The notes beneath the pieces are model-generated. The model made no database searches. It saw nothing but the letters and a program-made list of their open reading frames with translations, and was not told where the DNA came from. The position numbers were made by a program, and so were the translations under genes. This document shows positions 1 to 64,000 of a DNA stretch of 64,000 bases, in pieces. Within the stretch, counting starts at the first letter, position 1; each line of letters starts with the position of its first letter. The stretch covers positions 372,001 to 436,000 of the forward strand of contig NW_026782484.1 of NCBI RefSeq assembly GCF_031769215.1. The letters are read 5' to 3'. Origin of the DNA: Ylistrum balloti (lineage: Eukaryota).

Positions 1-358
1 TTAAGTAACCTGGCAGCGCTTATCCTCTAACGGTATTTTTATATACCTCTCTATAACATTTATAAATTTTCCATCACGGTGTTTGACTACAAGAACATTT
101 ATAATGCGAATATAATGATGTATTTATGCATTTCACAATCGTGAATGTGGGTCAAATATGAAGATTATATATAAAACATGTCTTAATGTTGCTATATGTC
201 GAAGGTTATTGCTATAATAAACATGCGTATATATAAATGTATCGTTACTCAGAACTTAAATAGTAAAATTAATTGGAATTTGATTTATCATATCCCTGTT
301 CCTACAGATATAAGTATTACAGTGTAAATGTCGGTAACTGAAGACCCCTCCGGCCATA

Positions 359-438
359 CGTCACATTAAATCAGTACGACACGTGGAAGGGGCCAAGGTA
401 ACAGGAAGTCACGGTACTGGCAGACAGGGGCTATAAAA
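359..438 (+). promoter_or_regulatory. Promoter cassette of paralogue 1 (CGTCAC, E-box CACGTG, ETS-like AACAGGAAGTCAC, TATAAAA)
   Basis: Motifs at 359, 380, 400 and 432; conserved in all five paralogues; TATA lies ~31 nt before the inferred exon 1. Confidence 0.75.
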
Positions 439-610
439 GGGTCAGAGATGAAGAGAAACCTCACACTCAGCTGGTAAGTTTACAAGGCTATGCCTCGATA
501 AAGTCATGTGTTTGTGAACTATTAGTGTTTTCTTTAAGACAAACCACTTAGGTTTTTATATGTATGCTATTGATATTAACTAGTGATAATTTTTATGTAT
601 TCCAGTCACC

Positions 611-1292
611 ATGAAGTCGTCATCTGTCGCCCTTATTGCGATTTGCCTCTGTCTCGGCGTGTCATGCGCCTTTGGAGCCGGATATGGTTCCGATTATCAT
701 GATTCCTACGGAAGCAATGGAGGTGGATACAACATAGGATATGGTTATGGAAGCGAATACGGAAGTGGTTACGGAAGCGGATACGGAAGTGGTTACGGAA
801 GCGGATACGGACACTCCAAGGGATACGGAAAGGGATACGGAAAGGGATACGTCTCCACCGAGACCATCATTAGACAACCTTACCTCCAGCCAGTCGCTCC
901 CCCACCACTACCACCACCCGACAATGACGAAGGTCTTTTTGGACTCGGCGGATCTGGACTTCTGTGTAAGTAATTTAGCTGTTAAAATATCTATATTTGT
1001 CTTTTTTGTATCATATTGATTACATTTCTCAATTTCCTTATATCTCTTGTTAGACCATTTACCCCTTTTCCGAGATCTACAACGGATGTATTCATCGGTA
1101 GACGTTTGTCCCAACTCTGACGTCCGCTGTGCATTGTTATACTACCTACCTGCTATATTTATAGATGCAAATGTCTATAACCATGTATTATTTTCATATT
1201 TATGTTTTGTACTTATCTTATAATGTGACCTTTCATTTACAGTGCTCGGTCTGCCCCTCCTTCTTCTCTTGAGGAACTCCAACTCCGGTTAA
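611..1292 (+). CDS. Secreted Gly/Tyr-rich structural protein, paralogue 1 (134 aa; CDS join 611-965,1243-1292)
   Basis: ATG after acceptor TTCCAG (605). Signal-peptide-like N-terminus [20 protein letters not shown], then GSGY/GKGY repeats and a PPP hinge. Phase-1 donor GTAAGT at 966 and acceptor CATTTACAG at 1242 give the C-terminus [16 protein letters not shown]. Inferred non-coding exon 1 ~463-473 (donor 474); exon 3 ends 1330; exon 4 starts 1782 with ATTAAA at 1859. Composition resembles shematrin/prisilkin-class matrix proteins, but no orthology is claimed. Confidence 0.9.
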
Positions 1293-1964
1293 ACTCCTGA
1301 CTCTTCTTACTATAGAAGCAACTCTGTGATGTAAGTATATATATCTCCGTAAGAGTCAACGATCAAATTATGCTTTGAATATAAGTTTTCCACTTCAAAA
1401 GATCTACCATATATTTTTAGTAATTAAAGAACGGCGAAATTTTGTTTAGAATAACAATCAAAAGATAGAATATTGAAAAAGAAGACTGCTTATTTAGGCC
1501 GTTCAAAGGGGTATGCATTTATGAGTCTTCTTTCAGTTCTAGAATGAATCAATGTATACAATTACACGGGATGAAAGCTTATCTAGCAGAAAAAAACTAG
1601 AAATGAAAATAAAAACTACTTCCTGCCTTGTACAGTACAATACAGTGCTTATATCGAAAAAAATAAACGTCTTCTTTTTCTCTTTTGTGATTATTTTCCA
1701 AGAGTGTGGCACAAATGTTCTGATCATCATCTTAGTTTTTAAATTTCGATTGTCTAAACTGTGTTTTTCTTTCCTTTCCAGACATCGCGCAATATTGACA
1801 GTTGTTACCAGTTCGTCTGTGTGGATCTTATTTGTATGCTTGTACTATTGTTACGTTGATTAAAAAACAATTAAGAAAAACAACAGTGTTTTATTTCTCA
1901 TTTCATATGGTATTGGCGATTCAACAATTACGTCAGTTTGAATGACAAAAAGTATAGTCGGTGG

Positions 1965-2090
1965 TTAACTGAAAAAGGCACATTGACTGATGAGTCAGTA
2001 GACGCATTGACTGATGAGTGAAATGACACATTAAATAAGGAGTGAAAAGATAAATTCATTGACGAGTGAAAAGACAAAGATCAATGATAG
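1965..2090. repeat. ~24-bp tandem repeat GACACATTGACTGATGAGTGAAAA (also ~7725-7860 and ~13990-14160)
   Basis: Direct repeats just downstream of exon 4 in each duplication unit, with variable copy number. Confidence 0.75.
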
Positions 2091-2781
2091 CTGCACGCGA
2101 CGAGATATTTGGACGGTAGATGAGATTTACGAATGATTATAATGCCATATGACTTTCTAAAAGTTATTCATTGGTTAAGGAAGCACCACACAATAATGAA
2201 CATATATTGATACATTTGAGTTCATTCCTTGATCATTTAATATTTTTGACCGTATTTCTCATTTCATCTTTACTCATTATCTTGTCAGAGTAACCCCCCC
2301 CCCAAAAAAAAAAAAAACAAAAAAACAAAAAAAACACCCAAACAAAACAAAAAAAATGACGTATTGAAGACCTCGTCACGTGATAATGAACACATGACAC
2401 ATAAAGTAGTAACTGCCCTTTTCAAAACGTATGTCCAATCATAATATTAAACGTTAGTGTTGGATATTTATCATAACTATTTTAGCACAAGCAAACCAAA
2501 CACATTAGGACCACTTTTATTCTTGTTTATTGAATTCAGGCGGATGATTTTCATTAGCATTTCAATAATACAGCCAATCAGGGTCATGATATCATATTTC
2601 TTGTTTAAGTAGGTCACACTGTTAATTGTCGCTTTTGTTTCAATAATACCATCAATAAGGGTCATGATGCAATGTTTCTTGTTGATGTAGGTTAAACTGT
2701 TATTTGTTACTTGGATTTTGATAATACCACCAATCAGAGTCATCAAGGCATATGTTTAGTTTATGTAGGTCAGGTGGTTAT

Positions 2782-3873
2782 TTGTTGCGGTTTGGTAAAA
2801 ATGGTTGACTTATATTACGGATTGAAAATTAAACAGATAATTCCTTACGTTATTACTCAATAACGATCTTATGAATATTAAGTTTGATCGATGATTATGA
2901 AAGTCTTTTCAATTCGACAGTTTTCGAAATAACACTGGACCTGTATTAATCATTCTTATCGTATATAGTTTTACACCTTAGAAAGTGGCGAGTAGTGGTG
3001 CCTCAGGCAACAAAAGTTTACCTGTATACGGGTATATACGTTACAGGTCTGAATCCGTAAACAATGTTTGAGATTTACCTGATCATATATACATAATGTT
3101 TTTTACAAAATAAATGAAAAATGAGACTAATACAGAAGTAATAAAAAACATTCCTTTCTGACGTTATCAGATTTTAAATGATCCATTCTGTATCATAAAG
3201 AAACGTCCATTTAATGTTTACATATAAAATATATGGGTGGGGTATGTTGTTCTAAAAATTACTTTTAATTTGTTAGAACACCATGGTGGTTTTTGATCCC
3301 CAACTTAGGACCAAATGTCTTCTTATGTAAAATTTGTGTTCATGCTTGAAACTCTTATGTTTCAAGTTCGTCGTTTATATAGTAATAAACGGCCAATTTC
3401 AATCATAGCTGATCTTTTGTCTTGTCTTTTATGCTTATACATTTGGTCCAACTTGCTTGCCCTCACGTCTGTCATGTATGAATATATATACAATATGTGT
3501 CTGTACACAAAAGCTGATTACGTATAACTCTATGTACACAAATCACTTCACATTATAAGTATATCTTACTATTTAGTGTGTATATATCTACAAGTGTTCG
3601 ACCTATATACTAATGACTTAATCAGGAAATATACTTTGTACTTATATATACTTATGTGTTTATATATATTTTGAAAAAATAAATAACCCCTATCCCACAC
3701 TTATTTATAAGTCATTTCTAAATTTATATCAACCACGATAGAATCGCACATTTCTGCGATAGAACTGCACAAAGTGCGATAGCTTAGATTGTCAAGTTTT
3801 CCTATCGTGCCCACATCGTACAGACATCGTGCGCATATCGCACATAATGTAAATTTGTGCTATCCCACAACTG
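2782..3873. mobile_element. Non-autonomous TA-flanked (Tc1/mariner-type) MITE, right part
   Basis: Ends ...TTGTGCTATCCCACAACTG then TA (3874-3875). The reverse complement matches the terminus at 8620 in unit 2 at 15/19 nt. The satellite resumes in register after the TA. Confidence 0.6.
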
Positions 3874-4104
3874 TATTTGTTACTAGTATTTCAATGATAA
3901 CACAATCAAGGTCATGATGTCATATACATTGTATCTAGTTTGTCTAGATGGATCTGTTAATTGTTAAAAGTATTTCAATTATAAACCCATCAGGGTCACA
4001 GTATCATTTTTCTTAGGTCAGGTTGTTAATAGTTGCTAGTATTTCAATTATATAACCAATCAGTTACATGGATAGGATGGTTATGAGTACCAATGTTATG
4101 AAAG

Positions 4105-4600
4105 TCAGATTAAGTGGCAGTAAGGTGTCGATTGCGCAAATGCGCGAGACGAATAAACTTGTACTGACATTGTAACGTCACGCGCAGACGCCGAGACATA
4201 GGTCTGTCAGCAACTCGCCCAGTTTCCCTTAGACATCTAACAAGACGTTCTATACTGCAAATATTGACACTGAGACGTCTGGCAACCTGTATTTGCCTTT
4301 GACCTTGCATAACCATCGCAATGGCCTGACCCCTCTGAACCTCCGTCAGCCTTGCCATTGTTTTATGCTTTCAGAAATTAATCAAAATATCGGAAAATGT
4401 CTATATGAAGACTACCTAATTGTATGACGCGCAATGTAACCCAATGTCACAACACTGATGTGCACGAGATTTTCGTACTTTCCTCGGAAGACATCGTCAC
4501 ATCATACAATAATGCGACGTTCAATACAGGACTACGTGCACTGTAACCTAAAGAGTTTCTTTACCGATTTTCATTGCTTTGTTTAACAACTCGCTCGCAG
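4105..4600 (-). mobile_element. Tc1-family transposon remnant: 5' end and N-terminal HTH region
   Basis: ORF 4110-4358 MARLTEVQRGQAIAM...VARRL...RETGRVADRP resembles a Tc1/Tc3 paired-HTH region; terminus abuts TA at 4601-4602. Confidence 0.8.
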
Positions 4601-5849
4601 TATATTTTTAGTGTATGTAGTACAGGCAGTCATTTGTTGCTAATAATTCAATTATACCACTAATCAGAGCCATGATATTATATTTCTTGTTGATGAAGGC
4701 AAGGGTGTTAAATGTCGCCTTTGTTTTAATAATACCACTTATCAGGTCATGATGTAATATTTCTTGTTGAAGTAAGCCATACTGTTAATTATTTCAGGTA
4801 TTTCAATAATAACATCCACCAGAGTCGTGATGTCAGATTTCTTGTTGAAGTAGGTCAGACTGAAAATTGTTACCAATAGTTTGATGATGCTACCAATCGG
4901 TGTCATGGTATCATATTGCTAGTTTATGCAGGCCATGCTGTTATTAGTTACTTATACTTCAATACTAAAAGAATCATTGTAATCGTGTCGTATTTCTCTT
5001 TTATGTAGGTTATGCTGTTAATTCTTAATAGTGTTTCAATGATGCCACCAATCAGTGTTATGATGTCATATTTCTTTAAAAATCCCATCATACATTTTAC
5101 TAACATAAACATATAAACACTGTAAAAAAATACAGAAAAAAATCACAGAGCCGAATATTTTAAATAAATCTCACGTGATTGAACAGTACAGCTAGTAATC
5201 CAACACCAGTAAACAAAAGTGTAACACAGATGGGGGAACCTTATTACAGCTAGTGATCCCAAAACATCAAACAAATGTCTAACACATCGTGGTGTAGAGG
5301 GGTTCTCAGGTAAATATCCAATGGAAACGTCTGAGGTGTAAAAACGATAGTACAAAAGACACATAATTGAGAAGAGCATTAGAATTAGATATAGAAGTGT
5401 CAAATAATTACCTATACTGCACCATACAGCTGTTTCGTCCTTCTAGGATCCGTCAATGATGCTGGGGGCTTTTAAGTACACTAATAAAATCACTATGTAG
5501 CGAGTTTGGTATGACAAGCTATAAAGAGTGGAAATTTACAATGTGACTCTTTCACTGTAATATTTATAGTTAAATAAAACAAATTTGTGACAGATGTGTT
5601 TACTATTGATATCATGTCGTATTGATGCATTACACAGTCGTGAATATAAAAAAAATTGAAAAAAATAACTCAATATTGCTATATGTCGAAGGTTATTGCT
5701 ATAATAAACATGCGTATATATAAATGTATCACTACTCAGAACTTAAAAAAGTAGTAAAATTAATTTGCATTTGATTCATCATATCCCTGTTCCTACAGAT
5801 GTAAGTATTACTGTGTAAATGTCGGTAACTGAAGACCGTTCCGGCCATA

Positions 5850-5929
5850 CGTCACATTAAATCAGTATGACACGTGGAAGGGGCCAAGGTAACAGGAAGT
5901 CACGGTATTGGCAGACAGGGGCTATAAAA
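5850..5929 (+). promoter_or_regulatory. Promoter cassette of paralogue 2
   Basis: Motifs at 5850, 5871, 5891 and 5923. Confidence 0.75.
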
Positions 5930-6191
5930 GGGTCGGAGATTAACAGAATCTTTACACTCAGCTGGTAAGTTTACATGGCTATGTCTCGACAAAGTAATGT
6001 GTTTGTGAACTTAAGTGAATTTAAGTTTAATGGATCAGATGTTAAGATACATTATTTTATATTTACAATTGGTTAATTTAAGTCAAATGGATGTGGTGAT
6101 TATAACTGTTTTCTTTACCACAAATAACTTAGGTTTTTATATGTATGCTATTGATATTAACTAGTGATAATGTTTATGTATTCCAGTCACT

Positions 6192-6841
6192 ATGAAGTCG
6201 TCATCTGTCGCCCTTATTGCGATTTGCCTCTGTCTCGGCGTGTCATGCGCCTTTGGAGCCGGATATGGTTCCGATTATCATGATTCCTACGGAAGCATTG
6301 GAGGGGGATACAACATGGGATATGGTTATGGAAGCGGATACGGAAGTGGTTACGGAAGCGGATACGGACACTCCAAGGGATACGGAAAGGGATACGTCTC
6401 CACCGAGACCATCATTAGACAACCTTACCTCCAACCAGTCGCTCCCCCACCACTACCACCACCCGACAGTGACGAAGGTCTTTTTGGACTCGGCGGATCT
6501 GGACTTCTGTGTAAGTAATTTAGCTGTTAAAATATCTATTTTTGTCTTTGTTGTTTCATATTAATTACATATCTCGATTTCCTTATATTCCTTGTTAGAC
6601 CATTTACCCCTTTTTCCGAGATCTACAACGGATGTATTCATCGGTAGACCGTTTGTCCCAACTCTGACGTCCGCTGTGCATTGTTATACTACCTACCTGC
6701 TATAGACATCGGTGCAATGGTATATAACTATGTATTATTTTCATATTTATGGGTTTTTTTTTTATTTTATAATGTGACCTTTCATTTACAGTGCTCGGTC
6801 TGCCCCTCCTTCTTCTCTTGAGGAACTCCAACTCTGGTTAA
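6192..6841 (+). CDS. Secreted Gly/Tyr-rich protein, paralogue 2 (122 aa; join 6192-6510,6792-6841)
   Basis: Same exon plan: exon 1 ~5954-5964, exon 2 6187-6510 (donor GTAAGT), exon 3 6792-6879, exon 4 from 7538, ATTAAA at 7615. Frame intact. Confidence 0.9.
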
Positions 6842-8619
6842 ACTCCTGACTCTTCTTACTATAGAAGCAACTCTGTGATGTAAGTATATCTAACTCCACA
6901 AAAGTCAACAATCAAATTATGCTTTGAATTGATTATCATCGTTTTATGGCCGTCATATAATTGTTAAGTCAATTCTGCACAAGTGTCTCTTGATATTGAT
7001 TTTTGCTCAATAGTGATTGACCCCTTACGTCGTTTTCCACTTGAAAAGATCTACCATAATATTTTAATTATTGAAGAACAGCGAAAATTTGGTTAGAATA
7101 ACACTGTTAAAAGATAGAATATTGAGAAAGAAGACTGCTCATTTAGGCCGTTCAAAGGAGTATACATTTATGAGTCCTCTTTCAGTTCTAGAATGAATCA
7201 GTGTATACAATTACACGGAATGAAAGCTTTAATCATCATTTTTGTCTTACTGTGAAACATGTCAATCATTAGTTGCGTGAATGTGACCTAGTTTATTATT
7301 TTTTTGACGTTTAAGCTTAATTATAGGATCTGGTACTTATCTAGCAGAAAAAACTAAAAATGAAAATAAAAACTACTTCCTGCCTTGTACAGTACAATAC
7401 AGTGCTTATATCGAAAAAATAAACGTCTTCTTTTTCTCTTTTGTGATTATTTTCCAAGAGTGTGGCACAAATGTTCTGATCATCATCTTAGTTTTTAAAT
7501 TTCGATTGTCTAAACTGTGTTTTTCTTTCCTTTCCAGACATCGCGCAATATTGACAGTTGTTACCAGTTCGTCTGTGTGGATCTTATTTGTATGCTTGTA
7601 CTATTGTTACGTTGATTAAAAAACAATTAAGAAAAACAAGTGTTTTATTTCTCATTTCATATGGTATTGGCGATTCAACAATTACGTCTGTTTGAATGAC
7701 AAAAAGTATAGTCGGTGGTTAACTGAAAAAGACACATTGACTGATGAGTCAGTAGAAGCATTGACTGATGAGTGAAAAGACACATTAAATAAGGAGTGAA
7801 AAGATAAATTGATTGACGAGTGAAAAGACATGAACTGGGGAGTGAAAAGACACACTGTACAAAGATCAATGATAGCTGCACGCGACGAGACACAGACGGA
7901 AGATGAGATTTACGAATGATTATAATGCAATATGACAAGTCTTTCTAAAAGTTATTCATTGGTTTAGGAAGCACCAAACAATAATGAACATATATTGATA
8001 CATTTGAGTTCATTCCTTGATCATTTAATATTTTTTTACCGTATTTCTCATTTCATCTTTACTCATTATCTTGTCAGATTACCCCCCCCCCCCCAAAAAA
8101 AAAACAAACAAACAAAACAAAACAAAAAAACATTACTTATTGAAGACCTCGTCACGTGATAATGAGCACATGACACATAAAGTAGTAACTGCCCTTTTCA
8201 AAACGTATGTCCAAACATAATATTAAACGTTAGTGTTGGACATTTATCATAACTATTTTAGCACAAACAAACCAAACACATTAGGACCACTTTTGTTCTT
8301 GTTTTTTTTTAATTCAGGCAGATAATTTTCACTAGCATTTTAATAATACAGCCAATCAGGGTCATGATATCATACATGTATTTCTTATTGAAGTAGGTCA
8401 CACTGTTAATTGTTGCTTTTGTTTCAATAATACCATTAATAAGGGTAATGATGAAATGTTTCTTGTTGATGTATGTTAAGCTGTTATTTGTTACAAGGAT
8501 TTTGATAAGTCATGTTTTTAGTTTATGTAGGTCAGGTAGTTATTTGTTACTAAAAATTCAGTAATACAACGAATTAAGGTCATGGTATCATTTTCTTGTT
8601 GATGTAGGTCAGGTTGTTA

Positions 8620-9410
8620 CAGTTATGGTAACGCACAACGCCCTGAAATCATCGTGCTAACATACGTAGGATACAGTATCGTACGCACAGCTCTGCGATA
8701 GGATTGCACATTTAGTGCGGTTTGGTAAAAATGGTTGACTTATATAACGGATTGAAAATTAAACAGATAATTCCTTACGTTATTACTCAATAACAATCTC
8801 ATGAACATTCAGTTTGATCGATGATTATGAAAGTCATTTTCAATTCGACAGTTTTCGAAATAACACTGGACCTGTATTAATCTTTCTTAACGTATATAGT
8901 TTGACACCTTGGAAAGTGGCGAGTAGTGGTGCCTCAGGCAACAAAAGTTTACCTGTATACGGGTATATACGTTACAGGTCCGGATCCGTAAACAATGTTT
9001 AAGATTTACCTGATCATATATACATAATGTTTTTGACAAAATGAATGAAAAATGAGACTAATACAGAATAAAAATAAACATTCCTTTCTGACGTTATCAG
9101 ATTTTAAATAATTCACTGCTGTATCATAAAGAGACGTCCATTTAATGTTTACATATAAAATATATGGGTGGGGTATGTTGTTCTAAAAATTACTTTTAAT
9201 TTGCTAGAACACCATGGTGGTTTTTGATCCCCACCTAGGATCAAATGTCTTCTTATGTAAAATTTTGTTCATGCTTGAAACTCTTATGTTTCAAGTTCGT
9301 CATTTATATATTAATAAACGGCCAATTTCAATCATAGCTGATCTTTTGTCTTGTCTTTTATGCTTATACATTTGGTCCAACTAGCTTGCCCTCACGACGG
9401 TCATGTATAA
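8620..9410. mobile_element. Same MITE in duplication unit 2, left part
   Basis: TA (8618-8619) then CAGTTATGGTAACGCACAA; internal sequence 8718-9410 aligns with 2782-3480. Confidence 0.6.
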
Positions 9411-9751
9411 ATGATAATTAAAATGACATTTTAATGTACTATATACATGCAAGGAGTTGTTGTCATGTGGTTTATATTTGGTAAATAATATTAAACACTT
9501 GGTATGAATTTTAACAATTGAAATTTCGCGGCCTTTGGTTTTGATGCGGAAGGGGGAAAGGATGTGATGAGCATGCGCATCAAGTCATTACCAGACAAAG
9601 AAACAAAGGGAAAAGATAGATACAGCAGGTCAGTCAGTGTTTTGAGTGTTTTGTTTAAGTAAAAAATAAGATTAATCCATACAGAACAAACTGTAAAATC
9701 AACGATTTTTACCTGGTAAGTGATTAAGGAGTAATTGAAGGGAATTGAAAA

Positions 9752-10401
9752 ATATGGAGTCGAGCATTATTCTGCTGGAATGTGAGGTTGTTTTGCTGCA
9801 ATAATGGGACGACATGGGGTCGGAGGTTCCCATCTCTATACCTAGCGACAGTTAAGTTTTCTGCTACTACAACCGATCCACACCCAAAACCTATCCGTCT
9901 CTACTACGCAGCAGTCGGCAAAACGTTCGCCATGACGTCGGTATACATGGCGTCGACCGTCTGCTCGAAACAGGGTGAACCGGGACTCATCAATAAACAA
10001 GACCCGCCTCCACTGCCTCCATGGTAATATTCTAGGGGCATGTGCCCAGTTTCCCTTAGACGTCTAACAAGACGTTCTATACTGCACATATTGACACTGA
10101 AACGTCTGGCAACCTGTATTTGCCCTTGACCTTGCATAATCATCGCACCGACCTGACCCCTCTGAACTTCCGTCAGCCTTGCCATTGTTTTATGCTTTAT
10201 GAACACTACCTAATGGTATGACGTACAATGTAACCCAATGTCACAACACTGCTGTGCACGAGATTTTCCCGTTTCGTGCTTTCCCCGGAAGGTATCGTCA
10301 CGTAATACAATAATGCGACATTCGATACAGGACCACGTGCACTGTAACCTAAAGAGTTTCCTGACCGACTTTCATTGTATTGTTTAACAACGCGGTCGCT
10401 G
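9752..10401 (-). mobile_element. Tc1-family transposon remnant: 5' end, partial HTH and DDE fragments
   Basis: Terminus CAGCGACC after TA (10402-10403); same HTH as 4110-4358. Minus-strand translation of ~10020-9755 gives WRRVLFIDESRFTLFRADGRRHVYRRHGERFADCCVVETDRF and RYRDGNLRPHVVPLLQQNNLTFQQNNARLH, matching Tc1 catalytic motifs. Confidence 0.85.
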
Positions 10402-11685
10402 TATATTTTTAGTTTATGTAGTACAGGCAGTTATTTGTTGCTAATAATTCAATTATACCACTAATCAGAGCCATGGTATCATATTTCTTGTTGATGAAGG
10501 TCAAGATGTTAATTGTCTTGTTGAAGTAAGCCATGCTGTTAATTATTTCTAGTATTTCAATAATAACATCCACCAGAGTCGTGATGTCAGATTTCTTGTT
10601 GAAGTAGGTCAGACTGAAAATTGTTACCAATAGTTTGATGATGCTAACAATCAGTGTCATGGTATCAAATGCTAATTAATGTAGGTCTTGCTGTTATTTG
10701 TTAATTATATTTCAATAATTAAAATCATTCTAATGGTGTCGTATTTCTCTTTTATGTAGGTCATGCTGTTAATTATTTATAGAGTTTCAATGATGCCACC
10801 AATCAGTGTTATGATGTCATATATTTTTTAAAAATTCCATCATACATTTTACTAACCTAAACATATAAACACTGAAAAAACACAGAAAAAAATCACAAAC
10901 CGAATATTTTAAATAAATCTCACGTGATTGAACAGTACAGCTAGTAATCCAACACCAGTAAACAAAAGTGTAACACAGATGGGGGAACCTTATTACAGCT
11001 AGTGATCCCAAAACATTAAACAAATGTCTAACACATCGTGATGTAGAGGGGTTCTCAGTTTAATATCCACTGGAGAAGTCTGAGGTGTAAAAACGAAAGT
11101 ACGAAAGACACATAATTGAGAAGAACATTTTTGTGCAATCTAGAATTAATAATTACCTAAACTGCATCATACAGCTGTTTCGTCCTTCTAGGATTCGTCA
11201 ATGATGCTGGGGGCTTTTAAGAACACAAATAAAATCACTATATAGCGAGTTTGGTATGACAAACTATAAAGAGTGGAAATTTACAATGTGACTCTTTCAC
11301 TGTAATATTTATAGTTGAATTTGAAATAAAACAAATTTGTGACAGATGTGTTTACTATTGATTTAAAAGTTTATTTTAATTAACAATGATGTTATATCAC
11401 GATGTAAACAACTCATTTGGCACCAAGAACATTTATAATGCGTATATAATGTTGCATTGATGCATTACGCAATCGTGAATATAAAGATAATATGTAAAAA
11501 TAACTCAATATTGCTATATGTCGAAGGTTTTTGCTATAATAAACATGCGTATATATAAATGTATCACCACTCAGAACTTAAAAAAAGTAGTAAAATCAGT
11601 TTGAATTTCATTCATCATATCCCTGTTCCTACAGATGTAAGTATTACTGTGTAAATGACGGTAACTGAAGACCCCTTCGGCCATA

Positions 11686-11765
11686 CGTCACATTAAATCA
11701 GTATGACACGTGGAAGGGGCCAGGGTAACAGGAAGTCACGGTACTGGCAGACAGGGGCTATAAAA
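11686..11765 (+). promoter_or_regulatory. Promoter cassette of paralogue 3
   Basis: Motifs at 11686, 11707, 11727 and 11759. Confidence 0.75.
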
Positions 11766-11948
11766 GAGTCGGAGATGAACAGAATCCTTACACTCAGCTG
11801 GTAAGTTTACATGGCTATGCCTCGATAAAGTCATGTGTTTGTGAACCATCAACTTAAGATTAGTGTTTTCTTTAACACAAACCACTTAGATTTTTATATG
11901 TATGCTATTGATATTAACTAGTGATAATTTTTATGTATTCCAGTCACT

Positions 11949-12899
11949 ATGAAGTCGTCATCTGTCGCCCTTATTGCGATTTGCCTCTGTCTCGGCGTGT
12001 CATGCGCCTTTGGAGCCGGATATGGTTCCGATTATCATGATTCCTACGGAAGCATTGGAGGTGGATACAACATGGGATATGGTTATGGAAGCGGATACGG
12101 AAGTGGTTACGGAAGTGGTTACGGAAGCGGATACGGACACTCCAAGGGATACGGAAAGGGATACGTCTCCACCGAGACCATCATTAGACAACCTTACCTC
12201 CAGCCAGTCGCTCCCCCACCACTACCACCACCCGACAATGACGAAGGTCTTTTTGGACTCGGCGGATCTGGACTTCTGTGTAAATAATTTAGCTGTTAAA
12301 CTATCTATTTTTGTCTTTGTCGTGTCATATTAATTACATTTCTTGATTTCCTTATATCTTTGTGATAGACCATTTATCCCTTTTTCGAGGTCTGCAACGG
12401 ATGTATTCACAGGAAGACCATTTGCCCATGTTCTGATATCTACTATGGATGTATTCATAGGAAGACCATTTGCCCACGTTCTGATATCCACTATTTTGTA
12501 TTCATAGGAAGACCATTTGCCCATCTTCTGATATCTACTATGGATGTATTCATAGGGAGACCATTTGCCCATCTTCTGATATCCACTATTTTGTATTCAT
12601 TGGTAAATCATTTGCCCATGTTCTGATATCTACTATGGATGTTTTTATTGGTAAATCATTTGCCCATGTTCTGATATCTACTATGGATGTTTTTATTGGT
12701 AGACCGTTTGTCCCAACTTCGACGTCCATTGTATATTGTTATACCACCTAAACGTTTTTTTTCTTCTACTATTGATACCATGCTATGTAACCCTGTATTT
12801 CATACATATAAGTCGATCACTTATTCTATGACCTATCTTTCATTTACAGTGCTCGGTCTGCCCCTCCTTCTCCTGTTGAGGAACTCCAACTCTGGTTAA
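11949..12899 (+). CDS. Secreted Gly/Tyr-rich protein, paralogue 3 (126 aa; join 11949-12279,12850-12899)
   Basis: Exon 1 ~11790-11800, exon 2 11944-12279 (variant donor GTAAAT), exon 3 12850-12937, exon 4 from 13770, ATTAAA at 13847. Frame intact. Confidence 0.87.
12400..12735. repeat. 47/48-bp minisatellite (~7 units) in intron 2 of paralogue 3
   Basis: GATGTATTCATAGGAAGACCATTTGCCCATGTTCTGATATCTACTATG repeated; single-copy at the homologous sites 1085-1130 and ~6630-6680. Confidence 0.9.
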
Positions 12900-14659
12900 A
12901 CTCCTGACTCTCCTTACTATAGAAGCAACTCTGTGATGTAAGTATATCTATCCCGATATAGGTTAATTTTACTTTGAATATAACATTATTTGATTGTTTA
13001 TTTACTGTAATATGACTTTAAAGTTGATTTAACAATGATAATTTTCTCTTGATATCTATTTCTGCTAAATAATCGTTTGCCCAAAACTCCGTTATCAAGT
13101 CCAAAAGGTCTACTACCATAAGTTTAAAGATATTAAAGAACGGCGGAAAATAGGTTAGAATAACACGGTTAAAGATTGAATATTGAAAAGGAGGACTGCA
13201 TACTTTGGCCGTTCCGTTGGCATGCATCTATGGATATTATTTTAGTATTTATCACTGAAGGCAAATTCATGGAATGAAAATTTTTATTATCATTAATATT
13301 ATTTCAGTTAGATGTGAAACACGTCAGTCAGCAATTACGATAATATGACCTAGTTTATCAGACATTTTTAGTTAAATTCTAGGATCTGGTACTTACCTAG
13401 CAGAATACATAATAACTGCAGTTTTCGCTCCAAAAAAGAAATTTGTCAGAAATTAAACAGTAATATTTTTATTTTGCACCCTCCTCTTCGAATTTAGTAA
13501 ACACAAATATTAATTTTTCGATATGATACTATATTCAGCTGACCTTAAAATGTTTTTCCTGTTACCAGTAATGTTATCACTAAGAGGCCCATGATGTCAC
13601 CTCGCCTTTAAATATACTTCCTGCCTTGTACAGTACAATACAGTGCTTATATCGAAAAAATAAACGTCTTCTTTTTCTGTGTTTGTGATTATTTTCCTAG
13701 AGTGTTCTGATCATCATCTTAGATTTTATTTTTCGATTATCTAAACTGTGTTTTTTCTTTCCTTTCCAGACATCGCGCAATATTGACAGTTGTTACCAGT
13801 TCGTCTGTGTGGATCTTATTTGTATGGTTGTACTATTGTTACGTTGATTAAAAAACAATTACGAAAACCAGTGTTTTATTTCTCATTTTACATTACAATG
13901 GCGATTCAACAATTACTCGGAAATGATATGTTATCAGTGGCTGTTATGACACAGTGACTAGTGACGTCAGTTTGATTGAGGAAACAGTTGATGGCTACCT
14001 GAAAAGACACATTGACTGAAGAGTGAAAAGACATATCGACTGATGAGTGAAGAGACACATCGACTGATGAGTGGAAAGACATATTGACTGATGAGTGAAA
14101 AGACGCATGGAATGAGGAGTGAAGAGACACATTGACTGATGAGTGAAAAGACACACTGTACAAAAATCAATGATAGCGGTACGCGACGAAACACTTTTAC
14201 GGACTAGTCTTTCTTAAAGTAATTTATAGTTAACGCAATAACAAACAATAAGAGGGACAAAGCCATAGCTTTAGTAATCAACTCATCTGGAATACAATTT
14301 TGTAATTTTCATTTCAATTACACTGATACGTGTCTTCCATATATTATCATAGCAAAAGCAAGTTCTTAATCAAGGAAGTAAAATTCAATAAAAGAAAGTA
14401 CACGGAGAAGTAGACCAGGTGTCCCGGAATGGAACTCTTTAAATCCCATTAATGTTAAACCAAAATGTGAACGAAAAAAAAGTTTTACACAATAGTGTAT
14501 GTACTTGAGTGATAGATAAAGATGTTGTGATACATTTCCCATTTTATAACAATCTCCTTGGGACTAATGTATGAGATGCTTGATAAATTTACTCCTGAAC
14601 CCTCAGTCATCTTTTGCCGTCTTTATCCGGCGAAAATAATCGTTACGAATTACGTAACA

Positions 14660-15260
14660 ATAACTATAGGATTTTCCTTTCAGACTATCTCTCATTAACT
14701 CTTCTTTTCTATTTTCTATTATTTACTGTTGGAATAACTTTAAAAATTCAGTTCCCAACCCTATATTAATTCGTTCAAATCCTGTTTAACATCAAATATT
14801 CAGTCAAGTCCACCAATTTACTATGAAATTGGAAATCACAAACAGAATATCCTTAATAATCTTAATTATAACCTTTTCAGAGTTAATAACATCGTTGAGA
14901 ATGCATCTTGCAATTATGGCCATGCTTGTGAGAATGTCTTTCACTATTTTATTGAATATCAACGTTTCACAAACGAAAGACGTATTTAAGTTCAAAATTT
15001 AAATAATGGGAACGTTGCGTTAGATATTGAATTTGTGGTGTTTGGCAACTCTCAACTTTCCGTGGACCTCAACTTTTAGATCTTTGCAAAATTATATTAA
15101 ATCCAGCAAGAGATTTTGATGTCAAATTGTAAGAACTGTATATTTGTTTTGTCAATATTGTTATGTCATTGACATCGTATATTGAGAGAAGGCGTTGATA
15201 AGTTGCAATCACTTGTGCCTAATTCTTTGTTTATATTTTGGCATTAAACATGTTTAAAAT
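14660..15260 (+). mobile_element. Degenerate 3' end of a CR1-like LINE (ORF2 C-terminus and 3'UTR)
   Basis: Translates as YEIGNHKQNILNNLNYNLFRVNNIVENASCNYGHACENVFHYFIEYQRFTNERRI and FGNSQLSVDLN...QNYIKSSKRF*, resembling invertebrate CR1 ORF2 C-termini recalled from memory; ends ATTAAACATGTTTAAA. Confidence 0.65.
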
Positions 15261-16639
15261 AATTAAAGTAAAATCTTTAGGACATACACATGTATTTACC
15301 AGTGTCTAATAAGTCACTCGATATGTAGATTATGTATAGATGTGATACAAACTGTGTCGGCTCAGTGGCTTAAATTTCATCGACCTAAACTTGTTATTAA
15401 ACATGATTCGATGTCAACAAGTCTGTGAATGTTACCGCGAGCCCGGAGTGATGGACATGGTGACAAGCTCTTTACTAGAAGGATTGACACGACATCTGTA
15501 ACAAGCCCCCAGCCATTAATTACGTTACGTCACCCGTTCTTTGGGTAAGGATTTGGGCTTCTTGTGGGTGCTTGTGCGATATAAAGTTTTGTACCATTTC
15601 CTAATACACTAAGATGTTCTTGTGATGAAATAATTAAACGAAGTAATTAAGATAATTATGCTAGAGTTTTTAATTTCTATTAGGAAACAAAATTGAGGAA
15701 AATCTTCCTTCTGTGAAATTCTTCATTTTAAACGCAATTTCATGACATGGTTTGAGTGAAAACTGACAATAAGTTACAAGAATAAAAAAAACGATCACAC
15801 GAAGAAAGTCTTTATGTAGAGAGATACATTTCCTGCCTAATTTTAATTAATAGATTGCTGATGTGCCTATTAAACAAGTTGTTTATCAATTGTACAAGAA
15901 ACAAAAGATATTACTGCTACATTAGACACCATTAAAACAAAGGAAGAAAAACTGTAAACCAATACACAGAATAGAATATGTTTGTGCCTTTAGGATAGTA
16001 ATGAAAAAACATTGCTACTTTAACTGTAGTAATTGCTTTATCAAATCTTAGTCTAGGACACCTGGTTTTATTCTCCTTGTACTTTTTCAGGAGTGTCCGT
16101 GTACATCTTTCTTTTGTTCATATTTTGCCCTAGTTTTATGGAATTTGGGTTTGAATTATGATTATGTTGCCATGTTGGTATTTTCTTGATGACTTTTAGA
16201 TGAAGTATACGTTTATCAGTTTGTGAAGTGTATCAGAGTGAAATGATAAAAACTTTAATCTTGAATAATGCAGGGAGATGATTACCATATATACTACCCA
16301 TCTTCGATAGGTAACAGTTAGTGTATTTCAAAAAAGTGTCAATACAGAAAAGTGTAACTCTAGTGATTTCTGTGTAAGAACAATGCAATATAGAAATGAA
16401 TTCAAGGACAGCTAGTGTATTTCAATCAAGTGTCAATACAGAAAAGGGTAACTTATTTAATGAGAGTATTATTACTTAAAGTAAAATTGTTTTGTTATTT
16501 ATATTGGTTATGTATTGTGAAGTATTATTCATCGGTGCTTTGTAATAAAGAAGTTTAAAATTAAAATTTGTGTGTGTTTAGTTTTCCATAATGTAAGATT
16601 AATTAGATATAGTTGATTCAATTTCTCGAAAGGGCTTCA

Positions 16640-16752
16640 ATCAAACGTTACGTGCCAATATGCCAAGGCTACTCTCTGAAGAAATTGGCTACTAAAAATC
16701 ACTCTTGGCTATTTTTTTGGCTACTGATAATTTTGGTTCAGGGTGAGCCCTG
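16640..16752 (-). mobile_element. Possible hAT-like transposon terminus
   Basis: Minus strand begins CAGGGCTCACCCTG followed by four TAGCC subterminal motifs; no second end found. Confidence 0.3.
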
Positions 16753-17104
16753 GTAACCGTTGGATCGATTTTCATAAAACCATATCTAGTCTTACACTCA
16801 GTCTGGGACACTGATATAAGCCCACGAACCTTAACAGCATTCAGTTTCCTCGACTTCAGCGAAACCGTAAGATTTGATGATAGTGTACAGTGACGTGTCT
16901 ACAGTGATATATCTGTTATAAATATATGGTTAGGATTTTTTATAAAGATTCCTTTTTTTGATATTGATATTTAATTTTCCTTGTCCTGGGTAATCTTCCC
17001 TACTGATGAATGTTGTTTTAAAAACAAGTTTTGTTGATATTTTAAATATTTGCTTACTACAGGGTATTTTATCGGTATTAATATCATGATATTGAGTAAG
17101 TGTT

Positions 17105-19088
17105 CTTGTATATCAATTATGGATTAATACACGTTATATAAATTCTCGTGTATATCAGGGATAGATAAATACACGTTATATAAATTCTCGTGTATATCAG
17201 GGATAGATAAATAAACATTATATAAATTCTCGTGTATATCAGGGATAGATTAATACACGTTATATAAATTCTCGTGAATATCAAGGATAGATAAATACAC
17301 ATTATATAAATTCTCGTGTATATCAGGGATAGATTAATACACGTTATATAAATTCTCATGTATATCAGGGATAGATTAATACACGTTATATAAATTCTCG
17401 TGTATATCAGGGATAGATTAATACACGTTATATAAATTCTCGTGTATATCAGGGATAGATAAATACACGTTATATAAATTCTCGTGTATATCAGGGATGG
17501 ATTAATAAACGTTATATAAATTCTCGCGTATATCAGGGATAGATAAATAAACATTATATAAATTCTCGTGTATATCAATTATGGATTAATACACGTTATA
17601 TAAATTCTCGTGTATATCAAGGATAGATTAATACACGTTATATAAATTCTCGTGTATATCAAGGATAGATTAATACACGTTATATAAATTCTCGTGTATA
17701 TCAGGGATAGATAAATACACGTTATATAAATTCTCGTGTATATCAGGGATAGATAAATAAACATTATATAAATTCTCGTGTATATCAGGGATAGATAAAT
17801 AAACATTATATAAATTCTCGTGTATATCAATTATGGATTAATACACGTTATATAAATTCTCGTGTATATCAGGGATAGATAAATAAACATTATATAAATT
17901 CTCGTGTATATCAGGGATAGATAAATAAACATTATATAAATTCTCGTGTATATCAATTATGGATTAATACACGTTATATAAATTCTCGTGTATATCAAGG
18001 ATAGATAAATACACATTATGTAAATTCTCGTGTATATCAGGGATAGATTAATACACGTTATATAAATTCTCGTGTATATCAGGGATAGATTAATACACGT
18101 TATATAAATTCTCGTGTATATCAAGGATAGATTAATACACGTTATATAAATTCTCGTGTATATCAGGGATGGATTAATACACGTTATATAAATTCTCGTG
18201 TATATCAGGGATGGATTAATAAACGTTATATAAATTCTCGTGTATATCAGGGATGGATTAAAACACGTTATATAAATTCTCGCGTATATTAGGGATAGAT
18301 AAATACACGTTATATAAATTCTCGTGTATATCAGGGATAGATAAATAAACATTATATAAATTCTCGTGTATATCAGGGATAGATAAATAAACATTATATA
18401 AATTCTCGTGTATATCAATTATGGATTAATACACGTTATATAAATTCTCGTGTATATCAGGGATAGATAAATAAACATTATATAAATTCTCGTGTATATC
18501 AGGGATAGATAAATAAACATTATATAAATTCTCGTGTATATCAATTATGGATTAATACACATTATATAAATTCTCGTGTATATCAAGGATAGATTAATAC
18601 ACGTTATATAAATTCTCGTGTATATCAGGGATAGATTAATACACGTTATATAAATTCTCGTGTATATCAAGGATAGATTAATACACGTTATATAAATTCT
18701 CGTGTATATCAGGGATAGATTAATACACGTTATATAAATTCTCGTGTATATCAGGGATAGATAAATACACGTTATATAAATTCTCGTGTATATCAGGGAT
18801 AGATTAATACACGTTATATAAATTCTCGTGTATATCAGGGATAGATTAATACACGTTATATAAATTCTCGTGTATATCAGGGATGGATTAATAAACGTTA
18901 TATAAATTCTCGTGTATATCAGGGATAGATAAATAAACATTATATAAATTCTCGTGTATATCAGGGATAGATAAATAAACATTATATAAATTCTCGTGTA
19001 TATCAATTATGGATTAATAAACGTTATATAAATTCTCGTGTATATCAGGGATGGATTAATAAACGTTATATAAATTCTCGCGTATATT
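17105..19088. repeat. 42-bp minisatellite, ~47 units
   Basis: TTAATACACGTTATATAAATTCTCGTGTATATCAGGGATAGA in tandem. Confidence 0.97.
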
Positions 19089-20219
19089 AGGTGTAACATT
19101 AGGTGTAATAGAGAAGAATAATGAATTATATTTACAAAACGTCATTACACAACATAAACAAACAAAACAATACAAACATGTGAACATAATCCAAATCCTA
19201 ACCCAATAAAACTAGGACGAAATATGAACAAAAAGATAATTCCTCTCAGAAAAAGCTGAAAACTACTGGTCATGTTTCAGATGTAAAAACAGAAGCTAAA
19301 ACCAAAAAACAATGAATTCTAAAATCATCTCATTCCTTAACCCGATATTTCTACTAGTTGTAAACTTACTGACATGTCACCTAGGATACAGTGTATTATT
19401 GCCACAATTTATTTGTTTTATCCTTAACCTAACATAAACCACTTTCTGCTGGAGTAATTCCTTTAACAACAGAGGAATCCCGCCATACTATCGGGGATCG
19501 AATCTTTCTAACTTCATATCACAAAAGGGAATAAAACATTCTCAATGAGATCACTATGGTAACTGTAAAACTTTCTTTTATCAACCTACATCCCTCGAAA
19601 CCCTGTGTTGTTGAATTTGCCAGCTGTCGACATTTCGCACGGAGGTCGTAATATTGGGAACAAGACTCTGTATGTCGAATCAACTGCAACAATCACTAAA
19701 CATCACTCAGTTTTACTCCAATCCTCAGCTCTTTATAAACAAGACTATTGCTAGTTAACTGGGCCCTGGTTTTATGTACAATTACATGTGGTATTGTAAG
19801 GAATCTGTCCAATCTGTTGACGGTTTATTGTAGAACATTGACCCTAGAACACGTTACAATAAGACTTCATCACCGCTCGTTACCGACGTTCACAACACCA
19901 GTATACCTGGGAGTGACATATCACTACAGACTGTAACTATATAACTTCCATACATCAATTTATAGGTCATTAGGATGTGAGGTAAACATGTTAAACCAAT
20001 CAAAATATCCAATCCGTACCTACATCAACGAGACACTTCTCGATGAAAATCGATATAACCGAGGGAAAACAGAGATACCTGAAAAAGTACAGGGAACATA
20101 CGATTATGAGTTCCCGAGATATTTAGTATATTTGTCAAACAAAATTTTTAGTGTATAGTGTGTTAAACGAAACATTCCGTGCATATAATCTAAAAAATCA
20201 ATATCTAGAATACATCACT

Positions 20220-20358
20220 NNNNNNNNNNNNNNNNNNNNNNNNNNNNNNNNNNNNNNNNNNNNNNNNNNNNNNNNNNNNNNNNNNNNNNNNNNNNNNNNN
20301 NNNNNNNNNNNNNNNNNNNNNNNNNNNNNNNNNNNNNNNNNNNNNNNNNNNNNNNNNN
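20220..20358. other. Assembly gap (139 N)
   Basis: Run of N. Confidence 1.
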
Positions 20359-20791
20359 GTTATTATATCTAAAATATTTAAGGCAAAAATAAAAACTGTT
20401 TTTTGGGGTTTTTTTTTTTGTTTTGTAAAACTTGGACCATTCTCACTTTACCCGTGGAAAAGAAATAAAAAACCAAACGACACAGTAAACAGATTTAGAA
20501 ATGAAGTATTCAATATTGTATCCATTATATTCCATTTCAAAAATTTGTCCTCAGTTACTGAAAGTGTCTCAGAAATAAGAAGAAAACTGAGTCTAAAAAC
20601 AAGATTTGTTCTGAATATAACAGCATGAACAATGTTCATGTGTCCTGTTTCATGGATTTCTCATCCTTGTAACATGTAACAGAGACTTGACCTAACACTA
20701 TTACAGTGGTATGATTGATATGTCTGCTAACTTTTACTTAACATGATTTAATGTCCGACACTCCGGGTACTCTGACACGCCTCTGGCCCTT

Positions 20792-20871
20792 CGTCACGTT
20801 ACCTACACATGGCACGTGGAAGGTTGCCGGGAAACAGGAAGTCACAGGACTGGTGGAAAGGGGCTATAAAA
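20792..20871 (+). promoter_or_regulatory. Promoter cassette of paralogue 4
   Basis: Motifs at 20792, 20813, 20833 and 20865; same spacing as copies 1-3 although the spacer sequence has diverged. Confidence 0.75.
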
Positions 20872-21185
20872 GGGACGGAGACCAACAGGATCCTCACACA
20901 AAGCTGGTAAGTCTCCATTGCTATACAGCAATAACTTACATGTTCTAGATGATGTTTGTAACTGGTCTTATTATTCCTTAACATTAATGTTACATATTGC
21001 TAACTTTGCAATATTTTCTTGTAATAATTACCTACAATAGATCTTTCCTTATGTTTTAGACATTTTGAAATGCAATGAAATTATGTGTTAAACTTTATAT
21101 GTAGTGTGAAGAGTGATTATAAATATTTTGTTTAATCCATATTCATACGTTCATCTGTTTGAAATTTCCGTTTTTTCCAGTCACC

Positions 21186-21848
21186 ATGAAGTCGTCATCT
21201 GTCGCCCTTATTGCGATATGCCTCTGTCTCGGTGTGTCATGCGCACTGGGAGCCGGATACGGATCCGGATATAACAGCTATGATTCCTACGGAGGCCACG
21301 GAGGCGGGTACAGCATGGGATATGGTTATGGAAGCGGATACGGAAGTGGTTACGGAAGCGGATACGGACACTCCAAGGGATACGGAAAGGGATACGTCTC
21401 CACCGAGACCATCATTAGACAACCTTACCTCCAGCCAGTCGCTCCCCCACCACTACCACCACCCGACAATGACGAAGGTCTTTTTGGACTCGGCGGATCT
21501 GGACTTCTGTGTACGTAACATTGCTTTGTCCATGGTCATGTTTTTGATATCTTATTCCAAAGGTCGATACCTCGCACTACATACAGATTATTTCCGATAA
21601 CTGAGAATTGCAGTATGTTGTATGAGACAGAATACATCCTGAAAACATACATAATGAGCCGCAATGATTCCGTTATTTAATTGAAATATGCTTAAATTAC
21701 ATATAATCCTATTATTTTGCATGCACCTTATTGTTTTTCTGTAATCGTTTGTCTCTACCTCTGCTGAATTATACTATAATATATCCTTTCATTTACAGTG
21801 CTCGGTCTGCCCCTCCTTCTTCTCTTGAGGAACTCCAACTCCGGTTAA
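21186..21848 (+). CDS. Secreted Gly/Tyr-rich protein, paralogue 4 (124 aa; join 21186-21510,21799-21848)
   Basis: Exon 1 ~20896-20906, exon 2 21181-21510 (donor GTACGT), exon 3 21799-21886, exon 4 from 22192, ATTAAA at 22269. Frame intact. Confidence 0.88.
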
Positions 21849-22366
21849 ACTCCTGACTCTCCTTACTATAGAAGCAACTCTGTGATGTAAGTATATCTAA
21901 CTCCACAAGAGTCAATTCTGCTTTGAATATGATTATCGTCGTTGTATGGCCGTCATAAGATTGTAAAGTCATTTTTACACAAGATCGTCTTCTCTTGATT
22001 AGGATTTCCAGCAAAAACAGTTATCCCTGCTTTCAAAATTCTAACTGTGCTTGTTACGTATAGTGTGTTCGTGCTACGCTTTTTTAAGTGTTAAACTAAA
22101 AGCGTGATTATTTTTTATATAGCAGTGTTCTTCAAATTATCGTATGTTTTCCATTCAAATTATCTAACCTGTGTTTTTCTTTCCTTTCCAGACATCGCGC
22201 AATATTGACAGTTGCTACCAGTTCGTCTGTGTGGATCTTATTTGTATGCTTGTACTATTGTTATGTTGATTAAAAAAAATAAGACAAAACTTAAGTTTTC
22301 ATTTTTTATTTTAAAGTTTGACGTTATATGACAGATAAGCAGATATATTAGTAACTTAGTGACGAT

Positions 22367-22533
22367 ACTCTTATACTGGAGAGACCAGTTTAGAGGAGAT
22401 TTACCAAAAGCTATATCGTCACGTGACCAAACAATTATACTGGAGAGACCAGTTTTAGAGGAGATTTACCAAAAGCTATATCGTCACGTGACCAGACTCT
22501 TATACTGGAGAGACCAGTTTTAGAAGAGATTTA
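22367..22533. repeat. ~64-bp tandem repeat, ~2.5 units
   Basis: TTATACTGGAGAGACCAGTTTAGAGGAGATTTACCAAAAGCTATATCGTCACGTGACCA starting at 22371, 22435 and 22500. Confidence 0.85.
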
Positions 22534-22848
22534 CTTTATTTTCACTTCGTCGTCAAAATTCCACTTGATCATTTCACTGACGAAATCAGTACGAAATAAT
22601 CGTTGTTTATTAATAAATACAGTAGCATTGTATACAACTGGTCATTTGTTCCAGAACTCGTCAGTGATTATAGAGATCAAACACAATCATAATAAATAAG
22701 TACAAATCTTAATCAGGAAAATGCCAAAGAGTCACACACTAGACCAGCCTACTAGTATATTATAGGCACTTAATCGAAGAAATCTTATCCGGTTACATAA
22801 TCAAACATACAGTGATGTGACGTGTATATTAAACATGTAGTATATATA

Positions 22849-23988
22849 CGAGGGCTGACTGATAAATTGTAAGCCTCATATTTAAAGGTTTGACTTTTGG
22901 CAGACATATTGGATTATTTTTCAATATAATTCCTTTCGGTATGTATACAATTTTGCCAGCGAAGTTTAAAGACTTCAATGCCACTTTAAAAGAAGTCTTT
23001 TTCTTGACCGTTCAGAGAGTCCTCCACTGCATGTATGACGTCATCATCTGGCCGAAAGTGGGTACCGGAAATGGCATTTTCTGATTTTGAAAATAGGAGA
23101 AAGTCTGATGGCGAATGCTCAATCAATCCAAAGCCGTAATTGTTATGGCAATGACAGACTTGTGAACAGGGACATTGTCCTGGTGGAACACATTTTTTGA
23201 GTTTTCAACGGCGCTTTATTTAAATATTTTCTCCTAACTGCCTAAGAAGTGATGCATACCGATTACCATCAGAATTCCAGAAAATCGAGGCAATAACTTT
23301 TCCAGCGAATTGAGCAGGCTTTGCCTTCTTTGATGGGGTGAATCAGGGCGCTTCCATTGTTTAGACTGTTATTTGGCCTCTGGGGTGAATGATGGAGCCA
23401 TGTTTCATCCATGGTCCGAAACCTCTGCATAAAGTGAGTAAGATCTGCCTCTAAAAGGTTCAGATTAGCACGTCAGATTCAGCCTGGGGTGCCTCTGATC
23501 AATTGTCAGAAGTCTTGGTACTCAATGGGCTGAGAGCTTTCTCATTCTTTGATCTATCGTAATAATGGAATGTACTCTTTCCAGTGAAATCTTGATTGCA
23601 ATAATATCGTGGACTTTATTGATCATGTCTGGGGTTGCAACAGTGACAGGACTTCCAGGACGAGCGTCATACGCAATGCTCTGTCTGCCACGCTTAAAAT
23701 TCCGCCACCTACCTTTTCACTGTAGCATATGACGGGGCATCATTCCCATGTGTTGCTAACAGATCAGTATGGATATCCTCAGGTGCTAGACATTTCTTAT
23801 GCAAATATTGAATCACTGCTCTTTCAGTAACTGGCCTTGTTTACTTTAGAGTGATACGTCTTCCTGAACTTACCAAATGACGCAAGTCTTCAGTACTCAG
23901 CCTTGAATAGTAAGGGAACAGTAGAGCTGAAAAAAGGTCATTCCTGTTTAACTTCTTCAATACAAGGCCCACTGCTTATCAGCCCGCG
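22849..23988 (-). mobile_element. Decayed mariner transposon with both TIRs and TA target duplications
   Basis: TA-CGAGGGCTGA(CTGA)TAA at 22847 and the inverted TA-CGCGGGCTGATAAG at 23990. Minus-strand remnants RAVIQYLHKK...APSYATVKR, KRGRQSI..DARPGSP, MRKLSAH*VPRLLT (WVPRLL motif) and FHQDNVPVH, broken by stops and frameshifts. Confidence 0.9.
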
Positions 23989-24007
23989 TATCGTCAGTTT
24001 CCTTTAC

Positions 24008-25665
24008 CGGAAATCGGCTACTCTTACATGCAATATAGCAGAGAAATCGGCTACTCTTGCATACAACATAGTAGAGAAATCGGCTACTCTTACATACAAC
24101 ATAGTAGAAAAATCGGCTATTCTTACATACAACATAGCAGAGAAATCGGCTACTCTTACATACAATATAGTAGAGAAATCGGCTATTCTTACATACAACA
24201 TAGGAGAGAAATCGGCTACTCTTACATACAACATAGTAGAGAAATCGGCTACTCTTACATACAACACAGTAGAGAAATCGGCTACTCTTACATACAACAC
24301 AGTAGAGATATCGGCTACTCTTACATACAATATAGCAGAGAAATCGGCTACTCTTACATACAACAAAGTAGAGAAATCGGCTACTCTTACATAGAACATA
24401 GTAGAGAAATCGGCTTCTCTTACATACAACATAGTAGAGAAATCGGCTACTCTTACATACAACATAGTAGAGAAATCGGTTACTCTTACATATAATATAG
24501 CAGAGAAATCGGCTACTCTTACATACAACAAAGTAGAGAAATCGGCTACTCTTACATAGAACATAGTAGAGAAACGGCTACTCTTACATACAACATAGTG
24601 GAGAAATCGGCTACTCTTACATACAATATAGCAGAGAAATCGGCTACTCTTACATACAATATAGCAGAGAAATCGGCTACTCTTACATACAATATAGCAG
24701 AGAAATCGGCTACTCTTACATATAATATAGCAGAGAAATCGGCTACTCTTACATACAACATAGTAGAGAAATCGGCTCCTCTTACATACAACATAGCAGA
24801 GAAATCGGCTACTCTTACATACAATATAGCAGAGATATCGGCTACTCTTACATACAATATAGTAGAGAAATCGGCTACTCTTACATACAACACAGTAGAG
24901 AAATCGGCTACTCTTACATACAACACAGTAGAGAAATCGGCTACTCTTACATACAACATAGTAGAGAAATCGGCTACTCTTACATACAACACAGTAGAGA
25001 AATCGGCTACTCTTACATACAACATAGTAGAGAAATCGGCTACATTTAAATACAACATAGTAGAGAAATCGGTTACTCTTACATAGAACATAGTAGAGAA
25101 ATCGGCTTCTCTTACATACAACATAGTAGAGAAATCGGCTACTCTTACATACAACATAGTAGAGAAATCGGCTACTCTTACATACACCATAGTAGAGAAA
25201 TCGGCTACTCTTACATACAACATAGTAGAGAAATCGGCTTCTCTTACATACAACATAGTAGAGAAATCGGCTACTCTTACATACAACACAGTAGAGAAAT
25301 CGGCTACTCTTACATACAATATTGCAGAGAAATCGGCTACTCTTACATACAACATAGTAGAGAAATCGGCTACTCTTACATACAACACAGTAGAGAAATC
25401 GGCTACTCTTACATACAACATAGTAGAGAAATCGGCTACATTTAAATACAACATAGTAGAGAAATCGGTTACTCTTACATAGAACATAGTAGAGAAATCG
25501 GCTTCTCTTACATACAACATAGTAGAGAAATCGGCTACATTTACATACAACACAGTAGAGAAATCGGCTACTCTTACATACAACATAGTAGAGAAATCGA
25601 CTACTCTTACATACAATATAGCAGAGAAATCGGATATTCTTACATACAATATAGTAGAGAAATCT
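24008..25665. repeat. 33-bp minisatellite, ~50 units
   Basis: AGAGAAATCGGCTACTCTTACATACAACATAGT in tandem. Confidence 0.97.
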
Positions 25666-26511
25666 GAGTCTTTTGGTCTGAATAAGGATCAAAATGAAAT
25701 GTGTCGAGCTCAAAACCACTTTCACACCATGTACAACGATATGCTTATAGAATATTTCTCGATAATGACACTCGGGAGAACAAAATCTGATACACCATCT
25801 TATAACTTATTTTATACACATGACATTTATTGTCAGTCTTCCAGACAATGCAGCCAAGTTTGCTCCCAGTCTTTGCACTTTTTGTATCAAAATTCTACCA
25901 CATTCTACATGGACCACTGAGAACGCAGAGAGCAAGAACATCTATACTTCTGAATTATGGGAACTTTCAAGGTTAATTTCTGTCAGTAAGTTGTACCTTA
26001 AATAGTGAAATGCTATCAGCATCTGGAGGAAGAAATATTTTTATAGGAACAATAGATTGAATTATTTCCCTTCTCGCGACAAGTCTAAAATTTTCGATTT
26101 ATTATACAATATCCCAAAAATGTTTTATTTGTCTGAAGCAAGGAACATGAAAACTACGCCAAAACGTTTAATCTTAATCAAGATTATCATGCACTAGAAT
26201 GCAAAATGATAAAAAGAATAGAGGCGAACCTCAGGTATGTAATGTTAAAAGCCATGCAAAAAACTGTGTATGGATAAGACACAAAGGAATCGCAACTTAC
26301 GATACAGATTTAGAACTGAACGTAGTAGAGCCATATCACCAATTGAACCACATAGTTGTTTCGTCCTTCTAGGGCCGCTTAGGACCAGGGCGCTGGGCTG
26401 CGTAACACGTCAACAAAGACACCCAGATTTTCTGCAAAGTTCTAAAATGAGTGGATACACATGATATTCGTTATTTTCAATGTACATTATTTTTTTATCC
26501 ATTTCTTTTCA

Positions 26512-26665
26512 CACATGCACATGTGTTTCCGAAGCTGTGAAGCATTCCAGACACATGTGTTTCCGAAGCTGTGAAGCGTTCCAGACGCATGTGTTTCCGA
26601 AGCTGTGAAGCGTTCCAGACACATGTGTTTCCGCAGCTGTGAAGCGTTCCAGACGCATGTGTTTC
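26512..26665. repeat. 34-bp tandem repeat, ~4.5 units
   Basis: GACACATGTGTTTCCGAAGCTGTGAAGCGTTCCA. Confidence 0.9.
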
Positions 26666-27094
26666 CGAGATCATTATTTGCTTCTGAAACCAATTTTAAA
26701 TCGGGTATTCAGGATTGAATAATCAGTGTAGTTTATCGATAACATTGAATTTTCTGAAATCCTTGCTTCGACTGACTGTTTAAATAAAAGTACTGCAAAA
26801 GTGAGCTTGTTTATACAATGCAGTTTGTAAAATATTAAAATAATCACGTTTCCGTTTTCAATTTGTGAATATAAAATACAATTAAGAAAAAATGGATTGC
26901 TACATTATCAGAGGATCATACGTTACACAAAATCATGCAGAGAGCATTTTTCAATACAAATTCAATAATTATAGGTTAAGTATTTACCAAATAATTAATG
27001 AAGGATTAGTAAGTAATGAGATATGTGGAAATCTAGAAGGAGAATTTAAAGAACAGAATATTAGAATATCAACGAAACGTTTCATTAACTCCAG

Positions 27095-27895
27095 AATTCA
27101 ACAAATATCAGAATATAAATAGGAGGTTTACTAACCCCAGAATTCAGCGAATATCAGAATATAACTAAAGAGGTTTACTAACACCAGATTTCAATAAATG
27201 TCAGAATGATTTACAAACCCCAGAATTCAACAAATATCAGAATATAAATAAGGAGGTTTACCACCCCCAGAATTCAGCAAATATCAGAATATAAATAAGG
27301 AGGTTTACCACCTCCAGAATTCAGCAAATATCAGAATATAAATAAAGAGGTTTACTAACCCCAGAATTCAGCAAATATCAGAATATAAATAAAGAGGTTT
27401 ACTAACCCCAGAATTCAGCAAATATCAGAATATAAATAAAGAGGTTTACTAACCCCAGAATTCAGCAAATATCAGAATATAAATAAGAATGTTTAGTAAC
27501 CCCTAAATTCAGCAAATATCAGAATATAATAAAGAGGTTTAATAACCCCTAAATTCAGCAAATATCAGAATACAAATAAGGAGATTTACTAACCCAGAAT
27601 ACAGCAAATATCAGAATATAACTAAAGAGATTTACTAACCCCAGATTTCAATAAATGTCAGAATGATTTACAAACCCCAGAATTCAACAAATATCAGAAT
27701 ATAACTAAAGAGATTTACTAACCCATGAATTCAACAAATATCAGAATATAAATAAGGAGGTTTACCACCTCCAGAATTCAGCAAATATCATCATATAAAT
27801 TAGGAGATTTACTAACCTCAGAATTCAGCAAATGTTAGAATATAAATAAGGAGGTTTAATAACCCCAGAATTTAACAAATATCATCATATAAATA
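27095..27895. repeat. 47-bp minisatellite, ~16 units
   Basis: CAGAATTCAGCAAATATCAGAATATAAATAAAGAGGTTTACTAACCC; period of 47 at 27301, 27348 and 27395. Confidence 0.92.
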
Positions 27896-28313
27896 AGAAA
27901 GATAATACATGATTTTAAGACATCGCTTTTATACATTATGATGTTTGAATACTTATATCAAGAAAATGGATCCCGACGTTATTAAACGTACAACTTCCAA
28001 TGTATATTGACGTACACTGTAACTAGATATCAAAAGTGCATATAAAAGGTGAATATTTCACTTCAGTACAAAATCGTTGAAATATTCATCATGGAATAAG
28101 ATAGATTTTGTAATATATTTCGAAAAAGTTCAATGGTGAGAGAATCATAAAGAATTTTAATGCAGAAAAAAAATCAATTCATGACACTTAAGCAACGTAA
28201 AGCATATTAGATGCAAAAGTATTAGCTGTGTTAACAAACCAAGAAGTTGTTGAATAACTGATTTATTTAATGTATTAGTTTAAGTCCGGTACTGTGATAT
28301 GCCCCCGGCTCTC

Positions 28314-28387
28314 CGTCACGTTACGTTATGTACGGCACGTGGAAGGGACCGTTAGAACAGGAAGTCACGCTGCCCGGACCTATATAA
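28314..28387 (+). promoter_or_regulatory. Promoter cassette of paralogue 5
   Basis: CGTCAC 28314, CACGTG 28336, AACAGGAAGTCAC 28356, TATATAA 28381. Confidence 0.7.
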
Positions 28388-28565
28388 GGGCCAGCACCAA
28401 CCTCCATCGTCACATCAAGCTGACGTCCAACAGGTAAGGTAGTACACATGATAAGGGGTATAATGATAAAAAATGTATCATACTATGAATTTAACTTTCG
28501 CCTGGGAAATATGTTCATTCTGAATAAAATCGCTTATTTCGAATGTTTTTTCCCTTGCAGTCACC

Positions 28566-30093
28566 ATGAAGTCATCATCTGCAGCACTAATTGCGATATG
28601 TCTCTATCTGGGTGTGTCATGCGCACTAGGAGCCGGATACGGATCCGGATATAATAGCTATGATAATTATGGAGGCGGATACAGCATGGGTTACGGAAGT
28701 GGTTACGGAAGTGGTTACGGCAGTGGCTACGGAAGCGGATATGGACACTCCAAGGGATACGGAAAAGGATATGTCTCCTCCGAGACCATTATTAGACAAC
28801 CTTACCTCCAACCCGTAGCGGCCCCACCACCAGTGGAGGAAAACGATGGTCTTTTTGGATTAGGTGGATCTGGACTTCTGTGTAAGTGATATTTTAAAAA
28901 ATTATATTAGTAATACTATTATGACTGGTTCATAGGTTCCAGTTCCTGAATATAAGATTTCCCATGCAGTGTTTGACTAGTTTTGTATTCGCCTAATATA
29001 TCCTGCTTTCTACCACAATGGTGGTGTTATTCAACTCCAAAGGCTTCAATTGATCATTCCAAGGGCCCTCAACACGCTCACAAAAATCAGAAGGCTTAAA
29101 ATGTAGTCCACGGTAGGTTTTGTAGTAATTTGATTTAAAGATAACAAATCAATTTATTTCAAGCTGTGATTGGTAAGAGTTTTATTATTACTAAGTATTT
29201 CTGATATTGTCAGTTTCGTACCTTATTTATCTACTTTTGACTAAAGGTCGTATCATTACGCCCCAACTGATGACGTAGAAATACACTAGATTACAGAATA
29301 GGTCAATTTAACTTTGGGATGAATTTTTTATTGGTAGAAACAGTTCACACAGTCTCGTGGTTGTTATAAATGGTAATTTTCCACTCCGTTAGTTATTTTC
29401 CAAAAGTCTTTAAAACACTCGTTAAATAATATATTTTTTGTAACTTTTGAAAAAAATGAACTCGAGTGGCAAAAATACTATATATCTCATGCACTCGTTG
29501 TATGGCTTCTACATAAACGGTGCTCTACCATTGACGCCAGTTTTAAATAGAGTTTGGTCTTTAAGTCCAATTTCAACTGTGGCATTAAGGCAAGTTTTAA
29601 AAGTTCAGCGATTTTAAACAGTGCTCGGCAATTCACTCAAGGTTAAAGATCGGCAAATCACTGGATGTTTAAAACAGTGTTTATCCATTCACTTTAGGTT
29701 TAAACAGTGTACGGGCATTCGCCCCAAGTTGAAACAGTGTTCGGCCATTCACTCTAGGTTGAAGAAGTGTCTGGTCTTTAACACCGATTTTAAACAGTAA
29801 TTTGCCATTACCCCAGTTTTCAATAGCGTTAGATTTTCAACTCATCTTTTTAACATTAACCCCAGTTTTATAACTCATTCAATTTTTATCAACAGCTTTG
29901 AATAGTGTTCAGGAATGACGAATTAATCAACACCAATTTCAGCTATCTGCTGTCTTGGCAGATTTACAGATGTAGTAATCTTACTACAGTTCTTCTAACG
30001 TGTGTTTATTTAAATGTTTATGTCATCTAACCTTTGTTTACAGTGCTCGGTCTACCCCTCCTTCTCCTCTTGAGGAACTCCAACTCTGGTTAA
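28566..30093 (+). CDS. Secreted Gly/Tyr-rich protein, paralogue 5, most divergent (121 aa; join 28566-28881,30044-30093)
   Basis: Exon 1 ~28412-28433 (donor GTAAGG), exon 2 28561-28881, exon 3 30044-30131, exon 4 from 30705, ATTAAA at 30779. Hinge is PVAAPPPVEENDG; the tail protein is identical to the other four. Confidence 0.88.
29610..29830. repeat. Degenerate 30-bp repeat in intron 2 of paralogue 5
   Basis: AAACAGTGT.CGG.CATTCAC....GGTT recurring. Confidence 0.6.
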
Positions 30094-30259
30094 ACTCCTG
30101 ACTCTCCTTACTATAGAAGCAACTCTGTGATGTAAGTATACACACTTGTTACCAATGTCATTTTGTAGTGTTAAAATCTAACCAATACTGGCGAGATATA
30201 TAATGTTTTAATACTTCCGCTTTACTAATTTACTACAAATGTAGAAATTTTAATCAGAT

Positions 30260-30470
30260 CATAATCAACCTCGTTTTATTAAAAATCTAGTAAAACATAA
30301 TCAACCTCGCTTTATCATAAATCTAGACATACATTATCACCTTCGCTTTAATATAAATCTGGTTTATATGTATTACCAACCTTGCTTTACTATAAATATA
30401 TTTACATATGATCATCCTAGCTTCAGTATTAATCTAGATATATATTATCACCTTCGCTTTACTTAAAATT
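30260..30470. repeat. Degenerate ~37-bp repeat in intron 3 of paralogue 5
   Basis: TCAACCTCGCTTTA....AAATCTAG recurring. Confidence 0.55.
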
Positions 30471-30849
30471 ACTTAAGCTCTTGTTATTACCCTAAACATA
30501 GTTATTAATATAAACCTCCTTATTTGGCACCGATTAATGATTATCACCATTCAGCTATAAGAGTCAGGCATAATTTATCTTTTACGTTTGATGTTGTTCA
30601 GTTTTACATGGCTTATTTTTCTACCGTAACGATCGAACTGTGAAGTTATTGTTGATTATTGTTGGCGAGAGTTGATCTAATTAGGATTTTCTGTTTTTTT
30701 TCAGATATTGCGCAATATTGACAGTTAACATTTCGTCTGTGTTTTCTTTATTTGTATACTGGTGATATTCTTATGGTGATTAAACTGATGCTAATATAAA
30801 CTACGGTGTTATTGTTTTATGTTGATCGTTGCTAGGAAACGTGTCGGGA

Positions 30850-31075
30850 AATATGTCAGATCTTACTAGGAAAGATGTCGGGAAATACGTTATATGATGT
30901 TTGGGAATGTGTTGGGGAATAAGTCAGATGTTGCTGGGTGTATGGGAATAAGTCAGATGTTGCTGGGTACTGTATCTAGGCAATAAGTCAGATGTTGTTG
31001 GGTAATATGTCGGGGTAATAAGTCAGATGTTGTTGGGTATTATCTCGGAGTAATCAGTCATATGTTACTTGGAAA
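30850..31075. repeat. Degenerate ~33-bp repeat
   Basis: AATAAGTCAGATGTTGCTGGGTA recurring. Confidence 0.6.
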
Positions 31076-31534
31076 TGTGTTTAACTAATATACATGTAAG
31101 TCGCTACAATTGTTAGATATGCTTGGTAATTTACGATATTTTATTCAATGAACTTCAAGAATATGTCATTTTCCCACAACATTGCATCGCAGAAATACCC
31201 TAGAAAGGTTAATAGTTAAAAAAAATTTTCAGTAGAAATTCATAAGTCAATGCAGAAGAGGAAATGACTCAAAACCTTCATCAAGCTGATTCGTCCTTCT
31301 ACAACTCGTCCATGTTATGCCAAGGACTTAGTCGTGAAGCCTATGAGGCGACTGGGAAAAAATTAAAATTGATCAGAAGAAAACTAAAAAGTCAGACGCG
31401 AAGGGGAACTAAACACAAAAGTCAATAATTCTAATACGTTATCTTAAATTTCAATTTTGACTCATTTCAGTAGAAAATGTGAACAGTTCTGATTTTCAAA
31501 CGCATAATCAAAGGCGATTAAAACACATCACACA

Positions 31535-32390
31535 AGAATAAAATATACAACTCCATCACACGAGGACAAAATATACAACTCCATCACACGAGGACAAAAT
31601 ATACAACTTCATTACACAAGGACAAAATATACAACTCCATCACACGAGGACAAAATATACAACTTCATTACCCTAGGACAAAATATACAACTCCATCACA
31701 CGAGGACAAAATATACAACTCCATCACACGAGGACAAAATATACAACTCCATCACACAAGAATAAAATATACAACTCCATCACACGAGGACAAAATATAC
31801 AACTCCATCACACGAGGACAAAATATACAACTCCATCACACGAGGACAAAATATACAACTCCATCACACGAGGACAAAATATACAACTCCATCACACGAG
31901 GACAAAATATACAACTCCATCACACGAGGACAAAATATACAACTCCATCACACGAAGACAAAATGTACAACTCCATCACACGAGGACAAAATATACAACT
32001 CCATCACACGAGGACAAAATATACAACTCCATCACACGAGGACAAAATATACAACTCCATCACACTAGGACAAAATATACAAAATTCCACAACATCACCG
32101 ACCAATGTTACGGTATGCCACAACATCACACAAGGACAAAATATTCTACAACATCACACAGGGACAAAATATTCCACAACATCACCGACCAATATTACAG
32201 TATGCCACAACATCACACAGGGACAAAATATTCCACATCACCGACCAATATTACATTATGCCACAACATCACACAGGGACAAAATATGCTACAACATCAC
32301 ACAGGGACAAAATATGCCACAACATCACACGGGTACAAAATATGCCACATCACATAGGGATAAAATATGCAACAACATCCACATGAAATA
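31535..32390. repeat. 28-bp minisatellite with a diverged distal part
   Basis: AGGACAAAATATACAACTCCATCACACG in tandem, grading into ACAACATCACACAGGGACAAAATATGCC variants. Confidence 0.92.
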
Positions 32391-32499
32391 ACAAAATATA
32401 CAACAACAACATTACAAAGGAGAGAGAGAAATATAATTAAACTAAAACACAATACAGAAACAAAATATACAATATACCCTAGGACAAAATATACAACTC

Positions 32500-33800
32500 C
32501 ATCACACGAGGACAAACACAAACACAGAACTCGAAAACCACGTCAGAAACCAAACTAAAACCATCACAGAGAAAAATAACACAACGTCCAACCAACTAAA
32601 ACACAACAGGAAATAACAAAATATACAACAACAACATTACAAAGAGAAACTCTAACACAACGTCAGAAACCAAACTAAAACACAACAGACAAAATAAGAC
32701 AACTCCATAACACAGGACAAAACCAACTAAAACACAACAGGGAATACTAACACAACAGAAACCAACTAAAACACAACAGAGAAACTCTAACACAACTCAG
32801 AAACCAAATCAACGCAACAGAGAAACTCAAATACAATATAAACCAACTAAAACACAACAGACAAAATATCTAACACAACATCAGAAACCAAACTAAAACA
32901 CACACAGAGAAACTCTAACACAACATCAGAAGGGACAAAATAAAACACAACAGACCAAATTACAGTATGCCACAACAACACACAGGGACAAAATATTCCA
33001 CATCACCGACCAATATTATATTATGCCACAACATCACACAGGGACAAAATAACTAAAACACAACAGAGAAACTCTAATACAACGTCAGAAACCAACTAAA
33101 ACACAACAGATAAAATCTAACACAAGTTCATAAACAAACTAAAACACAACAGGTAAACTCTAACACAACGTCAGAAACCAACTAAAACGCACACAACGTC
33201 AGAAACCAACTAAAACGCAACAGGGAAACTCTAACACAACGTCAGAAACCAACTAAAACGCAACAGGGAAACTCTAACACAACGTCAGAAACCAACTAAA
33301 ACACAACAGGGAAACTCTAACACAACGTCAGAAACCAACTAAAACACAACAGAGAAACTCTAACACAACGTCAGAAACCAACTAAAACACAACAGGGAAA
33401 CTCTAACACAACGTCAGAAACCAACTAAAACACAACAGAGAAACTCAAATACAACGTCAGAAACCAACTAAAACACAACAGAGAAACTCTAACACAATGT
33501 CAGAAACCAACCAAAACACAACAGGGAAACTCTAACACAACGTCAGAAACCAACTAAAACACAACAGAGAAACTCTAACACAACGTCAGAAACCAACTAA
33601 AACACAACAGGGAAACTCTAACACAACGTCAGAAACCAACTAAAACACAACAGAGAAACTCTAACACAATGTCAGAAACCAACTAAAACACAACAGAGAA
33701 ACTCTAACACAACGTCAGAAACCAAATAAAACACAACAGGGAAACTCTAACACAACGTCAGAAACCAACTAAAACACAACAGAGAAACTCAAATACAACG
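32500..33800. repeat. 43-bp A/C-rich minisatellite
   Basis: ACAACGTCAGAAACCAACTAAAACACAACAGGGAAACTCTAAC; clean from 33160 to 33800, scrambled before that. Confidence 0.92.
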
Positions 33801-34524
33801 TGAGATAGCAGGAATTGAGGAGTAACCAAAACCAAACGCACAAAATTAAAGATCACAACATTTGTAACCATGACAACACTTCATGAACAACCATTTTACT
33901 TATCACAGGAATAGTCGATAGACATGCGTACAGGACAGCCTTTTATATTGATTTAATATTTTACTGTATGTCATATGAACCTGATCGTTCCCTCCACGTA
34001 TATAGCAAGACAGTCTTAATATTAGCCTTATTCAGAACATGTCAAGTCGTTGTTATTATTGCGAGTAAATCTGTAGAATTTTTGTGATCAATAACAACAG
34101 CCTAGTGCTGTGTAGTGCTGTGTAGGGCAGTCATGGGTATCGCACTGACTTCTACTTCATAATATACATTATATGTAATTAAAAGAACAACTGATACGAA
34201 ACATCCGGAATCAGTTATAGCACCAAGTGACATCCATCAAATAAATGTCCTAAAACAATGCCAACCAGATTGACATTAATATGACATCAAATATCATTGC
34301 GTTTCCTGTGGTTATTTCAAACAAAATATGACATTTGACATGTCACGTGTTTAACAGACATGGTGAAATATGAAAATAGGAAATACATTCTTGTCAAATA
34401 AGGGACAATAGTAAAATAATTTTTTCAAATTTATATTTGTTCTTGATTTTTTCTAATGTTGATGAAATATTTGCATACTGTGATTGTTCTTTCATTACAA
34501 TTCCTAACACATCTGACAGTTAGC

Positions 34525-34670
34525 GTTCCTACAGTGTAACGACGGAATTTGTGTCTCGAATAATGGTCCTACAGTGTACAGAGAGAAGTTTGTGTCTAGG
34601 ATAACGTTCCTACAGTGTACAGAAAGAATTTATAAAATATCTTGTGTCTCGGATAACGTTCCTACGGTGT
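34525..34670. repeat. ~42-bp degenerate repeat, ~4 units
   Basis: CGTTCCTACAGTGTA...TTGTGTCTCGGATAA recurring. Confidence 0.6.
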
Positions 34671-34674
34671 ATCC

Positions 34675-35580
34675 CGAAGCATGCTCCAAAACAGATATTT
34701 GGACCACGTCTTTAGCCCGAGGCATGCTCCAATACAGACATTTGGACGACGTCTTTAGCCCGAGGCATGCTCCAATACAGACATTAGGACCACGTCTTTA
34801 GCCCGAGGCATGTTCCAATACAGACATTAGGACCACGTCTTTAGCCCGAGGCTACCCTCCAATACTGACATTTGGACGACGTCTTTAGCCCGAGACATGC
34901 TCCAATACAGACATTTGGACGACGTCTTTAGCCCGAGGCATGCTCCAATAAGACATTAGGACCACGTCTTTAGCCCGAGGCATGTTCCAATACAGACATT
35001 AGGACCACTTCTTTAGCCCGAGGCTTGCTCCAATACAGACATTAGGACCACGTCTTTAGCCCGAGGCATGCCCTCCAATACAGACATTTGGACGACGTCT
35101 TTACCTCGAGGCATTCTCCAATACACACATTAGGACCACGTCTTTAGCCCGAGGCATGCTCCAATACAGACATTAGGACCACGTCTTTAGCCCGAGGCAT
35201 GCCCACCAATACAGACATTTGGACGACGTCTTTAGCCCGAGACATGCTCCAATACAGACATTTGGACGACGTCTTTAGCCCGAGGCATGCTCCAATACAG
35301 ACATTAGGACCACGTCTTTAGCCCGAGGCATGCTCAGACAATACAGACATGCTCCAATACAGACATTTGGACGACATCTTTAGCCCGAGACATGCTCCAA
35401 TACAGACATTAGGACCACGTCTTTAGCCCGAGGCATGCTCTCTAATACAGACATTTGGACGACGTCTTTCGCCCGAGACATGCTCCAATACAGACATTTG
35501 GACGACGTCTTTAGCCCGAGGCATGCCCTCCACAGACATTAGGACGACATTGGTTGCCCGAGGCCTACTCCTCTACAGAC
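34675..35580. repeat. 43-bp minisatellite, ~20 units
   Basis: GCATGCTCCAATACAGACATTAGGACCACGTCTTTAGCCCGAG. Confidence 0.95.
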
Positions 35581-37664
35581 ATCTAGATTGATTATTAGCG
35601 AATATGAATCAAACTTCCGTTATCAAGTAATAGGAAAGAGACCTCCAGTAGTAGCGAGCCGAAATCAGTTAGTGATAGATACGGCGGTCTATCCCATGGA
35701 TGTCTTCCAAAACAATAACCCCTACTTTCGCATGCAATGGGATAAAGGAGGTTATATTGTCGGTGACATAGATGTTTCCCATATAAGAAAGCTTTGTAAG
35801 AGAACTCTTAATAGCATTTCACGAGCCGAACTACTTTATTTAAGTTTGTTCATATGCGAGAATGCTCATTTATTACACCACTCCCTGTTTGAAGACTGCA
35901 TCATCACAGCGGACGCAATTAATGACAGAAAAAGTGATATATTCTTGTTGCCCGTACACCTGCAGGTAGCAGATAATTGATGTCACATTCACGTTTACTT
36001 CTCTGTTTTCAATTTCTGTATACATATGACGTTCGGAGATCAAATTAAAGCAATGAAACTAAAATAGAAAACGTTCAACATTTGGTCTAATGGACGTCAT
36101 CGACACTCTCGATTCTACGTCACTTCCGGTGTAATTAAAGGCTGCCAGCCGTTCTTCTAACAGTTGCAATGTTCAATACCACGTAATGTTTTTTTCCCAA
36201 TTTCCGCTTTTCCAGCGCCGTCGGCTGTGATCATTGTTTGTGAGTGAGTTGTGAATGAGGCATGTTGGAAGTCTGATGTGTAAGTGACTTCAGCAACAGA
36301 GATTGGGGTATTGATTGTGAGAAATCATTGCTTCAGACTGAGAAATCGGGGCAAAATAACACGTTAGTCATTATCCGTTTAAAGACAATCAAAAAGCCCT
36401 CTTTATAATACTGATTCCCATTCTCAGCAGTGTTTTCAGTGTTCCCGTTGTCACTATTTCACCCCTTTTTGTAACTGAAAATCCATAAAAGGGACGCATT
36501 AGACGTTTATTAATTACAGAAAAAAGTACATAATTGACACTGAAACGTTAATTTCGTTACCTAAATGGAAAGATCACCAACATAAAACATCGTAGGACTT
36601 ATATCTTGCAAGTAACAACTGCTAATGAGACGGAGCGAGGGTGGAAACAAGATTTAGGCAGCTTTAAGCGTGAGGTCACTTGTGTTCTATAGGCAGGAAC
36701 ACCACGTGCATGTCTCGCATGCAACAGGTTCATTACGATAGGATTAAACATAACTAGAGTTAGCTTCATTTAGATCGATTAAACTGGAGCGGGAGTGTCG
36801 GTGGAACGGGAGAGACCGTCACATATACAGTACCACAGCCCTCTCTATTCCATCCGAGGGGCTCGCTTGATCGATAGCAGAAACATTTCTTCAACACGAA
36901 ACTCGATTTTTGTTTTAAAATAACAACTGTTGCGTCTACAGATAAATTTTGTTGAAACACAGAACATAATCTCCGGCAAAACCTACTTGCAAAATATACA
37001 TAAAACACTATTCAATTTAAATAATTAGATTTTGAAACCTATTATTGAGACGTTTGGAAGCGTTGTGCATTATCTGTGGGTTGGGTATCTCAACCGATTC
37101 CCGCCCTACCTGATACACACAGCCTCTGTAACCCTCCACAAGGCTGACTATCGATCTCGTGGAGCCCGGAGTTGACGTCTCGGAACATTCACTTGGCTGC
37201 TCTTCCGAGCACACGGACGGACACGGCTCCCAAGCATACCCTGACCGTAAGTATGAAACGGCCTGGCCGTCGGGCAGGGTTTCTATCTTTACTGTTCCAT
37301 GTTAATGATTAAGTTTTAAATTGTGATCTAAACTTTAACACACAACATATGGTGCAATGTTTATGGCTATTAAGAATATTATCTCTGTTATGTATCGAGT
37401 GGGTTGACGTAATGACAAAAAAGGAGATCAAGATATCGATTTTATTGATCTGTCGGTTCATCACCTGTCGACTTTATGGCTAGATCAGATTTATCTGTGT
37501 ATGGAAACAATCCGATGATAATAAGGTTAGATAAATACTTCGCATCAGTTCGGAATTAATGGACCAGCAGTGTCATACACATTGTCGTCAGGGGTCAACG
37601 ACCGAGGGGTCTTTATTGACACCGCTAGTAAGCCAAACTGGCACTGTTCTCATGGCGGTTGATT

Positions 37665-39770
37665 ACAACCTCGTTAGAGTTGGGACACAACCTGTTAATT
37701 ACAACCTCGTTAGAGTTGGGACACAACCTGTTGATTACAACCTCGTTAGAGTGGGGACACAACCTGTTGATTACAACCTCGTTAGAGTTGGGACACAACC
37801 TGTTGATTACAACCTCGTTAGAGTGAGGACACAACCTGTTGATTACAACCTCGTTAGAGTGGGGACACAACCTGTTGATTACAACCTCGTTAGAGTGGGG
37901 ACACAACCTGTTGATTACAACCTCGTTAGAGTGGGGACACAACCTGTTGATTACAACCTCGTTAGAGTGGGGACACAACCTGTTGATTACAACCTCGTTA
38001 GAGTGGGGACACAACCTGTTGATTACAACCTCGTTAGAGTGGGGACACAACCTGTTGAATATAACCTCGTTAGAGTGGGGACACAACCTGTTGAATATAA
38101 CCTCGTTAGAGTGGGGACACAACCTGTTGATTACAACCTCGTTAGAGTGGGGACACAACCTGTTGATTACAACCTCGTTAGAGTGGGGACACAACCTGTT
38201 GATTACAACCTCGTTAGAGTGAGGACACAACCTGTTGATTACAACCTCGTTAGAGTGAGGACACAACCTGTTGATTACAACCTCGTTAGAGTGGGGACAC
38301 AACCTGTTGATTACAACCTTGTAGAGTGGAAACACTACCTGTTGACTACAACCTCGAAAGAATTGGAGCACAACTTGTTTATTTCAACGTCATTAAAGTC
38401 GGAACACAATCTGTTGATTACAACCTCATGGGGACACAACCTGTTGATTACAACCTCGTTAGGTGGGACACAACCTGTTGATTACAACCTCGGAGTGGGG
38501 ACACAACCTGTTGAATAGTGGGGACACAACCTGTTGATTACAACCTCGTTAGAGTGGGACACAACCTGTTGATTACAATATGGGGACACAACCTGTTGTT
38601 ACAAGTTGGGACACAACCTGTTGATTAGGGGGGACACAACCTGTTGATTACAACCTCGTTAGACGGGGCACAACCTGTTGATTACAACCTCGTGAGGACA
38701 CAACCTGTTGATTACAACCTCGTTAGAGTGGGGACACAACCTGTTGATTACAACCTCGTTAGAGTGGGGACACAACCTGTTGAATATAACCTTGTTAGAG
38801 TTGGGACACAACCTGTTGATTACAACCTCGTTAGAGTGGGGACACAACCTGTTGATTACAACCTCGTTAGAGTGGGGACACAACCTGTTGATTACAACCT
38901 CGTTAGAGTGGGGACACAACCTGTTGACACAATATAACCTCGATTACAACCTCGTTAGAGTGGGGACACAACCTGTTGATTACAACCTCGTTTGGGGACA
39001 CAACCTGTTGATTACAACCTCGTTAGAGTGGGGACACAACCTGTTGATTACACCTGTTGAATATAGATGGGGACACAACCTGTTAGAGTCGGGACACAAC
39101 CTGTTGATTACAACCTCGTTTGGGGACACAACCTGTTGATTACAACCTCGAATTAGAGTGGGACACAACCTGTTGATTACAACCTCGTAAGAGTGGCGAC
39201 ACAACCTGTTGATTACAACCTCGTTAGAGTGGGACACAACCTGTTGATTACAACCTCGTTAGAGTGGGGACACGACCTGTTGATTACAACCTCGTTAGAG
39301 TGAGGACACAACCTGTTGATTACAACCTCGTTAGAGTGAGGACACGACCTGTTGATTACAATCTCGTTAGAGTGGGGACACAACCTGTTGATTACAACCT
39401 CGTTAGAGTGGGGACACAACCTGTTGATTACAACCTCGTTAGAGTGGGGACACAACCTGTTGAATATAACCTCGTTAGAGTGGGGACACAACCTGTTGAT
39501 TACAACCTCGTTAGAGTGAGGACACAACCTGTTGATTACAACCTCGTTAGAGTGAGGACACAACCTGTTGATCACAACCTCGTTAGAGTGGGGACACAAC
39601 CTGTTGAATATAACCTCGTTAGAGTGGGGACACAACCTGTTGATTACAACCTCGTTAGAGTGGGGACACAACCTGTTGATTACAACCTCGTTGAGGACAC
39701 AACCTGTTGATTACAACCTCGTTTGATTGGACACAACCTGTTGATTACGAGTGGGACACAACCTGTTGTG
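37665..39770. repeat. 36-bp minisatellite
   Basis: CACAACCTGTTGATTACAACCTCGTTAGAGTGGGGA; fragmented between ~38320 and 39260. Confidence 0.97.
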
Positions 39771-39989
39771 TAGAGATTTCTGTTTATTTGTCATTAAAGT
39801 CGGAACACAATCTGTTGACATCATTCTCGTTAGGTCGTGGGCACAACCTGTTGATTATAATATCGTTAGGGCGGGACACAACCTGTTGATTTCAACCTCG
39901 TTAAGACGGGGCATAACCTGTTGATTTCAACCTCGGTATGATTCGGGCAAAATCTGTTTAATACAACCTCGCTAGGACGGGGGATGTTA

Positions 39990-42480
39990 TTGTTCCCGAT
40001 AGTGTGATTCCTGGATTGTTTCCGATAGTGTGATTTCTGGACTGTTCCCGATAGTGTGATTTTTGGAATGTACCCGAAAGTGTGATTTCTGGGCTGTTCC
40101 CGATAGTGTGATTTCTGGGCTGTTCCCGATAGTGTGATTTCTTGACTATTCCGGACATTGTAATTTCCGAACTGTTCCCGATAGTGTGATTTCTGGATAG
40201 TTCCCGATAGTGTGATTCCTGGACTGTTCCCGTTTGTGTGAGTCCTGGACTGTTCCCGATATTGTGATTTCCGAACCGTTCCCGATAGTGTGATTCCTGG
40301 ACTGTTCCCGATAGTGTGATTAATTGACTGTTCCCGTTTGTGTGAGTCCTGGACTGTTCCCGATAGTGTGATTCCTGGACTGTTCCGGACATTATGATTT
40401 CTGAACTGTTTCCGATATTGTGATTTCCGAACCGTTCCCGATAGTGTGATTCCTGGACTGTTCCCGTTTGTGTGAGTCCTGGACTGTTCCCGATAGTGTG
40501 ATTCATGGACTGTTCCCGATAGTGTGATTCCTGGACTGTTCCCGATAGTGTGATTCATGGACTGTTCCCGATAGTGTGAGTCCTGGACTGTTCCCGATAG
40601 TGTGATTCATGGACTGTTCCCGATAGTGTGATTCATGGACTGTTCCCGATAGTATGATTACTGGACTGTTCCCGATAGTGTGATTTCTGGACTGTTCCCG
40701 ATATTGTGATTTCCGGACTGTTCCCGATATTGAGATTTCTGGACTGTTCCCGACAGTGTGATTTCTGGACAGTTCCGGATATTGTGATTTCTGTAATTTC
40801 TGGACAGTTCCCGATAGTGTGATTTCTGGACTGTTCCCGATAGTGTGATTAATTGACTGTTCCCGATAGTGTGATTCCTGGACTGTTCCCGATAGTGTGA
40901 GTCCTGGACTGTTCCCGATAGTGTGATTCATGGACTGTTCCCGATAGTGTGATTCATGGACTGTTCCCGATAGTATGATTCCTGGACTGTTCCCGATAGT
41001 GTGATTTCTGAACTGTTCCCGATATTGTGATTTCTGAACTGTTCCCGATATTGAGATCTCTGGACTGTTCCCGATATTGAGATTCCTGGACTGTTTCCGA
41101 TAGTGTGATTTCTGGGTTGTTCCCGATAGTGTGATTCCTGGACTGTTCCCGATAGTGTGATTTCTGGACTGTTCCCGATATTGTGATTTCTGAACTGTTC
41201 CCGATATTGAGATCTCTGGACTGTTCCCGATATTGAGATTCCTGGACTGTTTCCGATAGTGTGATTTCTGGGTTGTTCCCGATAGTGTGATTCCTGGACT
41301 GTTCCCGATAGTGTGATTCCTGGACTGTTCCCGATAGTGTGATTCCTGGACTGTTCCCGATAGTGTGATTCCTGGACTGTTCCCGATAGTGTGATTCCTT
41401 GACTGTTCCCGATAGTGTGATTTCTGGGCTGTTCCCGATAGTGTGATTTCTGGGCTGTTCCCGATAGTGTGATTTCTGGGTTTTTCCCGATAGTATGAGT
41501 CCTGGACTGTTCCCGATAGTTTGATTTCCGAACTGTTCCCGATAGTGTGATTTTCGAAATGTTTCCGATAGTGTGATTTCCGATCTGTTCCCAATAGTGT
41601 GATTTTCGAAATGTTCCGGATAGTGTGATCCCTGGACTGTTCCCGATAGTGTGATCCCTGGACTGTTCCCGATAGTGTGATTTCCGAACTGTTCCCGATA
41701 GTGTGATTTTCGAAATGTTCCCGATAGTGTGATCCCTGGACTGTTCCCGATAGTGTGATTTCCGAACTGTTCCCGATAGTATGATTTCCGAACTGTTCCC
41801 GATAGTGTGATTTTCGAAATGTTCCCGATAGTGTGATCCCTGGACTGTTCCCGATAGTATGATTTCCGAACTGTTCCCGATAGTATGATTTCCGAACTGT
41901 TGCCGATAGTGTGATTTTCGAAATGTTTCCGATAGTGTCGATTTCTCGGCTGTTCCCGATAATGTGATTCCTGGACTGTTCCCGAAAGTGTGATTCCTTG
42001 ACTGTTCCCGATAGTGTGATTTCTTGACTGTTCCCGATAGTGTGATTTCCGAACTGTTCCCGATAGTGTACTTTTCGAAATATTTCCGATAGTGTGATTT
42101 TCGAAATGTTTCCGATAGTGTGATTTTCGAAATGTTTCCGATAGTGTGATTTCTTGACTGTTCCCGATAGCGTGATTTCCGAACTGTTCCCGATAGTGTG
42201 ATTTTCGAAATGTTTCCGATAGTGTGATTCCTTGACTGTTCCCGATAGTGTGATTCCTGGACTGTTCCCAATAGTGTGATTCCTGGACTGTTCCCGATAG
42301 TGTGATTTCCGAACTGTTCCCGATAGTGTGATTTCCGAACTGTTCCCGATAGTGTGATTTCCGAACTGTTCCCGATAGTGTGATTTCAGGATTGTTCTCA
42401 ATGTTGTGATTACTGAACTGTTCCCGATAGTGTGATCCCTGGATTGTTCCCGATATTGTGATTTCAGGATTCTTCTCAAT
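39990..42480. repeat. 26-bp minisatellite, ~95 units
   Basis: TGTTCCCGATAGTGTGATTCCTGGAC and variants. Confidence 0.97.
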
Positions 42481-44204
42481 GTTGTAAATTCTAGACCGTT
42501 CTCAATATTTGGAATTGAACCTTGGTGTAATATTAATGTGTCCCTGTAGCTTCCTTTTGTTATTACCGCTGTAAGTTCATTGTAGCTATTATATCATGTG
42601 TACATCTGAGACTGGGGACTGTCGCCTGTTGTGTAACATTTCTGTTGTGACATCCCCGGAAGCACCTGTTCCATTTACTGTAGTTAGCTTTAATTAGTCT
42701 GCAGCACGTTTTCCCTCTCAAATGAGATAACGTCATTTGTGAATGATCTGCCTGCGATATTGTTCGAGTGTACTGTTACTGTTGACACTCATTTGTTGTC
42801 TGTATCTGGTCCCCGGAGTGGGAGGAGTATGTGGTAGACTGAGGCGCTGTAGATCTGTCGTTGAATGTCCTAGATATCTTACATCATTTATTAGAAGTTT
42901 ACAGTATAAGGAAATGGCATGAAAAAAACCTCGGGTTTGCATAATCTTTCCCTCCCCGAGTGTTAATCTCACTTAAAGGTTGGGAGGAGGGGAGGGGGTC
43001 ATAATTGCTTTCACTCTTTCGAGCTTCAGTATATAGATTCATGGTTTTTGGGATTCTATACGTAAAATTATGATTTTTGTTCTTTTCTGTCACCTTTTTG
43101 AACTTGCAAACAAGTTATAATGATTTTTTTTCCTTTTATTTCACCATTTTGGATTTTGTAAAGGTCTTAATGAACGATATGTACCCAATGACCATGTCAA
43201 ATTGTCTCAGTTGTTAGTATTTAATGACAACAAACAAAGAGATGTACTCAATTCAACCGCAATCAGTACTCACGAGTGGACTATTGTTGGTGGTAAAACA
43301 AGCTTCTCAGTCAGTGAGTTGTAGCTTTTACCAATAAAAAATGCTTCGCAGAGAATTTAGATTAGCAAACTTGGTGAGTGGAATAAATCTATTAGCATTA
43401 TGATCACCCTGGTAATTAGGTGAGGTGTTTTTTGGTGATAAACACACGTCTGGGTAGGACTGCTACCTGATCCAGAGATAATTGACCACAAATGGTCGAT
43501 AGATGATAAGTTTTTCCTTAGTCAATAGTCAATATTCTAGTGAATCATAATTGTTTTTTACCTCATGGCGTCATCATATGATTCTAGTGAACGGTCTGCG
43601 TTTCAGCATGCGTGTTCTCTTGTTTGGTAGACGATGAATTAAATATAAGAACATGGAGAGCGTTGTTTCTTACTCGCGGATCGATCAAAAACATGTTTAT
43701 TTAGCCGTTAGAAACTAGAATGAATATGTAAAGTACGAACGGTAGGACGAGATAAATAGTGCATGAATGGTTTAGATATTATAATACATAACAGCAATAT
43801 CATTATCGCCGGCTGCATTACGTGCTCAGCAAATGACATGTTTATTTATATTATCACATCAAATGATAGATTTAAATGAAAGAGCACCTGTCTGACAGTA
43901 CTAGTCATTGAGAATTATTAAATATGATTTATTGTATCATATAAAGATGTCACAATAGAGACAACGTATATGTGACACCAAGAATGACATTGAAAAACGT
44001 GATTGATAGGCATCTATGAAGAAATACAAGGTTTTAATTTTTGTTTTTTGCCTATTTATATTTTTCCTAAGTCAATATGATAAAAATAATAAGTTAATAC
44101 AGATGACCTTCAAGTTTCGCCTGGTTTCGCGATACGGTACTGATCATGTTGCCATAGCAACACTTTTTTGTCGCCCGAACAAAGTTCTTGTCGTCCTAAC
44201 ATAT

Positions 44205-44490
44205 GTATATGCAAAAAGGTTCTTGTCGCTCTAACAGCGATGTCGTCCTAAAACAATGTTCTTGTCGCTCTAACAACAATGTTCATGTCGTCCTAATAAC
44301 TATGTTCTTGTCGCCATAACAACAATGTTCTCGTTGTCCTAACAACAGTGTACTTGTCGCCCTAACAACAATGTTCTCGTCGTCCTAACAACAATGTTCT
44401 TGTCGCTGTAACATCAATGTTCTTGCCACTCTAATAACAATGTTCTTGTCACCCTAACATCAATGTTTTCGTCGCCCTAACAATAAGGAC
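44205..44490. repeat. 23-bp minisatellite, ~12 units
   Basis: AACAATGTTCTTGTCGCCCTAAC. Confidence 0.88.
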
Positions 44491-45274
44491 AAAACACAGG
44501 ATATGTACAGGAATGATAAGCCCTTTTGATTAAACAGAATCAATGTTAACAAAGTACTTTCTTTTTTCTCCTTTTTTCTGTTTTTGAATTAACATAAGGT
44601 TATCACAAAATACGGTGATGTTCATCATAACCCTGCTGCAAGTTGGCACAATACCGAAACCGCAGTCCATGAAATTATTTTGTCGTTGTTTTTGTCTATA
44701 TTAGTGATTGGTTTGGTGTTATATTCGTGCCTTTACTTCTCCAGCTCCCACTACAGTGGTTCAGCACGAACACACACATTTATTATACATTGCCAATCGG
44801 TGCTTGTTCTTTTGACGATGTAGTTAATGTGTTTTAATCTAAATATTTGCTTAGGAAGCAGTTATTGCTATATTGACGGCTGTGTACTGACGGTTGATGC
44901 GTTATTTAGGCTTTCCGAGGGTCCCAACACTTCAAAGTTTCCTTCATTACACAGTTTCCGACGTTCTACGTGTTCTTGGTATCCCTCTTGACTACCGATC
45001 TTAGCTATCCGGGATTGTCAAGTACGGGAGATATTTGCGAGAGAGTGTCTAGGAGTATTATCACTCAGTTCTCAAGTCCGCTCCGTATCAATAAGGTTTT
45101 AGATTAATTGGAATAAGCTTTTACGTTTAGACGTGGCGTTAAACAGCGACCTGGATCATCACAGCCTCTTCTAACCCATAATAAACACACAGACTCCCTT
45201 CTGCATACCTATCTGGAAGTTATTTCAACGATATTATACAGGAACGGGTATCATATTAGTAGGACAAAAACATC

Positions 45275-46165
45275 TTATAACTGTCACACAGATATGTTAT
45301 AACTGTCATACTGATATGTTATGACTGTAACACAGATATGTTATAACTGTCACACTGATATGTTATAACTGTCACACAGATAACTGTCACACAGATATGT
45401 TATAACTGTCACACTGATATGTTATAACTGTGACACAGATATGTTATAACTGTCACACAGATATATTATAACTGTCACACAGATATGTTATAACTGTCAC
45501 ACAGATAGGTTATAACTGTCACACAGATAACTGTCACACAGATAAGTTATAACTGTCACACAGATAACTGTCACACAGATATGTTATAACTGTCACACAG
45601 ATATGTTATAACTATCACACAGATAGGTTATAACTGTCACACAGATATCTTATAACTGTCACACAGATATCTTATAACTGTCACACAGATAACTGTCACA
45701 CAGATATGTTATAACTGTCACACAGATAGGTTATAACTGTCACACAGATAACTATCACACAGATATGTTATAACTGTCACACAGATAGGTTATAACTGTG
45801 ACAAAAATATGTTATAACTGTCACACAGATATGTTAAAACTGTGACAAAGATATGTTGTAACTGTCACACAGATAGGTTATAATTGTAAAACATATATCC
45901 TCCCACTGTCACATAGATATCTTTCCAGAATAGCCTCAGATATCTTATGACTGTGGCACAGATATCCTCCCACTGTCACATAGATATCTTTCCACAGTAG
46001 CCTCAGATATCTTATGACTGTGGCACAGATATCCTCCCACTGTCACATAGATATCTTTCCGGAGTAGCCTCAGATATCTTATGACTGTGGCACAGATATC
46101 CTCACACTGTCACATAGATATCTTTCCACAGTAGCCTCAGATATCATGGCTGTGGCACAGATATT
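45275..46165. repeat. 22-bp minisatellite ending in a 67-bp trimeric higher-order repeat
   Basis: GATATGTTATAACTGTCACACA at 45275-45895, then 67-bp units (22+23+22) starting at 45961, 46028 and 46095. Confidence 0.92.
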
Positions 46166-48924
46166 GTCCCACTATCACATAGATATTATGCAGCAATCAC
46201 ACGGATATTTTATAACTATACCACAGATGTTTTACCATTATCACAGATTTCTTCCTTCTATCAAACAGATATCGTATAACTATAACAGAGATATCACCTG
46301 CTACCACACAATTATCGTACAACATACTTCTTACCACTGATACCTCTCCCTTCATTCACACAAGCATATTACTACTATCAGATATATTTTTACCACAAAA
46401 ACATTTTACCACTATCATACCTATTTTACTACTACAGATATCTTACTGTCATGATATCGATATCTTACTGCCGCGTAATCCTACTATTAAAGCTATCTCG
46501 CTGCTAATACTACTACCATTCGGGTTCTACTTGTGAGTTTGTATGTATCGGTCCTAGTAAAACCAATAAATGCTGATTGGTTTTGAATATGGAAACTTCC
46601 CAGCATGATTATCAACACGATCTGTAAATAACAGGAAGGATATCTTCCACATTAATATATAGATACATGTAGATATATGTTATATTTGGGGTGTTGAAGT
46701 AATTGGAAGAAAATATACAATTTCTGAGTTTGGTGAATTTAGAAATATTTTCTTATATTAATATGCATATCCACTGAAAGAAAAAGCACACCCGATTTTT
46801 CTTTTCGTTGTTAGATTCTGACCACCACTTCGATCCCCATGATACGTCCGAATGTCGGACTGCGAGAAAATTACTGTATGAAATTTATGACAATCTTTTT
46901 TTCTTTTCTGTATAGTAACATTCTTTCCCCACTATCCGTATGCTTACAAGTGTATATTACGAGCAGTTATATGTACAAAGTTTCTCGAATGTATCCAATA
47001 AGAATCTAAAAGCACGTGGTTTTGACACATCGTGTGGACAAGGTAAAGGGTCATAATGATAATCGAAATTGACTTACTATTCTATCATCTCTTTGTGATT
47101 TTTGATTACGTCCCACGGTTCCGACTTTGAGGACGTGAGTTTAAAAAATGCTTACTTCCCAAAATACGTTATAATTCTTCCCCGTACTTTTTCATAGATG
47201 AACATATACGCGTTCTCTTGGTTTAGATTTACCATCGAATCGGACTTTTTGAAGTCCAATGATTTGTTTACTCCTCAAGTTATCCATGTTTTTTTAATTA
47301 CAATCCCTCAGAGGTTTCTATTCGTTACATAATTCTCACAGTTCAATGAAACGCCACGTTCTACATTAGACGACATCCTCTCATTTCGAATTTGATGTTG
47401 GTGATTTAAAATAGTTATTGTAGGATATGTATTGAGTTCCGTTTCTCCAGTAACGAGAGTTATATCACTATCTGTAACTATCTGTCAAACTGGAGATGTT
47501 TGTTACATTATTTACTAAACATTTTCACGTGTTTATTTCTATTGTAACGTTGGAAGTTAACATTTGATAGTATGTACCTGTCTTAACTAAAGTCTCCTGT
47601 GACCTTATACCCTTCATCTTGTCTTTACAGCACAACGCGACACACAAACAACTCGATTTCAAGTTAGAAATAACTCTTCAACTGAGACAATAAACATTAC
47701 AATAACTCTGACGGGCTTTTAAACCCATTTGTAAAATTTTGAGTTATTGCAGTGATTAGTTTGCTCGTCTGTGACTGTGTAACAGCCCACAAAACGGATT
47801 TCTCGCCTACGACCAAGATAATTTGGACTTTTTTTTGTTTAAATACTATACGTTTTGCATAAGGGCATTTCATATGAAAAGAGATTATCTAATGCCCTGT
47901 AGACTAGTACACACCTCTGATGTTTCATTCTCTGTTCAAACGGCAGTGTATGAATATCCTCAAACAGCTCTTTGTTAGGAGTAAGAGCTGACAATGACGT
48001 TGGTAACACAGGGAAAGTGTCTTATTACCATTCATTTCAGATTTAGATTGCATTCTATGACGTTGCTTGGTATTGTAACATGAATTGTCATTCAGATGAT
48101 GGTTTTTACTTGTATTTTATTAGAACTACAGCAGAGGATAGAAAGTAAAGAGACTCCGTTGAAGATTCCATGTCAGACTAATAGTTTCAACCGCTGAGGA
48201 ACTACAGGCAGAAACTGGGCCTTTATGGACATGACACTGCATATGTACAACGTGCATTTGTAACTAGGTCACAGGTTGTATGTGGACGACTTGGGACATT
48301 CAACTCAAAACCTGCATCTAGGTTACAGAAGGCATTGACAAAAATAGATATGTAGAAAATATCCATAGATTCTCAGTGCACCATCTGGTGTACGGTGCCG
48401 AGAATGTAACACACGAACTCACAAGCACGCAATTTTCTGTGGCTTAGTTGTCCACGGTACTTTCGTCGTTCAGGTATCGTGTTACTAGTATTTTCTAAGA
48501 CATGAATGACCTTCAAATGCATGACGACACGCATCGTTCCCATGACAACATGTTCATTTCGATATTATGCTGTGAATCAGAACTTTTTATCGAGGCTACC
48601 ATCCTGTGATTTACTTACTGAATACGATGTGTATTCATTATGACACCATGTAGAACCAATCAGACAGGTTCATCCTTGTCTTGGTTTCCATTAAATTTGT
48701 CAATGGTAAATGGTGTCACGCTCACCAGCAAAAATATTGTACATGACGTCACCAAAGTGAAACTACCAACAAATGTGTATATTAATGGTATGGTGAAGGA
48801 TTAAAATAACGACAAGCAACGAGTTAACTATTGATTGTAGTCAATCATTTTGCAAATTGCCTTACCGGAAATTGTCATTTCCGCGGTTGCTTGGCGACCG
48901 TTACATGTAGTGTTTTCTATAAAA

Positions 48925-50235
48925 TAATATATCTGGTCTGTAGTGTAACGTGTATAACGACATATCTGGTCTGTAGTGTCTCGTGTATAACAACATATCT
49001 GGTCTGTATTGTCACTTGTATAACAACATATCTGGTCTGTAGTGCCTCGTGTATAACGACATATCTGGTCTGTATTGTCTCGTGTATAACAACATATCTG
49101 GTCTGTATTGTCTCGTGTATAACAACATATCTGGTCTGTATTGTCACGTGTATAACAAAATATCTGGTCTGTAGAATCTCGTGTATAACAACATATCTGG
49201 TCTGTAGTGGCTCGTGTATAACAACATATCTGGTCTATATTGTCACGTGTATAACAACATATCTGGTCTGTAGTGTCTCGTGTATAACAACATATCTGGT
49301 CTATATTGTCACGTGTATAACAACATATCTGGTCTGTAGAATCTCGTGTATAACAACATATCTGGTCTGTAGTGGCTCGTGTATAACAACATATCTGGTC
49401 TATATTGTCACGTGTATAACAAAATATCTGGTCAGTAGTGTCTCCTGCATAACAACATATCTGGTCTGAAGAATCTCGTGTATAACAACATATCTGGTCT
49501 GTAGAATCTCGTGTATAACAACATATCTGGTCTGTAGTGCCTCGTGTATAACAACATATCTGGTCTGTAGTGTCTCGTGTATAACAACATATCTGGTCTG
49601 TATTGGCTCATGTATAACAACATATCTGGTCTGTAGAGTCTCGTGTATAACAACATATCTGGTCTGTAGTGTCTCGTGTATAACAACATATCTGGTCTGT
49701 GTTGTCACGTGTATAACAACATATCTGGTCTGTAGTGGCTCGTGTATAACAACATATCTGGTCTGTATTGTCACGTGTATAACAAAATATCTGGTCAGTA
49801 GTGTCTCCTGCATAACAACATATCTGGTCTGTAGAATCTCGTGTATAACAACATATCTGGTCTGTAGAATCTCGTGTATAACAACATATCTGGTCTGTAG
49901 TGCCTCGTGTATAACAACATATCTGGTCTGTAGAGTCTCGTGTATAACAACATATCTGGTCTGTAGTGTCTCGTGTATAACAACATATTTGGTCTGTAGT
50001 GTCTCGTGTATAACAACATATCTGGTCTGTAGTGCCTCGTGTATAACAACATATCTGGTCTGTAGTGTCTCGTGTATAACAACATATCTGGTCTGTATTG
50101 TCACGTGTATAACAACATATCTGGTCTGTAGCGTCTCGTGTATAACAACATATCTGGTCAGTAGTGTCCCGTGTATAATAACATATCTGGTCTGTAGTGT
50201 TTCGTCTGTAACAACATATCTGGTCTGTAGCGCCT
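48925..50235. repeat. 33-bp minisatellite, ~40 units
   Basis: ACAACATATCTGGTCTGTAGTGTCTCGTGTATA. Confidence 0.97.
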
Positions 50236-52733
50236 TCCTTATTAAACATTTTTAAAAAGAAAGATTAATTAGAGAGATTTCAGCTCAACTTTTTTGTTTA
50301 TTTTCACCAATACTTTGAATTAATTTCTAGATCAAATGGATGATGTTTCTATCCTGAATAATGCCCCAACTTTGGAGATAGTGTCAATCACAGAAGTTAA
50401 GGCCCCGGTCTCGTAGTCTCTCTGGTGCCAGAAGCTGTTTGCTATCTCTGCTGTATTAGTTTATTTCGTTTCTGAATTCGTGTGTCATGATGTTCGCTCA
50501 TCGTCCCGATTCTTTTTTCTATGCCACGGTCCTCTGATGTATGCAGTATTCGTTTGGTTTTAATCAAAAAATAAAAGATTAGTAATGGCACATCATATGA
50601 TTGACAGATTAATGTGATTGGATATTGATTTCATCGATCACATCCCGTACCAAAGACAGAATAGCATTGGAAATTCACCGGCCCACACAGCTCAGCTCAG
50701 ATCCAAACCACAGATCAAGTGTCCCCTACCCCAACCATATTACTCTATCCTTACCCCTATTACTCGTCTCAAGTTGATATCTCGGTGTCCTTTTAAACCA
50801 AACTGACCGTATACCAGATCGCGACCCGCGGAGGCAATCCACAGCGCATCCTTTTACAACAAATCTATCAGCTAGTGCGACAGATTCTATTTTGCGTGAA
50901 CACAGGAATTAATTAGATATCGAGGTAACATTTGGATTCTCAATCGAATTAGCCTATAAAGCCGCAATCTACTTGTGTATATAACTAATTAATAGGATTG
51001 AATGAGCCTGATTAACCGTTGTTATCACCCCGCGACACCGCGGCAATTAATGACACCGTTAACAGATTGACGAGGAAACACGTTGTGAGTGCTGACGTCT
51101 TTATAAACTATTGCAATGAGAGCCAACATTGATACCTTCACCTTTTCGATCAGCGTACAGCCCCGGCTACACTTTATAATGACCATCTGATTACATTTCA
51201 ACATTGGCAACATAGCTACATTTGTTTACACTTTTCACTGATATGTGTCTAGGTGCCAAATGTTAGGCTGTTACGAGTCGTCTGGCGACGTCTGTGCCTG
51301 GATGTCAACGTTGTGTAGCGACGTTTTTGTCTAGGTTACAGCCGTTATCTGGCGACAGATTAGTCAAGGTGACATTCATGGTCTGGTGAAACTGTGGGCC
51401 GTTCACAATCGTTGTCGTGCCATTTGTGGCTCGTTAACAACCGTTGTTTGGGTGATATCTGTGACGCGTTGACAACCGTTACTGTGTGACGTCTGTGACC
51501 AGTATCATTAGCGAACAGTTGTTGCTACCTACCGAGCAGTGCGACAAGCATCTAAAACTGTGCCTGTTGTAATTGCTAAAATTAGCTACCTTTTGTAATT
51601 GGCTGCCGTTGTTTTGTAATAAGTGTTGCAGATTGCCAAATGGTTTTAGGACAACAATTGGTTCGTTCCAACATTTCCTGATGATGAAGATCTTGAGCAT
51701 GTCTCATGTAGTCTTTGTACAGAGAACGGTGTATCTGATTGCGTAGTTGTTTTGTGGTACGGATAGTGAGTAATTCGTGTTTACACGTAAATTGCTAGAT
51801 TGGAAAGCTAGCCTTCATTCTAATCTAACCATCAGTCGGTCTGACGTTTACATAATGACAAAGTCAAAGAATGGTCTTATTTTGTATTTTCGTTTTCATT
51901 TGTTTGTTTTTTTATGTGTAAGAAACTTTGATGTAAGAAAAATATGACGTTAACTACACTGATTACGTAAGAGACGTCTGAGTTTGAATGGAATCTCATC
52001 TTCACTGCTACATGAATGACGCAAAATCTTCTTCTGACTGATCAATCAATGTGTGTCTTTCCATATAATGATATAATGGTAGTTGTTGGTTACTGTGACA
52101 ACAACTGAATGATGAAAAAAATAGACTATAAGAGAGCCGGTGTCGCATTAGTAACGAACTTTCCTTTAACGGTTACCATGGTTACAGGGGTTGTATGTCT
52201 GACCATGATGGTTTCCTCTGAGTACTTCGATTTCCTCCCAAAAAAAGGAAGATCCCTCTGACACCAGCCTGCTTGTTTCGCGGTTGTTGTATGTCAATTC
52301 AAGGTTATAGATTTACAGCAGAAAAGAAATTAGACAAGAAAACCACAAATATTCTAAAGCTGAACAAAACATCAGTGTGCTGAAGTGATCTTCTTAATTC
52401 GGGTAGCAAATGAGATCTACCTAACTACCCTTCCTCTGATAATTGATGACAAACTCATTTTTGTTATCTTGTTCACGTCTGTCTCTATAACGGCAAATGT
52501 AACTGTCATCTGAATGTCCTATATCCGGAATTACTTCCCAAATATTGACATTTGTGCAGGAGAGTTCTGACCAACTTCATCTTCTCGGTCTCGACTTTGT
52601 GGCCTTCCAAGATCCATAATGAAAGCTTGAAGTCTCTTTGGTTCTTTCTACCTGTATATATTTTTTATATATCACAGGTTGTCTCCGTTTTTCTGAAATT
52701 GAAAACATGTCTTTTGTTTTATTACTTCAGATC

Positions 52734-52956
52734 ATGAACACAAACACATCCTATGGAGGCCTTTTGTTAGACACAACAGACCTGTCCAAAGACGAATCCG
52801 TCCCAATGGTAACAAGCGACTACATCCAAGTATCTGCTGCCATGAAACATCTGACGACCACTATCATGTCGGCAGTATCTAACGCCACCAACATCAGCAA
52901 CATCGTCCACAACATCACGGTGGTGGAGGAAAACAAAGTTATCTGCACCCCGCCAG
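52734..52956 (+). CDS. Probable first coding exon of a membrane protein (receptor-like glycosylated N-terminus)
   Basis: Pyrimidine-rich acceptor ...TTTTATTACTTCAG at 52730, ATCATGA start, phase-1 donor CAG|GTTAGT at 52957, higher GC than the flanks. The 74 aa carry four N-x-S/T sequons (NTS, NAT, NIS, NIT) and no signal peptide. No downstream exon identified. Confidence 0.55.
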
Positions 52957-53424
52957 GTTAGTATCCGTTATTCTCAAAGTTGATGAAACGAGACCTACTA
53001 TAGATAAAATGTTTTTATTAGTAAAAATTAACATATACAATTGATAAGCTTTTTCATGGAATATTAGCATCTACATGTTTTGTAAATCTTCGCAAAGCCG
53101 AATTGTCCTAAGATTTTCAACATAGAGGTTGAAAACAAAAACCAACATGAAAAGTCGTGAGGTTTGAAAAGGTCTAAAATCCAAAATCGTCATCCCAATA
53201 ATAGTCCTCGTTAGGTAATTATGTCAACAATACTCCTAAAGAAATCAAGGTGCCGACCATAATTCCCCCAAAATCTAAAACTGTTACTTTTGGTTACATT
53301 TTTGTAGAAAATTGAGACTGAGGCAGTAGTGTCTGATTTCAGGGAGGAGGGTCTTATATTAGCTCTGAGCTTTAAAAAAACAACCCAAAAAACACCAATG
53401 ACTTTTCTACGTTTGTTGCTTGCC

Positions 53425-53810
53425 AACAGAGACAAGCTTTTTAACAACCGCGATTATTTCCCTGTAGTGTATTTTCCATTTCTAGATAGTGACAATCCCG
53501 CTTCCTTAACATATGGTATATGTCATAATTCGATATTCCGTGGCTTGTTTCCAATATCACGATTTTCTTGCAGATGATAGATAAATTCACAGGGTTTTGA
53601 AAGATGCTGGTCCTCGAATGCTATAGACTAGTTCTATGACCGTCACTCCATTATCCCATTAAGAAACTTTCTGTTTACTTGGGCGATAAAGTGAAGTGCA
53701 CTCGATGTTCGTTTGTTTGCCTGGATGCTTTTTTAACCTTGTGGTCATTTAAGCACATTGAATTACTGGCGGGCGTCATCGATGAAGCAGAAGATACTTA
53801 TCATGAAAAC
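53425..53810 (+). mobile_element. Degenerate Penelope-like reverse transcriptase fragment
   Basis: DKLFNNRDYFPVVYFPFLDSDNPASLTYGI resembles the LYDKRDDFNFPIVNFPFL.SNIP.SPAYGVY motif; homologous to the 58640-58867 fragment in this window. Confidence 0.6.
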
Positions 53811-56800
53811 GGAATGTATAATGAGTTATAGATATGATTTTGCATAAACATTTTGTCGTTGAATGTTATTTCAATAGACTTAACACAAAATACAGCCACA
53901 GATGAGTACCAAGGTACACAATGTACTTGCTACGTTCTCTTGGTGAAGCAATTCATTGCCACTTTAAATCATCGTGACCCCGACCTCGACATTTCAGTAT
54001 AAGACATTACATTCCCAGTACACTCTCTAACCGCCCGAGAGCCAAATTAAAACATCTGACTGCTTGTATTTTTTTCTGTTCTTACGAGTATGTCGGTGAA
54101 ATAACTTGAGTAGTAACATCCAAATGCCGCAAGGTGGTGTGACTGAACCAGGTTTATGGTTGATACACTATAGTAACAAATGTAGAAGATGTATGAATCT
54201 CTATGCTTACAACCTAAGTACTCTTTGTAAACCAATATTGATTTCTTGATACTTGGAGGCGATGTTTAGGACTATTTTAAAGTTTTAAATTCATTTCATT
54301 GTAAGTTTTCATGCAGAATTCGATGTTTAATTGATTTATCTATCCACAATATAACATAGACCACAGGCATCAGCACAACTTCTAGGAAACCATTGATCGC
54401 GGGAGGGGAATATTTCGTAAGATGGAGTAGTTCGTATACCTTCCATACGAAACAATAGTTCCATAGTTTATGTACTAAGTAAAGGTCACCAAGCTAAAAT
54501 GTTTTCATCAGCTGTTCTAGATATACCTGAATTAATATTGCATTTGCTATTGATACTGTAGTGAATAAAGGATGACCTTTTGCTTGCTTTCCTTTAGTAA
54601 TAATACTATTACAGTCTTTGTCAGATGACTATTAAGATACTTGGTCTTGTACCTTTGCCAACTCTGCTAGTCACTTCCTGGAATTTGATAACAACGGAAT
54701 CACAAGGGACAGCTTTCCACTAAGTTGTGTAAGTTGTGTAAGTGTGATTATTTCAAAGTCTGATGTGATTTTCTAGATAGTTACATCTACTTTCGAACCA
54801 ATGGTGTTGATATCTCACAGTTGATTCAATATCCAAGGGGCTGTTCCCATTATCTCGATTTTTTGTGAATTATGTCTACAGCTGAATAATCATAACATTT
54901 ATTTATTTCATGGTTTAAACCGGGAACACTACTTGAAGAGCAAAAAACGTTCCTGAATATCACAAATATCCTTTTTTGTTCCATCTCATTCTCGTGGTTT
55001 TTCTTCAGTCACGAAATCAACAAAATGTTCTACACTTTTTACATTTAATGTAATACAGTATTTGGAAATTTTATTGGTATCATCACGATGTCATTGGTAA
55101 ATATTTAGCGATATAGGGTTTGTTGTCTTCGATGCACATTTTTCACTCAATGGTTACATAAGAGAACGTTGCATTATCTGGATGCACTCAGATTTACATG
55201 ACGAGTTTTTTTTTCGAAAACGCTTACCCTTCTGGAACGCCCGGCTTTTAATCTCCGTTTAGAGTTTTGCGTTGTTTACGTTTATTGATATTGACTTGGT
55301 ATTATCTGTTTGTTCTTGTTTATTTATGGAAATGTTAATTACAAAAACCAACGCAAAATGAAACAAAATCAATGAAAGCCAAATTTGAAGGATTCTTTAT
55401 TATGAGCTTAAGGGAAATATTGTCTGATGTCGATGAAGAAATCACTACAAAACATGTTAAATTTCCTAGTAAAATTGCTTCGAAGACCAAAATATTCACT
55501 TAAAGTTTGTACTCAGTAAAAATGCTACCAAGGAGATTATTCAAATATAATTATATAATCTCTTCAGGTCTGTTGCTTTCGAAATGTTTTTTTCACGACG
55601 CGCACGTGTGACAGTATGATTTATATTATCTAACGACACGGAAGACTTTACACTGGGGTAGTAAAAATGCTTTATATGACACTAACCCTAAATCGATGGC
55701 TGGAATAACTGCTCTCTAGTCATATACTCTTGGCTGATAAGACTATGAAAGAGTACAGCGCTTTTGAAAAATGGATAATTACCATTGACAACTATTCCCC
55801 TACGCTTAACTAGGGATATTTCCTACTATTGTGTCACAGAGTGAAGACATGGCTTAGTGGATAATAGTTTTACACACCCGAAAATACACAACAAAGCTAC
55901 ACTGGTGGTCACAAAAATACAACTCATACCCGTTAACACTGCCATATCAGTCATATTAGTTTATATCATGTCAGTATATACGTGTTCACAATAACCAGTC
56001 CTATACAATGTCCCATACAAACACTTTCAACAACAACATAGTCATTTTTAGAAAAATCTCGATATAAACTCCAAATCGCTGAAACAAGGACAAAACATAG
56101 ATAAACGAGATGTTTATACTTATACCATTTAAAACGTCATGGAGTGTGTAATACTAAATCAACTTCGTCATGTAAACACCACAGTTAGGACAGGGTTGTT
56201 ACTATCTATCAATGGAAAATTCACAATACGGACATAGAAATATTAACGTTATCGCATAGCTTAGTGAATATTTGATGTTTGCGTTGTAAGTTAAGACTGC
56301 TATTAGCGGCCTGTCATTTATATCCTATTCTGTTTGGTATATGTGTTGGAAATGGCTGACATGAGAAACGCTGAAGATCCTCCACAAACACAAACACTCC
56401 TGCTGTATATATATATATGTATATATATGATTAGCCACAATATGCCCTTCCCTTACTTGACCGTTTGAAAGCCATTTAGCCTTATACAATAATTCTGCAT
56501 CAGTGCCTTCCTCTCCACTTATCGAATAAGTTTATTCTGTGGCCCAGCATCCGTCTCCGCCCCTTGTATATAGTGTTCTTTCTGATTAATCTAAATGTCC
56601 ACTACAATAGCCTGGTCAAGTCTGAGTCATTACATCTACTCTTTTCCACAGTTGCCCCTGGGGACAAGCAATCTAGACCCAAACTGTAGCAGGGCCAATT
56701 TCACTAGAAATTCAAAGTATTGCCAACGAATTCACAAAAAAAATGTTTAATTCATCAATGTGATATAGCTTGTTTATGTCTGCTTTGGCCCAAACGTAAA

Positions 56801-58499
56801 TAGCACGAATCTCTCCTCTATGACACAACACCGTCTGAGCAAATATGCTTTCTAGGCACATAAAATCGACTTTAATCACATGGGTCCGCGCAAGAAACTT
56901 TATATCTATTTAAATGAAAAATGTTTTATTTAGTTAATAAAACTAGACGTTTCCTAGTTTTGAAACAAATCTTTAATATTGTAGTGGAAGACACTGCTGG
57001 TGAACCTATAGTCCCCGAGCTTTGCCAACATGCCAAGTTACAATTCATTCGAATAGTGGTATTTCAGCTTATACACATGTAATAGACGTTTCTCTGAAAT
57101 TATCGGACATATGAAAATTAGGAGATTTATTACGTAATGATTCTAATGCATCTTTCTGTCTAGATTTTGACATTTCTTTCGATCACTTTTGATTTTCCTC
57201 TGTCGCCGTTTAAGACTCACTATTCAAACCCCTTAATATCATTGAAGACCTAGAAGGACTCGTGGCAATCAAGGCCACCTCAAGGTCATTTTAAATGTAA
57301 CTGCTCGCTATATCATGATTTCATACAGTTGTTAAACAATTATAAACAACTGTTATAGATGATTTGCATGGTGAAACGCTTGTTGAAGTGTAAGTCTCAA
57401 TAAAACACTAAATGCTGTATCATGTCCAACTGAAGTGCCGGAACAAAAATAGAATTATTGGCTACAGTGACACGTGGAAGTGACATGCAGTCTTATAAAG
57501 ATGTACCGAAACTAAAAGGTTGAAGACACTCTGGTAGATAGTAAAGTGCATACAGGGTATCGGGCTTATAAAATTATACTGTAGGTCGTAGACACCATAG
57601 AATCTATCCATGATGTTCGCAAATCTTGGATAATGTATATGAAATAGTACGGGAGATATGCTTCAGAAACGAATTAGTATGAGTTTTAGACGCATTCTAA
57701 ATTGGTTCGCTGCAAAACAGACAGTGGTGAACGATAAGCTGTTGTGAATTGGTTCCTGTTTTCAGCTAGGCTCTTGATTCTAAATTCCAACTCTGTAATA
57801 GGTGCTTCTCCGATGTACAGGACATATTTTATACTTTCCATGATAACAGTTTTAAGTAATAGAATTCCGGTTTTAACACTGGGTCTGTTAACACAACCCA
57901 TTATTTTCTCCTCGCAGAGTAGCGTGTGTTAGGGATGGATGTGGCTGGTAGGCGCCCTGCTCCCTCGGTACCCTTCACATTGTCATTGATAAAAGCTTTT
58001 CATGAGATAAAAATCCAGTATATTTGAATTCACTGTAAGCGAGTATCTATTTTATCGTCTAAAGCACACGTGATCTCTACCAATAAACATCCAACTACAT
58101 CACCTTTGCCAAAAAAGGCTCCCGTTCTTCGGAGTATCATCGTGCTGTAACATTACAGAAATAAGACAATGGATGTTTATCACACATAGCATGAAAAATA
58201 CACTTAATACAAACAAGTGTATAACACTGCATGTACGTTATCCATATAGCACGTTGTAAAAACAACAAAAAATACCAACTTGTCAACATCATCAAAATCT
58301 AAACTCAAATTCAACAAAACTAGTGCATTATCTAAACAAATCTAGAAATCTTTACTCGGAGCTTCTGAAAAAGTACAAGGAGAGTAAAACAAGGTTTTCC
58401 GAAAGAGTCAGCGTCTTTGTCTTCTGGTCAATCCAAGTGAGTAATGGCACGTTCTCAAATGAGAACAAGGTATATAACAACTAAACCAACAGGGAATCT

Positions 58500-59080
58500 A
58501 ACGAGCATAAACACGTGCAGTTTCATATTGAACAAAGAAATAGAATATTTCTCATTGATATCACTAAGATGACCATATAACTTCCACATAGCTTATATCA
58601 ACCTGCATCTCTTGAAAACATTGTGTTACCGTTTGTCCGTCAGTTGATGACTTCTTGCAGGAAAATCGTAATAATGAAAAAACCTCTCGAATATCGAATC
58701 AACTGCAATATGTAAACACTATAAGCTTGGGACGCAGGAATGTTGTTATCCAGAAATGGAAAATTCACAATAGTGAAGTTGAAATCTTCATGCTTCCATG
58801 TTGGTTTCCTTCCAGGAAAAGATCGAGATATGTGGCTGATGTAGGAGAATCTGTGGTCTCCTTTCATGAGTCTGCTCTAGTTTCATCGAATTTGAGTTTC
58901 AGTTAAGATTCTGACTGTATGTCGGCATTTTCATTTGTATTTTCAGGTTAAGATTGTTATGAAGGATTCTATATTTATTTTCTAATAAACCGATTTTGTT
59001 ACTTATTACTGATACCCTCTATGTCGTAAAGATCGGACAAAATTCACCATTTGGATGTCATCAATATTTCCTCCTAGTTT
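58500..59080 (-). mobile_element. Degenerate Penelope-like reverse transcriptase fragment
   Basis: Minus-strand pieces NIDDI, ETTDSPTSATYLDLFLE and EDFNFTIVNFPFLDNNIPASQAYSVYILQLIRYSRG. Confidence 0.75.
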
Positions 59081-60559
59081 GTGAACAAGAAATTGAAGAA
59101 AGTTTAATATACCATAACACATTAAAGGTATGATTTCCTTTTTTCTCATTCAGAAACTTGTCAGGATTACCTGAATACATCATGGCGGTCTAATCCTTCC
59201 ATTTTATATGGTCTCGCTTCTGTTTAACTTTTAATGACTTTTCTATTATTACCCCTTTCTCATTATGGTATAAGCATTGCGTGTTCCGAAGAAATAGAAC
59301 AAACGATGATTTTGGAGTGAAAACTTATTCTCAGAAAACGTCTACCGCGTACTCCTTATCCAGATTTAACTCTGAAATCACATAGTCATGCGATATTGTT
59401 GCCTGAATACATGTTCATTCATTTAAGCATTGATCCATCTTTCCCTACACATAATGTGTAATGGAAACATCTATTGATGTTTTTTTTCTATTCACGTGAA
59501 GTGGTACGTTTGAACACGTGGGTGTGGTCTGGTGTTGGTTATGCTTGGTAGTAGCTCAGCTCCATGTTGTGTTCCCTTGCGGGTCGACCACGCCAAATGG
59601 ATATTTTTTTAGGATAGATTTAATAATGAATGGCAATCGAAAAGATTTTCCTGTAACTCCCACCTCCCACACACGAACGTCTGCCGCCCATCATGGATAC
59701 TTCATCAGCGATCAAACCAGAGAAAGCATCACAGCTCCCAGTGATAATATCGAGTTTCCCACTTCTTCCCTTATGAGACTTATTGATTATCTCCTGGTCT
59801 TCATTTTCCAATAAAGATATATAGGTTCTAGATTGTATCATTTGCCTTCATGGTCTACCGACATGATGTGAACGTTCTTAACAGAAGGAAAAATGTTATC
59901 AAACTCTTCATTCAAACTAAAAATCAAAAGAGAGAAAATAAAACATAGAATTGACCTTTAGGATCTTTAGAAGGTACCAGAATATTGTGCGCCTTGTAGC
60001 AACACCCACTATTTAAATTCATTGTCAGTTCAAATAAGTAATGCTGCATTGTTGAAGAAACTGCAAGACTTATTAACGACCATTGCACAAATCTAATTTC
60101 ATATCGAAAAAAGACTTGGCTTTTTTATGTTGAGATCATGATGGCGGACGTAAAATATAATCTTCATCAACCTGCATCCATTAAACCCCCTGTGCTGTGA
60201 GTTTATTTGTCAGCTCTCGACATTTCTCTCGGAAATTATAATATCGAGAACAAGCTCTAGAACATCGATCAAATTAAAAAAGTGAAAAAAAAAAAAAAAA
60301 AAACAAATGGAGAAAAAAAAAATCGAATGCTTGATGATCAGCTTCACTATTGTATTTTGGATAAAGATAGAGACAAACGGATAGAGAGTTCGACTAAACC
60401 AACTGTTATTCGAATTGGTTAATAGATTTTTCAATATATAATTGGTATATGATGCCGAAATGTTAAAGATAAGAAAAACCTAACCAGAGCTGGATATTGT
60501 CCCAGCCAGGGCCTGCACAATCATGACTTCATGATATTGTGATATTATGTTGTCGATTT

Positions 60560-61790
60560 CCCCACCCAAAAGATTGTTCGTTGCTCTCTTAGGTTTTCTT
60601 CACTAGTTTTCAGTAGTCGATTCATAATCACCTGACGTTCTCTCTTTCCAATTAAGGAAGCGTCATTAATCCTTGCAATTGACAATGACTCCTGATATTT
60701 GTGGACAGCAGGAATGATGATCATTGGTTACCGCTGTTTGGCGTGAATCGTCCGGCCTGTGATGAGAACTCTTCCGTCAGAGAGGTGTGATTAGTTGCAG
60801 ATTTCACGTGTCAGCGTCTAAATGAACGCTGTGAGATGGCCCTGGTATTTACATAAGGTTTGGTCAAGTTCCTAGTCATTTGTAGTAGGATCAGCACTTC
60901 AGTGAACGAGTGTGATAATGACTAGTTTTAGGCTGTGGTCCTATCGGTCGGTCAGATCACGAAGATCAATACTAATGCCGTCTTAACCTCCCAGATTAAG
61001 TCTGTTACTGGGCTTTGTATACAAGTATAACCTGGAAATAAATATTCCAATCACCACAATCTGACGTCTCCATCAACCTTGAAAGTGAACGATACTAGAG
61101 TGACGAGGAAATTTTCCAGTCTGCTCAATTAAGGTCCGTTTGCACCGATGGGTCATAATAAAAGAACCCTCCAAATTACTTCATCATGCCCTAGTATTTA
61201 TAGAATATTTGTCAACAGCGAGATTTCTTAGTGAAGGCTGATCAGTTCTAGAGACACAGATATATAATATTTGACAAACTTCACAAAAGATTTCGATTGG
61301 CTCTAGGATGCTTTATATAGTATGTGACAACAATCCTGTGCCTTGGAGCAGCGTTCATCATCTGGCGTCCTGAGACCGTCCTTCCTTTGACTTTTTCCTA
61401 ATTATTGCTACTGGTCATGGACAACATGAGCTGATTTGACAATTCGGTGAAAAGCATCTTTTGGGAAAGATGAACGAAGTTTGTAGAAGTAAAAAGTTTA
61501 AGTTCCCAGGGATCTGAGTAAGTGGAAATTTAGTGCATTCTTTAACATCTATTATGGAGGAATTACAGGATTGCTCCAATTTTGCAAGAGGGGAGAGAAC
61601 TCTATCTTCTATAAACGGTTTGTCAGATATACACTCCCATAAAGGGCAGCTAGGGATGGTTTGAGAGGCGTAAAATTTGGAAATTACTTTATAGTCCTTC
61701 TGCTTTTTGGATGGAGGTATTTGTACCAAATTATGTTGGAAGCACCTTTGGGTAAAGGGAAACCAATGAAGGGTGTCAGAAAGGACAGGA
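60560..61790 (-). mobile_element. Highly decayed non-LTR retrotransposon RT region (possibly I/Nimb-like)
   Basis: Minus-strand pieces IPPSKKQKDY...IPSC, QGTGLLSHT, GKFPRHSSIVHF and ADPTT occur in the order expected for RT motifs; many stops. Confidence 0.45.
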
Positions 61791-62699
61791 TTTTGACCGA
61801 ATTTGGTTCGAAACAGCCTTAAGTGAAAAGGACTTTTTTAAAAAATCTGTTCGACTGACCTCATGGAGTTAAAGCGGAAGGATTCAGTAGAAACATATTG
61901 GTATATACATCTTTAGAACCCTTCATTTTTGATTAGATAAAGCTACATGAGAATAGCAAAACCCAGCGAAAAATCAAACATTTTACTTAATGAACAGTTG
62001 CTGATATTAGCGTCCATGTTTAGAAAATTTGAAACCTTTACAAGTTTGAACGTGTGTTAGATATCTCTGTAAAATATATATATTGTCAGCTCTATAAAAA
62101 TATGTATTTATATAGTATTTTTTTTACTTCTCATTCTGTTTATTTTTTCTTTATTTAATTATATGTAATAATATTTTCCAGCATAGTTTCCATTATGGAT
62201 CCTCTTCGTTGGACACCTAAGAGTTATTATAATAATAAATTTCACTTCCGGTTGTTATACGTAATGTCCTCTTGTAGTGATTGTACTTTATTCCCTGCCC
62301 ATTCCAGTCGAGTCATCCTGTTTGTTTTAAAGCCGTTTTCTGTGTTTGCAGTTGCTATGTTATCAGGCTTACTGTTCCATACTGCTGTTGTCCTTATGGA
62401 GAAAGAATTATTTGTTCTATGTTAATGAAGTGACAGATCAGCTCACATTACTGCTACGACACTTCGTCAGAATAAATGTCAAATTACTGAAAAACTGATT
62501 TAAAATGGGAACGTGCAAACACGCACACGCCATGAGAATCGGCTTATGTGAAACAGACTCACGTAAATAGTTCCTATTCTATCCGGTTCTATACATAATC
62601 AGGGATAATCAGTAACTGATGACGTCATCATCGTGTATGAAAGTGATAAATAAGTAGGCATGGATAAAGGTAAGGGAGGAATGACCGGTCACCGCGTTG

Positions 62700-62740
62700 A
62701 TGAGAGAGAGAGGGAGAGAGAGAGGGGGAGAGAGAGAGCG
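62700..62740. repeat. (GA)n microsatellite
   Basis: GAGAGAGAGAGGGAGAGAGAGAGGGGGAGAGAGAGAG. Confidence 0.9.
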
Positions 62741-63619
62741 CGCGTCTTTGATAACCAAAATAAAGGGTATGGTATGGTAGGGATCATACTAGTATTACTA
62801 GCATTACAGGAAAGTGTAGGAAACATCCTATATAAGACAGGGCCGTTCGTGATGAACAGATGACTGGTAGGGAACCTATCACAAACAGAGGAAATGCTTC
62901 AGTGTAAACAAATAGCATTCGATCTATTGGGATATTGTTTCAAATCTCTTCGGAATCAATATGGGCCGTACCTGATTAGTAAGTAACTTGTTTGTAAAGA
63001 AAGGGGACCGGTACACGGTCATGTCTTTATGTGTTACCTCTAGACATGATCCTTTTCTATTTCAGAAATTTTTCTTCAGAAGCGTAATTTTAATAGAAGT
63101 TCTTATAACACAACAGTAGAAGAGTAAAATGTGTCGACTACACTGTCACCTTCATCAGACTAGTGTGGTGCGTACTAAGTAACACAGGCGTGGTGTACAA
63201 GATGGTAAGGAATCGACAATTTTTTTCGGCTGTACTGTATGTACACTATGGTAGAAAACAGTGTGACTAGATGGTAGGATGATTATAGTTAAATGTACAC
63301 AGGGTTGTTGCAATGTACTGAAGTCGATTCGGCTACGCTTTGGTTAACATTTGGTCAAAGGTCATAGATATGCGAGAGTCTACTCCTTGCAATCTCGTAC
63401 ATCACGCACGTCATTGCAAGGAGGCTTCAAATTCTTTATTTGTCTGATGAAGGTGTCCCAAAATATCAGAACTTAGTATGGATAAGATTTTGGCACCAAG
63501 ACACAGAAATCACGTTGTGTTTACGTTATAATGTAGCAACGTAGAAACAACACCTTCAAGCCTCAATATCAGATGCCCGATTAATATCATCAATACCCGT
63601 AAGATCATCAGTAACGTGC

Positions 63620-64000
63620 AGAAAGATAAAATAAGAGAAAACGAATGCATTATCAACAACAAAACTAACGCATTAACAAGCACGAAAACACTATGTACTC
63701 ACCGCTAAGCTAACAAAGCGGTTATCGAGTGACACTCTCGGGGATATTAACACACATATGAAGCGCATAGGAAAAAAGCTTTCAATATGATCAAAGAACG
63801 CCATTTGACAAAGTTTAAATGTTTGATAGAGATATTTGCGAAAAACAGTACAAAAACAGGGTCACAGGGTTTGAATTATTCCATTGTCCCAGACGAGATT
63901 CCAGTTGATGAAAGCATGTAAGAACTGGAGCTCCGTTGAGGATAATCAACAGAGGTTACAGGTGGCAAGTGTCTCAAAATCTATGAAATTAACAGCGAAC
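63620..64000 (+). mobile_element. Possible Penelope-like ORF N-terminal fragment
   Basis: IKERHLTKFKCL and GLNYSIVPDEIPVDE resemble the GLNFA..P..IPVDE segment preceding Penelope RT domains (recalled from memory); interrupted by stops. Confidence 0.4.

What the first reader, a model, noticed from the sequence alone, without database searches (positions are those of the whole stretch)
359..30790. Five-gene array of an unassigned secreted Gly/Tyr protein family with a Pro hinge and an invariant hydrophobic tail
Seen: five intact paralogues with signal peptide, (GSGY)[11 protein letters not shown], [14 protein letters not shown], poly-Pro, an acidic linker and [27 protein letters not shown]. The 16 residues from exon 3 are identical in all five. 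Established: Gly/Tyr-rich secreted proteins (shematrin, prisilkin-39, KRMP class) build mollusc shell and other extracellular matrices, often through Tyr oxidation and cross-linking. I do not recognise this architecture, especially the Leu tail, as a named family. Inference: a membrane-tethered or self-assembling, cross-linkable matrix protein amplified for dosage.
Basis: partly seen in the sequence, partly recalled or inferred. Interest (0 to 1): 0.75.

Follow-up and report, generated by a model that had tools for sequence, protein, structure and literature searches.

The report
Scallop Gly/Tyr-rich greasy-tailed gene array
The saucer scallop carries a tandem array of small, transcribed genes for glycine/tyrosine-rich secretory proteins that end in a conserved greasy tail, members of a family seen only in scallops and oysters that nobody has characterised.

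Summary
The window (Ylistrum balloti, G000:C627:372001-436000) carries five intact + strand paralogues. A sixth lies 7 kb upstream of the window. Seven more diverged copies sit in two other clusters of this genome.

- **Gene plan:** each gene has four exons: a short 5'UTR exon behind a conserved TATA promoter, one large coding exon, an 88-nt tail exon, and a non-coding exon 4.
- **Assembly gap:** the N gap at 20220-20358 is intergenic, about 420 nt upstream of copy 4's conserved promoter block, and touches no exon.
- **Selection:** exon 2 has dN/dS 0.05-0.33, with dS up to 0.65. The tail exon has no amino-acid change.
- **Transcription:** RNA contigs from two public runs cover the exons only and cross the exon 2/3 junction.
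- **Family:** no Pfam family passes its cutoff, and motif and accession searches found no paper. An exhaustive HMM search of 1.84 billion proteins recovered about 20 true relatives. Every named one is a pectinid or an oyster carrying only an automatic name.

My best reading is a membrane-tethered, disordered Gly/Tyr-rich surface or matrix protein. The tether would be a type I helix or a GPI signal. Tissue and function remain inferred. The same scan already noted this family on other DNA of this genome (s1-254143, s1-254201).

The parts
344..473 (+). Copy 1 conserved promoter block and 5'UTR exon 1. ACGTCAC 358-364, E-box CACGTG within 380-391, ETS-like CAGGAAGT 402-409, TATAAAAG 432-439. Exon 1 ends at 473 (CAGCTG|GTAAGT).
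   Evidence: The block is conserved in all five copies while the flanks are not.
606..965 (+). Copy 1 exon 2. The CDS starts at 611. It encodes the signal peptide, the (GYGS)n domain, the [14 protein letters not shown] motif, the Pro run, DNDE and [11 protein letters not shown], with a phase-1 donor.
   Evidence: RNA contigs begin at 606/607.
1243..1330 (+). Copy 1 exon 3, the tail micro-exon. It encodes the last 16 residues (stop 1290-1292) and carries 38 nt of invariant 3'UTR.
   Evidence: RNA crosses the junction from the exon 2 end to 1243 (tables 5 and 7).
1782..1885 (+). Copy 1 exon 4, non-coding, with ATTAAA at 1859-1864. The 3' end is approximate.
   Evidence: Run X1 has depth in bin 1801-2000.
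5840..5964 (+). Copy 2 promoter block and exon 1 (TATA 5923-5930, donor after 5964).
6187..6510 (+). Copy 2 exon 2 (ATG 6192).
6792..6879 (+). Copy 2 exon 3 (stop 6839-6841).
7538..7640 (+). Copy 2 exon 4 (ATTAAA 7615-7620). The 3' end is approximate.
11679..11800 (+). Copy 3 promoter block and exon 1 (TATA 11759-11766, donor after 11800).
11944..12279 (+). Copy 3 exon 2 (ATG 11949). Its donor is GTAAAT.
12850..12937 (+). Copy 3 exon 3 (stop 12897-12899). Intron 2 is enlarged to 570 nt by a 48-bp tandem repeat at 12399-12715.
13770..13875 (+). Copy 3 exon 4 (ATTAAA 13847-13852). The 3' end is approximate.
20220..20358 (.). Assembly gap (N). It is intergenic, lies in DNA with no homology to the other units, and is about 420 nt upstream of copy 4's conserved promoter block.
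   Evidence: The gap was not filled or looked up.
20777..20906 (+). Copy 4 promoter block and exon 1 (TATA 20865-20872, donor after 20906).
21181..21510 (+). Copy 4 exon 2 (ATG 21186). Its donor is GTACGT.
21799..21886 (+). Copy 4 exon 3 (stop 21846-21848).
22192..22295 (+). Copy 4 exon 4 (ATTAAA 22269-22274). The 3' end is approximate.
28285..28433 (+). Copy 5 promoter block and exon 1 (E-box-containing box 28336-28347, ETS-like site 28358-28365, TATATAAG 28381-28388, donor CAG|GTAAGG after 28433).
28561..28881 (+). Copy 5 exon 2 (ATG 28566). This is the most diverged copy in the window, with [10 protein letters not shown] and AAPPPVEEND.
30044..30131 (+). Copy 5 exon 3 (stop 30091-30093). 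Intron 2 is 1162 nt.
30705..30805 (+). Copy 5 exon 4 (ATTAAA 30779-30784). The 3' end is approximate.

Best explanation
Each gene encodes a protein of about 120-135 aa that enters the secretory pathway through a cleavable N-terminal signal peptide. Its C-terminal Leu-rich segment then holds it at a membrane.

That segment is the end of exon 2 ([11 protein letters not shown]) plus the tail exon, about 21 hydrophobic residues with one Pro, followed by RNSNSG. It acts either as a type I transmembrane helix with a 6-residue cytosolic stub (about 40%) or as a GPI-attachment signal that is swapped for a lipid (about 30%).

The exposed part is intrinsically disordered. It consists of a (GYGS)n-GYGKGY low-complexity domain, a short conserved motif (T-x-[IV]-[IVY]-x-x-P-Y-x-x-P), and a proline-rich stalk ending in acidic or Asn residues at the membrane.

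I infer that the Gly/Tyr domain makes multivalent Tyr-based contacts, possibly fixed by oxidative cross-linking. That would form an abundant pericellular coat or a matrix component delivered from the membrane by a secretory epithelium.

The array of at least six genes, differing in repeat number, supplies dosage and length variants.

Shown here: gene structure, intactness, purifying selection, transcription and splicing, a helical hydrophobic tail in paralogues, disorder, and named relatives only in pectinids and oysters.

Inferred: membrane topology, cross-linking, tissue and role.
For: - Five intact copies with canonical splice sites and a shared phase-1 intron.
- Only the promoter block and the four exons are conserved between old copies.
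- Exon 2 dN/dS is 0.05-0.33 with dS up to 0.65. The tail exon has dN = 0, with 4 variable sites, all synonymous.
- RNA: run X1 covers exon 2, exon 3 and the bin holding exon 4, plus a high-copy repeat at 5401-5600, with nothing in the introns or the rest of the spacer. Single unitigs reach k-mer depth of about 1,950. One joint skips the 277-nt intron 2.
- RNA: a contig from an oligo-dT seawater metatranscriptome (X2) reads exon-2 end ...GGACTTCTGT directly into 1243.
- Hydrophobic N- and C-terminal windows have Kyte-Doolittle 19-residue means of 1.6-2.5 in eight full-length relatives.
- The AlphaFold model of RefSeq paralogue P0001 has only two helices, at residues 3-21 and 107-119. The rest has pLDDT below 50-65.
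- The tail architecture (hydrophobic run, usually with a Pro, then 4-9 polar Asn-rich residues) is kept in all three clusters and in oysters.
Against: - No topology or GPI predictor could be run, and there is no experimental localisation.
- The polar stub lacks positive charge in most relatives (NNNSG-type), which is unusual for a type I anchor.
- Polar residues after the hydrophobic run are atypical for GPI signals.
- The near-universal terminal Gly (20 of 21 tails seen) is explained by neither anchor model and hints at luminal processing.
- The tissue is unknown. No shell, byssus or egg proteome hit was found, although the supplements I could search were few.
- The tail exon's invariance extends to its non-coding bases, so it may reflect gene conversion or RNA-level constraint rather than protein function.
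Confidence: 0.5

Rival explanations
1. The protein is fully secreted and not anchored. The C-terminal hydrophobic segment passes into the lumen because it leaves the ribosome only after termination. The terminal Gly is used by peptidylglycine alpha-amidating monooxygenase (PAM), the luminal amidating enzyme, to give an amidated ...NS-NH2 end. The greasy tail then drives self-assembly, coacervation or lipid association of a cross-linkable Gly/Tyr matrix protein of the shematrin, eggshell-protein or resilin type.
For: - A terminal Gly is present in 20 of 21 tails across scallops and oysters.
- Only 4-9 residues follow the hydrophobic run.
- The nearest language-model neighbours are arthropod cuticle and pro-resilin-type proteins, but the score of 0.79 is below the tool's trust level.
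Against: - A run of 12 or more Leu-rich residues usually partitions into the bilayer.
- The one exception ends ...RNSNSAA (P0040).
- No proteomic detection.
- Amidation of a whole 100-aa protein is uncommon (my knowledge).
Confidence: 0.2
2. The genes encode precursors of immune effector peptides. The Gly/Tyr-rich part would be released as an antimicrobial peptide like nematode NLP/CNC or arachnid Gly-rich peptides. The Pro-rich, acidic and hydrophobic C-terminal part would serve as a pro-region or sorting signal.
For: - Tandem, lineage-specific, fast-evolving clusters.
- One oyster homologue is auto-named after the C. elegans Gly/Tyr protein F12A10.7.
- Basic pairs (KK, KR) sit at the end of the GY domain in several oyster and scallop relatives.
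Against: - The window copies have no dibasic site at that boundary.
- The mature part is net acidic, with K+R 3-4 against D+E 5-7.
- The most conserved parts are the C-terminal motifs, not the GY region.
- The similarity to F12A10.7 is compositional only.
Confidence: 0.1
3. The array is evolutionary debris: low-complexity ORFs carried along with a duplicated 5.6-kb unit, without a protein-level function.
For: - Units 1 and 2 are whole-unit duplicates at about 90% identity that include transposon remnants.
- The six array genes were not found among database proteins of 65-206 aa.
Against: - All copies are intact.
- dN/dS is 0.05-0.33 at dS up to 0.65.
- Between old copies only the promoter and exons are conserved.
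- Spliced, abundant RNA exists.
- The family is conserved between scallops and oysters.
Confidence: 0.03

Closest known systems
Sister clusters of the same bivalve family (Y. balloti XP_060069708/07, LOC132549779; M. yessoensis XP_021362355, OWF46134, LOC110456143; P. maximus XP_033732283; A. irradians XP_069122551/49; oysters XP_022290483, XP_061194557, XP_048747849, A0A8W8ITI1)
   Same: They share the signal peptide, the Gly/Tyr-rich domain, the T-x-[IV]-[IVY]-x-x-P-Y-x-x-P motif, the Pro-rich stretch and [DN]-x-G-[IL]-F-G-G. They also share the phase-1 intron, and a tail exon with a hydrophobic run, an Asn-rich stub and a terminal Gly.
   Different: The window subfamily is only 44-49% identical to them and uses (GYGS)n with [14 protein letters not shown]. 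It has an Arg after the hydrophobic run. No orthologue of more than 50% identity was found in other scallops. All relatives are uncharacterised and carry only automatic names.
Shematrin / KRMP / prisilkin-type Gly/Tyr-rich shell matrix proteins of pearl oysters
   Same: They are secreted, Gly/Tyr-rich, repetitive, lineage-specific, multi-copy and highly expressed in secretory epithelium (PMC4944945; my knowledge of Yano et al. 2006).
   Different: Those proteins end in a basic motif (RKKKY-type) or a GY region and have no hydrophobic tail exon (my knowledge). I did not test sequence homology. One oyster relative is merely auto-named 'shematrin-like protein 2'.
Gly/Tyr-rich cross-linked structural proteins elsewhere (trematode eggshell precursors, arthropod cuticle and pro-resilin-like proteins, high-Gly/Tyr keratin-associated proteins)
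   Same: They share the composition, the disorder, and the presumed reliance on Tyr contacts or oxidative cross-links. They also give weak profile or feature hits (PMC4944945 references).
   Different: All hits fall below curated thresholds: PF11759 scores 14.2 against a cutoff of 21.1, PF16208 scores 19.9 against 28.2, and the Atlas score is 0.79. None of these proteins has the conserved C-terminal module.
Small low-complexity surface proteins tethered by a C-terminal signal (plant arabinogalactan peptides, trypanosome procyclins, yeast GPI cell-wall proteins, sea-urchin/oyster MSP130)
   Same: The architecture is the same: signal peptide, short repetitive disordered ectodomain, C-terminal hydrophobic signal. 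Yeast shows a possible route from membrane tether to matrix (my knowledge).
   Different: There is no homology. GPI attachment is unproven here. The polar Asn-rich, Gly-ended stub after the hydrophobic run is not a feature of those signals.

Membership tests
Bivalve Gly/Tyr-rich tail-exon family (uncurated; RefSeq automatic names; scan notes s1-254143 and s1-254201) | Signal peptide, then GY-rich domain, then T-x-[IV]-[IVY]-x-x-P-Y motif, then Pro-rich stretch, then [DN]-x-G-[IL]-F-G. | tested here: met
   Alignments A1 and A2. The profile E-values of relatives are 7e-37 to 1e-6.
Bivalve Gly/Tyr-rich tail-exon family | A phase-1 intron just before a short tail exon that encodes a hydrophobic run, a polar Asn-rich stub and a terminal Gly. 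| tested here: met
   The split codon is TTG in all five copies, and the tail ends RNSNSG.
Shematrin | Signal peptide and Gly-rich repeats with Tyr or hydrophobic residues. | tested here: met
   (G+Y+S make up 54-58% of the mature exon 2 part). This is a match of composition only.
Shematrin | Basic C-terminal motif (RKKKY/RRKKY), as I recall from Yano et al. 2006. | tested here: not met
   The C-terminus is a Leu-rich run followed by RNSNSG.
Shematrin | Detectable sequence homology to Pinctada shematrins. | not tested
   I had no reference shematrin sequence in hand. None appeared among the 92 hits of the exhaustive search, as far as the retrieved sequences show.
High-Gly/Tyr keratin-associated proteins (PF11759) and keratin type II head (PF16208) | Pfam gathering score. 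| tested here: not met
   PF11759 scores 14.2 bits against a cutoff of 21.1. PF16208 scores 18.8-20.0 bits against 28.2.
Sulfur globule protein (PF17228), source of the RefSeq name of the paralogue | Pfam gathering score. | tested here: not met
   8.2-10.6 bits against a cutoff of 26.7, E-values 1-6.
Type I single-pass membrane proteins | N-terminal signal peptide plus a hydrophobic segment of about 19 or more residues with a Kyte-Doolittle mean of at least 1.6. | tested here: met
   The C-terminal 19-residue windows score 1.57-2.13 in eight full-length relatives. The P0001 model has a helix at 107-119. In the window genes the segment is 11 + 1 + 9 residues across the splice site.
Type I single-pass membrane proteins | Membrane integration with a cytosolic C-terminus. 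| not testable with these tools
   No topology predictor or experiment was available. Only the window subfamily and one Argopecten protein have a basic residue after the hydrophobic run.
GPI-anchored proteins | A small omega, omega+2 pair, then a spacer of about 6-8 residues, then a C-terminal hydrophobic run. | tested here: inconclusive
   The pattern [DNS]-x-[GST], then (I/L)FGGxG, then a 12-13-residue hydrophobic run fits in most members. However, 4-9 polar residues follow the run, and no GPI predictor was available.
C-terminally amidated secretory products | C-terminal Gly exposed in the lumen. | tested here: inconclusive
   The terminal Gly is present in 20 of 21 tails. Luminal exposure is not testable here.

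The most novel reading that the evidence does not exclude
The tail micro-exon may be a previously undescribed processing or anchoring module. It consists of a Leu-rich helix with one Pro, then an Asn-rich stub, then an obligatory terminal Gly. It is found in scallops and oysters. On this reading it delivers prion-like Gly/Tyr low-complexity domains to the cell surface, where they form a cross-linkable layer coupling a secretory epithelium to the extracellular material it builds (shell, periostracum or ligament). The family would have escaped earlier surveys because pipelines for silk-like structural proteins discard anything with a predicted transmembrane segment (PMC4944945, methods).
Probability: 0.15. 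Interest if true: 0.7.

Novelty: new variant of a known kind. Interest (0 to 1): 0.45.

Why it matters
Gly/Tyr-rich secreted proteins are core building blocks of mollusc shells and other tough extracellular materials. How such sticky, disordered proteins are handled and positioned by the secreting cell is poorly understood.

This family is abundant and conserved between scallops and oysters, and it couples that kind of domain to a conserved membrane-type tail. That gives a concrete handle on the problem: tag the protein, localise it, knock it down.

It also exposes a blind spot. Surveys that filter out predicted transmembrane proteins would never list this family. The six genes of this array were not found among the database's proteins, whereas their diverged paralogues were.

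Tried and rejected
- **Pfam** on four copies gave only sub-threshold, composition-driven hits.
- **Word search** with the non-repetitive residues 70-118 of copy 1 gave no hit.
- **Literature searches** for ten peptide motifs, six automatic names, twelve accession or LOC ids and the species name found nothing about this family.
- **Supplements** of three shell-proteome papers: none were held for two papers, and the third had no occurrence.
- **Rfam:** no family reached gathering score anywhere in the window. There was no hammerhead at the repeat at 5400-5600, only a chance snoRNA-like match with E = 0.23.
- **ESM Atlas:** the best score was 0.79, to arthropod cuticle-like clusters, which is below the level the tool calls meaningful.
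- **AlphaFold** on the RefSeq paralogue gave no fold beyond the two terminal helices, so I ran no fold search.
- **The look-up of encoding contigs** for an unnamed ENA relative returned no DNA and no informative neighbours.
- **UTR and promoter conservation** is confined to the C627 array and is not shared with the other clusters.
- **Abductin** (the scallop hinge rubber protein) was considered because of the FGG motif. I rejected it on composition from memory (Met/Phe-rich, not Tyr-rich) and did not test it.
- The exons were searched by reference, and full-length analyses used RefSeq paralogues.

Full report
**What is there**

The window is G000:C627:372001-436000 of a scallop genome. I identify the species as Ylistrum balloti. 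A paralogous locus in the same assembly (L009) encodes an exon 2 identical to RefSeq XP_060069708.1 of that species.

Six-frame motif searches and ORF listing find five + strand copies, with ATG at 611, 6192, 11949, 21186 and 28566. In each copy the large coding exon ends at a phase-1 donor (..CTGT|GTAAGT, with variants GTAAAT in copy 3 and GTACGT in copy 4). A tail exon begins after ..TTACAG. The split codon is TTG, and the remaining 15 codons read the same in all copies. The one correction is that copy 5 has [10 protein letters not shown] and AAPPPVEEND instead of the motifs quoted.

**Gene plan**

Aligning the regions downstream of the five tail exons shows two things:
- Exon 3 runs 88 nt, to ..GTGAT|GTAAGT, so it carries 38 nt of 3'UTR.
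- A fourth, non-coding exon begins after ..TTCCAG (c1 at 1782) and holds an ATTAAA (c1 at 1859-1864).

Upstream, each copy has a conserved block followed by a short exon 1 that ends ..CAGCTG|GTAAGT. The block contains:
- ACGTCAC (copies 1-3 only);
- an E-box (CACGTG);
- an ETS-like CAGGAAGT;
- a TATA box.

Between the older copies (1 against 4, 4 against 5), BLAST finds only these four islands. They are 344-479, 600-973, 1213-1359 and 1749-1903 in copy 1 coordinates. This is an independent footprint of the four-exon model. The stop codon lies 38 nt before the last exon junction, a distance that does not normally trigger nonsense-mediated decay (my knowledge).

**The gap**

The N run at 20220-20358 lies between copy 3's exon 4 and copy 4's promoter. 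Copy 4's conserved block starts at about 20777 and its E-box-containing box at 20813. The gap's flanks have no homology to any other unit. It interrupts no exon. Continuity across it is untestable, and I did not try to fill it. Spacing between copies 3 and 4 is 9.2 kb, against 5.6-5.8 kb for copies 1-3. Part of that excess is a 2-kb 42-bp satellite. A lost copy in the gap cannot be excluded.

**Extent of the family in this genome**

A six-frame search of the whole assembly finds 13 loci:
- the five in the window;
- a sixth intact copy 7 kb upstream of the window (C627:365012);
- five copies on C259;
- two copies on C124.

All of them have the tail exon: a hydrophobic run, then an Asn-rich stub ending in Gly. 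The phase-1 T|GT donor before it was confirmed in twelve of the 13. I did not place the exon 2 donor of L010.

**Selection and age**

Exon 2 is 84-99% identical between array copies, while introns and flanks are 71-94% identical. Nei-Gojobori estimates give dS of 0.04-0.19 among copies 1-4 and 0.34-0.65 for pairs involving copy 5 or the upstream copy. dN/dS is 0.05-0.33. The array is therefore not just a recent burst, because old copies are kept under purifying selection.

The tail exon has four variable sites, all at third positions and all synonymous, and no amino-acid change. However, its 38 non-coding bases are also almost invariant, and its dS is lower than that of exon 2. Gene conversion or RNA-level constraint on the micro-exon therefore contributes. 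The 'invariant tail' cannot be credited to protein function alone.

**Transcription**

One lay of three public runs on window 1-6000 was allowed.
- **X3** is DNA and covers every bin.
- **X1** (organism coded, 2015, type guessed as RNA) covers exon 2, exon 3, the bin holding exon 4 (1801-2000) and a high-copy repeat at 5401-5600, and nothing in intron 2, intron 3 or the rest of the spacer. Single unitigs reach k-mer depth of about 1,950. One joint skips 277 nt, which is the length of intron 2.
- **X2**, an oligo-dT seawater metatranscriptome, has a contig whose loose end before 1243 reads the exon 2 end (...GGACTTCTGT) of a close paralogue or allele. This is a spliced mRNA.

These are contigs, so I do not rank expression, and the tissue is unknown. 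Detection in seawater RNA is compatible with larval or gamete expression, but that is only a hint.

**Relatives**

- Pfam gives only sub-threshold hits driven by composition: keratin head, KRTAP, TrAA12 and sulfur globule protein.
- A word search with the non-repetitive residues 70-118 found nothing.
- A profile of twelve exon 2 translations found 15 proteins.
- An exhaustive HMM search of 1.84 billion representatives with a 20-sequence profile found 92 hits at E of 0.001 or below.
- By the shared motifs, about 20 of those hits are true relatives. The rest are Gly/Tyr-rich by composition only.
- All named relatives are Pectinidae (Ylistrum, Mizuhopecten, Argopecten, Pecten) or Ostreidae (Crassostrea/Magallana, Saccostrea, Ostrea). 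All have automatic or 'uncharacterized' names.
- No protein of the window subfamily itself, from any species, was in the database within 65-206 aa. The six array genes may therefore be unannotated or mis-modelled in RefSeq, which I could not check further.
- Searches for motifs, automatic names and accession numbers found no paper about the family.

**Protein features**

The mature exon 2 part is 54-58% Gly+Tyr+Ser and slightly acidic. In eight full-length relatives both termini carry hydrophobic 19-residue windows: Kyte-Doolittle means are 1.9-2.5 at the N-terminus and 1.57-2.13 at the C-terminus. The C-terminal window ends 0-9 residues from the protein's end.

AlphaFold on the RefSeq paralogue P0001, using the family alignment, gives a signal-peptide helix (3-21), a tail helix (107-119, pLDDT about 70) and disorder elsewhere (mean pLDDT 53.7).

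Across the family the conserved elements are:
- GYGKGY;
- T-x-[IV]-[IVY]-x-x-P-Y-x-x-P;
- a Pro-rich stretch;
- [DN]-x-G-[IL]-F-G-G-x-G;
- the hydrophobic run, usually with a Pro 3-5 residues from its end;
- an Asn-rich stub;
- a terminal Gly. The one exception is Argopecten P0040, which ends ...RNSNSAA.

**Mechanism**

I commit to a tethered, disordered Gly/Tyr surface or matrix protein, with confidence 0.5. Within that, a type I helix (about 40%) is slightly favoured over a GPI signal (about 30%).
- **For the helix:** the segment is long enough and very Leu-rich, it is more conserved than the ectodomain, and the window subfamily has an Arg on the far side.
- **For GPI:** a small-residue pair, [DNS]-x-[GST], sits 6-8 residues before a 12-13-residue hydrophobic run in most members. 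Most stubs carry no positive charge.
- **Against both:** neither model explains the terminal Gly. This keeps alive the rival that the tail is luminal and amidated (0.2).
- **Other rivals:** an antimicrobial-peptide precursor (0.1) fits the clustered, fast-evolving genomics. It does not fit the acidic mature part, the lack of dibasic sites in the window copies, or the fact that the C-terminal module is the best-conserved part. Non-functional debris is contradicted.

**Why it may have been overlooked**

The published survey of silk-like structural proteins removed every protein with a TMHMM-predicted transmembrane domain before looking for Gly-rich windows (PMC4944945, methods). A family with this tail would be filtered out.

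**Relation to the scan's earlier notes**

Two earlier follow-ups on other contigs of this genome (s1-254143, s1-254201) described the same family: a four-exon plan and a Gly-ended hydrophobic tail exon. They reached the same uncertain reading. My work agrees with them and adds:
- this six-gene array;
- its selection statistics;
- the nucleotide-level invariance of the tail exon;
- RNA evidence with a crossed splice junction;
- an exhaustive-search bound on the family's range.

**Limits**

Exons were used by reference, and full-length work used RefSeq paralogues.
- I took no contig for human.

Noticed in passing
window 344-440, 5840-5930, 11679-11766, 20777-20872, 28285-28388: A promoter block of about 100 nt is conserved in all five copies. 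It has an E-box (CACGTG), an ETS-like CAGGAAGT and a TATA box at fixed spacing. Copies 1-3 also have a CRE-like ACGTCAC. It could guide a search for the regulating factors and for co-regulated genes.
   Followed up: partly
window 1293-1330 and 1782-1865 (and equivalents in copies 2-5): The 3'UTR is split by an intron 38 nt after the stop codon. Both UTR pieces are about as conserved between old copies as the coding sequence. This suggests gene conversion or a post-transcriptional element. It is not shared with the C259 and C124 clusters.
   Followed up: partly
window 17107-19091, 24010-25664, 27086-27897, 31526-33805, 34673-35582, 37658-39748, 39991-42469, 45275-46186, 48929-50230: The window holds a dense series of minisatellites with periods of 22-131 bp. 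Two of them inflate the spacers between copies 3/4 and 4/5. The half of the window downstream of the array is largely satellite DNA with no convincing gene.
   Followed up: no
window 4110-4358 (-) and 9904-10206 (-): Remnant ORFs resemble the N-terminal helix-turn-helix part of a Tc1/mariner-type transposase. They are duplicated together with array units 1 and 2. This reading is by eye and was not searched.
   Followed up: no
window 5401-5600: This is a very high-copy genomic repeat: summed DNA contig depth is about 66,700 against about 10-30 for single-copy DNA. It shows 'goes back' joints and is also present in the RNA-like run X1. No Rfam family, including hammerhead, matches it.
   Followed up: partly
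window 12399-12715: A 48-bp tandem repeat (6.6 copies) inside intron 2 of copy 3 doubles that intron's length to 570 nt without disturbing the splice sites.
   Followed up: no
G000:C627:365012-365323 (L006:1501-1812): A sixth intact array member lies 7 kb upstream of the window, with a 125-nt intron 2 and an identical tail. The array is therefore cut by the window edge.
   Followed up: yes
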